Part shown: positions 1 through 64,000 of the stretch, piece after piece
Layout: each line of letters opens with the position of its first letter
Numbering within the stretch: the stretch's first letter is position 1
Source of the DNA: an uncultured Verrucomicrobiota bacterium
GTDB lineage: Bacteria; Verrucomicrobiota; Verrucomicrobiia; Methylacidiphilales; CAMAQI01
Length of the DNA stretch: 64,000 bases
Reading direction: 5' to 3'
NCBI GenBank assembly: GCA_964555235.1
Contig: CAZKRU010000007.1
Coordinates: 10,359 to 74,358 of the forward strand
The notes under the pieces: generated by a model
Told to the model about the DNA's origin: nothing
The model's input: only the letters and a program-made list of their open reading frames with translations
Database searches by the model: none
Program-made: the position numbers and the translations under genes

Positions 1-674
1 ACAAAGGCGAGCTCCTGCTCAATTTCACTCAAATGACGATGTTTCGGAATTCCATAAGCTCGCGCATTTTCATTCACTTCACAAAAAAGATAAGCTTCCT
101 CGGCTTTTTTTCCTGCGCCCGAAGTTCCGCTCAATGAATTCGCAATGATCGTCGCGGGATCAATCGCCCCAAGACGAAGCGCCGGAATCAGCGCAAGCAG
201 GATGCTGGTCGGATAGCAGCCGGGACAGGCGAGCAAGTCTCCCTTGGAAATTTCCTTTCGGTGAAACTCGGGCAAGGAATAGACCGCCTCTTTTAAAAGC
301 TCAGGTGCGGGATGGACGTGTCCGTAAAATTCTTGATAGGTCTCCGGGCTTTTCAGTCGAAAATCGGCACTCAAGTCAATGACAACCTTTCCCGCTTTTC
401 GCAAAGGAACGGCATATTCGGCGGAAACGCCGTGAGGAAGCGCCAGAAAAAAGACTTCAGCCCGGGTGGCCACTTGCTCCGGCGAGAGATTTTCAAACGC
501 CAACGAAGAGGAGGGCGAAAATCCAGAAATCAGATCACGAAGGAGTTGCCTCGCTTTTTGACGGGAAGTCACTGCCTTGAGAACGACCTGTGGGTGTAGC
601 GATAGGATGCGACAGAGTTCTTCTCCGGAATAACCCGAAGCACCGATAATTGCTACCTCCAAACGTGAGGACAT
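1..674 (-). CDS. argC: N-acetyl-gamma-glutamyl-phosphate reductase (runs off window start)
   Basis: Manual translation from ATG at 674: MSSRLEVAIIGASGYSGEELCRILSLHPQV..., later FLALPHGVSA, VIDLSADFRL and ACPGCYPTS motifs. Not in the ORF track because the stop lies outside the window. Confidence 0.95.
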   Translation of the reverse strand, partial: MSSRLEVAIIGASGYSGEELCRILSLHPQVVLKAVTSRQKARQLLRDLISGFSPSSSLAFENLSPEQVATRAEVFFLALPHGVSAEYAVPLRKAGKVVIDLSADFRLKSPETYQEFYGHVHPAPELLKEAVYSLPEFHRKEISKGDLLACPGCYPTSILLALIPALRLGAIDPATIIANSLSGTSGAGKKAEEAYLFCEVNENARAYGIPKHRHLSEIEQELAF

Positions 675-699
675 GAGGGTCCCTGGGAGGCGTCGCAGA

Positions 700-1098
700 T
701 TAACGCTTGGAGAACTGGAAGCGTTTACGAGCGCCCGGCTGACCGGACTTCTTACGTTCCTTCGAACGAGGATCCCGAGTCAAGAGACCGTGCTCACGAA
801 AAGAGCCACGGCTTTCGGGATTGAGCTTGAGCAGCGCACGAGCGATTGCCAAACGAAGCGCTCCTGCCTGTCCCATCGGTCCACCACCGGAGGTGCGAAC
901 CACGAGATCAAATTTTTTCGAATTTTCAGAAACTTCCAATGCCAGAAGTGCGTGATCCCGAAGATTGGTCGTCGGAAAGTATTCTTCGAACTCGCGTCCG
1001 TTGACCTTAATGGCGCCCGTGCCTTTGGAGAGTTGAACGGAGGCAACGGCTGTCTTACGACGTCCGGTTGCGAGGATGGGAGCTTCTGCGATTGCCAT
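700..1098 (-). CDS. rpsI: 30S ribosomal protein S9
   Basis: ATGRRKTAVA N-terminus; C-terminal KERKKSGQPGARKRFQFSKR; follows rplM. Confidence 0.98.
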   Translation of the reverse strand: MAIAEAPILATGRRKTAVASVQLSKGTGAIKVNGREFEEYFPTTNLRDHALLALEVSENSKKFDLVVRTSGGGPMGQAGALRLAIARALLKLNPESRGSFREHGLLTRDPRSKERKKSGQPGARKRFQFSKR

Positions 1099-1118
1099 AA
1101 ATTACCTGGTAATATTGA

Positions 1119-1547
1119 TTAAACGGAAAGCGTTTCGGGGTTCTGAGCCACATGAGGATGCTCGGTCCCTTTATAAACTCGGAGCTTGGTCATGATCGTA
1201 CGTCCCAGACGGTTGTGAGGAACCATTCCCTTCACCGCGGACTCAATCAAAAGCTCCGGACGACGCGCACGACGATGTTTGACCGTCTCAGACTTGTGTC
1301 CACCAATGTAACCCGAGTAGCTCATGTAGCTTTTCTGGGTTTCTTTTTGTCCGGTGAAGACCGCTTTCTCGGCGTTGATGACGACGACAAAGTCGCCGGT
1401 GTCGACGTGAGGAGTGAAAATGGCCTTATGTTTGCCACGAAGGATCACGGCAGCCTTTTCAGCTACCTGTCCCACGACCTGATTCGCGGCGTCAATGACG
1501 TACCATTTACGGTTCAAATTTTCTGCTTTTGCGCTAAACGTTTTCAT
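1119..1547 (-). CDS. rplM: 50S ribosomal protein L13
   Basis: RKWYVIDA, LRGKHKAIFTPHVDTGDFVVVINAEK, HPHVAQNP motifs. Confidence 0.98.
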   Translation of the reverse strand: MKTFSAKAENLNRKWYVIDAANQVVGQVAEKAAVILRGKHKAIFTPHVDTGDFVVVINAEKAVFTGQKETQKSYMSYSGYIGGHKSETVKHRRARRPELLIESAVKGMVPHNRLGRTIMTKLRVYKGTEHPHVAQNPETLSV

Positions 1548-1676
1548 AGTTCCAATCTTTTAAAAAAGAGCGTGTTATTTAATCGCATTGAGGCGTCGCG
1601 TCAATCTTTTTTCCGGTTTTTTTTCAACATCCCCTGATTTACCTCGAAGATTGGATGAAACCAACTTCGCATTTAA

Positions 1677-2819
1677 TCACACAGATTCCACCAAGCGTTC
1701 GTTATTTGCTACCGGTTCATACCAAGTATTTCGCTGCATCGGTTCGCGTCCCGCTTCACGAATCGCATGCTCCATTCGCCGGATTGTTTGCTCTTGCGGA
1801 GTTTTCGATCCGGCCATGTGAAAGATGCGCTCTTGTTGAATCGTTCCATGAAGATCATCCACTCCGTAACTGAGCGCAATCTGCGCCAGAGGAAGCCCCA
1901 GACTGATCCAGTACGCCGTCAGATGGTCAAAATTATCAAGATAGATTCGACTGACCGCGAGCGTTCGGAGATCATCTTGAGCCGTGGTTTTTGGGAGATG
2001 AGAAAGTTGATTGTGTTCCGGCTCAAAGGCAAAAGGGATGAATGCCGTAAATCCGTGAGTTTCATCCTGCAACTCCCGGAGGCGTCGAAGATGGTCCACG
2101 CGATGGGAGAAATTTTCGATATGGCCGTAAAGCATCGTGCAAGTGCTCCGACCTCCGATTTGATGCCAGAGACGGTGGACCTCAATCCACTCTTCCGCCG
2201 TCTCCTTGCCGCGACAGATTTGATCGCGAATGATGGGGTCAAAAATTTCAGCTCCGCCACCGGTCAGGGAGTCGAGACCGATTTCTTTGAGAATTTGAAG
2301 CACTTCCAAAATCGGCTTGCGCGTCACCCGCTCGGCAAGATGACGGATCTCCACGGCCGTAAATGCCTTTACGGCCATCCCGGGGCATGCGGCTTTGATT
2401 CCTTGAATGAACTCCAGGTAATATGAAAAGGGAAGTTTCGGATGTAGGCCGCCGACCAGATGGACTTCAATCATCCCTTGATCATAAGCGGCTTTTGCCT
2501 CCGCGATCATCTCTTCGGGTGAGAACTCAAAGGCCCCCTCCTGGCCCTTGCGACGATAAAAAGCGCAAAATTGGCAGCTTAGGATACAGATGTTGGAGTA
2601 ATTAATGTAACGATTGAGAATGTAGGTGGCGATGTTTCCACTTTTGCGTTCGCGAACGTGATTCGCAAGGAAGCCGAGTACGTTTAAATCGCGACACTCG
2701 AAGAGACGCAGCGCCTCGTCGTCCGTAATTCGTTGTGAAGAAAAAATCTTCTCTGCGATCTCTTGAAGACCTGCGGCTAGAATCCTGCGTTGCATGAGGA
2801 TGTCAAAGCAATCAACCAC
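1677..2819 (-). CDS. mqnE: Aminofutalosine synthase, radical SAM (CofH/MqnE family); start may be ATG at 2795
   Basis: NYSNICILSCQFCAF CxxxCxxC motif, EVHLVGGLHP, GGGAEIF, TMLYGHIE, AYWI, GVDDLHGT, ERIFHMAG. Confidence 0.85.
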   Translation of the reverse strand: MVDCFDILMQRRILAAGLQEIAEKIFSSQRITDDEALRLFECRDLNVLGFLANHVRERKSGNIATYILNRYINYSNICILSCQFCAFYRRKGQEGAFEFSPEEMIAEAKAAYDQGMIEVHLVGGLHPKLPFSYYLEFIQGIKAACPGMAVKAFTAVEIRHLAERVTRKPILEVLQILKEIGLDSLTGGGAEIFDPIIRDQICRGKETAEEWIEVHRLWHQIGGRSTCTMLYGHIENFSHRVDHLRRLRELQDETHGFTAFIPFAFEPEHNQLSHLPKTTAQDDLRTLAVSRIYLDNFDHLTAYWISLGLPLAQIALSYGVDDLHGTIQQERIFHMAGSKTPQEQTIRRMEHAIREAGREPMQRNTWYEPVANNERLVESV

Positions 2820-3395
2820 TCAAATCGAGAAGTAGGAAACCACTTTCCACTTCTCACTGCGACCGCGTCCCAGAACAATCGTTTCGCGAACGGAAGACTT
2901 TTTTTCAAGTCCAACGGTAAATTCAAATTGGTAATACTCTCCATCGGGGAGCGAGGCGTAGGATTTTTGTACGGTTGCCGAGAGGAGTTTACGCTCCTGG
3001 GTTATTTTTCCGAAATTTCTCCATTTGTCGCGGTCAAAAACGGGATCAAAGCACCAATTCTGCCCTCCGTCCTTCGGTTCCCACTGATAGGTTCCGGCCC
3101 TGGCCCAGCCTCGACGATCCAGAGCCTCCAAAAATTTTAGCGCGGTATCGAGTGACTGACCTGCAGGACTATCCTTCTCAATCGTGGAGATGTCCACATT
3201 GGTAGTCGATATTTCAGGGTTCATGGGGGGAGGAGGCAGAACGGGAGCCATCGGTTTTACCTCGTTGGTCAAGACCTTTGTCTTGTCACTTTCCGTACTG
3301 GGATCGGAGCTTTCCATCGCGCCTTGAGCCTGTAGGAAGCAGACAGGGACAAGATAGAGCCCCAGAAAAATGGATCGGAAATACTGGAAATTCAT
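2820..3395 (-). CDS. Exported protein, DUF4019-like
   Basis: Signal-peptide-like N-terminus; C-terminal LPDGEYYQFEF...VRETIVL...WKVVSYF resembles DUF4019. Confidence 0.6.
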   Translation of the reverse strand: MNFQYFRSIFLGLYLVPVCFLQAQGAMESSDPSTESDKTKVLTNEVKPMAPVLPPPPMNPEISTTNVDISTIEKDSPAGQSLDTALKFLEALDRRGWARAGTYQWEPKDGGQNWCFDPVFDRDKWRNFGKITQERKLLSATVQKSYASLPDGEYYQFEFTVGLEKKSSVRETIVLGRGRSEKWKVVSYFSI

Positions 3396-3492
3396 GCTGC
3401 TATGTTTAGCAAAGGGTTACGGAAGGTTGCAAGCGTGGAAATGAGCGGACTTGCCAAGTCGAAGGAGTTCGCGCAGAACGTCTCTCCGATTT

Positions 3493-5118
3493 ATGAGTGG
3501 TACCGATCAGGAAATGGTGACAGCAATCGCCCGTCGAAGAACCTTTGCGATTATCTCGCATCCGGATGCGGGTAAAACGACGCTGACCGAAAAGTTTTTG
3601 CTTTACGGTGGGGCTGTTCAGTTGGCGGGAAGCGTGACGAGTCGAAAAAATCAGCGCGCAACGACAAGCGACTGGATGGAGTTGGAAAAGCAGCGTGGAA
3701 TCTCCGTCTCCTCAACGGTCCTCCAATTTGAATACAACGGATGTGTGGTGAATCTCCTGGATACCCCCGGCCACAAGGATTTCTCCGAGGATACGTATCG
3801 GGTCCTTTCTGCGGTCGATGCAGCCGTCATGGTCGTCGATGCAGCGAAGGGGATTGAGACGCAAACCCGAAAACTCTTTGAAGTCTGTCGTCGTCGTGGG
3901 GTTCCAATTTTTACCTTCATGAACAAACTCGATCGCTCGTGTCGTCCTCCACTCGAGTTGCTGGATGAATTGGAATCCGTTTTGGGAATTCATGCTTATC
4001 CACTGAACTGGCCTCTCGGGGATGGACGCGATTTCAAGGGCGTTTATGATCGGGAAAAATCGGAGGTAAATCTCTTCGAGAGAACTCCCGGCGGCGCCTA
4101 TCGAGCTCCGGTTTCTGTTAGCAATATTCAAGATCCCTCGGTTCGTGAGGCACTCGCTCCGGGAGTTTACGCACAAGTCTGCGAAGAACTTGATCTTCTC
4201 GATGGTGCAGGGGTTGAGTTTGATGTGAAACAAATTCTTTCCGGTAAACTAACCCCAGTTTTTTTTGGAAGCGCCGCCAATAACTTTGGGGTTCAATTCC
4301 TTTTGGATCAATTTTTGCGATTGGCGCCTCCTCCGGTTGGTCGTCTGAGCGGTGACCGGTTGGTTGAGCCTGCCAACGAAGCCTTTTCTGGCTTTGTCTT
4401 CAAAATTCAAGCGAACATGAATCCGCGCCATCGGGATCGGGTGAGCTTCATTCGAGTCGTCTCCGGGGTCTTTCGTCGCGACATGAACGTCACTCATATT
4501 CAGTCGGGAAAGACCGTACGACTCTCGAACTCCCAACGGCTTTTCGCACAAGAACGGGAGACGGTTGACGAGGCTTATGCCGGTGATGTGGTCGGCATTG
4601 TCGGAAACTACGACTTTGGAGTTGGCGATACTTTAACGGAGGATCCAACGATTTGCTTCCGGGAGATTCCGCGCTTTGCGCCGGAATGTTTTGCGTATCT
4701 TCACAATCCGACGACGGCGAAGTACAAGCGTTTCCGGGAGGGGCTGACCCAGCTTTTGCACGAAGGAGTCGTTCAGCAGTTTTTGATTCCCCAAGATCTT
4801 CAACGGGTTCCGTTGCTCGGCGCCGTCGGACCGCTTCAGTTTGAAGTCGTTCAGTATCGTCTTGAGAGCGAATATGGAGCCGATGCGCGCTTGGAAGTCG
4901 TTTCATGGAAACTCATTCGCTGGCTCAAGCGAAAAGAGGGAGGCGAACTCGGTAAAGTCGAGATGTCCTCCGGAGTCGTCCTTGCGGAAGATGCGGAGGG
5001 GGGAACCGTTGCGCTGTTTGAGAGTTCCTGGGGGATGAGTTATTTTGCCGAACGAAACCCTGATTTGGAATTGTCAGAATTACCTCCGGCGCGCCTTGCT
5101 GCAGATGTAAAATCTTAA
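3493..5118 (+). CDS. prfC: Peptide chain release factor 3
   Basis: RRRTFAIISHPDAGKTTLTEK, SDWMELEKQRGISV, DTPGHKDFSEDTYR, GAVGPLQFEV. Confidence 0.97.
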   Translation: MSGTDQEMVTAIARRRTFAIISHPDAGKTTLTEKFLLYGGAVQLAGSVTSRKNQRATTSDWMELEKQRGISVSSTVLQFEYNGCVVNLLDTPGHKDFSEDTYRVLSAVDAAVMVVDAAKGIETQTRKLFEVCRRRGVPIFTFMNKLDRSCRPPLELLDELESVLGIHAYPLNWPLGDGRDFKGVYDREKSEVNLFERTPGGAYRAPVSVSNIQDPSVREALAPGVYAQVCEELDLLDGAGVEFDVKQILSGKLTPVFFGSAANNFGVQFLLDQFLRLAPPPVGRLSGDRLVEPANEAFSGFVFKIQANMNPRHRDRVSFIRVVSGVFRRDMNVTHIQSGKTVRLSNSQRLFAQERETVDEAYAGDVVGIVGNYDFGVGDTLTEDPTICFREIPRFAPECFAYLHNPTTAKYKRFREGLTQLLHEGVVQQFLIPQDLQRVPLLGAVGPLQFEVVQYRLESEYGADARLEVVSWKLIRWLKRKEGGELGKVEMSSGVVLAEDAEGGTVALFESSWGMSYFAERNPDLELSELPPARLAADVKS

Positions 5119-5174
5119 GTTTTTTTGATCTCCTCCTTATAGCAAGTTGATAAAAACTGCAGCCGCGTGTTGTT

Positions 5175-5253
5175 AAATCAGGAACTCACGAACTCAGGAA
5201 AAAAAGGGTAATCCCATTGGCTTTTTTCTCTTGAGTTCCTGAGTTCTAGATTT
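5175..5253. repeat. Intergenic imperfect palindrome (REP-like or terminator)
   Basis: AAATCAGGAACTCACGAACTCAGGA ... TCTTGAGTTCCTGAGTTCTAGATTT, with 9-nt internal periodicity; downstream of prfC. Confidence 0.6.
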
Positions 5254-5340
5254 ACTTGAGGTCATGAGATTTTTTAGAGTGCGCCAAACGTCGCGGTTCG
5301 AAACTTGCGCTTTGAGTAATAATCCCTAGAGCTTGACCCC

Positions 5341-8300
5341 ATGACGCTTGCAGAACTCTCCATTCGACGCCCGGTCATGGCGTGGATGTTGATGGCGGCG
5401 CTCATCATTTTTGGATGTATTGGATTGGGGCGGTTGGGCGTCAGTCAGCTTCCTGACTACGATTTTCCGGTTTTGAATGTCAACGTCAGTTGGCCAGGAA
5501 CGGCACCGGAATTCATTGAGGCAGAAATTGTTGATCGGTTGGAAGAACAACTGATTACCGTTGAAAAAATCAAAGATATCAGTTCGAGCATCAAGCAGGG
5601 GAGCGCCAATATCACGCTTGAGTTTGAGTTTGATCGAAACATCGATGCAGCCCTCCAGGAGGTTCAATCGAAGATCGCGGGTGTTCGAATGCCCAAAAAT
5701 GTAGATCCTCCGACGATTGGCAAATCTAATCCAGATGACCAACCGATCCTTTATATTGGAATTTCGAGTTCTCGCCCATTGAAGGATTTGATCGTCTATT
5801 CCGAGGTCCACCTTCGGGACCAGTTTCAGATTATTCCCGGCGTCGGGGATGTTTTTATCTCAGGCGGAGCCGCACGGGCACTTCGGATTTGGATCGATCC
5901 GGCAAAACTTCGCGAATACGAAATCACCGTCGTCGATGTTCGAAAGGCGATCGAGATGGAGCATTACGAAGTTTCCGCAGGTTATCTTGAAAATGCGAAA
6001 CAAGAGACCAATCTTCGCGTCATGGGGGAGGGAATGAGCGTGGAACAAATCGAAAATATCCGACTCTTACAGAGGGGAGGGAGTCCGATTTATAATTCCA
6101 ATATCCGAATTCGTGACATTGCCCGAGTGGAGAATGGCCTTACCGATGTGCGACGCGTTGCCCGTGTTCAAGGGAAGCCGGGAATCGGGATTGGAATTAA
6201 AAAACAACGGGGAACCAATGCGGTGGACGTGGCTCAACGTGTCAAAAAGCGAATGGAGGAGCTCGCCAAAACATTGCCGCCCGATATCGAAATGGGGGTG
6301 AATTTTGATGCAACGAGGTTCATTGAGGAATCGATCCATGAAACGATGTTCACCCTCGTTCTTTCCGCACTGATTACCGGCTTGATCTGTTTTCTCTTTC
6401 TGGGGACATGGAGTTCCACTTTTAATATTCTCCTCTCGATTCCGACTTCAATCATCGGGACCTTTCTCATTCTCTACGGGATGGGCTTCACTTTGAATAT
6501 GTTTACGTTGTTGGGACTCTCGCTGGCGATTGGAATTGTGGTGGATGACGCCATCATGGTGCTGGAGAATATTGTTCGCCATGCCGAAATGGGAAAGGAT
6601 CGGGTAACCGCCGCACGGGATGGAGCCAAGGAGATTACTTTTGCCGCAGTCGCCGCGACCGTTTCGGTCATGGCCATTTTCGTTCCGGTTCTTTTCGTCT
6701 CGGGGACTATTGGAAAGTTTTTATTCCAATTCGGCGTGGCGATTACCGGGGCTGTGGCGCTTTCCCTCTTGGAGGCATTGACCATCACCCCCATGCGCTG
6801 CTCTCAATTTTTGGCAGTAGGAGGGAATCAATCAAACTTTGAGCAGAAAGTGAACGGTTTCTTTGAGAAGACCGCTCTCAACTATCGAAGTTCCCTCGAG
6901 TGGTGCCTGAATCATCGTTGGAAAGTTGTCGGAGGAGCGCTTCTCTTTTTTGTACTTTCCCTCGGTTCAGCAAAATTGCTTCGAGGAGAAATTGTCCCCC
7001 CTCAGGATCAAAGCATGTTTCTGCTGCGACTCCAATCTCCGATTGGAACCTCCCTCTGGGGAACAGAGAAGCTCGTGGTCCAGGTCCAGGAAGAACTCCT
7101 GAAGTGGCCGGAAGTTCGTCGCATTTTTGCATCCGTCGGAGGAATGACTGGCGGAGATGTGACCACGGGAATCATCTTTCTCAGTCTCAAGCCTGCCAAG
7201 GAACGGGAAGCAAGCCAGGAGGAGTTAATGCAGCGGGCTCGGGAGAAGCTAGGGAAGATTCCTGGTTTGAAGCTCGCGGTTCAGGATTTATCGATGAGGG
7301 GCTTTACGGCCCGTCGTGAATTTCCGATTGAGTTTGCGATTCGAGGGGCCGATTGGGATCAACTTCGTACGATCAGCGAACAATTTCTGAAGGAAATTGA
7401 GGCTGGAGGTCTGATGACCGATTTGGATACAGATCATAAAATTGGACAACCGGAAATTCAAGTGATTCCGAATCGCGAAGCGGCCGCTCAGAGCGGAGTC
7501 AGCATGCAGACCATTGGTGATACGATCGAGGCTTCAATGGGGGGAGTGCATGAGGGTAAATTTACAAGTGATGGACGTCGTTACGATGTCTGGCTTAAAT
7601 TTGATCAACCGGATCGAAGCGAGGCGGAGTCCATGGATGCGCTTCAGGTTCGCACTGCATTTGGTGAACTCATTCCGTTGAGTCGCGTGGTCAAATTGGA
7701 AAAAATCAATACTGTTCAACAGATTACACGTCGAAATCGGGAGCGTTCCATAACGATCTTTGCCAACATCCTGCCGGGCAAATCACAGGCTGAGGCAATC
7801 AAGAAAGTGGAGGCGATTGGAAAACGGATCCTTCCGGATGGGTATCGCCTCTACTGGAGTGGGGGAGCCCAGGCGTTTCAAGAATCGCTTAAAAGCGGGA
7901 TTGTCGTCCTGCTGATGGGAATTATGGTCGCCTATATGATTCTTGCGTCACAGTTCAATAGTTTTCTCCATCCGATCACCGTACTTCTGGCGCTCCCATT
8001 CAGCATTAGTGGCGCATTGCTTGCGCTTTTGGCAACGAACCAATCGATCAATCTCTACAGCTTTATCGGGATGATTCTCCTGATGGGAATTGTGAAGAAG
8101 AACTCGATTCTCTTGGTGGAATTCACCAATCAAAAACGTGCAGGCGGACTGTCTTTAAAAGAAGCGATCCTGACCGCAAGCCCCATCCGGCTTCGACCAA
8201 TTTTGATGACTTCCATTGCGACGATGGCTGCCGCGCTCCCTCCTGCATTGGCATTGGGACCTGGAGCCGAGAGTCGCATTCCGATGGCCGTAACAATCCT

Positions 8301-8415
8301 CGGAGGAGTTTTTGTTTCGACTTCCCTCACGCTTTTTGTCATTCCCTGCGCCTACAGTCTGTTCGCTCCCCTGGAACGACGTCCTCCTGGAAAAGAGGAT
8401 ATGGCAGGACTCTAA
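5341..8415 (+). CDS. RND efflux permease (AcrB/AcrD/AcrF family)
   Basis: 1024 aa; SIRRPV N-terminus, GIVVDDAIMVLENI, GIVKKNSILLVEF and RLRPILMTS motifs. Confidence 0.95.
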   Translation: MTLAELSIRRPVMAWMLMAALIIFGCIGLGRLGVSQLPDYDFPVLNVNVSWPGTAPEFIEAEIVDRLEEQLITVEKIKDISSSIKQGSANITLEFEFDRNIDAALQEVQSKIAGVRMPKNVDPPTIGKSNPDDQPILYIGISSSRPLKDLIVYSEVHLRDQFQIIPGVGDVFISGGAARALRIWIDPAKLREYEITVVDVRKAIEMEHYEVSAGYLENAKQETNLRVMGEGMSVEQIENIRLLQRGGSPIYNSNIRIRDIARVENGLTDVRRVARVQGKPGIGIGIKKQRGTNAVDVAQRVKKRMEELAKTLPPDIEMGVNFDATRFIEESIHETMFTLVLSALITGLICFLFLGTWSSTFNILLSIPTSIIGTFLILYGMGFTLNMFTLLGLSLAIGIVVDDAIMVLENIVRHAEMGKDRVTAARDGAKEITFAAVAATVSVMAIFVPVLFVSGTIGKFLFQFGVAITGAVALSLLEALTITPMRCSQFLAVGGNQSNFEQKVNGFFEKTALNYRSSLEWCLNHRWKVVGGALLFFVLSLGSAKLLRGEIVPPQDQSMFLLRLQSPIGTSLWGTEKLVVQVQEELLKWPEVRRIFASVGGMTGGDVTTGIIFLSLKPAKEREASQEELMQRAREKLGKIPGLKLAVQDLSMRGFTARREFPIEFAIRGADWDQLRTISEQFLKEIEAGGLMTDLDTDHKIGQPEIQVIPNREAAAQSGVSMQTIGDTIEASMGGVHEGKFTSDGRRYDVWLKFDQPDRSEAESMDALQVRTAFGELIPLSRVVKLEKINTVQQITRRNRERSITIFANILPGKSQAEAIKKVEAIGKRILPDGYRLYWSGGAQAFQESLKSGIVVLLMGIMVAYMILASQFNSFLHPITVLLALPFSISGALLALLATNQSINLYSFIGMILLMGIVKKNSILLVEFTNQKRAGGLSLKEAILTASPIRLRPILMTSIATMAAALPPALALGPGAESRIPMAVTILGGVFVSTSLTLFVIPCAYSLFAPLERRPPGKEDMAGL

Positions 8416-8429
8416 CCGAAGATCATCCT

Positions 8430-8921
8430 ATGAAATCCCCGTTCATTTGCCTCTTCCTTCTCCTCACTCCAATCTTTGCCGGAGAATTATCCATTCAGAG
8501 TCCTGACACGGCTCAGACCTTTGTGTTTGGATCCACCAAGACCCGCTCGTTGCGTTGGAACGATAAAAAACAACTCCTCTCTGCGGAGATCACTTTCACC
8601 AACGAAAGCTACTCCGACTCCAATAATTCCAGCACCTCTGAAAGTTTCAGCTTTGCGCTTCCAGGTATCTGGTATGACGAAAAATCCCAAACCTTTTACG
8701 CAAAAACTCCCCAAGGCGAAGTTCTTCCCGTAGCAAAAAGACAAAAGAAGTTTATCGGATCATCGATTGAGCCGACCGAAAACGCGAGAATCCGTGTCCA
8801 GCGGGTTCGGGGAAAAGTCGCTGTCATCCTAGAAGCGGTTGATGAGGGACAGGTTCAAGCGGCGAAAGCCAAGGGGGAGCTCCCGAAGGAACAGAGCATC
8901 AATTCCTTGCTTTCCCATTAA
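8430..8921 (+). CDS. Exported hypothetical protein
   Basis: 163-aa ORF with signal-peptide-like N-terminus, directly after the RND gene. Confidence 0.7.
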   Translation: MKSPFICLFLLLTPIFAGELSIQSPDTAQTFVFGSTKTRSLRWNDKKQLLSAEITFTNESYSDSNNSSTSESFSFALPGIWYDEKSQTFYAKTPQGEVLPVAKRQKKFIGSSIEPTENARIRVQRVRGKVAVILEAVDEGQVQAAKAKGELPKEQSINSLLSH

Positions 8922-9023
8922 GATGGTGCCGGGGGCTTGAGAAACATTTTCCATTCTCTCGTTTAGCCCCAAAGAAGAGGTGAGGGCCTTGACTTCGGGC
9001 GGGGGAGCGGGATACCTTGCGCC

Positions 9024-9959
9024 ATGCGAACTTCGCTTTTATTTTCAGGAATCGGGATGGTGGTCGGTGCTTTGTGCATGGCCGCCTACACGTACACGGT
9101 GGGTGACCATCGTGCGTTGATCGAGACCCAAAGCAAACTGGAGACGGTCCAACAAACAGTCACCGCCTCGCTTAAAATGACCGAAACGCTTCAGGCAAAA
9201 TTGAAAGCAAGTGAGGAAGAGACCTCCCGATTAACGAAGTCGCGAGGCGAATTGCTCTCCCAGATAGAAGAACTGCAAAAGAAGCCGACTTTTACGGCTC
9301 CGGCGGCAGTTCCCGATAAAAAGAATGACTTTTTGAAGTCCATTACTCAGAAGCAGATGGCGCGAATGCAGAAGGACAAACTCTTGCTTCTCAAAACGCG
9401 TCTCAAACTGACTCCCACGCAAGAGGCCCAAGTCCAATCAAGCCTTGAGGCTGAAGGCAAGCGCATGGAGACGCTCACCAGTAAAATGTTTCAAGGAGAG
9501 AAATCGGATCCCGCTGCATTGGCAAAGGAAATGACCGGTTTTAAGACTTTGGATCAGGAACTGGAGACGATTTTGACTCCTGAGCAAAAGCGCGAGTACG
9601 AGTTGATGAAAAAGGACGAGGAAAAGAACCAGATGGAGACCATGGCGACGTTTGAGATGAACCAGACAGCGCCTTTACTTGGACTGAACGAAGCGCAGAA
9701 AGATCAATTTTATACGGCCATCTATCAGGCGGAAGAGACGATGAAACAGCCGGATTGGATGAAGAAATACGAAACCCCAGGAATCGCTCCCTCCACCGAC
9801 CCAATGCATTATATGCAATTGCGAGATAAGGCGAAAATCGATGCCGTCTCCAAGATTTTGACACCCGATCAACTGGCGCTCTACCAGAAGAAACTACAGT
9901 CCGATGCCGCCCTCCAGAAAGAGATGATGGAGAAGTTTATGCCAGGGAAAACTCCGTAA
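9024..9959 (+). CDS. Membrane-anchored coiled-coil protein with LTxxQ-like helical repeats
   Basis: N-terminal TM helix; repeats LKLTPTQ, ILTPEQ, LGLNEAQ, ILTPDQ. Confidence 0.7.
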   Translation: MRTSLLFSGIGMVVGALCMAAYTYTVGDHRALIETQSKLETVQQTVTASLKMTETLQAKLKASEEETSRLTKSRGELLSQIEELQKKPTFTAPAAVPDKKNDFLKSITQKQMARMQKDKLLLLKTRLKLTPTQEAQVQSSLEAEGKRMETLTSKMFQGEKSDPAALAKEMTGFKTLDQELETILTPEQKREYELMKKDEEKNQMETMATFEMNQTAPLLGLNEAQKDQFYTAIYQAEETMKQPDWMKKYETPGIAPSTDPMHYMQLRDKAKIDAVSKILTPDQLALYQKKLQSDAALQKEMMEKFMPGKTP

Positions 9960-10040
9960 TCAGAGGTCCTATGGATTCTGTCGCAAAAATGTCACATTTC
10001 CGGTGATGCAATTTCATTCAAAACTTCCTAGGATTGCTCC

Positions 10041-10337
10041 ATGAGAATCTATTACTTCTTTATCGTCTTGGTGGTTTCAATGGCATTTCTCCAAGCGGGT
10101 CCGAGTGAAGAACGGAGTGGAGTCATCTCATTCAAAGGAAGAGTGACGGCAGTTGATAGTAATGCGAATCGTCCCGGATTTAGCTTCACCGCAGTGGATT
10201 CCGAAGGAAGAGTGAAGATGTTTTACATCGATAACCTGAAACACTTGGATCTCAATGACCGGGTGGAACTTCACTATCGTAACACCGGCAAATTTCCGTT
10301 AAGCGTGACTCGCATTCGCTTCCTCCAGCCTCAATAG
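10041..10337 (+). CDS. Small exported hypothetical protein (possible OB-fold)
   Basis: Signal peptide; beta-rich FKGRVTAVD...LNDRVELHY. Confidence 0.6.
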   Translation: MRIYYFFIVLVVSMAFLQAGPSEERSGVISFKGRVTAVDSNANRPGFSFTAVDSEGRVKMFYIDNLKHLDLNDRVELHYRNTGKFPLSVTRIRFLQPQ

Positions 10338-10342
10338 TTGTT

Positions 10343-10429
10343 TCTCGCCAAGTCCGCCAAGACGCCAGGAAACCCTCTTTTGTTTTTAGATCGAATGCAA
10401 TCCTTCGCGACTTGGCGGACTTCGCGAGA
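10343..10429. repeat. REP-like palindrome between convergent genes (possible bidirectional terminator)
   Basis: TCTCGCCAAGTCCGCCAAGACGCCAGGA pairs imperfectly with TCCTTCGCGACTTGGCGGACTTCGCGAGA. Confidence 0.65.
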
Positions 10430-10454
10430 GACAGCGAATTTCCCTAGCAGTCGT

Positions 10455-12740
10455 TCAGATCATTCCGCTTCCCTGAAGTCGCTGGATCAGCTCGTGCGTC
10501 GCAAGGTCGATGATTTCGATCTCCACCGGTTTTTCCTCTTGAACTTTTCCTGAAGAAAAATAGGCATCTCTCCATACGAGAACCCGAGGACGCCATAGGG
10601 TGGGATCGCCTGAGACGATGACGAGCCATTTTTTACCTTCGGGTTTCTCGATGACCTGACAGCGAACGAGTTGAGGACCGAGCTTTTTGCTCAAAAATTC
10701 GCGAAAGGAATTCGCCGTCGGAACGGATTTCTCATGACCCTCCAGCAAGGCGCGAGCTTGCTGAAGGACCGATGAGGAAGATTCTCCCCAAGGCATTCGG
10801 ATAATCCCTTTCGGCGCATCCAAAATATTTTCAACCAGCGAGCGTTTCTCCTTCAGCAACGTCAACATGCGGTGCTCGAGGGTATTTTCGCACACTAAAA
10901 AAACGGAGGTTACGGAGCGCGTCTGCGTCGGACGCCAGGCACGGGCGATCCGTTGCTCAATTCGGGTGGCAGTCCAGGGAAGATCACAGTGAATCACGAC
11001 GCTAGCTTGGGGAAGATCGAGTCCCATGCTCCCGGCATCGGTGCTGAGAAAGAGACGACAGTCAGGATCCGTTCGAAATTGCTGAACCGCTTCACGACGT
11101 CGATTCAGGGTCTGCCGTCCGGTATGCCACGCGTAATTCCAATGTCGCGATTCCGCCCGTTCCCGAACCGCCTCAAGAACGCGTTGCCATTCTGAAAAGA
11201 CAATCACTTTGGTTTCGGAATGTGCTAGCGTACTCTCGAGAATTCGTTCCAGCTCATCGACTTTCGGAAGTGGAGCGTTCTCCGGTTTGACTCCATTGAG
11301 AAAAAGTCGCATCCGGGTGAGTTGTCGAAAGAGTTTGTTACGGTTTTCCGGACGACTGGAGCGATTCAAATCGGAAAGGAGCTTTTTTGCCTCCTGTTCC
11401 ATCGCCAGATAAGTGGGGCGTTGAGAAGAGGGAAGGGGAATGGTGAAGTAGCGATCGGTGCGGTTGGGAAGTTCGTGTTCCACATCCGCTTTTTTACGAC
11501 GAAGAAGGTAAGGACGAAGTCGCTCCCGGAGTCGATCCAGATTCCGGTAACCGCAGGGACGTCCTTTGGAATTGAATTCGTAGTACTCGCGATTGAACCG
11601 AAAGAGGGGGCCGAAGAGTTCCGGATCGAGAAAATCCATCAACGAGTAAAGATCGTCGAGACGGTTTTCAATCGGCGTTCCCGTTAAAACAAAAGCATAA
11701 CGACTCTGAAGTCGCTTGATCGTTTGAGCGGTGCGCGTCTCCCAGTTTTTGATTCGTTGCGCTTCATCCAAGATAATGAGTTCCGGTCGCAGAGTTTGAT
11801 TGATGAAATCGAGTTGGCCGGGAATTTGTTCGTAGTGGGCGAGGTGAAAGAAGGTAGAAGAAGCCCCTCCGAGCGGAGAGACAGAAGCGTCACAGAGCAA
11901 TTCAACTTCCTCCAACCATTTCGTTTTCAGGCTCGCCGGAGTAATGATGAGAACCCGTTGAACGGATCCAAGTTGCTTGAGAAGGAGTGAAGCAGCGATC
12001 GCCTGGACCGTTTTTCCAAGACCCATTTCATCGGCGAGCAACGCACGCTCGCGAAACGCAAGGTGAAGCATTCCCTCCCGCTGATACGGGTAGAGCGGAA
12101 ACCGAAGCAATGGATCTCCGGTTTTTCCCAGATGAACGGATTGTTCGTAATTTTGACGTAATCGGACTCCTTCCCGAAGTCGTTCTTTGCGCGAAAGCCA
12201 ACGCGTGAGTTCCCGGGAGATACGGAGGTTGGGGATGGTGGAAGTTTGGAGAGATTCAATCACTTCGGTCGGGTCGGAAGAAAGTAAAATTCCTTCTGGC
12301 GAGAATGCTTTTTTCCAAAAAGGAGGAAGCTGATCCAAGCCGCGCTCGATGCGAAGCGTCTCTTCCGCCAGATCGACCGTCATTTCAATTCGGGGGGAGG
12401 GTGGGGGAGTGACGCCTGCTTCGCCGGTCGGATTCCAAAGGGGCTCTATGCGGCGAATGACTGCCGCCGCGTGCTTGCAAATCCCAAGACCGTTCACACG
12501 AAAGTCAGGACAGGTACAAAAGACGGGACCATGAGGAAGCCCACGAATTTCAACTTCGTAACGGGAACCGCTGGCTCCGATCACTTCAAAATCGCCATAG
12601 ATGGAGACTTCCGGAGTGAGTGAGCGAATCTTCATCCGCTCCTGACTTCCGCGAAGCAGGCGCTTCGCCCGCTCTTGGGCGTCCGTCGTCCGCCAATCGT
12701 CCGAGGAACGCGATACTCGTGAAGCTGGACTAGAATCCAT
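10455..12740 (-). CDS. SWIM zinc finger / SNF2-family helicase
   Basis: SWIM CTCPDF...CKH; LADEMGLGKT, ILDEAQRIKN, LTGTPIEN, STDAGSMGLDL and QRIARAWR motifs. Confidence 0.92.
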   Translation of the reverse strand: MDSSPASRVSRSSDDWRTTDAQERAKRLLRGSQERMKIRSLTPEVSIYGDFEVIGASGSRYEVEIRGLPHGPVFCTCPDFRVNGLGICKHAAAVIRRIEPLWNPTGEAGVTPPPSPRIEMTVDLAEETLRIERGLDQLPPFWKKAFSPEGILLSSDPTEVIESLQTSTIPNLRISRELTRWLSRKERLREGVRLRQNYEQSVHLGKTGDPLLRFPLYPYQREGMLHLAFRERALLADEMGLGKTVQAIAASLLLKQLGSVQRVLIITPASLKTKWLEEVELLCDASVSPLGGASSTFFHLAHYEQIPGQLDFINQTLRPELIILDEAQRIKNWETRTAQTIKRLQSRYAFVLTGTPIENRLDDLYSLMDFLDPELFGPLFRFNREYYEFNSKGRPCGYRNLDRLRERLRPYLLRRKKADVEHELPNRTDRYFTIPLPSSQRPTYLAMEQEAKKLLSDLNRSSRPENRNKLFRQLTRMRLFLNGVKPENAPLPKVDELERILESTLAHSETKVIVFSEWQRVLEAVRERAESRHWNYAWHTGRQTLNRRREAVQQFRTDPDCRLFLSTDAGSMGLDLPQASVVIHCDLPWTATRIEQRIARAWRPTQTRSVTSVFLVCENTLEHRMLTLLKEKRSLVENILDAPKGIIRMPWGESSSSVLQQARALLEGHEKSVPTANSFREFLSKKLGPQLVRCQVIEKPEGKKWLVIVSGDPTLWRPRVLVWRDAYFSSGKVQEEKPVEIEIIDLATHELIQRLQGSGMI

Positions 12741-12780
12741 CGCAAAACCCTAACCAGCTAAGAGAGAGAACCAAGATCTT

Positions 12781-12927
12781 TCTCGCGCAGAAAACCCTTC
12801 TGAAAGAAAAAACTCCCCTGGCCGGAGGCCCGATTGGTTTGGTGCGAGGGCGAAGGGGGGCACAACCGCCGTGCTCGCAGAGGGCAAAAAAAGTTTTCTC
12901 AGCGGACTCGGCGATCTCTGCGCGAAA
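12781..12927. repeat. Intergenic REP-like inverted repeat
   Basis: TCTCGCGCAGA ... TCTGCGCGAAA ends flanking a GC-rich interior. Confidence 0.4.
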
Positions 12928-12937
12928 ATAATCAGTA

Positions 12938-13951
12938 TTAAGCGAAAACAGCCGCGCGTTTTGCGCGTCCCGGACGGGATCCTCGGACGGGAGTCGTTGA
13001 CTTCTCTGGGCGAGGGGAACGCATCATCGAGCGGTTGTAGGAAGGAGGATGCGAGTAGTCGCGCAACGTCGCTTCATGCAGCGCAAGCTCTTCTTTTGCC
13101 TGAGCGAGCTCCAACTCGTAGCCTTTACGAAGCTTGGCGATGGATCCTTTGCGGCGACGATCCTCACGATTTTTCGAGAATCCCCAAGCGGGCTGGTTTT
13201 TAAAGTGGTTTAATTCACGATCTAATTGAGAGCGCTTTTGTTCCAGATAATCAGAGACCCGGATTAACATCGAAACGGTCGGTTCGCTATCCGCAAAGCA
13301 TTCTTCGGCATCGCAGAGAAGAGAGATTTTCTCGAGCTCCGAATGATTTTCTCCCAGATAAGCCTGCTGGGCATCGAACCAGAGGGAATCCATTTGTGAG
13401 GTATGAATTTTTCGAATATCCGGATGCAAGCGACGAACGAGTTGACGGTAAAGCGATTTAAAGGAATCGACGGAATGGGCCTTTTTAGGGGCCTGCTTTT
13501 TCAAAATGCCGGGGCGAAAACCGAACATCCGTTCAAAGGTATCATTGATTTCGTCTTCTTCCGTCTCCGGCTCCGGAGCCGCCTTCGGATTAACACCGAG
13601 CTTCTCGCGTTGAATCTGGACCCGTTGATATGCCTGATGATGGGTCAATCCAAAGCGAAGCGCGACGAGATCGACTTCGACAATGAGGTTCTGCTTGGCC
13701 GCCGCCTGATTCTTCGCATTTTGAAGCTCTTGAAGCAATGGGCCGAATTCTGTCTTCAGCCAGCGCTCGTAAGCCGGCTCATCTTCTTCCGTAAAACGAT
13801 GAATCTGTTCTTGAACCGATTGAATGGAGTTCAGGAGTTTTTTGTAACGATGACGCGCTTCCTTTCGAATCGGCGCATTCGGGATCAGGATCAGCGAGTA
13901 GTTGGGTTGAGGAAGGGTGGAAATCGATGAGCGTTTTTTACGTTTCGTCAC
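12938..13951 (-). CDS. J-domain-containing coiled-coil protein (start uncertain)
   Basis: FKSLYRQLVRRLHPD J-domain HPD motif flanked by coiled coils. Confidence 0.75.
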   Translation of the reverse strand: MTKRKKRSSISTLPQPNYSLILIPNAPIRKEARHRYKKLLNSIQSVQEQIHRFTEEDEPAYERWLKTEFGPLLQELQNAKNQAAAKQNLIVEVDLVALRFGLTHHQAYQRVQIQREKLGVNPKAAPEPETEEDEINDTFERMFGFRPGILKKQAPKKAHSVDSFKSLYRQLVRRLHPDIRKIHTSQMDSLWFDAQQAYLGENHSELEKISLLCDAEECFADSEPTVSMLIRVSDYLEQKRSQLDRELNHFKNQPAWGFSKNREDRRRKGSIAKLRKGYELELAQAKEELALHEATLRDYSHPPSYNRSMMRSPRPEKSTTPVRGSRPGRAKRAAVFA

Positions 13952-14035
13952 AGGAATGGCACTATAGCCCAAGATTGAAAAAATGCTAGTCAATGATTTG
14001 AATGCGCCAAATGGGAGGCAATTTCCAGTCAATCT

Positions 14036-14063
14036 ATTTTATATGACATATACTATAGGTCAT
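14036..14063 (-). other. Left junction (attL): dif-like site with XerD arm and spacer identical to the right copy but a degenerate XerC arm
   Basis: Minus strand ATGACCTATAG-TATATG-TCATATAAAAT; 14034-14052 is identical to 42682-42700. Confidence 0.8.
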
Positions 14064-14141
14064 ACAGTAGTCCCCGAAACCCGCTTTTATATTTATTTGA
14101 AATTACACGATTTGCAAGATGAAGTTTAAAAATTCTTAAAC

Positions 14142-14160
14142 ATAGTATATTACTATTATA
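14142..14160 (-). promoter_or_regulatory. Leftward TATAAT (-10-like) overlapping palindromic operator ATAGTA-TAT-TACTAT
   Basis: Minus-strand TATAAT at 14160-14155; operator 14142-14156 in the AT-rich left end of the island; no clear -35. Confidence 0.45.
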
Positions 14161-14289
14161 GGCGTTCCTCAATTAAATTTTCTAAATTTATTTTCAGCAT
14201 CTACCAATGAAAACATTCAATCGCAAGAATGCAATTAGAATGTAACCACTACTACTATACTATGATAGTATTTTGTCGCTTGCGTGGTC

Positions 14290-14814
14290 TTACAGGGTAA
14301 AGGTATGGGTTTTGTGCTCGTCGCCGTAAATCATCATGAAGTCGGTATCGACGCCTTTCAAGGGAAACCTCAAGGAACAGGCTCTAACGCTAATAGGATT
14401 TAACGGGCAGCGATCGAGGTAATTCCAAGGAGCATAATCGAAGCGGATCACTGAGCGATGCTGGAAGTACATTCCCTTGTGAAAGGTCTTCTTGGTGCGA
14501 TAACCGTATTTTTCCGGGTTCTGTCCAAAGCGCCTTTTGTGGAACTCGATGTCGATACAAAGGTCGGTAACGATTTTCTTGTACCGGGACTCATAAGGCT
14601 GAATGAGATACCGGTGAAGCTGTGGAGAAATATAGCATTGCTCGGCCACATGGAAATATTCGCAAATAAAGGAGATGTCCACGAAGTCTTTTAGGAGGTG
14701 GACGGTTTTATCCGACTTACCGATATTCTCGTGAACAAATGCATTTTCGTTCTGGGGAGGCAAATCCGAGTTTGAATTGCTCTTGGGAAAGAAGGATTTG
14801 ATGAAGTCTTTCAT
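14290..14814 (-). CDS. Hypothetical protein, last gene of the parA operon
   Basis: 174-aa ORF translationally coupled (ATGA overlap) to the AAA ATPase. Confidence 0.65.
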   Translation of the reverse strand: MKDFIKSFFPKSNSNSDLPPQNENAFVHENIGKSDKTVHLLKDFVDISFICEYFHVAEQCYISPQLHRYLIQPYESRYKKIVTDLCIDIEFHKRRFGQNPEKYGYRTKKTFHKGMYFQHRSVIRFDYAPWNYLDRCPLNPISVRACSLRFPLKGVDTDFMMIYGDEHKTHTFTL

Positions 14815-15719
14815 GGGATGATCTGGAATTTGAGGTTTTCGTGCGAGTATTCGAGTTTGCCGCTGTGGTGCTGTTTGGAGAGGATCCCGTCAGCAATCGC
14901 TTTGCGGATGTGAAATTGAATGACGTTACGGAGATTTCTGGCTCCGTATTTGTCATCATAGCCCAAGTCCAGAAGCCGGTTGAGAGCGACAGCGGAGGCC
15001 GTGATCTCAAAACCCTGCTCTTCACGCAAGCGTCTAATTTCTTTATCAACCATCAGGGCGCAAATACGGCGTTGGTCTTCAAGGGTAAGCTTGTTATAGA
15101 CAATCATGTTCCTGAATCGGCGAATGAATTCGGGTCGGAACTCTCTGGCGACTTGTTGCTGAACATAGTCGCGGATCCGAGAAAAAGGAACGTAGTGGCT
15201 ATCCACGATTTTCGCGGAGCCGATATTGGAGGTCATGATGAGGTAGAAATTCCTCAAATCGATCGTTTTACCATCCCCAACCGTGATCCGTCTCTCGTCG
15301 TAGATCTGGAGAAATAGATCTCGAATGTCTGGATGAGCCTTTTCTATTTCGTCGAATAGGATTACGCCTTTCGTGGCATTGCCTAAACTGCGGCCCAGTC
15401 GGCCAATGTTCCCCGTATGATCCCCGATGAAGTTTTTGATCGAGTCTTGGTGTTTGAATTCTGACATATCAAACGGGTAATAGCACTCAGAGTCAAATAG
15501 GACTGCGGCGATTGCCTTTGAGGTTTCGGTTTTTCCGACTCCGGTAGGCCCAAGAAAGAAGAAGCATCCTTTCGGCTCCTCGGACGAGGTAAGATTGAGC
15601 TCCCCTTGAATAATGACTTGAGCGACCTCATGAATAGCATCGTCTTGACCGATGACCCTAGCTCTGAGTTTTGCCTCAAAGGAGTTGATGCGATCGATGA
15701 ATTCAGGCTCAAGCTTCAT
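14811..15719 (-). CDS. Stand-alone ClpA/ClpB D2-type AAA+ ATPase
   Basis: RVIGQDDAI, FLGPTGVGKTE (Walker A), DMSEF, ILFDEIEKAHP (Walker B), FRPEF, GARNLR; no N-domain or D1. Confidence 0.88.
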   Translation of the reverse strand: MKLEPEFIDRINSFEAKLRARVIGQDDAIHEVAQVIIQGELNLTSSEEPKGCFFFLGPTGVGKTETSKAIAAVLFDSECYYPFDMSEFKHQDSIKNFIGDHTGNIGRLGRSLGNATKGVILFDEIEKAHPDIRDLFLQIYDERRITVGDGKTIDLRNFYLIMTSNIGSAKIVDSHYVPFSRIRDYVQQQVAREFRPEFIRRFRNMIVYNKLTLEDQRRICALMVDKEIRRLREEQGFEITASAVALNRLLDLGYDDKYGARNLRNVIQFHIRKAIADGILSKQHHSGKLEYSHENLKFQIIP

Positions 15720-16050
15720 TTGTGCTTTCAGTGGATAGGTTTTTTTTCTTGAATCGTGCACGTCGCCGGTCGTTCTGAATGACTTTATCGGAATCCTCCT
15801 TTAGGGTGGAATCGACCGCACACCGATTGATGCAAAGATTGATGAGCTGCGATTGGTTGAGCTTTATCCCAAAGTTAAGGAGCGTTGCATCGATCTCCTT
15901 GAGTTTCTGTAGCTGCTCCTCCTGTGCGACAACTTGGAGCCGCGCAGAGGTTGCGCTGGTTAAATAGGTTTGAGTCCTGGGGTGGTTTGAGGGCGCATAG
16001 AACCGAATCACTTTTTTGAGACCGGCAACGTGTTTTTTATCGAGGGCCAT
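15709..16050 (-). CDS. Small basic protein downstream of parA (candidate centromere-binding or regulatory partner)
   Basis: 113 aa; RBS AAAGGA; position next to parA; LNQSQLINLCI helix is compatible with a ribbon-helix-helix fold (inference). Confidence 0.55.
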   Translation of the reverse strand: MALDKKHVAGLKKVIRFYAPSNHPRTQTYLTSATSARLQVVAQEEQLQKLKEIDATLLNFGIKLNQSQLINLCINRCAVDSTLKEDSDKVIQNDRRRARFKKKNLSTESTNEA

Positions 16051-16093
16051 GATCTATCCTTTCGTAGTAAGTTAGTAATATACTATTACAGTA

Positions 16094-16654
16094 TTATTTA
16101 ATGGCAAGCGTCAAGATCTCCATGACGATCGACTGGAGTTCAATCTTTCCGGATTTGGAGAGCGAGCTCCAGCCTTGCATTACGGAATGCTGATACTCCT
16201 GCTTGCGGTGGAGTTTGGATTCAAGAGCCGAGACCCCCAAGCTCTCCGCGAATTCATCGATGTTGTTGGAAAGGATTGTCCCCTTCTCCACTTGGTTGAA
16301 GATGAGGTAGAGCGGGGTTTGAACCATGTCACGGATCCTCCGGATCGTCGCACTGGAGGTTTTCAAATCTGCTGGGGAAGGAGACGTGACAAGGAACAGG
16401 TGAGTCGCTTGATGAACCGCTTTGATCCAAGCCGCACTGTCGAAATCCGGAGGGGTATCAACAAATGCGATGTCGGAATCATTTTGAGGCTGATCTGGAG
16501 CAACTTGCTGCCACCACTCGGTTGCAGTCTGCTGCTTGTCGCAATCGATAATTCTGACTTGTTTCTTGAGGTGGTGCAGCGCGAGAGCGCACCCGACCGT
16601 GAGGGTAGTTTTTCCGACGCCGCCTTTGCCGTTGACGAATGTAATGTACTTCAT
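16094..16654 (-). CDS. parA: ParA-family ATPase (short, type Ib-like)
   Basis: KGGVGKTT deviant Walker A, IIDCDKQ, FVDTPP. Confidence 0.9.
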   Translation of the reverse strand: MKYITFVNGKGGVGKTTLTVGCALALHHLKKQVRIIDCDKQQTATEWWQQVAPDQPQNDSDIAFVDTPPDFDSAAWIKAVHQATHLFLVTSPSPADLKTSSATIRRIRDMVQTPLYLIFNQVEKGTILSNNIDEFAESLGVSALESKLHRKQEYQHSVMQGWSSLSKSGKIELQSIVMEILTLAIK

Positions 16655-16725
16655 TTGAGACGAATCCTTTTGGTTAAGAGTTAAAGAGGCGATTCGTTCT
16701 CGCAAAAGCTTACTAAGATAGTAGG

Positions 16726-16740
16726 ATAGTATATTACTAT
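16726..16740. promoter_or_regulatory. Palindromic operator ATAGTATATTACTAT between divergent parA and ORF16783
   Basis: The same 13-bp core occurs at 14143 and 17303 and, inverted, at 16073. Confidence 0.65.
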
Positions 16741-16782
16741 ACTATTCTAGTCAAGTGAAAATTCTCTTGCGATTATTTCGAT

Positions 16783-17277
16783 ATGAATAATCGAGTCAGA
16801 ATCGAAATGGACTGGGATTTATATGTAAAGCTAAAGGAATTCTTTTGCACAGTGGAGTGTGAGTTTATGGAGGATAAAAAACCTCTTGAAATAACGGATT
16901 CATATTTTCCAGCGTGGAAGTTTTACTTTGATAAAAGGGGGTATCACCGAATGAGCTGTGCAGAGTTTCGAGAAGCGGCACGAAGTGGTGTGTTTTTTCA
17001 AGGAACCGTTTTAAGAACATTCTTTGGTCGAGACAAATGGGAGCCCGATGGATTTACTGTTAATTTCTACTGGGAAAACAAGCGTTTTGAAAGCGGCATA
17101 ATTATCGCGGTCGATCATGAGGATCTCCTTGAGAAGATGAGATCAAGAATTCGCTATTACGGTCTATCGCCTCTGCAACTGGAACATTTTTATGCCTCGA
17201 TAGAATCGAGTTTGATGAAGATTCCGAAAGCGTTTCGGCGTCGGCAGCTTTTCAGCTTTCCTCGCAAGGCTGATTAG
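16783..17277 (+). CDS. Hypothetical protein (island cargo)
   Basis: 164-aa ORF with no competing ORF in this interval. Confidence 0.55.
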   Translation: MNNRVRIEMDWDLYVKLKEFFCTVECEFMEDKKPLEITDSYFPAWKFYFDKRGYHRMSCAEFREAARSGVFFQGTVLRTFFGRDKWEPDGFTVNFYWENKRFESGIIIAVDHEDLLEKMRSRIRYYGLSPLQLEHFYASIESSLMKIPKAFRRRQLFSFPRKAD

Positions 17278-17383
17278 CGAGATTCCAGACAGCTAGATAA
17301 GATAGTATATTACTATAAATAGGTGTTAAACGAAAATAATGAAGGTCTTGAACTCGTTCACATGATGCGTCTATTCTTGGGTA

Positions 17384-17851
17384 ATGAGACTCAATCCAAT
17401 TTACTTCGATGAAGAGACAATATTCAAGAATGGAGGCATTAGCATTACAGACCTTCGTTTAATAACTCCATTGGGCGCGTGCCCAATTGACTACGTGGAA
17501 TCTTTTGAAATAGTTCCCAATAATCGGGCACAAATGAAGCAAACATGGTGTGATTGGCTGGCAGGCATTTCTGCTTCTTTACTTTTACCGTTTGCGATTT
17601 GCTGTGCTGTGAAATTCCCGATTTTTGTAAATGTTAGCATTCTGGTGTTGGCTGCTCTTTTGTGTTTAAGATCTCTTCACTACATGCACTCAGCGAGACG
17701 AGCTCGTAGCTCGAATTTTGAAATTTATGCCAACTGCAATAGCGGCCATCGGCTACTGGTTGAAAATTTCGAAAATTACGAGGATGCGAGTTATTGGTGT
17801 GCTGAATACTGTCGCTATCTTTGTAAAGCAAGGGACTTTAAACGAGATTAA
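17384..17851 (+). CDS. Membrane protein, DUF6232-like
   Basis: EETIFKNGGISITDLRLI N-terminus followed by two TM helices. Confidence 0.55.
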   Translation: MRLNPIYFDEETIFKNGGISITDLRLITPLGACPIDYVESFEIVPNNRAQMKQTWCDWLAGISASLLLPFAICCAVKFPIFVNVSILVLAALLCLRSLHYMHSARRARSSNFEIYANCNSGHRLLVENFENYEDASYWCAEYCRYLCKARDFKRD

Positions 17852-17886
17852 TATTTATCTATGAAATCGCGGCCAAGTAGCCGCAA

Positions 17887-19452
17887 CTATTCCTTTTCCG
17901 ACAAATCCTCAGCCGTCTCACAATCCGCATCATCAGGCCTCGGTGCAGTGAACCCGGTGGGAAGAAGCTTGGTTTTGCTGTATCCTTTTTCGCAGTGAAT
18001 CATGTAGCACTCAAATCGCTTGAGTCTCCGTAAAAGCTCATGGTGCACTTTTGGCTTCCACGCTTCCTGTTTCGAGGTCGACCGCTTACCGCCAGACCAA
18101 GAGACAGAGTGATTCCAGTCTTCTTTTTCTCCCAGTCGCTCAGAGGCTGATTTCGCCCCGTAGGTGTTGGCAGCCTTGAAAACCAGTTCGTTTGAGAGAT
18201 TGAGGAGGGTTTCCTCTTTGGCGTCATCGCCGATGCGATTCTTGATCGAGGATTCACCTTGGGTAAGGAAAAGAGCTGTGGCGTAGAATTCACGAATCAT
18301 GGCAAGGGCCTTATAAATGGCCATTCCGTCTTTATTCTTGGTCATGATATTCTGGGCCTCGTCTGCAACGTAGATAATCAGGTTCTTTCGCACCCGGACT
18401 TTTTGCGGGAGGGAGGCACGAGAGAGGGCGTGTTCTGCATACTGATTGAAGATGAGAGTCTCGATCGCTGCCTTGGATCTGGAAAACTCCGGAGGAACCG
18501 AGACGCAAAGAATTTTACCGTCATCGATCATTTCGATCCGAGCATTTGGATTCTCCGATGAAAAAACCTCGACGAGTGCGGGATGGGTGTAGGGCTCAAG
18601 CGAATTAGTGATGGTAGTGAGATGTCCGCCACGTTCTTCTTCTGGGATGCCGATAAACTTTTCGGAAAAATGGTTGAAGATGTCGTTGGCTTGGTTTCCG
18701 TCGTAAACGTTATTTTCTTTAAAAAGCCGGTCGGCATGAATCGCCAGTTGATTCAGTTTCTTCTCAAGAGTCGAAAGTGAGGTGAGGGTGCGGAAGAGTT
18801 TGTCTAAGGTCGGAGCCTCATTGAGAATCCGGAAGAGATTGATTCCATTTTTGATGTGGAGGTAGGCCATGCTCTTGAAGTGATCCGAGGATCCACCAGA
18901 ACCGATTCGACCTTGAGATTCGGCAGTATCGATAATTGCGGCCGCATAAGTTTCAGCAAGGATGATCGGATTCCCGATGAGGTTCATAAAGAATTCCGGT
19001 CGAAAGGCCGGATTGTGAACGGTGCGAGTACGAACGACGAGCGGCTTGCTCATCATTTTGAAATGCTTGGCCATCGCGAGAATCATTTCTTGCTCGTGAC
19101 CTTTGGAACAGGTGAAGACGCATCCAAAATCCGGACACCGCTGAAAGAGCTGCGGTAATATCGTACAAAGCCCCACAGCGGTCTTTCCGGAGCCGGTCTT
19201 TCCGGTAACGAGCCATCCACGAATAAAGTCTTCGAGTGTCCAGCTCATGTTCCCAATGACGCAGACGACTTGTTTAAGTCGGTCCGTCTGGGTGACGGTT
19301 CCATCTCCGAAGCACCCCCATGCAAACCAAGTGGCCATGATGATGAAGAGATACGGCACAAAGAAGAACATCCCTCCGAAAACGTCCCAGAGGACGAAGG
19401 CTGCCGCGCCAAAGACGAAAGCGAAAAGTCCTGAGAAAAGCTTCTGTTTCAT
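17887..19452 (-). CDS. virD4: Type IV coupling protein (VirD4/TraG-like)
   Basis: Two N-terminal TM helices, GWLVTGKTGSGKT Walker A, YVADEAQN Walker B, LFLTQG...NLSNELVF. Confidence 0.85.
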   Translation of the reverse strand: MKQKLFSGLFAFVFGAAAFVLWDVFGGMFFFVPYLFIIMATWFAWGCFGDGTVTQTDRLKQVVCVIGNMSWTLEDFIRGWLVTGKTGSGKTAVGLCTILPQLFQRCPDFGCVFTCSKGHEQEMILAMAKHFKMMSKPLVVRTRTVHNPAFRPEFFMNLIGNPIILAETYAAAIIDTAESQGRIGSGGSSDHFKSMAYLHIKNGINLFRILNEAPTLDKLFRTLTSLSTLEKKLNQLAIHADRLFKENNVYDGNQANDIFNHFSEKFIGIPEEERGGHLTTITNSLEPYTHPALVEVFSSENPNARIEMIDDGKILCVSVPPEFSRSKAAIETLIFNQYAEHALSRASLPQKVRVRKNLIIYVADEAQNIMTKNKDGMAIYKALAMIREFYATALFLTQGESSIKNRIGDDAKEETLLNLSNELVFKAANTYGAKSASERLGEKEDWNHSVSWSGGKRSTSKQEAWKPKVHHELLRRLKRFECYMIHCEKGYSKTKLLPTGFTAPRPDDADCETAEDLSEKE

Positions 19453-19466
19453 ATAATACTATCTTA

Positions 19467-20213
19467 CTACTTCACCTTGAAGATGACCGCATGACCGCCC
19501 GGAATTTCTGCTTTCCCGGTGAATGGCTGCACGTTGCTCATATTGAGAAAATACTGGTCGTTTTGAGGATCCGGAACGACGGTAATCGTGACGCCCAGTT
19601 TTGAGAGTTCTTTGAGAGTAGCAACGTTGAGCTTGGTGACTCCCTCCATTTGACTATAGCGGGTTTCGTAGCGGTCCCGTGCCAGATTGACCGCCTTGTC
19701 ATAACTGAGGGTGAAGAGGATCCCGAATCCAAGGAAGCAGGCGCAAGCGGCCGTGCACCACGGAATCCATCGCCGCTGTTTGGATGTACGAAGGAGGATT
19801 GCCTCAGTCTTGCCCAGGAGTGGAGCGATCGATTCTTGAATTTGGTTGATGAGTCGGTTGGTTTCCTGTGAGGCCTGCTCCTGTGCTGATTGGATCTTCT
19901 CGGCTTCGCTGTGCACGGCCGTTGCGGTGCTTTTGATGATCTCGACGGTCTTACTCAGCACTTCGCTACTGGCCTTCACGTATTCAAGGCAATCGGTCGG
20001 ATTGAAGTCTTGAGGGAGTTGAGCCGGCGCGGATGCCTCCGGGGTGCCATCGAGTTGTTCGAACCACGTTTGAAACGATTGCCGGAGGATTTCAAAGAGA
20101 GGGTGATCTTTCGAGGGAAGCTCATGCCCATCGATCGCATCCTCGATCATTTGACGGAGTTCTGAGGGGAGTGATCCCAAAAAGAGATCCCATTCGGTTG
20201 GAGTGTCGTTCAT
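19467..20213 (-). CDS. Hypothetical coiled-coil protein with one TM helix (mobilisation accessory)
   Basis: 248-aa ORF between relaxase and coupling protein. Confidence 0.65.
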   Translation of the reverse strand: MNDTPTEWDLFLGSLPSELRQMIEDAIDGHELPSKDHPLFEILRQSFQTWFEQLDGTPEASAPAQLPQDFNPTDCLEYVKASSEVLSKTVEIIKSTATAVHSEAEKIQSAQEQASQETNRLINQIQESIAPLLGKTEAILLRTSKQRRWIPWCTAACACFLGFGILFTLSYDKAVNLARDRYETRYSQMEGVTKLNVATLKELSKLGVTITVVPDPQNDQYFLNMSNVQPFTGKAEIPGGHAVIFKVK

Positions 20214-20235
20214 ATAAATGAGTATGTTACTACGA

Positions 20236-20529
20236 TTAGAGTTTGATGAGGGTCGGCTTCACGGTTTTCCGGAGGTAGTAATAGAGTTTCTTATCTCCGT
20301 CTGGTCTAGAAATGGGACATACCCATCCTTCGAGGTGAACTACCGTGCAGGGTTCAGTTTTGTTTCCTTCTTCATCCTCCGTTGAGTCGATGAAATAAAA
20401 CCCCTGAATCTTCTCTGGAGGAAAGACGAAGAAATCAATTTCGACGTGCTTTGAAGGAAGGGAAGATTCGCTCTGTTCCGCTGAGGTTTTGACTCGCGGC
20501 GTGATTTTCGTGTTCGGGTCGGGTTCCAT
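20236..20529 (-). CDS. Hypothetical protein
   Basis: 97-aa ORF overlapping the relaxase 3' end and filling the gap to the next gene. Confidence 0.45.
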   Translation of the reverse strand: MEPDPNTKITPRVKTSAEQSESSLPSKHVEIDFFVFPPEKIQGFYFIDSTEDEEGNKTEPCTVVHLEGWVCPISRPDGDKKLYYYLRKTVKPTLIKL

Positions 20530-21664
20530 GGGCTTGTTTCCTGATTTGTTGATGAACTACGGGGTTGATCGGTTGAAATTGGTTTTGCGACGTGCGAACG
20601 TCTTTGATCTGGCGTTTGAGCTCCTTGATCTTCCGGAAGCGTTCCATCTGTTTTTGTCGGATCGAGTCGAGGGTGATTTGTTGGGCGGCCTTCGAGACGG
20701 CTTTTTCGAGAGAGGTGGGGCGATAGCCCATAAACCTCATGGCCTGCTTCTTGATGGAGTTTTTGACCCGGATCCGGCGTTCGGATTTTATCTCGGTCTC
20801 GATGGCTTTGATTTGCTGATATTTGGCGAGAATGACCTTTTGCTGGGACTTGAATTCATTCCAGCGCGGGGTTCCGGGGCCGATGGTAGGAGAGGGCCGG
20901 ATCCGCGGTGGACGTGGAGCAAAAACAAACCGGTGACCTTGGGCGTGTTTCTGAACCCGCTCTTGGACATGAGGATCCTCGATCTTCTTTTCCCAGAAGC
21001 GTAGTTGGGTGGCGAGGGATTCTTTAAGGAAGTTGAGTTTGTCCTCTTGGCCGTTATCAATCTTGTTTTTGAGCTGACCGGAGAAAGAGACGAACTGGCC
21101 GCCTTGGGTTCTGGGGTGAACAAAGACGTGGGCATGGAGGTTATCGGTGTCGTGATGAAAGCCATAGGTGTACCCCAGAGAGTCGCCTTTGTGGAATTGA
21201 TCGGTAAAGTTCCGCATGGTCCGTTTCATGCACTGGTGAAGGACAGCCTGCGGGTTGATTCCCTTGGCAACGAGTTTGTCGTGGAATTCCTTCGACATCG
21301 AAAAGACGAGCCTGTGGTGATCCTTTTTCGTTTTTGGGAATCGGTTGGAGTGGACTTTCCACGCGCGGAGGATGCGAGTTCGTTTTTCCTTGTTGGATAA
21401 ACTCTCGAAATGATCGAACCCGCCTCCGGATCTGCGGGAGGCGGCCGTCCGGATGAAACCGGCAGCATGGAGCTCTCCGAATTCTTCTTTGGAGAGATAG
21501 TCGATCCCATCTCCGGGTGAAATCTTTGGTTTGACCTCTTCACCGGCGCGGCGAGCTCTGGCGCGGTCGGCGTAATGTTTGAGGTCGGAACCCTCGATCT
21601 GGTATTCCGGATCGAAACCGATACCGGAATACTTCATGACGTGGACAATGATGCCATGACTCAT
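20435..21664 (-). CDS. HUH relaxase (MOBP-like)
   Basis: HHRLVFSMS (motif II-like), GFHHDTDNLHAHVFVH (HUH motif III), N-terminal tyrosines (KHYADR, IDYLSK), basic C-terminus; start uncertain (21664 or 21685). Confidence 0.82.
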   Translation of the reverse strand: MSHGIIVHVMKYSGIGFDPEYQIEGSDLKHYADRARARRAGEEVKPKISPGDGIDYLSKEEFGELHAAGFIRTAASRRSGGGFDHFESLSNKEKRTRILRAWKVHSNRFPKTKKDHHRLVFSMSKEFHDKLVAKGINPQAVLHQCMKRTMRNFTDQFHKGDSLGYTYGFHHDTDNLHAHVFVHPRTQGGQFVSFSGQLKNKIDNGQEDKLNFLKESLATQLRFWEKKIEDPHVQERVQKHAQGHRFVFAPRPPRIRPSPTIGPGTPRWNEFKSQQKVILAKYQQIKAIETEIKSERRIRVKNSIKKQAMRFMGYRPTSLEKAVSKAAQQITLDSIRQKQMERFRKIKELKRQIKDVRTSQNQFQPINPVVHQQIRKQAHGTRPEHENHAASQNLSGTERIFPSFKARRN

Positions 21665-21698
21665 GAGAGTTGACCCTCCGCCCATATCGTAGTATGGT

Positions 21699-22043
21699 AT
21701 GAGCATGAGAACAGTGTATCTCGCCGAGAGCGACAATTATCTTTTGGAGTCTCATCGGATAATGGCTGAGCGCATTCAAGCCGACCGTTCACTTTTACGA
21801 TTTCCAAGAAAACAAATCGCAAGATGGCTTGAAAATGATCTTTCGTGGAGTTCAAGACTGGCAACTGAAGAGTGGGTGACTTTACTAAAACCGGAGAATT
21901 TTGAAGAGTTGATTCATGCAATGACACGGGACGACGATGAAGGACAACGCCTTCGTTCGAGCTCTCCTTTTGGCGAGGGCATCCTTTCGCGTGAAGAGAT
22001 CGACGCTCTTTTTGATGAGGCTTATGCATCGGTCCCAAGTTGA
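21699..22043 (+). CDS. Putative antitoxin partner of the DUF6036 protein
   Basis: SHRIMAERI...EEWVTLL...GQRLRSSSPF, typical of genes preceding DUF6036; overlaps the downstream gene. Confidence 0.65.
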   Translation: MSMRTVYLAESDNYLLESHRIMAERIQADRSLLRFPRKQIARWLENDLSWSSRLATEEWVTLLKPENFEELIHAMTRDDDEGQRLRSSSPFGEGILSREEIDALFDEAYASVPS

Positions 22044-22596
22044 GCATCTGATTCGGGAGATTTCCAAGTTTACCGGCGATAAAGAATTCTTGATCGTGGG
22101 AAGTCAGTCGATCCATGGCATGATGAATTTCCCTCCAGACGTTTTTAAAAACTCGGTAGAGTGCGATTTTTATAGGGAAGATGCGGCATGGATTCAAAAG
22201 GTTCGAAAAGCTTTTGGGCTTGAAAGCGAGTTTTGGAAGAGGAACCAGTATCACGCCGACCCCATCGGTGCCCATGTGGTCAAAATGCCTCCGGGATGGA
22301 AGGATCGACTCATCACGTATCAGATTGACGACATCATTTGCAAAGTCCCTCAACCTTTGGATTTGGCGGCCTGCAAACTCATGGCGGGTCGAGAAAAGGA
22401 TCTGGTGTATGTGAAGGAGCTGGTGTCGTGGGGTTTCGTGAAGAAGGACGAATTGGTGGAGCGAGTTCGGACGATGGGATCGGCTGACGATCCGAACATC
22501 CACTTGAAGCTTCGTCGCTTTGACGAATATGAGACTCAAACTCAGAGAGTTCAAAGTAAGCATCGTCGAGATGGGCATCGGGGTCATCGGCTTTAA
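22024..22596 (+). CDS. DUF6036-family nucleotidyltransferase (putative toxin)
   Basis: MHRSQVEHLIR, FLIVGSQSIHG, SVECDF, PPGWKDRL, DLAACKLMAGREKD; GAGG RBS before ATG 22024. Confidence 0.8.
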   Translation: MHRSQVEHLIREISKFTGDKEFLIVGSQSIHGMMNFPPDVFKNSVECDFYREDAAWIQKVRKAFGLESEFWKRNQYHADPIGAHVVKMPPGWKDRLITYQIDDIICKVPQPLDLAACKLMAGREKDLVYVKELVSWGFVKKDELVERVRTMGSADDPNIHLKLRRFDEYETQTQRVQSKHRRDGHRGHRL

Positions 22597-22597
22597 G

Positions 22598-22813
22598 TTA
22601 TTCAAAAGTTTTGAATCCTAGCTCATAAAATTCGGCGGCAATATTTTGGTAATGATCACAATTTTTCCCAAGCTCAATGCTTTCAAAAGGTTTCCTTTTT
22701 TGTCCGCCTAAAAAAAATTCTTTGGCAATATCATACGCAACACAATTTTCTTTAAAGTCTTTATCCAAAGGAAAACCAACTTCCTTTGCTGCGTCTTCAA
22801 AACTTTTTTTCAT
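22598..22813 (-). CDS. Small hypothetical protein
   Basis: 71 aa from ATG 22813, immediately after the MobC-like gene; internal repeat YDIAKEFF / YQNIAAEFY. Confidence 0.5.
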   Translation of the reverse strand: MKKSFEDAAKEVGFPLDKDFKENCVAYDIAKEFFLGGQKRKPFESIELGKNCDHYQNIAAEFYELGFKTFE

Positions 22814-22814
22814 T

Positions 22815-23060
22815 TTACTCCCAGTATTCGAGAACCGTTCGTTTGAGGTCGGCCATTTCCTTTTCAAGTTCTTCGGCCCACTTAGGCTTTGGGGAGGAGG
22901 CGAGCGGCCGGTGCAGGCAATCCGAAATCGCCCGGGCGATGGTGTCATTGGTCTTCATGTTCCAACGCTTTGAAAGTTCACGGACGGCCGCTTTCGTTTC
23001 AGGGGTTGAAAAGAAGTTTATCCGGACTTGGTTCGGGTTTCTTTTCTGGTTCTGCTTCAT
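22815..23060 (-). CDS. Ribbon-helix-helix protein (MobC/NikA-like relaxosome accessory)
   Basis: VRINFFSTPETKAAVRELSKRWNMKTNDTIARAI strand-helix-helix pattern; adjacent to the candidate oriT. Confidence 0.6.
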   Translation of the reverse strand: MKQNQKRNPNQVRINFFSTPETKAAVRELSKRWNMKTNDTIARAISDCLHRPLASSPKPKWAEELEKEMADLKRTVLEYWE

Positions 23061-23069
23061 CTTTTGTTT

Positions 23070-23486
23070 TCCCAGTAGTGATTTTAAGAATGGTTTTTGC
23101 CGTAGCGTGCCTGACACGCGGAGGCCTGTTTTGGGGAGTCAACGAGCCAAAACGTAAAATGGTGCACAATTTTACTATGCTCTTTACCGAAGAAATGGTG
23201 CACATTGCAGCATTTTGAGGAGGTGGTTTCGGAACTCGAAACCCGAGTCAAGGGAGCCAAAGTAGAGGCTTCCTTGACCAGACCGGAGGCCAGAATGGAG
23301 CCTCCGGGGAGCTTGTCTCTGGCGGCAGAACCGCCAAGGACTGGGTGACCGGATTGCGGCGGAGGCCATGCTTGGGGGGCGGGAGTGGCGGCCGAAATCG
23401 GCCTCCGGAGAGCACCAAACCTTGGACACCCAATCCAAATTCCTGCGACCTTCGGTCGCCTCTTTGAAAAAAATGAGGTCATAAAA
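23070..23486. other. Candidate oriT / single-strand origin region
   Basis: Non-coding gap upstream of the RHH and relaxase genes; palindrome GTAAAATGGTGCACAATTTTAC (23154-23175), direct repeat AAATGGTGCACA (23157, 23193) and several CCGGAGGC/GCCTCCGG inverted repeats. Confidence 0.5.
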
Positions 23487-24860
23487 TCAAGGGTGAAGGG
23501 ATCGGGAGGGTTTGAAAGCATTCGGAATTTGAACCCGACTTGATGGGGTTAGGGGCTCGGGTTTGAATGGGTTCAGATCGGATTTGAGTTCATGCTCAAA
23601 CTGTTTGAGGGTTCTCCAATCGGCCTGAACAAGATCCTCAGTCTGCTTCTGGGAAGGGGAAAAGCCTGCGCTCTGGGCTCTTTCCAAAAGCAGAATGGCC
23701 TTGTGGCGGCGGGCTTCGTTCATCGTCTTTTGCCATTCTGCCTGACGAATTTGTTCATGGGTTTTGTCGGTTGGAGAGATCAACTGGGTCGGTTCGGAGG
23801 CCTTGAGCACCTGACCTTGTGAGGTTCCCCGGTGGTAAAGGTTTCCGGCTTTGGTGATCTCTCCGGATTGTAGGAGCTCGGAAACCAAGGTCGTTTCACG
23901 CAGGGTTTGGATTCGCTCGCGGTCGATCCGGATGAGGTCATGGTTCCAATCTTTGCCCTCCGGAACGAGAATTCTCAGGTCGCCTTGGAACCCCAAGTCT
24001 TTCAAAGTCTTCAAAGCGCGGCTGGTTCCGTTCACTCCCTCCACGTCCGAGTTGAGGGCGAGAACCACATTTTTGCGGCCTTCGGCCGCAAATTGAGCGA
24101 GGTTTTCAGGGAGGCTATTACCTCCTAGCGAGAGAAAACAAGGGGTGTTCGTTTGATCCAGAAGCCCCTTTTGGGGGGCGAGCTGGGCGAGGCTGAGGGC
24201 CTCGATCGGAGACTCGGTGAGAATGAGGGTGTCGGCCGTCTTGGGGTTTCCAAGGTAGAACCAAGCGAAGGTTTTGGATCCCAAAGCCGACTTCATTCCG
24301 GTTTGGTGAAGGGTGGAGCGTGAGCTCAGGCCTCGGATTTCTCCATCCAAGTTCCGGTGCAGAAAGGTTGCATTGGTCAACATCGGGAGGTCTTTGGAGT
24401 GAGTCGCTTTGATAACTTCTGGATCAATTAGGGCAGGGTCAATGCCACGGGTCTGAGTCAAATAGTCGTGGACGTGGCCCCACTTTTCGGGAGCATCGAT
24501 GGCAAGGCGTGCGCGTTGCTCCGGGAAAGATTCACTGGGAGCGGAGGAGGGCGAAGCCGCCTTGGAATGCGCTACTGGGAAAGAAAGAGGGGTTTGGGCG
24601 TTGGTGCCGTGCCGGTCGGCAAGCCAGACGCAGGCCTTTCGGAAGTCGGTTTGATTGAGGTGCATGGCAAGATCGATGGCTCCAAACCCGCCTTTTCGGT
24701 TCTTGTGATCGAACCATTTCTGGCCGGTGACGTTGATCGCGTGGAGGTCATTTTTGAACATGATCGATTGGCCTTGGCGGTCGGAAGCGAACCCTTCGGA
24801 CTCAAGAATTTGGGCAACCGGAATATCCCGGACTTGATCGGCGAGGTTGATGAGAGGCAT
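23487..24860 (-). CDS. DNA primase-like protein (DUF3991 + Toprim)
   Basis: KWFDH...GFGAIDLAMH, YLTQTRGI, LILTESPIEALS, VVLALNSDVEG, GKDWNHDL. Confidence 0.82.
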   Translation of the reverse strand: MPLINLADQVRDIPVAQILESEGFASDRQGQSIMFKNDLHAINVTGQKWFDHKNRKGGFGAIDLAMHLNQTDFRKACVWLADRHGTNAQTPLSFPVAHSKAASPSSAPSESFPEQRARLAIDAPEKWGHVHDYLTQTRGIDPALIDPEVIKATHSKDLPMLTNATFLHRNLDGEIRGLSSRSTLHQTGMKSALGSKTFAWFYLGNPKTADTLILTESPIEALSLAQLAPQKGLLDQTNTPCFLSLGGNSLPENLAQFAAEGRKNVVLALNSDVEGVNGTSRALKTLKDLGFQGDLRILVPEGKDWNHDLIRIDRERIQTLRETTLVSELLQSGEITKAGNLYHRGTSQGQVLKASEPTQLISPTDKTHEQIRQAEWQKTMNEARRHKAILLLERAQSAGFSPSQKQTEDLVQADWRTLKQFEHELKSDLNPFKPEPLTPSSRVQIPNAFKPSRSLHP

Positions 24861-24867
24861 AGCAATC

Positions 24868-26325
24868 TCAGCTATCGACTTGTGATAAACCCTCTTTTGA
24901 AGCGGCAAAAAAGAGAATGTTTCGATCCGGCACGGCGCTGCGGATCTGGGTTTTGAAATTCTCGGAAATGAACTCTGCGGCGAAGCGCGAGGAGTTGATG
25001 ATGAGGGCTTCGTCCGGATCCCGAAGACCCAAGGGGCTGAGGTCCTCAAACCAACGCTTCACGGTTGCTTCGGAGCTGAGGGATTGCATTTGCCGTTTGA
25101 GTGCGTCAAAAATCACTCGAGCGGTTACAGCGGATCCGGGCTTGAGGTGGGGGAGTTGATTGAGAATGCAGCGATCGACGGGAAGCACTGGAACCGGCGA
25201 AACGGAAGGTTTCGCGGAAGGCTCGGAGGCAACATGTTGGCGCGCGCGGTCGAGAGCCTTTTGCCAAGAGCGGAGCAAGGCGACAAGCGACTGGGGACGG
25301 TAGAGTCGGCGGGTGGGGGATTCGGGGAGCCGATACCATACGGCGATGAGATCGAGATCCGACGGTGAAACGGTTGGCAACGCGTCGAAAAGTTCGAGCT
25401 CCTTGCTCGTCGGGGTAGCGGTCAGGGAACGCCCAAAAACCGCCGAAAGTCGGCTCAAAACCGCTTCTTTTCCCATAGGCAAGAAGTCAGCGGAAAAGCC
25501 GCTTTGAGCGGGTTTTTCCGCCCCCGATGGTGCGACCGGATGGGAGCGACGATTTTCCTCGTCCGTCCGAGGGCCGATAGGCCCGGAGGCGGGGCTTAGT
25601 TTTGCGGCGATAGCCGCCTCGGATTGAAGGGGGGGGGATAAAACAGAATGCGCTTCTGGGAAAGGAAGAGCTTGGGGCAACCCTCCGGCCTCCGGTTCTG
25701 GGCTTGGCGGCACGGGCAAGGGGGTAGGGGGATTTAATGCAGTATCCTCTGCTGTAATCTCTGTTCCTGTGAATGTGCGCATTCCGTCCGATCGAATGGC
25801 CTGATTTGTGCACTCGATAGGGCTGTTTGGTGCGCTCGATAGGGCGAATTTGTGCGATCTGCTGTTGCAAGGGTTTACGACTTTTTTCGAGACTTCTGGG
25901 GATGATGAATGGGATTGGGTTGCGTCTGGACTTGATCCCTCTTCTGGATGGGGGGTCGATCGATAGGGCGGATTTGTGCACTCTGCAACTGCAAGGGTTT
26001 GCAAAAGTTCAGCGAGCTTCTGGTAGTTAATCCGGTAAAAGACAATATGCTTCCATAGATTGCCGTTTGGATTATCGAGTTTTTCTTCAAGAACTCCAAT
26101 TTCGCGAAGCTTCCTTCGAGCGGTTTCCTGCTCGCGCTTGGATAAAACGGTTTCTTCCTCCCATTCAGGAGAAGATTTATAAAACCATCCACCCTCTAGC
26201 GTCGCCCTGCGACTCCAATAAACCGCTTGGGAGAGAAAAACACCTGCTGTCACTGAATTGGCGACTTTTGCAAAGACCCGGTGATAGGCGATAGGGCTAT
26301 CGAGTAGAAAAGCGATGTCGTTCAT
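24868..26325 (-). CDS. Replication initiator (phage replisome-organiser-like wHTH) with C-terminal DnaA domain-I-like module
   Basis: N-terminal SVTAGVFLSQAVYW...GWFYKS..EWEEETVLS..EQETARRKLRE; C-terminal LSSEATVKRWFEDL...SRFAAEFISENF; internal iterons. Confidence 0.78.
   Translation of the reverse strand: MNDIAFLLDSPIAYHRVFAKVANSVTAGVFLSQAVYWSRRATLEGGWFYKSSPEWEEETVLSKREQETARRKLREIGVLEEKLDNPNGNLWKHIVFYRINYQKLAELLQTLAVAECTNPPYRSTPHPEEGSSPDATQSHSSSPEVSKKVVNPCNSRSHKFALSSAPNSPIECTNQAIRSDGMRTFTGTEITAEDTALNPPTPLPVPPSPEPEAGGLPQALPFPEAHSVLSPPLQSEAAIAAKLSPASGPIGPRTDEENRRSHPVAPSGAEKPAQSGFSADFLPMGKEAVLSRLSAVFGRSLTATPTSKELELFDALPTVSPSDLDLIAVWYRLPESPTRRLYRPQSLVALLRSWQKALDRARQHVASEPSAKPSVSPVPVLPVDRCILNQLPHLKPGSAVTARVIFDALKRQMQSLSSEATVKRWFEDLSPLGLRDPDEALIINSSRFAAEFISENFKTQIRSAVPDRNILFFAASKEGLSQVDS
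25792..26000. repeat. 22-bp iterons inside the rep gene (putative oriV)
   Basis: TCGAATGGCCTGATTTGTGCAC (25792), TCGATAGGGCTGTTTGGTGCGC (25814), TCGATAGGGCGAATTTGTGCGA (25836), TCGATAGGGCGGATTTGTGCAC (25960). Confidence 0.75.
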
Positions 26326-26338
26326 AGTGTTTTGTGGG

Positions 26339-27301
26339 TTACAGTTTTAGGCTCATCGTTCTTTGGTTTTTGGGGGATAAATCGACGCGCTCGACCGGAT
26401 GAACGGCATCAGGCTTCAACATGTTTGAGGGGTTTTGATCGAGGCTCCTGACAATGAAAAAATCCGCTGCCTTCTGCGCTTCGCTGGAGGCCTGTACGAT
26501 GAGTTTAGGGTCTTTGGAGAGAGTAGTGCGCCAATTCTCAATGTAGGCGGCAGAATCGGGGATAACGGCATCCGTTTGGATCCCCGCCGTGGCACTAAGG
26601 AAACAGGATCCAAGCTCTGCAATGAGCTCCTCTTTGGCGTAGGCGGGTGATCCGAAATCTCCGGAGAGAGGTCGATCAAGGCGAGATGGATGCCCCGAGG
26701 CATGGGTGAGCTCGTGGAACGTAGTATGATAGTAGGATTCAGGTGACTTGAACGATTCGCGGCAGGGTATGTGAATCTCATCCGAAGAAGGATGGTAGCA
26801 TGCGCCGGTGAAACCGTGTTTGATTGGAACGCCGGAGTTTTGAATCAGTTGATCGCCTTTCTCGATGGGGGAAAGAAACGATTGACCTGGCTGAATCTGA
26901 AACTTCTCAGGGATTTTGACTCCTTGGGTTTGAGCCAGATTGAAAACGTTGGCATACCGCAAAAATGGAATCTGTTTTTCTTTCCCATCAGAATCGAGAA
27001 TCGGCTTGGAGCTGCTATCTGTCGCTGGTAGCAGTTTGTAGAAAAGGACACGGTGGGCCTTTTCACCTTTCTTAATTGTACCTCCGAGGTCTGAGGCCTG
27101 TTTGTAGGTCATCCAAAGGGAGGACTGATACTCTGCAACAAGATTGAGATTGAAGAAGTTGATTCCTCGGTAGATTTCTCCGGAGACAATGTTCCGAGCA
27201 AATCCGTCGCGCTGTGCGTTCCATCCCTTTTTCCAAGGGACAACGCCACGATCGAGCTCTTGGATGATGCGATTGGTGATGGATTGATAGACTTCGTTCA
27301 T
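26339..27301 (-). CDS. ardC: ArdC-family antirestriction protein (ssDNA-binding + zincin domain)
   Basis: VYQSITNRII..L..GVVPWKKGW, YRGIN, WMTYKQA, VFNLAQ, HELTHASGHPSRL, YAKEELIAELG. Confidence 0.92.
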   Translation of the reverse strand: MNEVYQSITNRIIQELDRGVVPWKKGWNAQRDGFARNIVSGEIYRGINFFNLNLVAEYQSSLWMTYKQASDLGGTIKKGEKAHRVLFYKLLPATDSSSKPILDSDGKEKQIPFLRYANVFNLAQTQGVKIPEKFQIQPGQSFLSPIEKGDQLIQNSGVPIKHGFTGACYHPSSDEIHIPCRESFKSPESYYHTTFHELTHASGHPSRLDRPLSGDFGSPAYAKEELIAELGSCFLSATAGIQTDAVIPDSAAYIENWRTTLSKDPKLIVQASSEAQKAADFFIVRSLDQNPSNMLKPDAVHPVERVDLSPKNQRTMSLKL

Positions 27302-27501
27302 CGGTCGAGGCGGGTTTCTTGGTGAGCTGAGTGGATCCACGATTCGGCCGTTGGCCGATCAATGGCGAAACGATTTTGAATCTCTGGGCGAATATCGATC
27401 GAGCCAGTGAGGTGTCGATAAAGGCGCGTCTGGGAAAGAGGGAGGTCCCGATTTATCTCTTGAAAAATATAATCATCGAGGAACGATTCGTAGTTAGGCA
27501 T
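27298..27501 (-). CDS. Small hypothetical protein
   Basis: 67 aa; AGGAG RBS; ATGA-coupled to ardC. Confidence 0.55.
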   Translation of the reverse strand: MPNYESFLDDYIFQEINRDLPLSQTRLYRHLTGSIDIRPEIQNRFAIDRPTAESWIHSAHQETRLDR

Positions 27502-27518
27502 GGATTCTCCTATTGTGA

Positions 27519-28475
27519 TCAGATTTTTATGCCTCGACTTTGAGGATCGACGTGTTGCAAGGGAACGCGCTGAACGATATTTTCATTGGAAAGGGGTGAG
27601 TCCTCCAATGTCTTTAGATGCCGATGAGTAATCAAGTCATGTTTGGATGCGTTTTCGTGGATGGATTTTATTTTTTCAACAAGGTGTTCTCGACGATCAA
27701 AGGTTTCATTGTTGCACCGATCCCACCCCTCATACGTGGGATGTGGGATATGCTCAACGAGAGCCCATTCAAAACGTTCTTTTGAATTACATATCCCGTA
27801 TTCATAGTGCCGATCGGAAGCCTCCGTACTCTTGATAGAAAAGCTGCCACCCGTATTTCGAATAATATGATCATTCCATTCTGGTCGATCGGGGCCACCG
27901 CCAAAATCATCAATCTTTTTACAAGCTTGATCCGTGAGAAAGTCCAACCACTGAGAAAAGCAGCCTTCATGATCTCGAAGCTTCGGGTCGATATGTTTTT
28001 TGGGATCAAAATTTTCTAAGATCTGATTTGTTTTAAGATGATCGATGGTGGTCTTTTTTTGTGATTCGATCATCCCGAGGTATCCGTCACTAAGGATTTT
28101 TTGCTCCATTTCAGACGCCGCTTTATTGAGCATTTGCTCAGTTTCTTTGACTTCTGTTGAAACGCCTTTTAATGAGTGAGGACCTAATGATCTCTCGGTT
28201 AATTCTGAATATTTTTCTGGATTAAGGACACCAACCCCGGTTTCTTCTTTGCCATCAATCCATATCGAGAAAGGCCTCCAGCCACCATTAGGCAGGGGCT
28301 CAAAGAGAAGCTCTTGGGCAACAGTTCCTTCACTTTTGATCATCGTAACCGAAAAAAAATTCTTACCATTCTCAACCGGGATTCTTTGTACATGCAAAGC
28401 TCCGTTTCCATCTGGATGCGCAAAGATGACTTTATCTTTCCCAGAGAGAGCTAGTAATTTTCTCGCAGTTTTCAT
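27519..28475 (-). CDS. Hypothetical protein, candidate T4SS substrate
   Basis: AT-richer ORF from ATG 28475 ending ...PQSRGIKI. Confidence 0.65.
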   Translation of the reverse strand: MKTARKLLALSGKDKVIFAHPDGNGALHVQRIPVENGKNFFSVTMIKSEGTVAQELLFEPLPNGGWRPFSIWIDGKEETGVGVLNPEKYSELTERSLGPHSLKGVSTEVKETEQMLNKAASEMEQKILSDGYLGMIESQKKTTIDHLKTNQILENFDPKKHIDPKLRDHEGCFSQWLDFLTDQACKKIDDFGGGPDRPEWNDHIIRNTGGSFSIKSTEASDRHYEYGICNSKERFEWALVEHIPHPTYEGWDRCNNETFDRREHLVEKIKSIHENASKHDLITHRHLKTLEDSPLSNENIVQRVPLQHVDPQSRGIKI

Positions 28476-28500
28476 TCTTTTTTTCCCAGTAGCGTTTTGA

Positions 28501-28530
28501 AGTGGCCCCCCTCCGAAGAGGGAGGCCACT
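28501..28530 (-). terminator. Stable hairpin with C-UUCG-G loop (terminator or stabiliser; no clear U tract)
   Basis: Minus strand AGTGGCCTCCCTC-TTCG-GAGGGGGGCCACT between two minus-strand genes. Confidence 0.5.
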
Positions 28531-28556
28531 ATGTTAGTATCTTACTATCTTATGCC

Positions 28557-29273
28557 TTAGATTTTGATTCCGTGGGCTTTGAGAACTTGGGGGGCTTTTC
28601 TGGTCATGGCGACACGTTCGCGCACGTCCGGATTGCGGATATGCTGGACGAGATTTTCCACTTCCTTTTTCATCTCCGCATTCTCCGGGCGGTTCAAAAA
28701 AGATTTCATCTTTTCAACCTCCGGACTGTAGCCGTCCTTTTTCATGGCATTGAGGACAAGGGTGTTTTCCAAGTATTCTCGGGGCATACTCTCAGCCCTC
28801 CGAACAAGGTTGGGATTGTCCTGTTTGAAGTTTTCCAAGTCCTTTTGGACATTCAAACCGGGCTCATAACCTTGCCGTTTCATTACTCCCAGCAGATACT
28901 CATCTTGCATCTCGCCGGTGCTCATCGATTGAGTTTTTTGTGAAAACTCAGCGTTTTTGCTTCGGTATGCCGCAATGTCGGCCGCCACTGTCTGATTGAC
29001 GTAGTAGACCGGCTTGTTTTCCGGATTTGAGACCCTTTGCGGAGTAGTGTTTTTCATCACGTATCCCGGAGCCTCCCTCGTTGTGAGGTTCGGGTTCTCT
29101 GTATTGAGAATAGCCTCAAACTTTTTGTCGTTTTCGACAATTCTCTCCATGGCTTCTTTGCCTTTGAGAAGGTTTGCCTTAGTATCAACCGGCATCTTTT
29201 GCCATTCCTGAATGGCTTTTTCTCTTCCGGAGAGAAACCACTCGTTTGCTTGTTGGGCTTCTGTTGTGCTCAT
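28557..29273 (-). CDS. Hypothetical helical protein, candidate T4SS substrate
   Basis: 238 aa, charged, ends ...VLKAHGIKI. Confidence 0.7.
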   Translation of the reverse strand: MSTTEAQQANEWFLSGREKAIQEWQKMPVDTKANLLKGKEAMERIVENDKKFEAILNTENPNLTTREAPGYVMKNTTPQRVSNPENKPVYYVNQTVAADIAAYRSKNAEFSQKTQSMSTGEMQDEYLLGVMKRQGYEPGLNVQKDLENFKQDNPNLVRRAESMPREYLENTLVLNAMKKDGYSPEVEKMKSFLNRPENAEMKKEVENLVQHIRNPDVRERVAMTRKAPQVLKAHGIKI

Positions 29274-29360
29274 ATTGACCTTTCTTTTGCGAATCGGTTT
29301 TTGGGGTTATGGTGGGCAGGAACCGAATTGGATTTTTTATCCGAAACCCGCCTTGGAGGG

Positions 29361-29618
29361 TTATTTTTTATCCTCCGAAACTCTTGTTTTAATCTTGCCG
29401 CGAAGGTCTTTGAGTTCTTCGAGTTGACGGCGAAGCGTGCGATCCTGAAAGAGGAGCACTTTTTCACAGATTTCATCATACTCGACCATTTCAAGGATGA
29501 GGGTGATGACGGACTCGGTCGAGTGTTTGAAAGTGGGGTTGAGAGCGTTAAGCTCTGAAACCGCACCTTGAAACTTTTGTTGAACATCTTCAATGAGGTT
29601 CAGTTTGATATTGGCCAT
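29361..29618 (-). CDS. Small hypothetical protein
   Basis: 85 aa with AAGGA RBS after the lipoprotein gene. Confidence 0.55.
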   Translation of the reverse strand: MANIKLNLIEDVQQKFQGAVSELNALNPTFKHSTESVITLILEMVEYDEICEKVLLFQDRTLRRQLEELKDLRGKIKTRVSEDKK

Positions 29619-29630
29619 AGATTTCCTTGG

Positions 29631-30200
29631 TTACTCCCAGAATTTCCAGAAGGGTTTATTCTCGGATTGTTTTTTGAGCTCGGATTCCTTCTCCGCTTTG
29701 AGTTTTCTTTCCGATTCGATTTCATCTCGAAGTTTTTTGTTTTCCTCAATGATGGTGTGGGTCTGACTCGCGGTCTCTTCCACGGTCTTGAGCCCTTCGC
29801 TGAGCATTTGGTTTTGATCCATGAGAGCTTTTGTGACGGTTTTCTGGCGACCAAGCTCCTGCTCGAGTGTGGCGATATAGGGATTCGTTTGCTGCTCCGG
29901 AAGACGCGCAAGGGCGCGTTGATTGCTGCTCGAGACCTGCTGGGGATAGAGGTTCCAAGTGGAGTGCTTTTCGACGCGCTGAACATTATGTGCGTCATGG
30001 CGAATATCCGGGTTGTTCGGATCGCTATAGGAGTTCATCCCGTAGTCATTCACAGCCTCCGGGTTTCTAACGAGCTCACGCTCCTCTTCAGGCAGGCGTG
30101 ATCCGGGAGGCTCATTCATGTAGACATCTTCTCGGGTGACCACCCTGTCGGAGGAGCATCCGATGAGAAGGACTACTGGGAAAAAGAGGAGCCTTTTCAT
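29631..30200 (-). CDS. Conjugative lipoprotein (TraV/VirB7-like position)
   Basis: Lipobox LLIGC; Y..N.YSDPNNPDIRHDAH.V.RVE; C-terminal coiled coil. Confidence 0.65.
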   Translation of the reverse strand: MKRLLFFPVVLLIGCSSDRVVTREDVYMNEPPGSRLPEEERELVRNPEAVNDYGMNSYSDPNNPDIRHDAHNVQRVEKHSTWNLYPQQVSSSNQRALARLPEQQTNPYIATLEQELGRQKTVTKALMDQNQMLSEGLKTVEETASQTHTIIEENKKLRDEIESERKLKAEKESELKKQSENKPFWKFWE

Positions 30201-30643
30201 TCACCGCCCCCTTGGTTCATGATCGAAATGACGGCTTCCTCTGAAAGATCGGTGCGGTTCCCCTCACAAACGGCGAAGAGGTGATAGGTGCCTTTCGTAT
30301 CCTTGTCGTCTTTGATGGTGTGGGCTTTGTAGATCCCATCCTTGAGGTGCCAAGAAATGAAGGCTTTTTTGTTCGGATCCTCTTTTTCCGTCAGCCACTC
30401 AAATTTTGCGAAGCAAATAGGAGATTCTTTGGTGCCGAATTGCAAATCGAGAATTTCGCGATCGACTCCCTTATCATCAGCCTTGAGGGTGACGCCGATG
30501 ACCTTGGCAAGCCAAGAGGTTCGCTGCGTATTTCCTTTTTCCCAGTAGCCGGTGAGGACAAATTCGGGTGCTTTTTCCGAGTCCTTTTTGGGATGTTGTT
30601 TGGCTGCTTTTTTGACGAGTTCGTTTAGGTTTTGTTTATTCAT
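30197..30643 (-). CDS. Hypothetical protein
   Basis: 148-aa ORF coupled within the tra operon. Confidence 0.6.
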   Translation of the reverse strand: MNKQNLNELVKKAAKQHPKKDSEKAPEFVLTGYWEKGNTQRTSWLAKVIGVTLKADDKGVDREILDLQFGTKESPICFAKFEWLTEKEDPNKKAFISWHLKDGIYKAHTIKDDKDTKGTYHLFAVCEGNRTDLSEEAVISIMNQGGGE

Positions 30644-30647
30644 GGTT

Positions 30648-31673
30648 TTATTGGGTTACGGGTTTATTGAGTCCTTGAATGGAGCCTTGAAAACCGCCTC
30701 CAACCGACTTGGCTTTGGAGAGATCAATGGGCTCATCGTTGTAGAAATAAAAATATTTACCTCCGGGCACCCGGACGAAAACGGCTTGTCGTTGCAAATC
30801 CATGATGAGCTGATGGGAGTAGATTTGGCTTGATTGTTCAATGGCTTGCCCTCCTGCTGTTTGAAGGCTGCCCGAGGAGGAGGTAAAGGTGCCAGAACCG
30901 GAGTTGGTCGTGACTTTTTCAGAAATTCCTGAGCCGAATCCCTGAATGGCCTTGGCAAAGACAAGATAGAGGAGCTGATTGTCCTTGTTTTCCATGACTT
31001 TGCCGCGCAGGCCTGCGGTTCCATCGGTGAGTTTGAGATCCGGATCCGCTGAGGCGAGAATTCCATCTTGGAGTTCACGATTGAGAATCTTGCCGCGGAT
31101 GGGGAGCTCCCAACCGGATTCTTTTTCGGGGTAATTACGCCAGACAAAGCGATGTTCGGGAGCGGTGATAATTCTGTCATAGCTGGCGGTACCTGTGGCC
31201 GTTCCGAGGATTTCGGTTCCAGCTTTAATGATGCAAATTCCGTTGTGCCAGTAATCACGAGTCACCAAACCGATGACGGGAGTGGCGAGATTTTTGGATT
31301 CGATTCCGTTGACGAGCTGACATTCAATCAGTCTTCCGGTGGGAGCGTATATATCTCCGACCGGCTCCTCATTTGAGGTAAAGACCTCGATCGGAGGGGG
31401 TGCGCTTTGCTGAGCAGGTGGAGGCTCTGGCTGGTGTTCATACATTTGGGAGCGTTGAGGAGCGGAAACGTCTTCGGTGAAAGTTTCAATTTTGGGGAGA
31501 TTGCTGGGCGCGCTTTCGTCCGCCTGCGCTTTATTGATTTGAGCGATATTCTTTTCGAGCTTCTTTTGATTAACGTGATTGAGGGCAAACGCGACCGCGC
31601 AAATCGCGGCGATCGCCAGAACCGCGTAAAGCTTGTACTCGGAGGAGGATTTTAATTTTTGAATGAAAGTCAT
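30648..31673 (-). CDS. virB10: VirB10/TrbI-like T4SS core protein
   Basis: N-terminal TM helix, Pro-rich linker, YAPTGRLIECQLVNGIES...PVIGLVTRD, GTAGLRG, VRVPGGKYFY. Confidence 0.85.
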   Translation of the reverse strand: MTFIQKLKSSSEYKLYAVLAIAAICAVAFALNHVNQKKLEKNIAQINKAQADESAPSNLPKIETFTEDVSAPQRSQMYEHQPEPPPAQQSAPPPIEVFTSNEEPVGDIYAPTGRLIECQLVNGIESKNLATPVIGLVTRDYWHNGICIIKAGTEILGTATGTASYDRIITAPEHRFVWRNYPEKESGWELPIRGKILNRELQDGILASADPDLKLTDGTAGLRGKVMENKDNQLLYLVFAKAIQGFGSGISEKVTTNSGSGTFTSSSGSLQTAGGQAIEQSSQIYSHQLIMDLQRQAVFVRVPGGKYFYFYNDEPIDLSKAKSVGGGFQGSIQGLNKPVTQ

Positions 31674-32587
31674 GGGGTGTTGGGGTTCGTTTGGATTTCG
31701 GGATTATCGAGAAGATCCTCGGGCCGGAGTCGTGGGACGTAAACATTCCAAGCATTATCGACATCGAGATTGTTGCGACCGCCTTCGGGATTGCCGACAA
31801 CAAGGAAGTAGTGCAGATTTTGAGACGAATTTACTTTCCCATTGGCGTCTTTCATTCCAGCGGGAATGATGCCTGAGGATTGCCATAAAGAGACTGGGTA
31901 AAGGCGATCGCTAACGCCGATACCGACATCGTTTGGGCGAAAGGGAATTTCGCTCTCAGTGAGATTTTCCATGATGAGGCGCAAAACGAGTACGTCCTCT
32001 TTGTTGAATCTGAAAACGTCGGTAATGTGGACTTTGAATCCGGAGTAATTGATTGTCCGGTTGGGTTGTTTGCGAGTAACACCCTCATAGGAGTGGGGGT
32101 ATGACTCGGCCAGAAGATCATAAGATTTGGCTTTATCCAGAATCGCCAAGAGTCGATTCGCAGACACCTTGGCCGTCGCTTTCATAATTGAACCGGCGAG
32201 GGTTGTGCCGTTTGTGTCCAAGAATGTGAGGTTATTGTAGCCTTTCCCTTCGGCTGCCGCCTCTAGGACGAGTACATAGGGGGTCCGGTTGAAAATGACG
32301 GTGATCGGTTGTTTCACGCCGGGTTTGAGCGCGTAAACACTGAAATAGAAGCGGTTACTCGCCATTTTCAGGAGGAAGTCAGAGGAGGGGATTTGACTCT
32401 CTTGAGTGGCGATTTTCTGCCCACGGATGGCAGAAATCTGAGAAGGAAAAAAGACAGTGGTAATTCCATTTTTTTGCACAACGGGAACGGGGATTGGCCG
32501 CTGCGCATCCAAAGGAAGTTCCACGTTGGGCTTCACTTGGGAAAGAAGCACTACTGGGAAAAGAAAAGTGATAAAAAAACGGTTCAT
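31670..32587 (-). CDS. VirB9/TraK-like T4SS protein
   Basis: Signal peptide, ITTVFFPSQISAI, beta-rich; lies between the VirB8-like and VirB10-like genes. Confidence 0.65.
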   Translation of the reverse strand: MNRFFITFLFPVVLLSQVKPNVELPLDAQRPIPVPVVQKNGITTVFFPSQISAIRGQKIATQESQIPSSDFLLKMASNRFYFSVYALKPGVKQPITVIFNRTPYVLVLEAAAEGKGYNNLTFLDTNGTTLAGSIMKATAKVSANRLLAILDKAKSYDLLAESYPHSYEGVTRKQPNRTINYSGFKVHITDVFRFNKEDVLVLRLIMENLTESEIPFRPNDVGIGVSDRLYPVSLWQSSGIIPAGMKDANGKVNSSQNLHYFLVVGNPEGGRNNLDVDNAWNVYVPRLRPEDLLDNPEIQTNPNTP

Positions 32588-33234
32588 TGAGGCGTCTCTG
32601 TGTATTCAAAATCTGCGACCTTTAAGGGAAGAAAGGGGGTTTTCATGAGGTCATCATTCCGAACGAGAGTGAGATTGAGCGTGAAGTCCAAAACTTGTTT
32701 GAAGGGTAGGCCGTCGGCAAAGCCGTTTCGGATGAGTTGCCCCTTGAGGAGGAGATTAACAAAATTTGTATTTCGCTTTTGATCCTTCTCCTCGATGTCC
32801 ATTTTACCCATTTCCAGAATAGAGCCTTCGGAGATGAGGCCCTTTTGGTGGATGTTTTTTTCCTTAAAGTCGCGATGCGACTGCTCAAAGGTTTTCTTGA
32901 GTTTTTCGAGAGCACCGGCACCAAAGAGACGTTCGATGAGCTTCTGGTCATCAAATCCCTTGGGGTTGCGCATGGTAACCGCTTTGGTGGAGAGCTTACC
33001 AATTTCGATAAAAAGCTCTGAGGCATCAGCCCAGTCGGTGCTTTGAGAGTAGATCATCTCGCCAGTGGTGGAGAGAATGATGACCCGTTCTTTTTGCTTT
33101 TCTGCATTTTTGAGAAGGATGGGTTGAATAAATAGGAGGGCGATCAAGGCAATGACGGCGAGGCCGAAAATCTTGGCCCAGATTTCTGAAGCAATGAATT
33201 TGGCGAGAGGGGATTCTCTTGGAATTTCAAACAT
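32584..33234 (-). CDS. VirB8/TraE-like T4SS protein
   Basis: Single N-terminal TM helix then an NTF2-like alpha/beta domain (RNPKGFDD..LIERLF); synteny. Confidence 0.65.
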   Translation of the reverse strand: MFEIPRESPLAKFIASEIWAKIFGLAVIALIALLFIQPILLKNAEKQKERVIILSTTGEMIYSQSTDWADASELFIEIGKLSTKAVTMRNPKGFDDQKLIERLFGAGALEKLKKTFEQSHRDFKEKNIHQKGLISEGSILEMGKMDIEEKDQKRNTNFVNLLLKGQLIRNGFADGLPFKQVLDFTLNLTLVRNDDLMKTPFLPLKVADFEYTETPQ

Positions 33235-33293
33235 GAGAAGCCTCTGGATTGTGGGTTGGAAAACGTTGTTTCATATCATAGTATGGTAGTATG

Positions 33294-34547
33294 TTACTGT
33301 AATTCTGGGGTGCCCCCTCCGAGTTGTTTCATGACATCCCGTCGACGAGAGGCCATCTCGCTCGGAGAAGGGAGCGCGCGGGGCTCAAAGCGTGGAATTC
33401 CGCCAGAAGCAAATCCTCTTTGATCCATGATCTCTGGATCCAAGGAGGAAGAGGGAACCTCAGGCCCCATGCCCAAGGAACCGCCAGAGCCGCCCCCACT
33501 GAGGGGAGATGGAGGGCCGCCAGCGCGTGGCATTCGTGTCACTTTTCCGGTACTGGAAGAGGGAGCAGGAAGCCCCTTGGCGGAGGAGCTGGAGCCGAAG
33601 TTCCAATCTCCAGAATCGCTGGAATCGGTGCTTCCGCCTCCAGTGGGGCTCCCCCCTCCGCCCCCCAGTTTACCCAAAAGACCTTTGAGGCTTTCAGCGA
33701 GCTTACCCATGGAATTAGCAAGGGGAGCGACTGATGCGGCCATGAAAGCAGCACTGCCGACCGCTCCGAAAGCCCCACTTCCTCCGGAAAGAATCATCCC
33801 AATGGAAATTGGAACGGTGAGATAAAGAAGATTGATGAAGATGGCGAGAAGCAAAAAAGCTCCAAGCATTTTAGCCAAAATAGCAGGCGCGAGTGCTGGA
33901 GCGACCACTGCAACTCCAAGTGCCACTCCAGCCGCAGTAAGGACTACTGTGCCAATTTTCGCGATAAAAATATCGGCGACAGCGGTTCCAATCGGCCAGA
34001 GAAGGACTCCAAAAGTGGTCATCCACGTTTTAATGGCGATGCTCTTGGTTGCGGGAATCTGAAACATGCAAATGGTCAACGGTGCAAACGCAATCATCAC
34101 CGAAAGAGCGTATGGCTGGATCCATTTGAGTATCCAATACCCGACGAAACCTAAAGCTTGAAGACAGTTCAAGATGACAACGCTCAAACCATTTTTGAGA
34201 TCTTCAAGCCATGTGCCTTCTTCGACTTCCGGAATTGGTTTTCCCCATGCCGTTTTAAAAGTATCAATTTCTGATTCAATGGTTTTACCCAGTTCTTCAA
34301 AGGATTTTTGCCCGTTGATAACCATCGACGGATAACCAGCCAAAAGAGCGCAGCAAAATGCGGCCGTGGCGATTCCGAAAGTCATGTTTTTGATGTCGTC
34401 TTGGTGGGCGAAAAAAGAATAGGCCAAACCGCACGAAGCAAAGATAAAGGCAAACGGAAGAAGTGCGTCATAGACGACCATGGCCATTTTGTATTCATGG
34501 CCGCCTGTCATTGCCAAAATCGGAAAAGTGGTTAGACTAAGAGGCAT
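33294..34547 (-). CDS. VirB6/TrbL-like polytopic membrane protein (start uncertain)
   Basis: Several TM helices, FAPLTICMFQIP...LLWPIG, Gly/Ser-rich C-terminal tail. Confidence 0.75.
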   Translation of the reverse strand: MPLSLTTFPILAMTGGHEYKMAMVVYDALLPFAFIFASCGLAYSFFAHQDDIKNMTFGIATAAFCCALLAGYPSMVINGQKSFEELGKTIESEIDTFKTAWGKPIPEVEEGTWLEDLKNGLSVVILNCLQALGFVGYWILKWIQPYALSVMIAFAPLTICMFQIPATKSIAIKTWMTTFGVLLWPIGTAVADIFIAKIGTVVLTAAGVALGVAVVAPALAPAILAKMLGAFLLLAIFINLLYLTVPISIGMILSGGSGAFGAVGSAAFMAASVAPLANSMGKLAESLKGLLGKLGGGGGSPTGGGSTDSSDSGDWNFGSSSSAKGLPAPSSSTGKVTRMPRAGGPPSPLSGGGSGGSLGMGPEVPSSSLDPEIMDQRGFASGGIPRFEPRALPSPSEMASRRRDVMKQLGGGTPELQ

Positions 34548-34737
34548 GAGCAAAATCCTTGCGACGTTGATGGTTGGCGTGCTTTTGGGTGGAGGCACCG
34601 TGTACGTTTTCAAAGTTCAAGCGGACGAAAAAAGGCGAAAGACAGCTTCCGATGCTTGGCAACAAGGCGAGCGCGAAAAAGCTGAAATGTACAAAAAAAT
34701 CGATCAAATGACTAAGGATGGGAGTATTATGAAGTAA
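34546..34737 (+). CDS. Antisense 63-aa membrane peptide homologous to the VirB5 C-terminus (candidate entry exclusion, TrbK-like)
   Basis: MSKILATLMVGVLLGGGTVYVF TM helix + WQQGEREKAEMYKKIDQMTKDG, versus WAQGEKEKTEMYKKIDKLTKEG in the neighbouring gene; AAGAGG upstream. Confidence 0.7.
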   Translation: MSKILATLMVGVLLGGGTVYVFKVQADEKRRKTASDAWQQGEREKAEMYKKIDQMTKDGSIMK

Positions 34738-34739
34738 TC

Positions 34740-35534
34740 TCATTTGTAGATTCCCTCTTTAGTGAGTTTATCGATTTTTTTGTACATTTCCGTCTTTTCC
34801 TTTTCTCCCTGAGCCCAAACTTTGGCCGCTTGCTTTCCTTGCTTGGCCTTTTGGGTTTCGTAGAGAGTTTTGGTGGCTTGAAGTTTTTGGTAAGCGTCAT
34901 CAGCTCGTTTTTTAGCGTCAGCGAGCTTTGCTTGAAGGGCGGCAAGGTCGGCCTGTTTTTGGCGTTGTTCGGCTTCGTCTGCCGGTGTTTTTGAGGTCAC
35001 GCGATCAATTTCAGTTTGGATTTCCTTTGCGTCCTGTTCGGATTTTTCCATGACATCGGCAAAGTTTTGGAAAGAATTTTCGAGGGTGTTGAGGGCCGTC
35101 ATCGGATCGTAATTGGAAAAGTCGATATTGCCGGATTGGAGATCCTCCAAGGAGGCCATGTTAATCGGCGAACCCATCACCTTCTGAGTGGAAGAGGCGA
35201 GGGAAGAGGCCTGTCCTGCGGTTTTGCTGATTTCTGTGAAGGTTTTACCGAGCTGAGAAGTGGAGGAACTCCCCAAGAGTTTAGAATTCATGAGGGAAGC
35301 GATCTTGGTAGGGTCACCTGCGACTTGTTTGGCGGTTTCAAGGAGCTTCACGGCTTCTTGGGCTTTCGTGAGCTGCTCCTGAACGTTTTTGAGCTGTTCA
35401 GTCCATTTTGCGAGAGTTTCAGTATGCTGGATTTGTTGACCTGTTATTTGCGCTGACTGCAACGCTTGAGATGCGTCGCCCTGGGCGAAGACTGCTACTG
35501 GGAAAAGAATGAGAATGAGGTATAAAGATTTCAT
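34740..35534 (-). CDS. VirB5/TrbJ-like protein
   Basis: Signal peptide (AVFAQ), LAKWTEQLKNVQEQL coiled coils, located upstream of the VirB6-like gene. Confidence 0.7.
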   Translation of the reverse strand: MKSLYLILILFPVAVFAQGDASQALQSAQITGQQIQHTETLAKWTEQLKNVQEQLTKAQEAVKLLETAKQVAGDPTKIASLMNSKLLGSSSTSQLGKTFTEISKTAGQASSLASSTQKVMGSPINMASLEDLQSGNIDFSNYDPMTALNTLENSFQNFADVMEKSEQDAKEIQTEIDRVTSKTPADEAEQRQKQADLAALQAKLADAKKRADDAYQKLQATKTLYETQKAKQGKQAAKVWAQGEKEKTEMYKKIDKLTKEGIYK

Positions 35535-35566
35535 TGGAGCACCCCGTTTTTTTGCGTTACTTCTTG

Positions 35567-36148
35567 ATGATGAATCAGCAAGAGATGATTGATGTTTTCA
35601 GAAAAGTTGATGAAAGGCTGAGCTCCATTCCTAAAATTTGCGGAAAGGGGTGTTCTTTTTGTTGCTATCAACCCATTAAGTGTACGGATCCAGAATGGGA
35701 AATGATTCAGGATTTTATCGAAAAGATGACGGATGCTGTTTTGATTCAAAGAATCGTCCGGAACGCTGTTTCTTGGTTTGATTGTTTTGATCGAATTGTT
35801 CCCAAAAACATCACCGTGGATCAATTTCAACTTGAAGCATATGAAAAAAAGATGCAGGAACATCGAATTGCCTGCCCATTTCTGATCGATGGGATTTGTT
35901 CGATTTACTCGGTAAGACCGTTTGTGTGTCGTGGGCATAGTGTTAGGGAGTCTGTGGATTTGTGTTCTCAAAACCCACTTCGGATGGGAGATGGGGAATC
36001 GAGGAGTATTGCGCTAGCTGCTCTGAAAGAAATTCATCATAGGATCGGAGTGGTACTCTACGGACGTCTATCAATTCGGCTTCTGCGACTTTTGAAAATC
36101 GAGATTGGTCGAAAGATTTTAGTTGGTGCTGGCTTTTTAAAGAGGTGA
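35567..36148 (+). CDS. YkgJ-family cysteine-cluster (Fe-S/Zn) protein
   Basis: CGKGCSFCC ... CPFLIDGICSIYSVRPFVCR. Confidence 0.85.
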   Translation: MMNQQEMIDVFRKVDERLSSIPKICGKGCSFCCYQPIKCTDPEWEMIQDFIEKMTDAVLIQRIVRNAVSWFDCFDRIVPKNITVDQFQLEAYEKKMQEHRIACPFLIDGICSIYSVRPFVCRGHSVRESVDLCSQNPLRMGDGESRSIALAALKEIHHRIGVVLYGRLSIRLLRLLKIEIGRKILVGAGFLKR

Positions 36149-36240
36149 TCGAAACCCCTTCCTCGATCAAAAAGGTTGACACTATGATCTGTTCACGATT
36201 CATGATTTGAAGTTCTCCTCGATGGTTTTGGCTTTCATTA

Positions 36241-36501
36241 TCAACTCCTATTTCTGGATGTGAACTTGTTGACGAGATTGATCATGAATTCCCAAAGCTT
36301 GACGGTGGAGAGCGCAAAAACAAAGACGCCCAAGGCTGAGGAATAGTCTTTGGCGAGGCATAGGCCGCCAATGACAAATCCGGAGCCAAGGAGAACGAGG
36401 TAGGGCAAGCTCAAAACCCTCTCCACATAGGGCGCAATCGCGACCATGAAAGCTTCAAGCCTCTTGAAGAGTGTGATCGTCCAGTGTGATTTCTCAGTCA
36501 T
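36241..36501 (-). CDS. Small membrane protein
   Basis: 86 aa with two hydrophobic segments. Confidence 0.5.
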   Translation of the reverse strand: MTEKSHWTITLFKRLEAFMVAIAPYVERVLSLPYLVLLGSGFVIGGLCLAKDYSSALGVFVFALSTVKLWEFMINLVNKFTSRNRS

Positions 36502-36817
36502 GGCGAGGCTCCATCAACGCGCCAATGACTCCGACTTGGGTTGCATCGAGCTTCCCATTGGCAATAAAGACCTGTGCGCCCCGAAACGCACTGTTGGATA
36601 GGGAGGCATCAAGCGCAAAGGTTTTATCGTCACTCCATTTCCCACGAAAAACGAACGCTTCCTCGGCTCCCCGCTTAAGAACGAGTTGATGTTCATAAAT
36701 TTCGATTTGTGCTCCTTTCCCAGAAGAATTCCCCCATTTTCCGACGAGTTTTCCCGGGTCGTTCGTGGTGCAGGCGGAGATAAGAAGCAGAGCGATGAAT
36801 CCACAGATGATTTTCAT
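36494..36817 (-). CDS. Small lipoprotein
   Basis: Lipobox LISAC; KLVGKW motif; AAGGAG RBS. Confidence 0.65.
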   Translation of the reverse strand: MKIICGFIALLLISACTTNDPGKLVGKWGNSSGKGAQIEIYEHQLVLKRGAEEAFVFRGKWSDDKTFALDASLSNSAFRGAQVFIANGKLDATQVGVIGALMEPRHD

Positions 36818-36831
36818 TTGTTCTCCTTTGG

Positions 36832-37290
36832 TTATTTGGCGGGTTCTTTGATGGTTACGACGACTTCGTGCGGTACCTGTTTTACGTTTGAATTGGCAGG
36901 AAGGGGGGCCTGAACCGGATAAAGTTTGGTCTGAAGCTTTTCTGAATCTTTGTCCTCTTGGGCTTTATGGACGTTTTGAACGAGATCATAACTGTTTTTC
37001 GAGGACTCTTTATTGCCGATTTCGGTGCCGGTCACAAATGCCTCGGCTTCACGTTTTTCAGCGGCTTGATTGGCGAGATAGGTGCTTCCCAGTGCGGTGA
37101 AACCGTGTGAAGCCACGTCGATCGGATCCACTTTCCCAGTTTGAATTATGCTCTTTGCGGCTCCTACTGTCCCTCCTAGTGCAGTATTGCTCACAAGGGT
37201 TCCGGTTGGCGTGGTGCATCCAGAGAGGATGAGTGGCAGACAAAGGAGGGATTGCCAGTAAGGGAATTGACGCTTATAGGTGGTTTTCAT
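36832..37290 (-). CDS. Glycine-zipper-like conjugative lipoprotein
   Basis: Lipobox ILSGC; ALGGTVGAA. Confidence 0.65.
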   Translation of the reverse strand: MKTTYKRQFPYWQSLLCLPLILSGCTTPTGTLVSNTALGGTVGAAKSIIQTGKVDPIDVASHGFTALGSTYLANQAAEKREAEAFVTGTEIGNKESSKNSYDLVQNVHKAQEDKDSEKLQTKLYPVQAPLPANSNVKQVPHEVVVTIKEPAK

Positions 37291-37560
37291 ATGGATACCG
37301 AATTAGAGAAGCGGCTCAAAGGAGTTGAGGTTTCGATGCGCGTGATGATGGAACGCCAGATGAAAATGGAAGCGTACCTCATGGCAATGATCGGGTACGT
37401 GACCAAGTCTCCCGGGAATCGAGACATCGCGCTTGTTGAAAATGCTGCGGATGGAGTGCTCATCGAGATCCAGAAGGAGAATCAATTAAGATTTCAAGAC
37501 GTTTTAAAGCACTGGCAGGAGATTTGCCAAGAGACTGAGCCACAAGAATCTTCGCCATAA
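37291..37560 (+). CDS. Antisense hypothetical protein (89 aa)
   Basis: MDTELEKRLKGVEVSMRVMMERQ...; its ATG abuts the CAT of the divergent gene. Confidence 0.5.
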   Translation: MDTELEKRLKGVEVSMRVMMERQMKMEAYLMAMIGYVTKSPGNRDIALVENAADGVLIEIQKENQLRFQDVLKHWQEICQETEPQESSP

Positions 37561-37690
37561 GATCGAGTTTTTTCTCAATTCGAGAAAGTTGAACTTGAGT
37601 AAAAGGCTCACCTAATTTTCGTTGTATCTTAACGAGGTGACCGAGTCCGACGGTTTTGTTTTTTGGAATCATATTTTTTTCCAGTAGAGG

Positions 37691-38491
37691 TTATTTCTTT
37701 TGGTATTTCGTTGGGATCCGTCCTTGAATCTTCTCGGTGTTTAATTTCGGATAGCCGCCTGAGTTTTCCATGGATTTATATTTCTCGTATCCCAAGTATC
37801 CGTTGCCGATTGCAGATAGACCTAAAGCACCGGCAGTTCCAAAAAGCATCTTTCGTGCTGACGCCAATTTGCTTTTGGTGTCTTGAAGCTGATTATTAAC
37901 GTCATCGAATTGAGCCTGAGAAATACTTCCGTTAGATTTACTATTGTTGGCGGCAGCCTGAAGCGCGGCAATTTGAGCCTGAAGGCTGGCAATGGTTGCC
38001 GCATCCGTAGTTGCTTGGGCCTGAAGCGTAGCGATTTGCGCTTTGAGGCTTGTGATTTCAGCCGTTAGATTGTCAATGGAACCATCAACCTCGATGACGG
38101 TGAGATTTCCCGAGTGGGCTGGGTAGGCAACGCTATTGTTTCCCCCGGATTGAATCAAAACGTTACCAGTGGCATTTGCCGTGGGAGTGTAGATAAAGTT
38201 ATACGCGATAGGAGCCGATACCCCTGTGGTTCTTGAAATGGTGTCTGTTCCTGATCCCACGGTGCACGAACTGTTCTCTGTTGCCAAAGTAGTTCCATTC
38301 CCTGAGGTTTCTGTCACGGTGACTTTGTAGATTTTACTTGTTGAGAAATTGATATTAGCGGAGGTGAAGCTTGTTGAAGTGCTACCGCTCGCTGTATTCC
38401 AAGTGACGTTAATGAGTGTCGTCGTATCGCCAAAAGCCCCGAAGAGCTGAAGCGGCAAAATTGTGGCAAGGATAAGAAGTTGTTTGATCAT
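37691..38491 (-). CDS. Secreted Ser/Thr-rich beta-domain + coiled-coil protein (possible adhesin)
   Basis: Signal peptide; S/T/N-rich N-terminal half; LTAEITSLKAQIATLQAQ heptads; C-terminal hydrophobic Gly/Ala segment. Confidence 0.65.
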   Translation of the reverse strand: MIKQLLILATILPLQLFGAFGDTTTLINVTWNTASGSTSTSFTSANINFSTSKIYKVTVTETSGNGTTLATENSSCTVGSGTDTISRTTGVSAPIAYNFIYTPTANATGNVLIQSGGNNSVAYPAHSGNLTVIEVDGSIDNLTAEITSLKAQIATLQAQATTDAATIASLQAQIAALQAAANNSKSNGSISQAQFDDVNNQLQDTKSKLASARKMLFGTAGALGLSAIGNGYLGYEKYKSMENSGGYPKLNTEKIQGRIPTKYQKK

Positions 38492-38493
38492 GG

Positions 38494-38697
38494 TTATTTC
38501 CTTTCTTGATTCATTTTTTGTTTAAATTGAGTGTCGTAAGCGTTTTCGGGCCAAAGTTCGCGTTTTTCCTGTTCTAATTGTTGAGGGGTTTTAGGGATTT
38601 TCGTTGCGACAAAAATCATCGTAAAAGCTGCCAGTACTGTGACTGTTTTTAAGATTTTTTCGTTTCGAGGAGAGGAACAGTAGTAGATTGTTTTCAT
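38494..38697 (-). CDS. Small membrane protein
   Basis: MKTIYYCSS...VTVLAAFTMIFVA; ATGA-coupled to the upstream ORF. Confidence 0.5.
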   Translation of the reverse strand: MKTIYYCSSPRNEKILKTVTVLAAFTMIFVATKIPKTPQQLEQEKRELWPENAYDTQFKQKMNQERK

Positions 38698-38819
38698 TGG
38701 TTGGATTCGTAGAATTCCGGATAAAAGTAGAAGAGTCCGAGCCCGACAAAGTAGAGAACCGCAAAGATTCCCAAGATGATCAGAACAGCGTAAAAGAGCT
38801 TTTGTAATAAATTTTTCAT
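38694..38819 (-). CDS. 41-aa single-TM microprotein
   Basis: Manual translation MKNLLQKLFYAVLIILGIFAVLYFVGLGLFYFYPEFYESNQ; ATGA overlaps on both sides. Confidence 0.5.
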   Translation of the reverse strand: MKNLLQKLFYAVLIILGIFAVLYFVGLGLFYFYPEFYESNQ

Positions 38820-38977
38820 CGCGGTTTCTCCTCGAATGATTGGAAAACAAACTCATCCTCGGCAATTTCGATGAATCGGCGAAAAGCGTCCTCTCGGTCA
38901 ACTCCCTCTACCTGAACGGTAGAGGTGACCTTGTCGGCGCGGTCATAGTATTTTATCCAGAATTCGATCATGGGCAT
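38816..38977 (-). CDS. 53-aa acidic microprotein
   Basis: Manual translation MPMIEFWIKYYDRADKVTSTVQVEGVDREDAFRRFIEIAEDEFVFQSFEEKPR; AAGAGG RBS. Confidence 0.5.
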   Translation of the reverse strand: MPMIEFWIKYYDRADKVTSTVQVEGVDREDAFRRFIEIAEDEFVFQSFEEKPR

Positions 38978-38985
38978 GTCCTCTT

Positions 38986-41589
38986 TCATGCAGTTTGAAG
39001 CTCAGGCTCATTTTTGTAGGTCTTACGTTTTTCAAACTTACAAGTGCCACAAAGAGGATGAGACGAACCCATTTGGTAATAGGTGAACCAACTTGAATTA
39101 TAGTTGTTTTGCTCCGGCATTTCGTAGGTCATCACAGCTTCCTGTGCCGATTCCGGAATGGATGGAAATCTTTGGCAAATGTCTTGGATGTCTCGAATGT
39201 CGTTCTGACGAAGAAGGAAGAGAACCTTGGAGTTTCCTAATATCGTGCTTGCGATGGGTGAACGAGAAAATTGGTCGTACTGTTGAACAGCAAATCCTGC
39301 AACAGTGGTGTACTTACGAAATCGAGCGTAGCATTTATCAAGAGTTTTATCTGAGCCCGGAGTCGAGAGAAATGGCTTTCCTTCATCAATGATGAATCCC
39401 TTAGGGTCTTTTCGTGGGCGTCGCATAATTTCTGCGGTTTCGAAGTGAGAAATCATGTAGCCAACGAGCTGCTTGAGCTGCGAATCATCGTCGCCAAGAT
39501 TCGCGAGCTCCCAGTGGCTTACTCGGTCACTCTTAGGGAGATTTCGCACACCATCGAATAGACCTCCTTTGGAGCCTCTGTGCTTGCACCATGAATTGAG
39601 GACGGTTCGTATAAATTCGAGCCGTTTACTGTCATGGGATCCGATTGGAAAATCCAACGATCCCACAAAAGAGGAGAGAGTCGGATATTCGTCCGGTTTA
39701 AGCGTTGCAATGAAAACGTCTCGAATATAGCCCTTGGTCTCGGGCATTTTCATGAAATTGACGGTCATTTCTTCGTTGACCTGAGATTCCATCAGCTTTA
39801 CGGCATCGGGATTGACGACTCTCAATTCTCGGATTTGATTCCACGCATCAAGGAAATCGGCATCGAGTTCCGATTGAATGAGAACTTGCCAATAGTTATA
39901 GGTTACGAGTGCTTCTTTTGCGTATTTGAAGCGGATCCCGCTATCTCGTTTTGTCTTTTCCTGATAAATGTCATCGTAAAGGCGAATGCAGTATTCCTCG
40001 ATATAAGATTTGATGATGACTTTCTCTTGCTCTGAATCGAAAAGACCGAACATCCGGGTCATCAACGAAGAGAGATCCTCCAGAAAGGCTGAAGAGAAGG
40101 GGAGTCCGTTGGTATCAAATGGCCCAAAGCAGAGGTTAGAATTTGGATGAATTACCTTTGGTTGTGAACCAAAGCTTCGACTGAACTGGGTGAGGCTTCC
40201 GCCTTCTTCGATTAGAACGATATATCTCAAAAAGCACATCATTTGCATGAGGACATCTTGAAGTAAATGTGACTTTCCACCGCCAGTCATACCAATCATG
40301 GTGAAGGAAAGAGGCGTTCCGTTTTTGAAGAGAGAAACCGTTGCAACGCCATCATTGTGATTCTTGTAGATTAGGTTTCCGTCGCGATCGCCATGGAACG
40401 ATGCGTCAATATTGACGGTACGAGCAACCATATCGTCGTTCATCTGAATTACGTGATCCCGGTATTTTCCAAAAGGGAATCCGGGTTGGATCTGGCTAAA
40501 GATCTTTCGAGTTGTGGCAGGCATTGATGCCACGTAATAATCAGCATCGTCCCATTCATGGATTGCGTCCTTGAGGACTTGTGTTTTGCTGGCAAGCCCG
40601 ACTGGGTTTTTATCCCAGACGTGAAAGACCATCATCCAGTCGAAGAGGCGATAGCCATTGGCAATATCAGCGATGATGCGAGTCTTGAGGGCAGAGGCGG
40701 TAGCGGATTCAACATCGGAATCTTTGTCTGTGCGGTTCTTTTCTTTCTGATGCTGCTTGAGCTTCTTCCGGGTATCAACCGGATAGATGGTCGAAACGAT
40801 TCTAAAATCATTGATATTGAGATTCGAAAGCTTGTAGATCATTCCCGGAGTGAGATTGCGGGGTGGGCGACTCAGGATGATGCAGTTGTGATAATAGCCA
40901 TCGTAATGAAACCCAAAAGCGGGCATGTAACGTTCGCCAGATTTGAATCCATCACGAACGCACTGAGAGATGACGGGGAGATTTGAGTCGAACTTTTTGA
41001 GCGCATCAAAAAGACTTCGCTCGGCGAAGGAGGGATTATAAAACTCCATCAAATGACGGATCATTTCCTCTCCGGACATGGCTTCCATGTAGGCACCGGT
41101 TCGTCCCATCGAATTGTCAAACGAAGAGATGACGCTATCGAGCTCCCGATGAGCTTCCTCATAGAGCATTGTTTCATGTTTAAGACGATCAGCTTCATTG
41201 AAGCCCAAAGAAATACTGCCACTCAGCTTTTTACATGAGTAAAAGCGTGTTCGTAGTCGCTTGAGGAGGTGTTTTTCGTTCTGCTCATTGAGGTCTAAAA
41301 GAATATGATCTCGGTACGCCGTCGATGCGTCATGAGTGCCGCAGGATTCAGTTTGCTGTGCATACTGCATGAGCACCGGGGCCTCTTGATGGAGGAAGTC
41401 CAAGTGAATCTGGTAACCCATGTTCAAGCTGGAGTTTCTAAGCCAGTTCTTGGCACCTTCCCGGAAGAGATTCTTCATGAAGTCGCTGGCGTTGTAGAGA
41501 TCAACGCCAAAGACCTCGGCCCCAACAGCCACATGGGTGAGGGGAGAGCCGAAGACAAGAGCATTGCTATGGAGATAGCACTCCTTCAT
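38986..41589 (-). CDS. virB4: VirB4-like T4SS ATPase
   Basis: 867 aa; IGMTGGGKS Walker A, LIEEGGS, FIIDEG Walker B, RFRKY...AVQQ, ILGNS. Confidence 0.88.
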   Translation of the reverse strand: MKECYLHSNALVFGSPLTHVAVGAEVFGVDLYNASDFMKNLFREGAKNWLRNSSLNMGYQIHLDFLHQEAPVLMQYAQQTESCGTHDASTAYRDHILLDLNEQNEKHLLKRLRTRFYSCKKLSGSISLGFNEADRLKHETMLYEEAHRELDSVISSFDNSMGRTGAYMEAMSGEEMIRHLMEFYNPSFAERSLFDALKKFDSNLPVISQCVRDGFKSGERYMPAFGFHYDGYYHNCIILSRPPRNLTPGMIYKLSNLNINDFRIVSTIYPVDTRKKLKQHQKEKNRTDKDSDVESATASALKTRIIADIANGYRLFDWMMVFHVWDKNPVGLASKTQVLKDAIHEWDDADYYVASMPATTRKIFSQIQPGFPFGKYRDHVIQMNDDMVARTVNIDASFHGDRDGNLIYKNHNDGVATVSLFKNGTPLSFTMIGMTGGGKSHLLQDVLMQMMCFLRYIVLIEEGGSLTQFSRSFGSQPKVIHPNSNLCFGPFDTNGLPFSSAFLEDLSSLMTRMFGLFDSEQEKVIIKSYIEEYCIRLYDDIYQEKTKRDSGIRFKYAKEALVTYNYWQVLIQSELDADFLDAWNQIRELRVVNPDAVKLMESQVNEEMTVNFMKMPETKGYIRDVFIATLKPDEYPTLSSFVGSLDFPIGSHDSKRLEFIRTVLNSWCKHRGSKGGLFDGVRNLPKSDRVSHWELANLGDDDSQLKQLVGYMISHFETAEIMRRPRKDPKGFIIDEGKPFLSTPGSDKTLDKCYARFRKYTTVAGFAVQQYDQFSRSPIASTILGNSKVLFLLRQNDIRDIQDICQRFPSIPESAQEAVMTYEMPEQNNYNSSWFTYYQMGSSHPLCGTCKFEKRKTYKNEPELQTA

Positions 41590-41912
41590 TTGGGTACTTC
41601 CTGTTGGGAAAAAGGATTGGATTGAGTTTTGGGCTTCTCATATTCCCAGTCTCTTTTCATCAAGGACTCGAAGAAGTCGATGTCATTTGCCGCTGGTTTG
41701 TCGTGGCGCAGGAGAAAAATCCAAGCCAGTACCGGCACCATCAGGAGCGAAGAACAAACCAAGGCCATCATGACCGAGGACTTGATCCAAACCGCAAGAA
41801 AAATTCCTAACGAGGCAAGTCCAGCAATCACAATGATCTGGATGTTGACGAAATCAACGCCCTTGAACTTTCCTTCGGAGTCGTCCTGATAGTAGCTCGG
41901 AATGCGGCTCAT
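41586..41912 (-). CDS. VirB3-like membrane protein
   Basis: Two TM helices, ATGA-coupled to virB4; DDSEGKF.G and HDKP motifs. Confidence 0.65.
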   Translation of the reverse strand: MSRIPSYYQDDSEGKFKGVDFVNIQIIVIAGLASLGIFLAVWIKSSVMMALVCSSLLMVPVLAWIFLLRHDKPAANDIDFFESLMKRDWEYEKPKTQSNPFSQQEVPK

Positions 41913-42070
41913 GATCCCACGACAAAGAGCATGAAGAAGAAGGCAAAAACGAGTGAGGAGATCATCACGATCTTTGCCATTCGTTTGTTTTCGCTTCCAT
42001 CTTCAGATTTCACAAAAACGAAGCCCGAGATCATTGAGGTGAGGGCACAGATTGCAAATAGGGTAGCCAT
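41909..42070 (-). CDS. 53-aa two-TM microprotein
   Basis: Manual translation MATLFAICALTSMISGFVFV...IVMISSLVFAFFFMLFVVGS; coupled to the VirB3-like gene. Confidence 0.5.
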   Translation of the reverse strand: MATLFAICALTSMISGFVFVKSEDGSENKRMAKIVMISSLVFAFFFMLFVVGS

Positions 42071-42072
42071 AT

Positions 42073-42393
42073 TTAGATTCCTTTTTGTTGATTTTGACGA
42101 AATGAAGTTAAGAGTTTAGGATCCACTTGCTGGTGGTATTCGACTTTTGGAATCGCCTTCGACATTCCAGCTTTTTCAAAAAAGCCCTTCATCACGGGAA
42201 TTGAAAATGCAATTCCAGCACCGGCGAGAACCCCAAGAGCTCCGCTCATGATGTTTCCGCCATCGATCATGAACCAGCCCTTGACCATCACACATGCGCC
42301 GGCGATGAAGAATACGGATGCAATGGCGATAAGAACCTCGCCAGAGACATCTTGAAAACTCGAAACATCGGCGAGTAATACTGAATAGATCAT
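42073..42393 (-). CDS. VirB2/TrbC-like pilin
   Basis: Two hydrophobic helices joined by a short loop (KGWFMIDGGN); upstream of VirB3/VirB4. Confidence 0.65.
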   Translation of the reverse strand: MIYSVLLADVSSFQDVSGEVLIAIASVFFIAGACVMVKGWFMIDGGNIMSGALGVLAGAGIAFSIPVMKGFFEKAGMSKAIPKVEYHQQVDPKLLTSFRQNQQKGI

Positions 42394-42653
42394 GATTTTC
42401 CCTTTTTGGTGTGTTCGTTGATTAACAGGTTGGCGGCATCAAAACCCATGTGGTAGACGAGATGGAGCCCGACCTTAAAAAGTTTCCGTGCCATATCCGC
42501 TCGTTCCACAACGGGGTAACGCTCGAGGATATGCGAGAGCATTTCGATGGAACTGGCATCGAGGGTTACCCCCGCGATGTATTTCTCGCTCCGATCGACC
42601 GGCTTTTTTCTTTCCTCTGACTTTTCCCCAAGATTTTCTGATTGTTCTGACAT
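42390..42653 (-). CDS. Small RHH-like putative regulator, first gene of the tra operon
   Basis: YIAGVTLDASSIEMLSHIL...RADMARKLF strand-helix-helix; starts ~30 bp inside the right att site. Confidence 0.55.
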   Translation of the reverse strand: MSEQSENLGEKSEERKKPVDRSEKYIAGVTLDASSIEMLSHILERYPVVERADMARKLFKVGLHLVYHMGFDAANLLINEHTKKGKS

Positions 42654-42683
42654 GAGATTTTTCTCTCTTGGGTATCAGAGGCT

Positions 42684-42711
42684 ATTTTATATGACATATA
42701 TTGTGCGCAGT
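42684..42711 (-). other. dif: Chromosomal dif site / attR (XerC arm - spacer - XerD arm)
   Basis: Minus strand ACTGCGCACAA-TATATG-TCATATAAAAT versus E. coli dif GGTGCGCATAA-TGTATA-TTATGTTAAAT (8/11 identity in each arm); apparent G-to-C skew switch nearby. Confidence 0.82.
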
Positions 42712-42812
42712 TAATTTGAGGTCTCCATATTGGAAAACTTGTATTCCAACAATCTCATCACCACGAGTTTAAACTTCACGGGCACTCATTCGGACGAGCG
42801 AGGATCACTCTT

Positions 42813-43118
42813 TTAAACCACATCCAAAATTGCAGATTCCTGGGCGAGAAGGGATTGGCCTTTGCGGTAATCCCATTCCGTCGATAGGTCCTCATCAATG
42901 AGGACTTGAAGCTCTCCATCTGGGCGAATCTCGTTGACCACGCACCAAAAATCAACCGTTTTGAGGCGTGCCCCTTGGGTTCGGTAGAGTCCAGCTTTTA
43001 CCGAATCCCCTTTCTTGATTTTGTGCGTTCCAAGGCCGGGATACTTCTGTCGCACTTGCTGGGGACAGTATTTCGATTTGATATCGATCCAAGAGATGGT
43101 TCCTCGCGTATTTTTCAC
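42813..43118 (-). CDS. Hypothetical protein
   Basis: 101-aa ORF; GDSVK...FWCVV beta-rich pattern. Confidence 0.55.
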   Translation of the reverse strand: MKNTRGTISWIDIKSKYCPQQVRQKYPGLGTHKIKKGDSVKAGLYRTQGARLKTVDFWCVVNEIRPDGELQVLIDEDLSTEWDYRKGQSLLAQESAILDVV

Positions 43119-43288
43119 CGTCGCATCCTACCAGACGTTGAACAAAAAGAAAACCCCCGTTTTTATGGAGAGGTCCGCCGATCCTAATCGCCATGACTGG
43201 AAGGAAGTTCACTCCGCTTGAACCAATCAGTGTTACGGTCATTCAAGGAGTCCCTTGCAAATTTTCATGATTGGATTAGATTGGGTCA

Positions 43289-43549
43289 ATGAAGACCTCC
43301 GAGAACTTCACTCCTTCAGACTCGGAGCCGCCAATACTTCCAAGTGAATCCACTATCGCTGAGCGTGCATACGAAATCTACCTTGAAAACAACTGTCAAG
43401 ATGGTTATGCCTTAGACCACTGGCTGCAGGCTGAGTATGAACTGATGCAACTACCTTTGGCTGCCTTAGCCAGCCTTCCAAAAAAACCGGGCAAAAGCCG
43501 CCGGAGAAGCCAGTCGATTATCGAGATCGCCCAAACCTTTCTACTCTAA
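43289..43549 (+). CDS. DUF2934-domain protein
   Basis: IAERAYEIY...GYALDHWLQAEYEL. Confidence 0.85.
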   Translation: MKTSENFTPSDSEPPILPSESTIAERAYEIYLENNCQDGYALDHWLQAEYELMQLPLAALASLPKKPGKSRRRSQSIIEIAQTFLL

Positions 43550-43552
43550 ATA

Positions 43553-44440
43553 TCAGTGTCCACTCTTCAGATGCGATGACCCATTGCTCGACGGGGTCCC
43601 CCGCAAAGGTAACGCCGCGACCACCGCACGTGAGGGGCGCGCTGCTGACGCTGACCTCGATGCGATAACCGCATGCATCACCATCGCTGAACGCCCTTGC
43701 ACCATTTCCGAAAAAAGCTGGACCACACTCGAAAGCGAACTGACTTGGGCACTTAATTGTTGTGCCCATGCCGCAGTCTCCTCCGAGGTAGCGGCTGACG
43801 CTTGCGTCACCTTATCCACCTCCACAATCGCAGTACTATTATGAACTGCTCCCTCAATTAAAATCGCCGTCTCTTTTGCCGCAGAAGCTGAACGCTGAGC
43901 AAGATTTCGAACCTCATCTACAACCACTGCAAACCCAAGACCATGCTCTCCGGCTCGTGCTGCCTCAACTGCCGCATTCAATGCCAAAATATTCGTTTGA
44001 AAGGCAATTTCATCAATCGTCTTGATGATCTTTGAAATATTTTGCCCCGAGCGCTGAATCTCCAACATCGCCGTTTGCAGGGATTTCATTTCATCAATCC
44101 CCTTCTCTACACTGAGCCGGGCCTGATTCGCCAAACCCTTTGCCCCCTGTGCATTTTCCGCATTGCGGCGAGTCACATGCTGGATAGCTCTTTCCAATGA
44201 CGAGCTCGTCTCTTCAAGAGAAGCAGCCCCCCTTACTTGCTCCCTCAGCAAGATTGGCACTGGAAGAAGTTAACTGCGTCACCGCTCCCGAAAAACCAGC
44301 CCTTGGCTCTACTCCCTGCTTCGACGCTTCACGCAGACCACTTTAAACTCGTCCGTTGGTTGCAGTCTCACTGGAAAATCAGCACCTCAATCCCAGACGC
44401 CCTCTCTCAATTAAACCTACTCTATGCTAAACTTTAAACA
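43553..44440 (-). pseudogene. Methyl-accepting chemotaxis protein remnant
   Basis: [29 protein letters not shown] signalling hairpin; frameshift in a G6 run near 44230; shortened return arm; 5' end abuts the IS. Confidence 0.75.
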
Positions 44441-44446
44441 TGACTA

Positions 44447-45273
44447 GTATCTGTGGACATTCAAAGACGAACGTGATAGGATTCCTCCAACCAGGAGGAG
44501 TAGCTGAGTTATTTTGTGCATTTTCGAGAGGATCAATGGCAGCGGATTAAGAATGCTTTACCGGGAAAATCAGGAGACCCCGGTAGAACTGGTCGAGATA
44601 ATCGACGCTTCGTTGAGGCGGTGATGTGGGTCGGACGTAACGGAGCTCGATGGCGTTCACTGCCCCAGGAATATGGCAACTGGAACTCCACGCATCGGCG
44701 TTTTCGGCGTTGGTCGCGACTGGGAATCTGGCAGATGATTTTCAATACCTTGGCGGCGAGTGCGGACACCGAATGGCTGATGATCGACGCCACGATTGTC
44801 CGAGCTCATCAACAGGCCGCAGGCGCAAAAGGGGGCAAGAACACCAAGCGTTAGGACGCTCTCGTGGAGGTTTTACCACCAAGATTCACGCGGCTTGCGA
44901 CAACCACGGGAATCCCTTGCGGTTTATTCTGACGGCCGGGTCTTGCTCCGATTATTCCTCGGCCCTGGATCTGCTGGAGGGGCTTATCGGCGGAGGCGGT
45001 GTTAGCCGACAAAGGATATGACGCCGATTATCTCGTGGAAGCGATCCAGCAAAAGGGAGCCCAAGCGGTGATTCCTCCTCGATCCCACCGCAAAACACCA
45101 CGCGGGTACGACAAGGACCTCTACAAAGAACGCAATCTCATCGAGCGGATGTTTAATCAACTCAAAAACTTTCGAAGAATCGCCACCCGCTACGATAAAA
45201 CTGCATTGAGTTTCCTTTCCTTCCTTCACCTTGCAAGTATTTATCTCTGGCTCAAATGAATGTCCACAGAACC
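44447..45273 (+). mobile_element. IS5-family element (IS427-like), 827 bp
   Basis: TIRs GTATCTGTGGACATTCA / GGTTCTGTGGACATTCA; TA duplication in CTAG context; transposase motifs. Confidence 0.92.
44516..45259 (+). pseudogene. IS5 transposase with the usual orfA/orfB shift plus an extra frameshift
   Basis: GARWRSLP..YGNW, IDATIVRAH, AAAAGGGGG slip site, LGRSRGGFTTKIH; a second shift near 44980 before ADKGYD...RNLIERMF...RRIATRYDK. Confidence 0.85.
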
Positions 45274-45399
45274 TAGGGAACACCGATGGACCAAAAACAT
45301 TTTCCAACGCTTTTTTCTCGCCTCGTTTTTCAGAAAATGATAGGATCTCATTATTAATCGGTAGATTTGTCTTTTTGCACAAGACACCTATTCGCTTGA

Positions 45400-47304
45400 T
45401 TAAGACGATTCTTTCACCGACTGATAAGGCATCTCCAGCGTGAAGGTAGTCCCTTGACCCCAACCACTACTGTATGCGGCCAAGGAACCGCCCATCTCCC
45501 TCGCCGTTAACGCCGCGCTGTGCAAGCCGAACCCATGGCCCGTTTTTTTAGTCGTAAAGCCATGCTCAAAGATGCGAGTCAAATTTTCGGCTGGAATACC
45601 AATCCCATTGTCAACGATCACCATACGGACACAATCCTCCCACTTACTCACTCGAAGAACCAAACACTTCTCCTCCCTGCCCGATTCGTCGCAAGCATCC
45701 ATGGCGTTACGCATCAGGTTCACCAGAATCTGCAAGACTTTGTGCTTATCGACGGTAATCAGTGGCGTCTCCTCAAATTCACGTATTACTTCAACGTCAT
45801 GATGCATCAGCGAACTGGCATTCATCTGTAGTGCATCTTCCATCAGACTATTCACCGTGACGGTTTCCATCACCCCGGAAACCTTCGCGTAGTTTTGTTG
45901 CATGGCCACGACGTCTTTAATATGTCCGATGTTCTTTTGTAACCGGGCCAGTTCCTCAAGTGCTATCGTCTGCTCGTGGGCCAGATGCTCGGCCAGTTGT
46001 GCGAGGTATCCGGGCAATTGTTGTCCTTTGGGATCTCGGGTCATGAACGCCCCCAAATCCGTTTCATGCTCGCGCAGCAACGCCACCACTTTGGACAAAT
46101 TGCCCGCCTTAGACCTCCTCACATTGTCGACCACAACCGCGGATGAAATATTCACACTATTCAGCACATTGCCAACATTATGGAGAACCCCGGTGGCCAC
46201 TTCCGCCATCCCCGCTTGACGCGAGATTTCGAGCAACTCCTTGTGGACAAATTTCAATTCACGCTCAGCATTTTTGCGCGCGGTAACATCGATCACCACC
46301 CCCTCAGCGAATCCCTTCTCCGGGTAATTGCGAGCGGAAAGGAGAAGTGATTTTTCCTCACCTTCCACAGCCCGCGAGGTGATCTCGAAATCGATCACTT
46401 CATTATGGCGGGCTAATTCTGCAATAAAGAGATCACTTTTCCCAAGGGGGAAACGTGTGAAAATATTTCTTTGGTTCATCGGAACACTTTCACTGGCAAG
46501 TCCAAAAAGCTGTGCCATGACTCGATTGGCTTTAAGAAAGCTGCCACCCGGAAATTCGATCTTCCAAAGCCCAACCGGAGCAGCGTCATAAAGATTGCGA
46601 TGCTGTTCCTCACTGAGATCCAGTTTCTGGATCGTTTCCGACAAAGGAGCGATGATCCTGCGATACACAAATACCGCCAGGAATAAAAACATCGCGATGC
46701 CGCCCAACAACAGGCCCGTTTGGTAAAATACGAGCAGATCAGTGCGACGAATATCCCGCTGCTGCATCAGTAAAAGGGTTTCGTCCACCTTTTCCACAAG
46801 CCTCGTGGCAGCCGTTTGCATCAGGGCAAGGTCGGGGTGATCTCGCAGTTGATTATTATCGGAGCGAAGCACCTTGACTGAAGCCCTTTTTACTTCTCCC
46901 CATAGGGTCTCGATTTCTTCCAAATGAGCGCGCACTTCAGGTGCTTCCACACGAGAAAGCACCAAGCTCGATGAGCCCCAACGAACCTCGCCCCCCTGTA
47001 ACAAACTCTGGATCGTCTGTTCAAATTGAGTCGAAGTCTCCAAGCTCAGTTCGCGCTGCTCCAAAAGAATCTTCCAGTCAGAAATGGAAAGACCGATTAA
47101 GGCAAGATTCGCTTGACGGACAAATTGCTGAACCAACATTCGAAGGCGACCCGTGGCGTTTATAATCCCCATTTCCTGCCGTCCGGCAAGAATGACGCCA
47201 TCAATCGTACGATTTGAATACAGCAGCACGACAGCTAAAATCAATAGCAACCCCGACAGCCGGAGCAAAAGAACACGCTTTAGAGAAGCAATCGAAGCAC
47301 TCAT
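45400..47304 (-). CDS. Sensor histidine kinase (PilJ/NarX-like periplasmic sensor + PAS)
   Basis: INATGRLRML P-box-like motif, two TM helices, PAS, GVLHNVGNVLNS H-box, DNGIG and GHGFGL G-boxes. Confidence 0.9.
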   Translation of the reverse strand: MSASIASLKRVLLLRLSGLLLILAVVLLYSNRTIDGVILAGRQEMGIINATGRLRMLVQQFVRQANLALIGLSISDWKILLEQRELSLETSTQFEQTIQSLLQGGEVRWGSSSLVLSRVEAPEVRAHLEEIETLWGEVKRASVKVLRSDNNQLRDHPDLALMQTAATRLVEKVDETLLLMQQRDIRRTDLLVFYQTGLLLGGIAMFLFLAVFVYRRIIAPLSETIQKLDLSEEQHRNLYDAAPVGLWKIEFPGGSFLKANRVMAQLFGLASESVPMNQRNIFTRFPLGKSDLFIAELARHNEVIDFEITSRAVEGEEKSLLLSARNYPEKGFAEGVVIDVTARKNAERELKFVHKELLEISRQAGMAEVATGVLHNVGNVLNSVNISSAVVVDNVRRSKAGNLSKVVALLREHETDLGAFMTRDPKGQQLPGYLAQLAEHLAHEQTIALEELARLQKNIGHIKDVVAMQQNYAKVSGVMETVTVNSLMEDALQMNASSLMHHDVEVIREFEETPLITVDKHKVLQILVNLMRNAMDACDESGREEKCLVLRVSKWEDCVRMVIVDNGIGIPAENLTRIFEHGFTTKKTGHGFGLHSAALTAREMGGSLAAYSSGWGQGTTFTLEMPYQSVKESS

Positions 47305-47332
47305 GCGGATTCAATGTTTAATTTCTGGACAT

Positions 47333-48295
47333 TTATCGGATCGAATTGAATCCAATTTTCTCTGCCGCTTTTTTCATCTGACGAATATCATCATAATTGC
47401 TGTCATCGACTTTGACAAATCGCTCTACCAACGCTTCATCCAAAATCTTGCGACCTTCAGGATCCGTATTCATCCCCAAAAGAGCGGCCTGTAGTTTTTC
47501 TCGTCGATCTTCTGAAATTTTAACCGAACTCACCACCGGACAAATTCCCGCAGGACCTCGACTCTCGATTACTCGCACTTTATCGACATTCCCCATTCCT
47601 TTCGCGCGGTCATAATCCAACACTAAGCTATCCACAAAACTGGCGTCGGCCTCTCCCATTGCCACCATACGGATCGATTCCTCATGAGAGCCCGAGCGGA
47701 GCACTTTCCCAAAAAAACCCTTAGTTTCCCCCATTTCAACCAGCTTATGCCTCGGCATATTATAACCCGAATTAGAAAGTTCATCATTATAAACATAAGT
47801 CTTACCCTTCAAGTCCATGATGCTCTGGAAAGAACTTTCCTTTTTTACGATGAGATCGGAGAAATACTTAGGCTGACCACCATAACGAGCTGCCTTCATA
47901 ATGGGTGCCACAAGAAGCGCAACGCTCGGCTGAGCCTTGTCATGCTCCATCACATAAGGCAAACCGCAAACAAACGCAGCATCCACCGCACCCGCGGCGA
48001 GCATCTGATTAATCGTCCCATAAGCCAATCCAGTAACGAATTCGCACCGGATACCCGATTTCACAGAAACGTAATTGGCGATTTTCTGATACACACGAAT
48101 CCCGGATTCTGAAACAAACGCAGCGGACATGGCCAAGCGGAGGGGAGGAGCCTCCTGAACAGAAGGAGTGGTTTTCGAAATCTGCGCCCGTGCATTTAAC
48201 ATCAGCGCATGAACCACCAAGACCGATACGAGCAACCGAGAGGCACGGAGAAACAGGAAACGAGTTGAATTTTTCATAACAGATGGAGTGTTCAT
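47333..48295 (-). CDS. PhnD-like (phosphate/phosphonate) periplasmic binding protein
   Basis: VDAAFVCGLPY, YFSDLIV, DLKGKT, SNSGYNMP, SGSHEESIRMVAMGEADA, VDS. Confidence 0.85.
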   Translation of the reverse strand: MNTPSVMKNSTRFLFLRASRLLVSVLVVHALMLNARAQISKTTPSVQEAPPLRLAMSAAFVSESGIRVYQKIANYVSVKSGIRCEFVTGLAYGTINQMLAAGAVDAAFVCGLPYVMEHDKAQPSVALLVAPIMKAARYGGQPKYFSDLIVKKESSFQSIMDLKGKTYVYNDELSNSGYNMPRHKLVEMGETKGFFGKVLRSGSHEESIRMVAMGEADASFVDSLVLDYDRAKGMGNVDKVRVIESRGPAGICPVVSSVKISEDRREKLQAALLGMNTDPEGRKILDEALVERFVKVDDSNYDDIRQMKKAAEKIGFNSIR

Positions 48296-49893
48296 TGATT
48301 TGATTTTCCCGAGGGGTTTTTCTTCGAATCGAGTGGAAGTTCAAGTGTAAACGTTGCGCCAGTGCCAGTACCCTCACTCTGTACAGTGAGACTCCCTCCC
48401 ATCTCCTTCGCTGCCAGAGCGGCACTGTGTAAGCCGAATCCATGACCATCTTTTTTAGTGGTAAAGCCATGCGCAAAAATGCGTGCGAGATTTTTTTGGG
48501 AGATTCCAACTCCATTGTCACTTACCCCAATACGAACACGCTGATTCTCTTTACCAATATGAAGCGTCAACCGCTTCTCGGTTTGGCTTGATTCGACACA
48601 AGCTTGCTCGGCGTTGCACACCAAATTGGCTAGGATTTGAAGCACCTTGTGTTTCTCGGTGGTAATCGGCGGGACCGCTTCAAACTCGCGAATGATCTTG
48701 ATATTCTGACTCGCCAGCGCACTGGCGTTCATGCGTAGAACATCTTCCATCAATTCGCTAATTTTGATGGTCTCCGTGACGCCAGAGACTTTAGAAATAC
48801 TCTGCTGCATCGCCACAATATCTTTGATGTGTTCAATATTTTTTTGGAGCAAGGCAAGCTCTTCGAGTGTGGTCGTCTGCTCACTGGCGAGATGTTCGGC
48901 CAGTTGTGCAAGGTATCCCGGCAATTGCTGGCCTTTGGGATCGTTTGTCATGAAAACTCCCAAATCCTTTTCATGTTCGCGCAACAAGGCCACCACTTTA
49001 GACAAATTCGCAGCCTTGGATCTCCTCACATTATCGGCCACGACCGTAGATGAAACGTTCACGCTGTTCAGCACATTCCCAACGTTGTGGAGAACCCCTG
49101 TGGCCACTTCCGCCATCCCCGCCTGACGCGAGGTTTCCAAAAGTTGCTTGTGAGTTTCTTCGAGTTTGAGTTGCATATCGACGCGGTCCTGAATTTCCAT
49201 CTGTAATTCAGCCGTTCGCTTCTCCACGCAACCTTCCACCTGTTGATTAATTGCTTCCAGATTGGCGCGCCGCGCCGCCGCCTCAAACATCTCCTTGACG
49301 CTCTGTCGGATGGAAATCAGCAGAAAGGTATCTTCGAAAAGCACCCAACCCGCGTGCTCAATCCAGCGCCAGGGGCTCGCCGTCAATACGCCAAAAACCG
49401 ATTGTGGCCAAAATAACCCGCGCATGAGATGGTCCGCAGCCACCACGACGGTCGCTGTCGTAAGCACACGCCAATCCCGATAAAAAGCCAGAAACGCTAA
49501 CGAACCAAAAACATGGAAATGCGTTTCAATGCGTCCTCCGGTCAAATGAATCAAGAGCGCTGAAGTCAGCATTTGAGCCACCGCAATCACATGACGGGTC
49601 AAAGCACTCCCCGGTTGCTTGTAAGCAAGAAAAACCGGAAAAGACGTAATCATGCCTCCCAGAAAAATGGCCGCCCATACATGCCAATGCGTTTGGCTCG
49701 AAGCACCAATCCAGGTCTTCGGAGAAATCCACAAGGCTGCCGCAATTCCTGCCAGCCATTGTAGCACCATCAGTTTCGCAAATAGACGATCGGTTCGTTG
49801 ATAAATGCTGTCCTGATCCTCCCGAAAGAGCACATGGGTCCGTTCCACAATGATCTCTTGAGGGATAACGTCACTCGCGCTCATGGCTTGCAT
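48292..49893 (-). CDS. Integral-membrane sensor histidine kinase (RedC-like)
   Basis: DRLFAKLMVLQW...LIHLTGGRIETHFHVFGSLAFLAFYRDW membrane sensor; GVLHNVGNVLNS H-box; start uncertain. Confidence 0.88.
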   Translation of the reverse strand: MQAMSASDVIPQEIIVERTHVLFREDQDSIYQRTDRLFAKLMVLQWLAGIAAALWISPKTWIGASSQTHWHVWAAIFLGGMITSFPVFLAYKQPGSALTRHVIAVAQMLTSALLIHLTGGRIETHFHVFGSLAFLAFYRDWRVLTTATVVVAADHLMRGLFWPQSVFGVLTASPWRWIEHAGWVLFEDTFLLISIRQSVKEMFEAAARRANLEAINQQVEGCVEKRTAELQMEIQDRVDMQLKLEETHKQLLETSRQAGMAEVATGVLHNVGNVLNSVNVSSTVVADNVRRSKAANLSKVVALLREHEKDLGVFMTNDPKGQQLPGYLAQLAEHLASEQTTTLEELALLQKNIEHIKDIVAMQQSISKVSGVTETIKISELMEDVLRMNASALASQNIKIIREFEAVPPITTEKHKVLQILANLVCNAEQACVESSQTEKRLTLHIGKENQRVRIGVSDNGVGISQKNLARIFAHGFTTKKDGHGFGLHSAALAAKEMGGSLTVQSEGTGTGATFTLELPLDSKKNPSGKSNQ

Positions 49894-50618
49894 TCCAAGT
49901 CCCCCTTCCGACTTCCGATTTCCAGAAAAGAACAACCAAAAACAAGAGTTTTTTCAGGTTTTGAAACCTCATCCTGCAATAAACTCATAATACTACTGCG
50001 ACCAGGATTATCTCCTGAGTGACCTCGGGAAATTGTGATCCCTCCCTGAAACATCAAACGCCCGCTTTGGTGATAAAGAACCGTGTGACCAGAGGTCTCG
50101 GAATGGAAACGAGTCGCTTCCACCCCCCCATTGTCGCTGTGAACCGTCACACCGGGAATCGCAGCGGCTTGACGCCATAAATCCGTATTCACCCAATCCT
50201 GAGTTACCTCTAAGGGCTTGAAAAATAGCACGTGAACCTTCAATTGCCCCTGAGCATTTGCTTGGAGAATCTCCAATTCGCCGAGACTCGCTCGCGTGCA
50301 GGGACAGTGGGGATGAGCGAATAGAATGAGAGTCGGCAGACGAACATCGAGTGGAATTTGACTCTGAGTGGGCCAATGAAATGGAGAGGCTTTCGAGGCT
50401 CCCGCGGTGTTCGAATAAACCACCATTACGACCGAGGCGGTGACGACGACTGAAAACCAGAGCAAACCCAAAATAATTACGATCGTGGAGGCGCGCCGCG
50501 GCACGCCACCCAAGTGAGTCAGATCGGACCCTTGGCTCGAGCTGACGGCAGATATGAGGTGCGAATTCATGATGTCCGCTGCAGAAGTGATCACCTCACT
50601 CCTGTCATTCAAAGTCAT
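49881..50618 (-). CDS. RedB-like thioredoxin-fold membrane protein
   Basis: TM helix then LILFAHPHCPCTRASLGEL, TSGHTVLY, GGITISRGHSGDN, VFGC. Confidence 0.75.
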   Translation of the reverse strand: MTLNDRSEVITSAADIMNSHLISAVSSSQGSDLTHLGGVPRRASTIVIILGLLWFSVVVTASVVMVVYSNTAGASKASPFHWPTQSQIPLDVRLPTLILFAHPHCPCTRASLGELEILQANAQGQLKVHVLFFKPLEVTQDWVNTDLWRQAAAIPGVTVHSDNGGVEATRFHSETSGHTVLYHQSGRLMFQGGITISRGHSGDNPGRSSIMSLLQDEVSKPEKTLVFGCSFLEIGSRKGDLECKP

Positions 50619-50626
50619 CTTTTTGA

Positions 50627-51790
50627 TTATTCTAAAGTATCCTCAATGTGAATCGGCATCTTCAATTGATACAATTCTGAAAAATTGAATATTTTGTGAA
50701 TCAGTGGATTTTGTAAAACCTGTCCCTCACCCACAATCAACATTCCATCGACCGTTTCAATTTTGGAGCGAGTCACCTGTCCTGGAAGCAAATCTTTAAT
50801 GTGATGCAATATTCGGATTTTTGGCACTTTACTGACAGGCCCTTTTTGAATTTCCAGCAGATGAGCCGCAAGTACCTCAAGAATCTCAGGATCATAGGTT
50901 CCAATTGAAAGTTTCATGGACTCCAGCACTTTTCCCCCAGGCTTTCCACAGGAGGTCAATTGCACGAAATCTGCGGCGACTTTCAGAACTCTCGCCCCCA
51001 ACGGAATGTCAGCTCCCTTCCGATCATCAAAAGGAAAACCCTTACCATCAAACGATTTATTCTGATACTGAATAATCGTGGAAACTTCCTCCATACGCGG
51101 GATTTGTGAAATGAGACTGGAGGAAGTTTGGGGAATGCGCTGGAACACTTCACGCTCGATGATCGTCAACTCCTCACCGCTTCGCTCCCGGATCAAAAGG
51201 TCGTGAGGCAGTGTTACCATACTAATACGTGCCAGCATCGCGGCAACCTCGAGCGACCAAGAATCGGCTTTCAAATGATTCCCCATCACACGCGCGATCG
51301 ATCGGACCGATTGAGATCTTCCAAAAATTTCAGGGTCAAACAATGACATGATTTCCATCAGAACCTGAACACTCCCATTCAGGGTCTTCTCCAGAAGCGT
51401 TCGCTCCGCCGTAATCAAGCGATATTGACTCAATGCCGCCTGCAACATCTGGGACAAATGATCGGTCTCACAGGGCTTGGTCAAAAAACGGAAAACCTGT
51501 CCCTCATTCACCGCTTGAATCGTAGCGTTTAAATCCGCATTTCCGGAAAGCATGAGCCGAACACAGTCCGGCGCAAGTTTTTGGGCTTTTGCTAAAAGCT
51601 CCAACCCATTCATTCCCGGCATTTGAAGATCCGTCATCATTACGGCGATCTGGGGATTGACTCGAAGTCGTTCCAAAGCCTCGGCTCCCCCTGCCGCCAC
51701 TTCAAAGGTAAACTGGCCATGTAATTTTCGGGTAATTCCCGAAGCAACATTCGGTTCATCATCAACTATCAGGATCGTTTCTTGATTCAT
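50627..51790 (-). CDS. Response regulator, REC + degenerate HD-GYP-like domain
   Basis: ILIVDDE, TDLQMPGMNG, FLTKP; HD replaced (MLARIS), DGKGFP, IPLGARVL. Confidence 0.85.
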   Translation of the reverse strand: MNQETILIVDDEPNVASGITRKLHGQFTFEVAAGGAEALERLRVNPQIAVMMTDLQMPGMNGLELLAKAQKLAPDCVRLMLSGNADLNATIQAVNEGQVFRFLTKPCETDHLSQMLQAALSQYRLITAERTLLEKTLNGSVQVLMEIMSLFDPEIFGRSQSVRSIARVMGNHLKADSWSLEVAAMLARISMVTLPHDLLIRERSGEELTIIEREVFQRIPQTSSSLISQIPRMEEVSTIIQYQNKSFDGKGFPFDDRKGADIPLGARVLKVAADFVQLTSCGKPGGKVLESMKLSIGTYDPEILEVLAAHLLEIQKGPVSKVPKIRILHHIKDLLPGQVTRSKIETVDGMLIVGEGQVLQNPLIHKIFNFSELYQLKMPIHIEDTLE

Positions 51791-52983
51791 ATGGTTTCCA
51801 GGTTAGCGAATTTTTCTATCCAATACTGAGGTTCCGAATCCAAACTCAACTGTTTTAAATACTCAATACAAGGCTCCTCCTTCGTCAATATTCGTCTTTC
51901 TCGTGCGTGAGCCAAAAACTCTCCCAAATGCGTCGCCGTCAGTGGAGAAACGTCATTCAATTTTGCCTGGAGGGGGTCATGATGAAAACGAACCGCCTCA
52001 ACCAGCGGAGTCGGAAGCCCCCACAATCCTAGGAGATAGGCCCCCACCTCCGGGTGGGCAATTCCAAACATTTCGCGCTCCAACTCTCTCAGGAAACGCC
52101 CCTCTTTTCGCGCCCGTTCCAAGCACTCCCGATACTCCTCAGGAAACGCTTTAGAAAATACGAACTTCCCCACATCATGGAGAAGTCCCGCCGTATAAGA
52201 AAGGTCGGCAAATGCCTTCTGATGCGTGAGCTCCATCCCTACACTGCGAGAGAAACAAGCAACCTGCAGGGCGTGTCCCCACAGCGATTCCAAGGGAGGA
52301 TAACTAATTTCAAACTGGGAAAAAACCTTGAAAACCAGCACGATCGATTTGATGGACTCTACCCCGAGTGTCCGAAGTGCGCTTGATAAATCCGAAACGC
52401 CCTCCGCGCTCCCACCTCCAAAAAATGCGGAATTGGCTACTTGGAGAACCTTCGCCGTCAGGGGCGCATCTTTTTGGATCACCTCGATGATCGAGTCCAT
52501 GTGCGCGTCTGGATCGTTTGTTAATTCCTGCAAGCGAAGATAGACCTCCGGAAGCGTCGGAAGTACCTTGATTTGGGAAACCATGGAGCGAATCGAATCG
52601 TTTTCAAAAAGCGACTGAAATTCAAGCGACCGGCGAATCGATCGAACCAGCGTCGCCTGATCGCACGGTTTTGCCAGGAGCTGATGCGTCACCCCGAGCG
52701 TTTTGAGCAATAGATTCTTTTCCGCATGTCCCGAAAGGATAAAACGGATGATTCGCGGGTAAAGTCGGCAGACCTCGCTGAGGAACTCGTTCCCATCCAT
52801 TCCAACCATTCGCAAATCACTCACGACGACATCAAATGGCTGCTCGTTCAGCAACTGAAGCCCCTGCGCCCCACTGGTGGCAATGCTCACGGAAAACTCC
52901 GTGCCATGAAGCATGCGTTGCAATCCACGCACGACCCGCTCCTCGTCATCGATCAGCAAAACACGGCAAACGTTCGGATTCAT
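51787..52983 (-). CDS. Response regulator, REC + HDOD
   Basis: LLIDDE, SDLRMVGMDG; LPTLPEVY, LTAKVLQVANSAFF, GLLHDVGK, HPEVGAYLLGLWGLP. Confidence 0.9.
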   Translation of the reverse strand: MNPNVCRVLLIDDEERVVRGLQRMLHGTEFSVSIATSGAQGLQLLNEQPFDVVVSDLRMVGMDGNEFLSEVCRLYPRIIRFILSGHAEKNLLLKTLGVTHQLLAKPCDQATLVRSIRRSLEFQSLFENDSIRSMVSQIKVLPTLPEVYLRLQELTNDPDAHMDSIIEVIQKDAPLTAKVLQVANSAFFGGGSAEGVSDLSSALRTLGVESIKSIVLVFKVFSQFEISYPPLESLWGHALQVACFSRSVGMELTHQKAFADLSYTAGLLHDVGKFVFSKAFPEEYRECLERARKEGRFLRELEREMFGIAHPEVGAYLLGLWGLPTPLVEAVRFHHDPLQAKLNDVSPLTATHLGEFLAHARERRILTKEEPCIEYLKQLSLDSEPQYWIEKFANLETI

Positions 52984-54857
52984 GACGAATCCTTCATTGG
53001 AATTTCCACACAAAAGACCGTCCCCTCTCCCTCCTTGGATGTCACTCCGATCCGACCCCCGTGCTTTTTAACAATCACCTGATGACTGATGTATAGCCCC
53101 TGTCCCGTCCCTTTTCCAAGCGCCTTTGTGGTGAAGAAAGGATCAAAGATCCGCGTCCTGATTTTCTCCGGAATTCCAGGACCATCATCCTCAATCTCAA
53201 TCCGCGCAAACCCCTCTTGACACGAAGTTGTCACCCGGATCACCCCTTTCTTTCCTGTCCCTGCTTGTTTTTCAGAAATCGCCTGCGCCGCATTCACAAT
53301 CAGATTCAGAACCACCTCGTTCAAATCACTCGAGTAACAAGGAACCGGAGGAAGATTGGGATCAAATATTTTTTCAATGTCAGCGAAGTACTTCCACTCA
53401 TTTCGAGCAACGGTAATGGTGGTTTCAATCGAATGGTTCAGATCCACATTGGTTTTCTCATCGGAGTGATGCGCAAACTCCCGCATTGCCCGCACAATGG
53501 AAATAATCCTCTGCAACCCCTCCTTGGCATCCTCAAGCGCACGAGGAACCTCCTGAAAAATATAGGTAAGCTGATCCTCCTGCACGCTCTTGCCTTTCTG
53601 GGCCTCCAGATAATCCGATAAAACTTTTGAAATCGTCGGCCAGTTTTCCTGCACAAAAAGCACGCTATCGGAAATAAACTGTGTTGGGGTGTTGATCTCA
53701 TGCGCAATCCCCGAAGCCAGCTGACCGATGGCCTCCATTTTATGCGAAAGCGCCGTTTGCGTCTGCCGTTCCCGCTCGTCGGTCACATCCCTCAACACAT
53801 AAATACTGGAAACCGAGCTATCGTCATTCATCATGGGAGCGCTCTTGACCGAATAAAGACGTCCATTGTTCGGGTGATGCGCTTCGTAATGCACCCCATT
53901 CTCCCGCTTCGTATCGTCCAGATAACAACACTGCTGCATTTGATCTTCCCCGAAAACCACCTCGTTGCTCAGCCGCCCCACCACATTCCCAAAAGCTTGA
54001 ATCATCGCCGAATTCGCATATTCAATCCGGTGTTCCGCGTTACAGACATAACACGGATCGGCAAATGCATCCATGATGGAGCTCAAACGTCGTTCATTCG
54101 TCCTGACCGCATTCTCGGCGGCCTTGCGCAGGGTTACATCACGAATGATCGCAATGACGCTCCATCGCCCTGAAAGGAGAACGGCAGAAAGAGAAAGCTC
54201 CACAGCGATCTCCGTGCCATCCTTCCGACAAGCGGTCCACTCGGAGGTCGTTCCCCCTTCTTTTCGTTCCCGGCACCAAACGGCAAACCATTCTGCGTAT
54301 TTCTCACGATCAGACGGGGAAACAATCAGCTCATGGAGGGCCTTCCCATCCGTCTCCATCGCGAGATAACCGAACATTCGTTCCGCCGCCTGATTCCAAT
54401 ACGTGACCCCCCAAATGAGATCCACCATGATTACCGCATCGTGAACCGCATTCGCCATGGTATGAAACTTACTCTCACTCTCCTGAAGCTCTGCCCGCCC
54501 CGCTTGCCGTGGAGTCACATCAAAGAATGTCACCGTCAGTACCACCGAGGTGCTATGAAGCGAAACATCCAGCGGTTGCAAGAGAATGTCATAGGCTCGA
54601 ATCCCATCTGAAAATGCAATCTCCCTCAAAAACCGCTCTTCCTCCACATGCTCCACTTTGAGAAAATCCTGAATTGCAATCACCAGCGGTTTTAATTTCG
54701 GATCCACCTCTGCAGGATCATAACTCCATCCGTCCCACTCCCTCATTTGACAAAACATTTCCGAAGCCGCCGGAGTCACCGCGAGAATCCCCCCCTCCGC
54801 ATTGACCCAGACCATGGGAGGAAGAAACCGGTCAAAATTGAGTGGGGAAAGACTCAT
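52980..54857 (-). CDS. Cytoplasmic multi-PAS histidine kinase
   Basis: WNQAAERMFGY PAS; [15 protein letters not shown]-box; FDPFFTTK..GKGTGQGL. Confidence 0.9.
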   Translation of the reverse strand: MSLSPLNFDRFLPPMVWVNAEGGILAVTPAASEMFCQMREWDGWSYDPAEVDPKLKPLVIAIQDFLKVEHVEEERFLREIAFSDGIRAYDILLQPLDVSLHSTSVVLTVTFFDVTPRQAGRAELQESESKFHTMANAVHDAVIMVDLIWGVTYWNQAAERMFGYLAMETDGKALHELIVSPSDREKYAEWFAVWCRERKEGGTTSEWTACRKDGTEIAVELSLSAVLLSGRWSVIAIIRDVTLRKAAENAVRTNERRLSSIMDAFADPCYVCNAEHRIEYANSAMIQAFGNVVGRLSNEVVFGEDQMQQCCYLDDTKRENGVHYEAHHPNNGRLYSVKSAPMMNDDSSVSSIYVLRDVTDERERQTQTALSHKMEAIGQLASGIAHEINTPTQFISDSVLFVQENWPTISKVLSDYLEAQKGKSVQEDQLTYIFQEVPRALEDAKEGLQRIISIVRAMREFAHHSDEKTNVDLNHSIETTITVARNEWKYFADIEKIFDPNLPPVPCYSSDLNEVVLNLIVNAAQAISEKQAGTGKKGVIRVTTSCQEGFARIEIEDDGPGIPEKIRTRIFDPFFTTKALGKGTGQGLYISHQVIVKKHGGRIGVTSKEGEGTVFCVEIPMKDSS

Positions 54858-56653
54858 TCAATTTTCCCCATCGGATGGCTTTTCTGATCTGGGGCTTGAA
54901 TGGGAAGACGAATAATAAAAGTGGTTCCTTTCCCCAATTCCGTTTCGAAATGAATCGTCCCCTGATGTTGGTCCACGGCAATCGCATGAGCGATGGTAAG
55001 TCCTTGCCCGACGCCCTTCCCGGGATCTCTTGTCGTAAAGAAGGGATCAAAAATTTTCTCACGGATCTCCTCACGAATTCCCGTACCCGTATCCTGAATC
55101 CGGATTTCGACCCAAGCACCATCCTTTCGCGTTTCAACGGTGATCGTTCCTTTTTTTCTTTTGCCCCCCTCAACATCACGAATGGCCTGCCCCCCATTCA
55201 GCAAGAGATTCAGAATCATTTGATTAAAGTCGCACGGCACGCAACAGACCGGCGGCAGGGTGGAATCAAAATGGGTTCGAATCTCCGCTACCGATTCCAG
55301 TTCCGCTTTCGCCAACAAGAGCGTGTTTCCAATCGCCTTGTTGAGATCCAAAGGAACCTTATCCTGCGTCGAGTCATGGGAAAAATCCCGCATCGCCTGA
55401 ACAATCATCCGGACTCGTTCGATCCCCTCCAACGATTGCTGGATCGCGGAAGGAATTTCCTGAAGTAGATATCCCAAATCAGGCGATTTTTTTTGTGTCG
55501 CTGCCCCCTCTCCCAGGGACGCTGGCGGGGGGAGCCCCGGTTCCTTTAAAAGCGGACTGAGGGTCTGGAATGCCTCTTTTAAAAATTGCATATTATCGCT
55601 AATATATTGAGCCGGGGTATTGATCTCATGCGCGATTCCCGAGGCCATTTGTCCGATCGACTTCAGTTTCTGCACCTGATGAAGCTGTCGCTCCATCCGG
55701 ATTCGCTCCTGTTCCGCCTTTTTGCGCTCTGTCACATCCCGGGAAACAATCACGAGGCTCTTTCCCATTCCCTGTTCATCCTGGGTCACGCTCCCCTTCG
55801 ATTCCAAATAACGCCATGACCCATCCTGGTGCTGAATTCGATATTCAATCAACTCCCCGACTCCTGAAGAAAGGGACCGCTCCGCCGCCTCAATCACCTT
55901 GGGGCGATCTTCAGGATGAACTTGCTCAAAAGAAGAACTCTCGCTGAGTTCGCGAGGGGAATAACCGAGTATTTTTTCGTACGAGGGACTGTTGTAGAGG
56001 CGTTTTCCCTTTCGATCCACAATGACGATCAAGTCCTCGATGTTCTCGGCAATCAGACGAAAGTTCTCTTCATTTTCCCTCAACGTCTTTTTCTGAACCG
56101 TGACCAGGCTCTCCATCTCGTTCAGTTTTTGCTTCGAGAGCCTCAGTAAATCCCATTTTTCGGTGAGCGCATGCGCCAACTGCAGGACTTCAACACTATC
56201 AAAAGGCTTTTTGAGAATCAGCAACCGGTCGGATTGTCCCAGCTTTTCCATCATCTCATCCCATGAGTAGTCGGAGTAAGCCGTGCAAATCACCACCTGC
56301 AAGTCCGGATCAATCTCCCAAATCTTTGAAATCGTCTCCACTCCGTCCCAACCAGGCGGCATCCGCATATCCACAAATGCCATGGCAAAAGGAGTCTTCT
56401 TTTCGACGGCCTCTTGAACCATCTTCCAACCGTCCTGCCCCTGAAAGGCGGATTCCAACTCAAAGGAGGCATTGGCCGACGGAGCCTTCACAACTTCGGG
56501 CGCGTCAAACAGCGAAGATTCTAATTCATCTAACTTTTTACCGGTTTCGGAGACGATGTTTCCCAGTATTTTTCGAAAATCTTCATGAATGGAATGCGTG
56601 TCATCAATCAACAAAATCCGGCGGTTTTTCGTGGTCTGATTCATATTCCCCAT
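54854..56653 (-). CDS. Hybrid REC-PAS-histidine kinase
   Basis: [18 protein letters not shown] receiver; VHPEDR PAS; AHEINTP H-box. Confidence 0.9.
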
Positions 56654-59052
56654 TAGGTTTGATATGGAATTTCCAAAACAAACTCTGCTCCCTTTCCTAA
56701 ACCCTCACTCAAAACCCGTAAAGATCCGTTCATGCCAACTGCCGCAATGGCACTGCTATGCAATCCAAAACCATGCCCATCCTTCTTGGTCGTGAATCCA
56801 TGCTCAAAAATACGGTCGAGATTCTCAGCCTTGATCCCCATACCGTTATCAATCACCCGAATCCTCACGAGATTCTCTTGATGCCTTTCCAGACGAATGA
56901 CGGTTCGCTTATCGTCCCCATCGGAGTCGGAACAAGCGTACTTGGCATTGCTGATCAGATTGACCAAAATCTGCAAGGTCTTGTGTTTGTCGATTTTGAA
57001 GGGAGGAATCGAATCATATTCGCGAACAATCTTCACTTCGTGACGGGAAAGGGCATCAGCATGCATCGCAATCGCATCATCGATCAAGGATGAAATTGAA
57101 AGCACTTCGACCAAACCGGAGGCATGAGCATAGCTTTGCTGCAGGGCGATAATGTCCTTGATATGATCCACATTTTTCTTCAGTCCGGTCAGCTCCTTGA
57201 GAAGCTTCTCCTGTTCCCCCGACAAGTGTTCCGTCAAAGTCTCCAAATAACCCGGCAATTGCTTCCCCCGGTTATCGCTGGTCATGAAATTTCCAAGGTC
57301 GTGTTCATGCTCGCGCAGAAGAGCGGAGACTTTTGCAACCGACGGAATTTTTGATTTCTGGATCGACTCCATTAACACCCCAGTGGCAACACAAACACTA
57401 TTGAGCACATTCCCGACATTGTGAAGCACCCCTGTGGCGATCTCAGCCATTCCGGAAACGCGGGAGGCATCTACCAACTCCCGATGCGCCCTCTCCAACT
57501 CCGCCTCGGATCTTTTCCGAGCAGTAATATCTAAAAGAATTCCCTGAATTCCCTGAGTCTGAGCACCGTCACCACTCATGGCAATCTTGATCACCTGCAT
57601 GTGGAGAATCTCCCCGTCATCCTGTCGAAATTCCTCCTCCCCGTTCAAAACTCCTCCGGATGCGAGCAACTTCTCATCCTCCGCGAGATAGCGCTTCGCC
57701 TGTTCCTCGGGAAATAAATCGACATCCCTCTTTCCCAGGATTTCAGACGTCGGTTTTTTGAGAAGGCGACTGAAGAGCCGGTTCACAAAGACATAGCGTC
57801 CCTGAACATCCTTTCTAAAAATAGACTGCGGCAGCGTCTCCACTAAGGTATGATAAAATTGCTCCGAGGATTTCAAGGCCTCCTCGATCTGCCGGCGTCT
57901 CACAATATCTGCCTCCAATGCTGCATTCGCGTTCTTCAAGTCTTCCGCCTGCTTTTGCAGCGGTCCGCTGATACTACGCGTCACAAAAGAGACGAATCCA
58001 ACCGCAGCCACCAGCGCAAAGACCGTCAACACGAGCGCAGATATTTTCTTTTTCTGATAGTACTCGATCCGCGTCTGCAGCAGGACATCCAGCTCTTCAG
58101 ATGCCACACGCCACAACTTAAAGCTGCTTTCAAAAGCCCGATTTCCTTCCGCTAAAAAATCTTCCTCGGCAACAATAACATCCCCAAACGCCACCACAAT
58201 CACTTGATCCGCAAAAGAATTGTTAGCTTCCTCGTATTCCTGGAGTGGTAGGAGAATGTTTTTTTGAAATGTCTCACTTTTTCCATAAAAATTGACATCT
58301 TCATTCAAAGAAGTCCGTAGGCTTGCGCCAATGCGTTTCAGATCCACCGTCTGAAGTAATGAGGCATAAACGCTCATCTGAACACGATCACTCGCTCGAT
58401 GCCTCAACAAGCCCCCCCCATAAATCATCATTTCCGTCAAACGATCCTGGGTCTCCGGCAATGCTAACAACGTGACATCCATCAAGTAATAGCTATCCAG
58501 ATCGGGATCCAAAATGAGATTGGACGTATCCCCCGCATGCGTGATCATTTCCCGAATATCCGCAATTAAGTGTAAATGTTGCTGATTACAAAGATCGCGA
58601 CGCACTTGAAGAAAACGGAGCTTTTGACTATTCCACTCGTCCCGTACCGTCGACACTCTAAAATGGGAGCGGGATCGCTTTTTCAAGCCCTCTTCGGTAA
58701 ATTGAAGATCATCTCCGTATTGCTCATTTATTTTTTCAAGTCGATCAAACGCTTGGTCGACTTGTGTTTCAATCAATGCAATCTGCTCCACAATAGTCTT
58801 AGGCGGGGATTTTTTGCGGGAAATTTCATCATGATATCGCACCAGCAATAATTGATGCTTTGAGATTGCTTCCAGAAGCTCCATCAAAGGCCGCTGGTAG
58901 GCATTTCCTATTTTCTCCAACTCTGTAAATCGTATGTTCTCATTGATATTGCTCACCATGAGAACCAGCATCAACGAATTCGGGAGGATGAAAAACAAGC
59001 TGATTAAAGCAAGCTTCTGTGCCACCGCCAAACGATTAAGAAATCGAAACAT
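56653..59052 (-). CDS. Membrane sensor histidine kinase with PAS
   Basis: Two TM helices flanking a periplasmic domain (SNLILDPDLDSYYLMD), PAS, GVLHNVGNVLNS H-box. Confidence 0.9.
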   Translation of the reverse strand: MFRFLNRLAVAQKLALISLFFILPNSLMLVLMVSNINENIRFTELEKIGNAYQRPLMELLEAISKHQLLLVRYHDEISRKKSPPKTIVEQIALIETQVDQAFDRLEKINEQYGDDLQFTEEGLKKRSRSHFRVSTVRDEWNSQKLRFLQVRRDLCNQQHLHLIADIREMITHAGDTSNLILDPDLDSYYLMDVTLLALPETQDRLTEMMIYGGGLLRHRASDRVQMSVYASLLQTVDLKRIGASLRTSLNEDVNFYGKSETFQKNILLPLQEYEEANNSFADQVIVVAFGDVIVAEEDFLAEGNRAFESSFKLWRVASEELDVLLQTRIEYYQKKKISALVLTVFALVAAVGFVSFVTRSISGPLQKQAEDLKNANAALEADIVRRRQIEEALKSSEQFYHTLVETLPQSIFRKDVQGRYVFVNRLFSRLLKKPTSEILGKRDVDLFPEEQAKRYLAEDEKLLASGGVLNGEEEFRQDDGEILHMQVIKIAMSGDGAQTQGIQGILLDITARKRSEAELERAHRELVDASRVSGMAEIATGVLHNVGNVLNSVCVATGVLMESIQKSKIPSVAKVSALLREHEHDLGNFMTSDNRGKQLPGYLETLTEHLSGEQEKLLKELTGLKKNVDHIKDIIALQQSYAHASGLVEVLSISSLIDDAIAMHADALSRHEVKIVREYDSIPPFKIDKHKTLQILVNLISNAKYACSDSDGDDKRTVIRLERHQENLVRIRVIDNGMGIKAENLDRIFEHGFTTKKDGHGFGLHSSAIAAVGMNGSLRVLSEGLGKGAEFVLEIPYQT

Positions 59053-59523
59053 AGGTGATTTTCCCCGTCAACATCCCCAAGAAGCTCTTAAAATCTAATT
59101 AAGCACCGATTTGCTTTTTTTCAATAGAGCCACTGCATTATCCCCACATTAGGGGGATTTTTAATTTACTGGTATCGGCTTGTTTCTTCGCTCAATCTTA
59201 GATCCATGTTTTTTCGTGTTTCATCAAAATTTCCAAGGCATTTTCAATGCAAAAGTTGTTTTATCTGCGAATCAGAGTTCCATTCTATTCTCTTCCGGCA
59301 CTGCGGAGTTACGTAAAAACCAAGTCGCTTTGGGACAAGGGTGCTGTGGCGTGTCGGGAACTCATTATTCATTATGCATCCTACGCATCGCCAGCGGATT
59401 CATTTTCATGCAACCTTCGAACATCTCTCCATGATTAAATCACAATGAACGCTCAAAACGAACCGAGAAAAATAGCAAAAATGCTTCACGCCTCGGCGTT
59501 AAGTCAATAGAATCCATACGCAA

Positions 59524-61029
59524 ATGAAACGGGTCCTTATTCCTTCCATTCTTTTGGCATCCCTCCTCGTCTTTCTTCTGACAAACTTACGAACTCCGCA
59601 CCAAAACTCCAACCCGTCGGCCCCCCTTTTGGTCTATTGCGCAGCAGGACTGAAGCCGGTGATTGAACCCGTTGCCAGAGACTACGAAGCCCAATATGGA
59701 ACTAAAATCGAACTCCAGTATGGCGGGTCCGGAACACTCCTCAGCAATCTGGAAGTGAGCCATGTGGGGGATCTCTATATTCCCGCAGACGAATCCTACC
59801 TTGTGATTACTCGCCAGAAAAAACTCACTGCCGAAATCCTCCCACTCGCCCAAATGAAACCATTGGTGGTGGTACAAAAAGGGAACCCCAAAAACATTAA
59901 AAACTTCCAAGATCTCCTTCTTCCCACAGTCCGACTCACGCTGGCCAATCCCGAGGCGGCTTCCATTGGAAAGTTAACTCAAAAATTGCTTCAGGAAAAA
60001 AACCTTTGGGGAAAACTAGCCCAATCCGTCAAAGAAAATGGCGTCTTCAAGCCAACGGTTTTTGATGTCGCTAATGATCTCAAGATGGGTGCGGCGGATG
60101 CCGGCATTCTCTGGGATTCAACGCTTCACCAATATCCGGAACTGGAAGAGGCGCCGCTGCCCCTTTTTCCCGGAGTTGTCAGCACCGCGAGTGTCGCCGT
60201 CCTTAAATCCACCGAACATCCCAGAACTGCCCTTCACTTTGCTCGTTATCTCACGGCAAAGGATCGTGGAATGCTTGAAGTAAAAAAACGGGGATTTAGC
60301 GAGATTGAGAGCGATCTCTGGGCTGATGCCCCTGAGATTGTTCTTTTTAGCGGAGGTATCAATCGCCCTTCCATTGAAGCGACCCTCAAAGAGTTTGAGG
60401 AGCGAGAAGGGGTCTCGATTGTGACCAGCTTCAACGGGTGTGGCATTCTGGTTGGAGAGATGCGTGCAGGGAAGCGACCGGATGCCTACTTCGCCTGTGA
60501 CAGTTCCTACATGCACCAAGTTGCCGATCTCTTTTTCACTCCAAGGGAAATCAGCAAAACGGAGATGATTATCCTGACCGCCAAAGGAAATCCTCTCAAA
60601 ATCCAAACCCTTCGCGATTTGACCAAGCCCGGGGTCCGGGTGGCGATCGCCAATGAAAAATATAGCGCCCTCGGCGGTTTGACCAATCGTCTCTTTCGAA
60701 ATGCCGGAATCTACGAAGCCGTTCAAAAAAATATCACCTACAGCGATGCGCCGACAGCGGATTTCTTAACCGTCCGGGTAAAAACTGGACGCGAAGATGC
60801 TGCGATCGTCTATCTCGTCAATGCCTTGAAGCTCCAGTCTGAATTGGAGATAATCCATATTCCGTTTCCATCACCCGCAGCGATCCAACCGATCTCCATT
60901 GGAAAATCGACACACTACCCCCGCCTGATGCAGCGGCTCATCGAAACGCTATCAGACCCTTCGAGCCAGTCACGCTATGAATCCGCCGGATTCCGATTTA
61001 TCCCTCAGCCCAATCCAACTCAACCTTGA
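59524..61029 (+). CDS. modA: Molybdate ABC substrate-binding protein, two tandem SBP domains
   Basis: VYCAAGL...YGGSGTL...NPEAASIG and a second unit LFSGG...FNGCGIL...KGNP; upstream of modB/modC. Confidence 0.82.
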   Translation: MKRVLIPSILLASLLVFLLTNLRTPHQNSNPSAPLLVYCAAGLKPVIEPVARDYEAQYGTKIELQYGGSGTLLSNLEVSHVGDLYIPADESYLVITRQKKLTAEILPLAQMKPLVVVQKGNPKNIKNFQDLLLPTVRLTLANPEAASIGKLTQKLLQEKNLWGKLAQSVKENGVFKPTVFDVANDLKMGAADAGILWDSTLHQYPELEEAPLPLFPGVVSTASVAVLKSTEHPRTALHFARYLTAKDRGMLEVKKRGFSEIESDLWADAPEIVLFSGGINRPSIEATLKEFEEREGVSIVTSFNGCGILVGEMRAGKRPDAYFACDSSYMHQVADLFFTPREISKTEMIILTAKGNPLKIQTLRDLTKPGVRVAIANEKYSALGGLTNRLFRNAGIYEAVQKNITYSDAPTADFLTVRVKTGREDAAIVYLVNALKLQSELEIIHIPFPSPAAIQPISIGKSTHYPRLMQRLIETLSDPSSQSRYESAGFRFIPQPNPTQP

Positions 61030-61835
61030 CGCTGATGACCCAATATCGCTCCTCTTCCAATCTGCCTTTTTTTATCGCTTTCGGAATCTTAGGCGGAAGC
61101 TATCTGGTTTTCCTCACCGGGCTCCTGATGGCCGATGCCACCTACCTCAAAGGGGGGGCTTTTGCGGATATTTTTTCAAGCCCGGAGATCCGCTTTTCGA
61201 TCAAGCTCAGCCTCCTCTCCTGTACGCTCACGGCACTCCTTTCCCTATGGGTGGCGGTTCCAATCGGCTATCTGATGGCTCGACATTCCTTTCCAGGCAA
61301 GGAACTGATCGATGCCATTCTCGATATCCCGATTGTCCTCCCCCCTTTAGTCATTGGACTGAGTCTTCTCATTTTTTTTCAAACCCCGATCGGTCGGGCC
61401 ATTGAATCCGTTGCCCCGGTCACTTACGCAATTCCAAGCGTCATCCTCGCCCAATTCATGGTTGCCTGCGCGTTTGCCATCCGCGTCATGAAGACGACCT
61501 TCGAACATTTGAATCCCCGTCGTGAACAGGTGGCGTTGACCCTTGGCTGCAACCAAAGTCAGGCCTTTTGGCTCATTACCTTTCCGGAGGCCCGCAAAGG
61601 ACTCCTCACCGCAGGAACGCTTGCCTGGGCGCGAGCCTTGGGCGAGTTTGGTCCCATCCTTCTCTTTTCAGGAGCGACCCGAATGAAAACCGAAGTGCTC
61701 CCCACCACTGTTTTTCTTGAAATGAGCGTTGGCAATATTGAGCGCGCAGTAGCGGTTTCCCTGTTGATGATCATCGCCGCCATCGCTGCGCTGATGGTGA
61801 TCCGAATTTTAGGTGCGAGAAAGGAGTTCGCGTGA
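61026..61835 (+). CDS. modB: Molybdate ABC permease
   Basis: DIPIVLPPLVIGL, EAA-like loop, WARALGEFG. Confidence 0.88.
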   Translation: MTLMTQYRSSSNLPFFIAFGILGGSYLVFLTGLLMADATYLKGGAFADIFSSPEIRFSIKLSLLSCTLTALLSLWVAVPIGYLMARHSFPGKELIDAILDIPIVLPPLVIGLSLLIFFQTPIGRAIESVAPVTYAIPSVILAQFMVACAFAIRVMKTTFEHLNPRREQVALTLGCNQSQAFWLITFPEARKGLLTAGTLAWARALGEFGPILLFSGATRMKTEVLPTTVFLEMSVGNIERAVAVSLLMIIAAIAALMVIRILGARKEFA

Positions 61836-62479
61836 TTCGCATTGATAAACTCTCTCTCAAGGCTGGAGCTTTCATTCTCAATGACATCTCCATCGATCTT
61901 CCAACTGGCTCTCACGTCACCTTGATGGGAAAGACCGGCTGCGGTAAAACCTCCATTCTGGAATCCGTTTGCGGCTTGAGAAAAATTGTCTCCGGAAAAA
62001 TATTTCTCGATGAAGAAGACGTAACCCATTTTCCACCGGGAGACAGGGGAATCGGTTATGTCCCCCAGGATCTTGCCCTCTTTCCAACGCACACCGTCAA
62101 GGCGCATCTGGAGTTTGCCCTCAGAATTCGAAAAATGAGCGAGCAGGAAATTCAACTTCGGATTGCGGATCTCGCCAAATTGCTGGACATCACCACGCTT
62201 TTGGATCGGACCCCCTACGGCTTGAGTGGTGGAGAAAGCCAGCGGGTGGCTCTTGGTAGGGCCCTCTCCTTTCGACCGAGATTCCTCTGCCTTGATGAGC
62301 CGATGGCGGCATTGGACGATCAGACGCGAGATGAAATTTATGATCTGATTCGAAAGATTCGCTCTGAAACCGGGGTTACCATCTTCCATGTAACCCACAG
62401 CCTTGCCGAGGCCGAGGCACTCTCCGATCAAATTATTAAATTGGAAAAAGGAGCCCTTCAGACGATTCGTGCCAGATGA
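61832..62479 (+). CDS. modC: Molybdate ABC ATP-binding protein
   Basis: GKTGCGKT, YVPQDLALFP, LSGGESQRVALGRA, LDEP, VTH. Confidence 0.88.
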   Translation: MIRIDKLSLKAGAFILNDISIDLPTGSHVTLMGKTGCGKTSILESVCGLRKIVSGKIFLDEEDVTHFPPGDRGIGYVPQDLALFPTHTVKAHLEFALRIRKMSEQEIQLRIADLAKLLDITTLLDRTPYGLSGGESQRVALGRALSFRPRFLCLDEPMAALDDQTRDEIYDLIRKIRSETGVTIFHVTHSLAEAEALSDQIIKLEKGALQTIRAR

Positions 62480-62509
62480 GATACCGGTTGATCCCGAACG
62501 ACGCGTTGA

Positions 62510-63100
62510 ATGAAATTTATGAACTGGGACGAATGCTACCAAAAAGGGGATGTCTTCTGGGACAAGGGAATGCCGGCACTGGCAATGAAGCAATATCTGG
62601 AGCGTCATCCGGTGAGCGGGCGCGCGCTGGTTCCGGGCTGTGGTCGTGGGCATGAGGTGGCATTGGCGGTCGAATTTGGGCTGGATGCAATCGGTCTCGA
62701 TATTGCACCGACCGCCGTGGCCGAGGCGCGTGCGCTTTATCCGCAGTTGACGGAGCGATTCGTGATCGGAAATTTGTTTGATCCTCCCACGGAACTGCGC
62801 GGTGCTTTTGATCTGGTTTTGGAACACACCTGCATGAGTGCCCTCCCCCCGACTCTGCGCGCTGACTATCGACGCGGCATTGACCAAACACTGCGGCCCG
62901 GTGGCTTGCTGATCGGCGTCTGGTATATTAATCCTGCGCGAGATCCGGGTGCAGAAGGCCCGCCCTTCCCTCTCCCCGTGGAAGCACTGACCGAGCTCTT
63001 TTCCGGCGGTTACGAAATTCTGGACGATTATGTGCCCGATCTTGCCTTTCCCGGGCGCGAAGGCCGTGAGCGCGTGCGTGTGTTGCGGAGAGTGGTATAA
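62510..63100 (+). CDS. TPMT/thiol-halide SAM-dependent methyltransferase
   Basis: WD.G...ALVPGCGRGHE, GLDIAP, EHTCMSALPP, GPPF. Confidence 0.85.
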   Translation: MKFMNWDECYQKGDVFWDKGMPALAMKQYLERHPVSGRALVPGCGRGHEVALAVEFGLDAIGLDIAPTAVAEARALYPQLTERFVIGNLFDPPTELRGAFDLVLEHTCMSALPPTLRADYRRGIDQTLRPGGLLIGVWYINPARDPGAEGPPFPLPVEALTELFSGGYEILDDYVPDLAFPGREGRERVRVLRRVV

Positions 63101-64000
63101 TGATGAGAGGCACAATCTACTTACACGGCTTGGCGATTGCATTAATGATGTTTTGCCGAGTTCAAGCCTCCTCCCCCAACGAGGCTCCGAAAGTCCCCAT
63201 TCCTGCAATTGAAATCCTGAGTGATCTTAATAACGATGGCCTGATCGATTCCTTAGATGAGGGTCTGCGAACTTCTTCCGATCCAGAAAAATCAACGGAG
63301 TATCTTTTCGTTAATGATGATATTTCAAATGGCATTCATGGAGACCGCGACGATCCGATTGCGCCACAGGGAGCTGCAAATGATGATGATGTCGAGGAGT
63401 TAAAAATCAAATGTGATCTCAGATCTGGATTTGCTTGGTTTGAATACCCTGCCCTCGTCAAACTGCAATTTTACGAGGATAAAGCCTGCAAGAAAGAGGT
63501 GATCTTTCCGTGGAACCTTTCAGAAAATAAAATACCAGAGCGAGTTTTCATTCGAGCCAATGAAAGCATGACGATGGAGATCGAGGGGGACCTTGTTTTT
63601 AAGGCGGGTAAGAGTGATAAAAGTAAAATTGACGCTGAATGTAAGTTAAAACTCACGATCGTGAAGCAGGTCGGAGACAAACATTTCTTTCAAGCCGCAA
63701 AAGACTCAATTCAGGAGCAAAATCTCTCCACTTTGAGAAATCGGTTCTATCCGGACGCCAGAAAAAACAATTTTATGGAAGTCGTCGTATTTCAGGAAGA
63801 TCGAACAACTTTTACAGCGCTTGATGTGAATAGCGCTGTAAGTAGTCGGCCTGAGACGATCCACAAAGTCGCCGCAACCTACCCCGAATATGACGTGATA
63901 ATGAATGGAACTTTGGCGGGCCCCATTAATTACAATCAAGGCATCTACCCGGAGATTTATGGAGCCGTGATCTCAAACGGAGTCCTTGGAGCCTCTCGTT
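63100..64000 (+). CDS. Secreted protein with Ca-binding-like DxNxDG motif (runs off window end)
   Basis: Manual translation MMRGTIYLHGLAIALMMFCRVQA...SDLNNDGLIDSLD; frame open to 64000. Confidence 0.65.
   Translation, partial: MMRGTIYLHGLAIALMMFCRVQASSPNEAPKVPIPAIEILSDLNNDGLIDSLDEGLRTSSDPEKSTEYLFVNDDISNGIHGDRDDPIAPQGAANDDDVEELKIKCDLRSGFAWFEYPALVKLQFYEDKACKKEVIFPWNLSENKIPERVFIRANESMTMEIEGDLVFKAGKSDKSKIDAECKLKLTIVKQVGDKHFFQAAKDSIQEQNLSTLRNRFYPDARKNNFMEVVVFQEDRTTFTALDVNSAVSSRPETIHKVAATYPEYDVIMNGTLAGPINYNQGIYPEIYGAVISNGVLGASR

Follow-up and report, generated by a model that had tools for sequence, protein, structure and literature searches.

A conjugative island in the chromosomal dif site of a Verrucomicrobiota bacterium that may use host Xer recombinases

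Most known elements that hijack Xer are small phages of Proteobacteria. The gonococcal genetic island (GGI) of Neisseria, described in the cited text of PMC5357621 and PMC9226527 as a 57-kb IMEX (integrative mobile element exploiting Xer) with a T4SS, is the one large T4SS-bearing case, and it keeps the XerC side of dif. According to the cited passages of PMC5357621, PMC6744903 and PMC9226527, TLCphi follows an XerD-first pathway and supplies XafT to activate XerD. For LME-1 of Legionella pneumophila, the modified dif was shown to lower excision (PMC9765430, in the part cited). Finally, the cited section of the survey in PMC5587801 includes 37 ICEs (integrative and conjugative elements) without integrases. 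The island described below indicates that Xer users may be present among such "integrase-less ICEs".

Here we describe an island of about 28.6 kb within the window, the whole stretch of 64,000 nucleotides of Verrucomicrobiota DNA that was analyzed. The original prediction presented this island as a candidate new class of Xer-hijacking element. This claim has to be withdrawn, since the GGI and LME-1 are already published (PMC5357621 and PMC9765430, as far as the cited parts describe them) and are precedents for it. The boundaries of the island are defined by the following features:

14034..14052, no strand assigned: left copy of the 19-bp repeat, exact direct repeat
42682..42700, no strand assigned: right copy of the 19-bp repeat, exact direct repeat
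42684..42711, minus strand: intact dif (attR), made of XerC arm, central TATATG and XerD arm
14036..14063, minus strand: hybrid site (attL), made of XerD arm, central region and a non-canonical arm

As predicted, the repeat CTATTTTATATGACATATA is present in exact copies at 14034-14052 (left) and 42682-42700 (right). No third copy was found in the entire 4.1-Mb, 156-contig draft genome, and 0 matches are expected in shuffled sequence. On the minus strand (42711..42684) the right site reads ACTGCGCACAA-TATATG-TCATATAAAAT, the arms being assigned after PMC2731167; its XerC arm ACTGCGCACAA (42711..42701) is chromosomal and its XerD arm TCATATAAAAT (42694..42684) lies on the element side. Each arm is identical to E. 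coli dif at 8/11 positions, using as reference GGTGCGCATAATGTATATTATGTTAAAT from a table in PMC2731167. The left site (minus strand, 14063..14036) reads ATGACCTATAG-TATATG-TCATATAAAAT, with the XerD arm (14046..14036) on the host side and the central TATATG at 14052..14047. Its other arm, ATGACCTATAG (14063..14053), comes from the element and is non-canonical, agreeing with the XerC arm at 4/11 positions. Compared to the intact dif, the hybrid site is therefore identical in the XerD arm (11/11) and the central region (6/6) and retains 4/11 positions of the XerC arm. The identity of the repeat covers exactly the central region and the XerD arm and ends at the XerC-arm boundary. A near-palindrome, ATGACATATA-C-TATAGGTCAT, is found within attL (14043-14063). 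At its right end the island has an intact dif, at its left end a hybrid site.

Comparison with related genomes identifies the right 28-bp site as the genuine dif of the lineage, the site at which dimers of the replicated chromosome are resolved. A search of the whole genome for further sites, as had been suggested, returned no other match at ≤6 mismatches. A degenerate dif pattern has exactly one match in 38/61 genomes of the same order, and the reversed pattern, used as a control, has 0 matches in 61/61. In the five closed (single-contig) relatives, the distance from dif to dnaA is in every case (5/5) 44-54% of the chromosome. This test was used in place of local skew, which is noisy: within ±20 kb of the site, the skew changes from plus to minus in 4/8 relatives and from minus to plus in 0/8. 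In the window, the chromosomal flanks have GC skews of opposite sign on the two sides of the right site (left +0.049, right −0.132). Part of the skew maximum at this site stems from the element itself, as the backbone of a second element in the same genome, ICE2, has the same coding-strand bias. No similarity was detected between the window flanks and the ±1.5 kb around dif of 29 relatives, between these flanks and the contigs of a relative of the same family (G004), or between the flanks of the G004 element and the dif loci of genomes G002 and G003.

The island is plasmid-like and encodes conjugation, replication and partition functions:

14290..14814, minus strand: 174-aa ORF, family not recognised
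14811..15761, minus strand: ClpB-like AAA+ ATPase (AAA_2 and ClpB_D2-small), a backbone gene of the element family
16094..16705, minus strand: ParA-type partition ATPase (Pfam scan)
17887..19452, minus strand: type IV coupling protein, VirD4/TraG-like (PF02534, 33 bits, above cut-off)
20435..21736, minus strand: divergent MobA/VirD2-type relaxase candidate (PF03432, weak match)
21937..22596, plus strand: DUF6036 nucleotidyltransferase (Pfam scan)
23487..25049, minus strand: Toprim/DUF3991 primase (Pfam scan)
24868..26325, minus strand: 485-aa ORF, candidate replication initiator (C-terminal DnaA_N domain, weak match)
26339..27340, minus strand: ArdC-type antirestriction protein (ArdcN and zincin peptidase)
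27519..28529, minus strand: 336-aa ORFan (self-match only among 5.8 billion proteins)
28557..38491, minus strand: divergent mating-pair-formation (MPF) gene block, most genes with homologs in sister elements
30648-31673, minus strand: TrbI/VirB10, within the MPF block
38986..41589, minus strand: VirB4/TraC-like T4SS ATPase (TraC/VirB4 models)
41586..42393, minus strand: two small membrane proteins (108 and 106 aa), VirB3/VirB2-like by position only
42390..42653, minus strand: 87-aa ORF, 30 bp from the XerD arm

Of the gene content first proposed, ParA, the coupling protein, the primase, ArdC, TrbI/VirB10 and the VirB4-like ATPase are retained, while the relaxase and Rep remain candidates on weak matches. 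The toxin-antitoxin-like pair was not confirmed: the 106-aa and 108-aa ORFs look like small membrane proteins, and their homologs lie upstream of VirB4 in related elements. The relaxase candidate scores 18.1 bits with PF03432, below the cut-off of 24.6; it has 108 homologs, some of which contain PF03432, and the closest three are 56-60% identical. The VirB4-like ATPase matches the TraC and VirB4 models with E values of 2e-25 and 6e-19, yet below the curated cut-offs, and TrbI is the sole MPF gene above a cut-off. Set against the definition of conjugative elements in the cited part of PMC5587801, the coupling protein and VirB4 are both present in the island; of the relaxase and at least 3 type-specific MPF genes also listed there, we found a sub-cut-off relaxase and TrbI alone over its cut-off. 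Four iteron-like repeats of 22-27 nt are located at 25789-25983, inside the Rep-like ORF. Sequence searches of the PDB gave no significant match for the relaxase, the Rep-like ORF or the 87-aa ORF.

The 87-aa ORF is conserved only in the dif-associated element of G004 (35% identity) and was not found in ICE2, which is integrated at a tRNA. Its assignment as a ribbon-helix-helix protein was tried and found unsupported (AlphaFold model weak, pLDDT 64; no Foldseek match at E≤0.001). Four orphan ORFs (174, 336, 164 and 155 aa) could not be assigned to a family, and the 174-aa ORF has no Atlas match. A 314-aa minus-strand ORF overlapping the DUF6036 gene looks spurious. Among the ORFs called in the island, those of the backbone are long and free of internal stops.

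In agreement with the original prediction, the searches revealed no tyrosine, serine or DDE recombinase in the island, and hence no integrase of its own as expected of an ICE: the Phage_integrase (PF00589) and Resolvase (PF00239) profiles, Pfam and tblastn all came back without a recombinase there. PF00589 has 12 matches genome-wide, none of them on the island's contig; PF00239 has 0 matches genome-wide at E≤1; none of 46 island ORFs (36 + 10) matched a recombinase family in Pfam; with three Xer proteins as tblastn queries, the window yielded no match under E 0.1; and an NCBIfam scan of the 8 ORFs of no assigned family gave no matches. The XafT-like family, which we take to be DUF3653, was also absent from the Pfam scans of island ORFs. 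The proposed search for host xerC, xerD and ftsK was positive: the genome encodes XerD (TIGR02225, 329.9 bits, just above cut-off), an XerC-like paralog and an FtsK with a gamma domain. A third Xer paralog is absent from the host genome.

The island thus lies at the chromosomal dif, is flanked by dif and a hybrid site, and contains no detected recombinase, as described for IMEX. An element without a recombinase that sits exactly in dif most likely borrows the Xer enzymes of its host, and from this we infer host Xer use by the island. Xer-type integration of a plasmid-like conjugative element into the chromosomal dif is the best reading and, on balance, a probable one. The attP rebuilt from both junctions would be ATGACCTATAG-TATATG-TCATATAAAAT, an exact copy of the host central region and XerD arm with unrelated sequence at the XerC position. 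Host XerD would bind the perfect arm, be activated by FtsK-gamma or by some element factor, and carry out the first exchange of strands, between attP and dif. Completion of the junction could then fall to XerC, drawn cooperatively to the poor arm, or to replication; with only 4/11 positions in common with the XerC arm, XerC binding at the replaced arm is doubtful. The expected outcome would be a fully canonical dif on the right, still serving the chromosome, and a crippled hybrid site on the left, from which excision should be rare.

The left end may also contribute to the regulation of transfer:

14142..14184, minus strand: palindromic operator-like motif ATAGTATATTACTAT, overlapping a promoter-like site

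All matches to this motif at ≤2 mismatches in the whole genome (6/6) fall inside the island. The overlapping minus-strand promoter-like site (TAGAAA-18-TATAAT) is directed out of the island across attL. In the circular form, transcription from this predicted promoter would pass across attP and enter the 87-aa ORF and then the T4SS operon. Since it would reach the operon only in the circle, expression of the transfer genes may be coupled to excision.

ICE2 matches 18/39 island ORFs with 32-57% protein identity and has the divergent T4SS, coupling protein, relaxase, ClpB-like and ArdC backbone in common with the island. It differs in being bounded by a 55-bp repeat of the 3' end of tRNA-Leu, with a tyrosine integrase beside it, and in lacking the ParA, primase and Rep-like modules and the 87-aa gene. 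The same backbone is found in the Opitutaceae TAV5 plasmid (CP007054.1), the VirB4 of which is 23.5% identical. VirB4 searches revealed no close relative of the element in genome contigs or metagenome contigs, nor in 400 other genomes of the class at E≤1e-120, and none was present among viral contigs. The relaxase aligns with 15 metagenome loci (30-43% identity) that have the island's backbone; the sole XerC-arm-like match among them (L110, 1 mismatch) is not followed by dif-like sequence.

A second dif-associated member of the family is present in G004, which belongs to another genus of the same family: 23/39 island ORF queries match a syntenic element, the closest one known to the island, that adjoins the dif of that genus and is oriented to it as the island is in the window. 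About 30 bp separate its 87-aa gene from the XerD arm, and the arm facing the element is of that genus's arm type (TTCTGT...). A candidate left junction, located at C43:701-739, consists of a hybrid site, ACTTCTTCAGA-TATTTG-TTCTGTATTAA, with a host-like gene outside. A 310-aa Phage_integrase/SAM_1 protein is encoded 220 bp inside this hybrid site, followed by a zeta-toxin/ParD-like pair and then by copper-resistance cargo. This recombinase is XerD-like, with 46-49% identity to host XerDs, and is a third Xer paralog seen in G004 only among 5 family genomes. The syntenic element of G004 probably carries an extra XerD-like recombinase. Other G004 half-sites (contigs C155 and C121) are at chance level and their context is uninformative.

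The probable presence of this enzyme makes its loss from the window copy a live alternative. The element family would target dif with its own Xer-like tyrosine recombinase, and the window copy, having lost the gene, would now be stranded or reliant on chance action of host Xer. Both the position of the 310-aa protein just inside the hybrid site and its status as a third paralog argue for this, and the tyrosine integrase of ICE2 next to tRNA-Leu suggests that integration modules are swapped within the family. However, the contig with the recombinase (C43) is not linked in the assembly to that with the element (C162), and a comparison of shared homology established no link. The window contains no gene remnant, its host has no third Xer paralog, and the intact island backbone ORFs also speak against loss. 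Moreover, the replaced arms of the two elements match at 2/11 positions and are unrelated, which argues against a common element-borne binding protein. We rate this alternative well below host Xer use, though far from negligible.

An accidental cointegrate, in which the Xer multimer-resolution site of a conjugative plasmid recombined once with dif and no adapted lifestyle is involved, appears unlikely. Plasmids commonly use Xer for dimer resolution, according to the cited text of PMC9226527, and the island has plasmid hallmarks (ParA, primase and the Rep-like ORF with iteron-like repeats). Yet a resolution site would be expected to retain a usable XerC arm, a second member is at dif in another genus with the same geometry, and the way the promoter is placed across attP is consistent with an element that regularly alternates between a circular and an integrated state. 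We consider integration without Xer more unlikely still, whether by relaxase-mediated insertion (relaxase-driven ICE integration is mentioned in the cited part of PMC5587801), by homologous recombination over 19 bp or by a recombinase among the four orphan ORFs without a family, because the junctions match the dif arm and central architecture base for base and an independent relative is likewise at dif. Finally, it is very improbable, even in a draft of 156 contigs, that assembly joined a free plasmid into a chromosome contig at a short common sequence: both junctions lie within one 74.8-kb contig (C7), the common sequence of only 19 bp is shorter than the overlaps assemblers usually use, and G004 independently has the same right junction.

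Within Xer-type integration, a more specific scenario is possible, and we propose it tentatively. The island would be an IMEX of mirror polarity, a self-transmissible replicating Verrucomicrobiota plasmid that mimics the XerD arm and centre and discards the XerC arm. It would use an XerD-initiated or factor-aided pathway that is not known from any IMEX, its transfer genes would be switched on only after excision, in the circle, and the sister with a captured xerD paralog would mark a transition between integrase-bearing ICEs and integrase-free IMEXs. If true, conjugative plasmids can become chromosomal without any integrase, and either half of dif is exploitable, here in a phylum distant from Proteobacteria. 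The 28-bp attP and dif offer a concrete substrate pair to ask if a non-cognate XerC arm still permits XerD-first recombination, and the dif site of the host's order is pinned down.

Among described systems, the GGI resembles the island as a large T4SS island at the chromosomal dif, with an intact dif, a modified dif-like flank and no integrase (in the text cited above). The island differs by its host phylum, which the source names of homologs give as Verrucomicrobiota, unlike the Neisseria host of the GGI, by T4SS genes too divergent for the F-type assignment, and by its primase, Rep-like and ParA modules. LME-1 also carries a partial dif mimic (22/29 bp, versus 19/28 bp in the island), and its integration leaves one intact and one modified dif; in the cited part of PMC9765430, it is a phage-like element with a symmetric site and a single recombinase, XerL, whereas the island is conjugative and plasmid-like and its host encodes XerD and an XerC-like protein, two Xer paralogs in all. 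TLCphi and EludIMEX-1 are likewise integrase-less at dif, with an attP made of one good arm, a matching centre and one degenerate arm, which is the XerD arm in the cited passages of PMC5357621, PMC6744903 and PMC9226527 and the XerC arm in the island. Similarly, in difGGI the XerC arm and the centre are conserved and it is the XerD arm that diverges, and this GGI/TLC-type attP (cited text of PMC5357621) is the opposite of what we found. The polarity thus differs: the island copies the XerD arm and centre and replaces the XerC arm, whereas the published IMEX sites, as presented in these sources, keep the XerC side.

The island at 14034–42711 is bounded by two exact copies of the 19-bp direct repeat CTATTTTATATGACATATA (14034–14052 and 42682–42700; 0 expected by chance), as originally predicted, and there is no third copy in the 4.11-Mb, 156-contig draft genome G000, whose contig C7 contains the window at positions 10359–74358. 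Each copy is part of a 28-bp site on the minus strand:

42711 to 42684, minus strand, right site, intact dif: ACTGCGCACAA-TATATG-TCATATAAAAT
14063 to 14036, minus strand, left site, hybrid: ATGACCTATAG-TATATG-TCATATAAAAT

Identity between the two junctions covers the central region, the XerD arm and two more bases; in the element-derived arm ATGACCTATAG at the left junction, 4 of 11 positions agree with the XerC arm. The E. coli dif sequence was taken from the table of PMC2731167, where bases 1–11 form the XerC arm and the final 11 form the XerD arm. Compared with this sequence, both arms of the right site match at 8/11 positions, the likeness claimed beforehand, and ACTGCGCACAA is identical to the Shewanella oneidensis XerC arm tabulated in the same paper.

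The right site is a genuine dif according to three independent lines of evidence: its single-copy conservation within the order, its distance from dnaA and the skew of its flanks. The degenerate site ACTKCGCACAATATATGTNATNTNAAAT (≤3 mismatches) has exactly one match in 38 of the 61 same-order genomes, G000 included, and two matches in none of the 61; the reversed-pattern control gave 0 matches in all 61, and the undegenerate site was matched in 9. The four sister-genus genomes have a different type of XerD arm (TTCTGT...), which is the only reason why the degenerate site missed them; a query made of the XerC arm and central region detected one site in three of these four. In all five single-contig relatives tested, the site lies far from dnaA (49.3, 53.8, 48.3, 44.4, and 53.6% of the chromosome). 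We searched the 97%-complete G000 assembly for a better dif and found no other candidate at ≤6 mismatches.

The GC skew of the chromosomal flanks is +0.049 at 1–14033 versus −0.132 at 42712–62711, and the right-flank gene run at 45400–59052 lies on the minus strand, which is the leading strand there by skew. The island's own skew is strongly positive (+0.112). This is intrinsic to the element family, because the backbone of ICE2, a paralogous element of the same T4SS family in G000, has the same coding-strand bias. The cumulative skew maximum at the right site is therefore not to be over-read, and it is the flank-to-flank change that counts. In relatives, the local skew around the site is noisy, with a positive to negative change in 4/8.

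The flanks contain further features. Just outside the intact dif, a 101-aa ORF without family (42813–43118, minus strand; region 42811–43153) shares 93% protein and 86% DNA identity with an ICE2 gene that lies some 1 kb in from the tRNA-side end of that element (C5:42251–42593); relative to the T4SS genes, the ORF is inverted. The 42.7–45.4 kb segment looks like terminus-region debris; it holds an MCP signalling-domain ORF of just 235 aa and, outside the island at 44650–45021, a weak DDE_Tnp_1 fragment. Farther right, 45488–46230 and 48395–49137, 2.9 kb apart, are 72% identical across about 750 bp, one segment being in a histidine-kinase gene (45400–47304) and the other in a neighboring ORF. 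On the left, three short repeat families of about 100–150 bp (5130–5290, 10337–10433, and 12773–12940), with dozens of copies at 78–95% identity dispersed over many G000 contigs, look like REP or MITE elements. The left flank was also said to carry a J-domain gene. The 364-aa ORF found there (12938–14032, minus strand) has a ...RRLHPD... stretch that resembles the HPD motif, though no Pfam match.

Island genes were assigned with Pfam and NCBIfam:

14811–15761, ClpB-like AAA+ ATPase
16094–16705, ParA
17887–19452, coupling protein
20435–21736, MobA/VirD2 relaxase, weak match
21937–22596, plus strand, DUF6036 nucleotidyltransferase
23487–25049, Toprim primase
24868–26325, 485-aa Rep-like ORF with a DnaA_N domain
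26339–27340, ArdC
30648–31673, TrbI/VirB10
38986–41589, VirB4/TraC-like ATPase

Homologs of the relaxase (n = 108, some with PF03432) come from sources named Verrucomicrobiota, Verrucomicrobiae or Terrimicrobiaceae, and four iteron-like repeats of 22–27 nt lie within the Rep-like ORF. The supposed toxin–antitoxin-like pair was not confirmed: by sequence, the 106-aa and 108-aa ORFs resemble small membrane proteins, and they are found upstream of VirB4 in related elements too.

A palindromic motif, ATAGTATATTACTAT, is present at the intergenic operon starts of the island. At ≤3 mismatches all 14 matches fall in the island, against 0.18 expected, and at ≤2 mismatches across G000 all six do. The left-end intergenic copy overlaps a minus-strand promoter-like site (14155–14184) directed outward over the left junction and into the 364-aa ORF, whose listed start codon adjoins the left repeat. 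At the right end, the T4SS operon starts 30 bp from the XerD arm without an upstream ATAGTATATTACTAT. A circular form would place the left-end promoter-like site upstream of this operon, an arrangement that would be consistent with the boundaries proposed here and with an element that functions as a circle.

The island was predicted to lack a recombinase. A six-frame Phage_integrase search gave 12 matches in G000, none of them on the island's contig, and the Resolvase search had no match anywhere in G000 at E ≤ 1. No recombinase or transposase family was revealed when 46 island ORFs were scanned with Pfam; several ORFs remain orphans. In the host genome, the search for xerC, xerD and ftsK recovered a complete machinery: a XerD just above the equivalog cut-off, a XerC-like paralog and an FtsK with a gamma domain.

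Of 104 order genomes, 23 have VirB4 homologs (23–31% identity), G000 among them, and none of the six cases checked was at a dif location. ICE2, about 58 kb, is split over two G000 contigs (from C15:39678 through the rest of C15, continuing from the end of C5 back to C5:41215); 18 of the 39 island ORFs used as queries match it, with 32–57% identity. It is integrated in tRNA-Leu(gag), with a 55-bp direct repeat of the tRNA 3′ end at both ends and a tyrosine integrase adjoining the tRNA. Unlike the island, it has no ParA, primase, Rep-like ORF or 87-aa ORF. G000 may hold further element remnants, with relaxase and ArdC fragments next to a different integrase on C81 and copies of the relaxase on C57 and C10.

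An informative counterpart was found in G004, a relative from another genus of the family. On its contig C162, 23 of the 39 island ORFs used as queries match a syntenic element (30–51% identity), among them ParA and the primase as well as the Rep-like and 87-aa ORFs, and ACTGCGCACAA-TATTTG-TTCTGTTGTAA lies about 30 bp past the 87-aa gene. Compared with the dif of two congeneric genomes, G002 (ACTTCGCACAA-TATTTG-TTCTGTAGTAA) and G003 (AATTCGCACAA-TATTTG-TTCTGTATTAT), both without island genes nearby, this is a full dif of the genus. Two members of the element clade thus lie at the XerD side of dif, with an element-side arm matched to the XerD arm of their own host, which argues that XerD binding to attP, the inferred circular-form site, matters.

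The best candidate for the left junction of the G004 element, ACTTCTTCAGA-TATTTG-TTCTGTATTAA at C43:701–739, has 1 mismatch in a 17-base pattern (16 specified positions), with about 0.08 chance matches expected by our own estimate. The gene outside this hybrid site is conserved in G000. On the inner side, in the region C43:701–1894 and at a distance of 220 bp from the site, a 310-aa Phage_integrase/SAM_1 protein is encoded, a third Xer paralog seen in G004 only, with 46–49% identity to host XerDs. If C43 and C162 were contiguous, the sister element would have its own Xer-like recombinase, and the island may have arisen by loss of such a gene. However, the two contigs are not joined in the G004 assembly, the long backbone ORFs of the island are free of internal stops, and the host XerC and XerD and the Xer-like protein of G004, used as tblastn queries, returned nothing in the window at E < 0.1, thus no remnant of such a gene. 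After the recombinase, C43 carries a zeta-toxin/ParD-like pair as well as CopA/CopB-like genes for copper resistance, all named by sequence.

In the model with the best support, integration by host Xer begins with the attP rebuilt from the junctions, which is a partial dif mimic carried by the element; the later steps are inferred. Host XerD on the perfect arm would perform the first exchange, activated by FtsK-gamma or by some island factor. FtsK-gamma activates XerD in chromosome dimer resolution. For the second exchange, XerC might act from the poor arm, where it would be held by cooperativity; alternatively, replication might resolve the Holliday junction. Such resolution by replication occurs for CTXφ, on the other side of the site. 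The intact right site would still be available to the chromosome; the left site, being crippled, would lower excision. Lowered excision from a modified site was demonstrated experimentally for LME-1 (PMC9765430).

Overall, the observation behind the original prediction is confirmed and its interpretation partly supported by the dif site, the lack of a detected recombinase and the host Xer genes. Calling it a new class is too strong, since dif is already known to harbor elements that lack an integrase, a T4SS island among them. An IMEX (integrative mobile element exploiting Xer) in this host phylum appears new, and so do the replacement of the XerC arm and the full set of conjugation, replication and partition functions. 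In the literature on IMEX and dif, on the gonococcal island and XerCD, and on Xer/dif in Verrucomicrobia, we found no described case; the supplementary attP collections of PMC9226527 (Figure S1B) could contain a replaced XerC arm. The nearest reports, as far as their accessible portions go, are a speculative comment about additional copies of xerD carried by genomic islands of Akkermansia (PMC9241678) and the 2011 prediction of dif sites in three Verrucomicrobia genomes (PMC3025954). LME-1 uses 22 of the 29 bp of a symmetric site, in the available text of PMC9765430. In TLCφ, GGI and EludIMEX-1, as described in the available excerpts of PMC5357621 and PMC9226527, the XerC side is kept and the XerD side is divergent. 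In contrast, the island keeps the XerD side and replaces the XerC arm, and its site is therefore the mirror image of those three.

Follow-up and report, generated by a model that had tools for sequence, protein, structure and literature searches.

The 28.6-kb conjugative element that we find in the dif site of an uncultured Verrucomicrobiota bacterium carries its first transfer genes at one end and outward promoter-like sites at the other, so that excision as a circle would join them. The layout needed by a circularisation switch is thus present, and it is kept in two relatives. We consider it probable, at about 0.6, that the leading block of transfer genes (the head block) is on only if the host Xer enzymes excise the element as a circle. 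Because later genes carry operators of their own, this predicted switch would govern the head block and not all of the conjugation genes. An earlier reading, made from the sequence alone (the sequence-only reading), had proposed that the transfer genes as a whole are on in the circle and largely off when integrated; the geometry behind this proposal is real and is kept in the relatives G004 and G072, but it applies to the head block only. Coordinates refer to the window, i.e., the whole 64,000-nucleotide stretch of DNA that was analysed, and whole-genome motif searches covered a genome of 4.1 Mb.

A 19-bp direct repeat (14034-14052 and 42682-42700) is the one long stretch at which the two ends match exactly, and bounds an element of 28,648 bp with a GC content of 48%, compared to 50% for the genome. 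The right copy falls within a complete 28-bp site of 11-6-11 layout (attR, 42684-42711, minus strand; XerD arm 42684-42694, core 42695-42700, XerC arm 42701-42711), which we take to be the chromosomal dif from its likeness to the dif consensus, by which the arms are also named. The left copy (14034-14052) consists of two extra bases, the XerD arm and the 6-bp core, and forms part of attL (14036-14063, minus strand), where the XerD arm (14036-14046) and the core (14047-14052) are identical to those of dif (11/11 and 6/6) and the element-derived arm (14053-14063) matches the host XerC arm at 4/11 positions. The core with the XerD arm occurs just twice in the genome at 0 mismatches, and the dif 28-mer is unique up to 6 mismatches. 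Among the 25 largest contigs, only this one shows an interior flip of GC skew, four others differing in one end tile, and its cumulative G-C skew peaks at window position 42150. The octamers GGGNAGGG, which we take to be the KOPS motif, flank dif in the inward direction (8/8 forward on the left, 5/5 reverse on the right, none opposing) and elsewhere favour the G-rich strand by 376 to 89. A position of dif near a skew shift is described in the accessible text of PMC3025954. Across the class, a degenerate dif pattern is found in one copy each in 123/401 genomes, with 0 control matches, and a close pattern gives a single match in 8/41 relatives; in four near-complete relatives, skew around dif gave a weak, noisy signal and was left out as support. 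The attR that the sequence-only reading had placed beside the first gene is, given the single-copy class-wide site and the skew and octamer flip, identified as the chromosomal dif. The ends of the element are dif and a partial dif copy, unlike an ordinary att pair. A tRNA as the integration target was ruled out, as the window holds 0 tRNA genes; Rfam matches were likewise 0. About 10 of the 123 dif matches lie less than 1 kb from a contig start, so that in this class assemblies may be broken at dif by further elements. Left of the element, short repeated intergenic elements (10339-10433 and 12779-12928) have many variant copies among the read contigs.

Between the att sites lies the feature set of an ICE, namely a VirB4-like ATPase (38986-41589, minus strand, as are all genes given in this paragraph; TIGR02746 at E 2e-25 and TIGR00929 at E 6e-19, both below cut-off), a type IV coupling protein (17887-19452; PF02534) and a MobA/VirD2-like relaxase (20435-21736, likely ATG 21661; a weak PF03432 match at E 0.003, with an HxH motif). 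A VirB10/TrbI-like protein (30648-31673; PF03743), an ArdC anti-restriction protein (26339-27340; PF08401, PF18818), a Toprim primase-like protein (23487-25049; PF13155) and a putative replication initiator (24868-26325; PF11638 at its C-terminus) are also encoded, while the labels VirB2, B3, B5, B6, B8 and B9 follow gene position. The initiator gene contains 22-bp-spaced repeats (25789-25983; 25789-26000 when taken more widely) that are possible iterons, and the excised element may replicate as a plasmid. Towards the left end follow a ParA-family ATPase (16094-16705, likely ATG 16654; PF01656, with NF041546 below cut-off), a 113-aa, parG-like putative ParA partner so named from its position after parA (15709-16050), a ClpB-like single AAA+ ATPase (14811-15761; PF07724, PF10431), which is found in all four dif elements and in the sister element discussed below, and the last gene, ORF174 (14290-14814; 174 aa, no family), which faces attL with no terminator-like site after it. 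The single-domain ClpB-like ATPase is common beside T4SS loci (L003, L021-L039), and at many non-dif loci it is found directly upstream of the pilin-like gene. A non-coding stretch (23092-23219) resembles, at 72-77%, loci of contigs C81 and C1 that neighbour other relaxase genes, and is a candidate transfer origin. Between the virB5-like and virB6-like genes (34637-34837), an 85-nt inverted repeat with a strong RNA fold (z -5.5) resembles an inverted copy of the end of the upstream gene; as a conserved feature this long hairpin was rejected, being absent from three relatives.

No recombinase was found in the element by profile scans of its ORFs, and of the 12 tyrosine-recombinase (PF00589) matches in the genome, none lies on this contig. 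The host XerD scores over the TIGR02225 cut-off, the XerC-like protein has TIGR02224 as its best match, under cut-off, and FtsK is present; these host enzymes would integrate and excise the element. Three features of an IMEX are found here, i.e., the chromosomal dif as integration site, a full dif on one side with a dif-like copy sharing the common core on the other, and no recombinase of its own in a host with xerC and xerD genes. The arm pattern of GGI and TLC-phi, with an intact XerC and a degenerate XerD arm, is not found, as the XerC arm is the degenerate one here (the arms being named by the dif consensus). Nor are the features of the Tn916 family, as the element has no integrase and its site is dif.

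The first gene does start at 42653, about 30 bp inside attR, as the sequence-only reading had stated, and the ORF (42390-42653, minus strand, 87 aa; ORF87) was confirmed. Its ATG is 28 bp from the 19-bp repeat and 30 bp from the XerD arm, and by eye there is no alternative start codon ahead of the predicted strand. It is followed by a pilin-like (VirB2-like) membrane protein (42073-42393; labelled by position and hydrophobicity), a VirB3-like membrane protein (41586-41912; labelled by position and kept before virB4 in many loci) and VirB4, and the head block continues to a VirB6-like gene (42653 to 33294). The promoter scan gave no minus-strand site of at least 9/12 between 39754 and 42760. 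As the same scan is also blank in the 240-bp leader of the internal head block of the sister element, this blank at attR should be considered weak evidence. Further inside, consensus promoter sites are found at 37173 and 36264, with one more within virB4. On the host side, a 101-aa ORF facing dif (42813-43118, minus strand; 94% copy on contig C5) is a possible source of read-through when the element is integrated, with no terminator-like site between it and dif in the terminator scan, and a terminator-like hairpin just upstream of it (43154-43171, minus strand; a consensus match only) would stop host transcription from further right. The 343-bp cassette outside dif (42811-43153) is 86% identical to C5:42251-42593, and its 101-aa product belongs to no known family.

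ORF87 is predicted to be RHH-like. Its structure model has a strand (23-32) followed by two helices (33-43 and 48-85), and in the homodimer model, which scored 0.57 against 0.00 for the best control, with contacts agreeing at 89% and a pLDDT of 71-72, strand 25-31 of both copies lies in the interface. It should be noted that 20 of 30 solved homodimers attain this mark, as does 1 of 23 monomers, and that a resemblance to solved dimers may lie behind it. The Atlas leads, at 0.92, are RHH_1 (on 13% of a cluster) and MetJ; there was no Pfam match and nothing clear by Foldseek, VIA-align or PDB sequence search, and a homologue search returned only ORF87 itself.

The left end (14053-14289), which had been described as AT-rich and non-coding, is indeed so, with a GC content of 31% and no sizeable ATG-started ORF in six frames. 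Promoter calls here refer to consensus hexamer matching (-35 and -10, out of 12) and not to mapped starts. Two outward sites are found on the minus strand: TAGAAA-18-TATAAT (14155-14184; 10/12), the predicted start of which falls under the operator, and TTGAGG-17-TATACT (14144-14172; 9/12, a consensus match only), the -10 of which lies inside the operator. The overlap of the minus-strand TATAAT (14160-14155) with the operator, as claimed earlier, holds, the shared base being 14155 of the palindrome 14143-14155. Between 13900 and 14500 there are four promoter-like sites, all on the minus strand, compared to 1.9 expected on both strands. As a signal by itself, the TATAAT hexamer on which the earlier claim relied is at chance level: it arises on the minus strand in 39% of 2000 dinucleotide shuffles (P 0.39). 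A site of at least 10/12 at the left end has a P of about 0.09-0.12 (12% of 2000 shuffles), and among genome tiles as rich in AT, 2/51 reach this score on any one strand. TATAAT alone thus carries little weight, and the hexamers are individually weak.

The operator at the left end, in contrast, is reached in only 0.1% of shuffles and is element-specific. TAGTA-N3-TACTA has five exact copies in the genome, all within the element, and at up to 1 mismatch there are 14 copies inside the element versus 8 in the rest of the 4.1 Mb. An exact copy (14143-14155) and a copy with 1 mismatch (14250-14262) lie at the left end. The others include a pair with a -10 (TTGCCA-16-TAGTAT; 16065-16085) 15-23 bp before the 113-aa gene, an array between parA and a divergent 164-aa gene (16719-16744), single operators 69 bp before a 155-aa plus-strand gene (17303-17315), just before the coupling-protein ATG (19457-19469), 7 bp before a 248-aa gene (ORF248; 20220-20232) and before a 336-aa gene (ORF336; 28535-28547), and a pair with an ATTACA-17-TATGAT site before the virB8-like gene (33279-33299), which is the first point of internal control past the head block. 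In terms of placement, 11 of the 14 sit 5-78 bp before a gene start (the starts of parA and ORF336 being our choice in this count), one is inside ardC, and the two left-end copies are orphans, being the sole intergenic copies with no downstream gene in the integrated form. The single long tra operon of the sequence-only reading is not upheld, as operators of their own precede the virB8-like, ORF336, ORF248, coupling-protein, parA and parG-like genes. The head block is the sole block with no operator, and none is found before ORF87. The operators at 19457, 20220 and 28535 end just 5-7 bp before the start codon, such that transcripts would be nearly leaderless if the -10 lies inside them. The operator arrays have an 8-bp spacing, which is typical of RHH binders. 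As the operator binder, the 113-aa ParA partner, a candidate RHH repressor, is as likely as ORF87; it has look-alikes at 16-26% in G004 and G063 and no family match, and its monomer model is of low confidence and uninformative.

Put together, these parts suggest a plasmid-like, recombinase-less conjugative element in dif, the attachment site of which is likely contained in the leader of the first transfer block. On integration, the promoter and operator would come to lie at the left end and the genes at the right end, and the circle would rebuild the order promoter, operator, attP, ORF87, pilin, VirB3 and VirB4. The exact and the 1-mismatch operator would then lie 138 and 245 bp, respectively, before the ORF87 ATG. 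RNA polymerase would start near 14148, cross attP and read ORF87 and the pilin-like, VirB3-like and VirB4 genes behind a leader of about 143 nt. The earlier statement that excision puts the promoter directly upstream of 42653 stands in that the two would be joined, but the gap from the -10 to the ATG is 150 bp. An RHH protein of the element, either the 113-aa ParA partner or ORF87, would bind the operators and temper the left-end and the six or so internal promoters. In the integrated form, the promoter-poor head block would yield no pilus or VirB4, even if downstream blocks were transcribed. As VirB4 and the pilin are essential for T4SS transfer, silencing the head block would block conjugation. 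The degenerate XerC arm likely keeps excision rare, and this copy is thus probably off nearly all the time.

To place this layout among relatives, it should be considered that VirB4 matches occur in 78/401 class genomes and that, for 36 distinct VirB4 loci, 0.4-3 kb of upstream DNA each was examined. Four of the 36 have a dif-like site about 1.0-1.3 kb upstream: the present locus and those of G004, G072 and G063. The sister element, G007 and G046 have loose matches to the XerC arm upstream of VirB4; these were rejected for their poor XerD arms. VirB4 of the two relatives with the same layout, G004 and G072, is 29-42% identical to that of the element. G004, of the same family and another genus, is syntenic, with 30-51% protein identity, and its ORF87 homologue (35%) starts 31 bp in from the XerD arm. 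A second contig carries the far end, the link being the common core, an XerD arm of 9/11 and operator arrays that are the same; there, the XerC arm matches at 5/11, and at a distance of 94 bp from the att site there is an outward 9/12 site (P 0.385). The G004 operator is a different array of 8-bp units, located 120-150 bp inside the far end and before the parG-like gene, with 0 matches in 72 kb of host loci. Metal-efflux and copper-oxidase-like cargo was recognised by eye between the par genes and the left end of G004 (C162:1-3300 and C43:4300-8400).

G072 belongs to another order (VirB4 at 29%). Starting 39 bp inside the XerD arm, it encodes a 63-aa protein, RHH by eye, and next come pilin-like, VirB3-like and VirB4 genes. 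The contig with its coupling and ClpB-like genes also bears the far end, which has exact copies of the core and XerD arm, an XerC arm matching at 7/11 and an outward TTGACA-16-TAATAT site (10/12, with a perfect -35) 64 bp from the att site (P 0.041). In G043, of the same genus as G072, one site joins homologues of both G072 flanks, i.e., an empty dif. The degenerate XerC-side arm of G072 (C34:18316-18326; L120, L136) contains TTATCCACA, presumably the DnaA-box consensus, which may be coincidence. The element of G063 is complete on one contig (33.9 kb) and in the opposite orientation, with a 23-bp repeat of the XerC arm and core, a 7/11 XerD arm and 144 bp with CATAAT before the pilin-like gene. 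The far ends of all four dif elements reach 8/12 or more (10 here, 9 in G004, 10 in G072 and 8 in G063), and the 200 bp of host DNA upstream of attR has no site of 8/12 under the strict rule in any of them; with the -35 rule relaxed, a TATAAT site facing into the element does occur on the host side of G004. At empty dif sites (n=11, of which 4 are from one genus; two loci were dropped for short flanks, two had no match, and one duplicate and one spurious locus were left out), the first outward ORF lies 125-1083 bp from the XerD arm. As the relatives share descent, these agreements reflect conservation and not independent origins.

The same genome holds a sister conjugative element, split over two contigs (C15:39700-59736 and C5:67700-79202; L045, L046), with a VirB4 at 47%, its own tyrosine integrase beside a tRNA (by eye) and restriction-modification cargo. 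Its head block lies about 15 kb from the att site behind the 240-bp AT-rich leader, and it has no copy of the operator of the dif element. A search of genome_contigs with a single VirB4 gave no further members, while an alignment search with ORF238 gave at least 2 records, both of Verrucomicrobiota bins and one of them of the same family as this genome. Viral contigs gave no family members and metagenomes none with ORF238; the latter gave five distant VirB4 loci, just one of them with upstream DNA, which had no dif-like site. A 401-genome phylum sample gave three weak partial matches besides this genome, and a duplicated core with XerD arm was found only in this genome among 104 order genomes, by a pattern that misses the arm of G004.

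Other explanations of the orphan operators and of the split layout need to be weighed, and they are partly compatible with the switch. The best-placed of them, which we nonetheless regard as unlikely, is that the left-end operators are controls or relics of a lost inward Xer-like gene and that the head block is read in both states, either from a TAAAAT in the XerD arm or by host read-through. In G004, an inward XerD-like gene is flanked by operator arrays at the same end, the end operator being 83 bp before it, with inward promoter-like sites there too. This gene (C43:962-1894; L097) is full-length and additional to the xerC and xerD of the G004 host, and its product is 46% identical to XerD and 34% to XerC of the present host. 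G063 also has an Xer-like gene near this end (C141:6020-6934; L066), and the two left-end operators here, 107 bp apart, could border a deletion. Moreover, TAAAAT (42689-42684) lies 30 bp before the ORF87 ATG. However, the element holds no recombinase remnant (best tblastn E 0.72), the left-end promoter-like sites face outward only, and G072 combines its perfect -35 site, which follows an outward RHH-like gene, with no inward gene there and no recombinase match on its three element contigs. The TAAAAT itself has a -35 of only 1/6 (6/12 in all) and is not conserved in G004 or G072. A hybrid promoter across attP (ATGACC-16-TAAAAT; 9/12 with the element arm versus 6/12 with the host arm) was set aside, being absent in both.

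Ranking behind this, we consider it improbable that the copy is frozen, i.e., that with a decayed XerC arm and no recombinase the circle never forms, and the split promoter amounts to a permanent off state. Its XerC-arm match is the lowest of the three same-orientation elements (4 here, 5 in G004 and 7 in G072, of 11), and two of the four dif elements, those of G004 and G063, bring their own Xer-family recombinase. In five DNA runs, Logan contigs continue without a break across attL or attR, and one of 51.5 kb spans both ends at a depth of 41, like its flanks; among the Logan contigs listed, none has an attP circle junction or a loose end at attL or attR, noting that contigs drop rare forms and that one of the runs (X1) may be the sample of origin. 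Against this, the long frames of the transfer, relaxase, rep-like and par genes are open, an XerC arm with mismatches is seen again in G004 and G072, pointing to design over decay, and stability behind a modified site is also known from GGI and LME-1 (for LME-1, see the accessible text of PMC9765430). The least probable alternative, a switch by long Tn916-like read-through from a promoter before the 113-aa gene (or parA) via the clpB-like gene and ORF174 across attP, with the 14160 hexamer being incidental, can draw on the Tn916 precedent, on every gene from 16705 to 14290 facing attL with no same-strand terminator-like site between 15191 and attL, and on the last gene facing the att site in G063 and G072 as well, but the exact operator covers the 14160/14149 hexamers as it does four internal promoter-like sites, in G072 a discrete site follows the last gene, and the last gene of G004 faces inward.

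If excision does turn on the head block, a host cell-division recombinase, and not an element integrase cascade, would gate transfer. Integration into dif would both store the element and silence pilus and VirB4 synthesis, and excision would be the on switch with no added regulator. T4SS-bearing IMEXs would be extended to Verrucomicrobiota, and the known attP types would gain one in which the XerD arm is intact and the XerC arm poor. More tentatively, and at somewhat under even odds, there may be a Verrucomicrobiota family of conjugative episomes in which an Xer site in the pilin-VirB4 leader makes host dimer resolution the on/off switch of conjugation, the XerC arm being mostly degenerate, in the reverse of the GGI and TLC-phi pattern, and the XerD-like recombinase of some members acting there. 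Circle-activated promoters and dif-integrated T4SS islands are each known separately, and as the hosts seen are metagenome bins, both surprise and testability are limited. In a literature search in which most subscription papers were beyond reach, we met no dif-integrated conjugative element in Verrucomicrobiota and no circle-activated IMEX promoter.

When compared to known systems, the operators recall the omega regulon of pSM19035, in which an RHH protein acts through one operator with 8-bp-spaced half-sites at many promoters; the element likewise has one operator with 8-bp spacing at many promoters, the binder here being only a candidate. With GGI, as far as the accessible text of PMC5357621 and PMC9226527 describes it, the element shares a T4SS, relaxase and ParA island at dif with one full and one degenerate dif copy, stably integrated, while its T4SS is of a divergent VirB type, unlike that of GGI. 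In these sources, attP of GGI and TLC-phi keeps the XerC arm and has a degraded XerD arm, of which the pattern in this element, G004 and G072 is the reverse, G063 being GGI-like. In the accessible text of PMC8716806, transcripts of the GGI traH and parA operon are readily detected in ordinary strains, and no circle-dependent promoter for GGI was met in the seen parts of these three papers. Supplementary Figure S1B of PMC9226527, which catalogues IMEX sites, bears on how rare a poor XerC arm is. As in cer plasmids, for which the same source, as far as seen, reports few XerC-arm changes, a mismatched XerC arm occurs here together with rep-like and parA genes on one replicon; the differences in cer are confined to a few positions, however, and cer needs accessory proteins. 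The closest functional parallels are in the accessible part of PMC5812530. There, with Celli and Trieu-Cuot 1998 as the work cited, the tec genes of Tn916 are promoterless when integrated and read through after excision, and here, too, integration would leave end-located transfer genes without a promoter, and outward transcription of the opposite end would reach them after excision. Tn916, as described there, uses its own Int and Xis, many AT-rich sites and long tetracycline-controlled transcripts, whereas the element uses a dif site, has no integrase and has a discrete, operator-covered candidate promoter 150 bp away that would serve the head block only. The Pcirc promoter of ICEclc, in the same text, faces outward and is placed before the integrase gene by circularisation, and it resembles the discrete outward promoter-like site here, which would likewise come to precede the gene of the opposite end on circularisation. 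The gene boosted by Pcirc is the integrase gene of a tRNA-Gly element, whereas the target here would be the RHH-pilin-VirB3-VirB4 block of an integrase-less dif element. By this analogy, the element is an Xer/dif element that would work like Tn916 or Pcirc.
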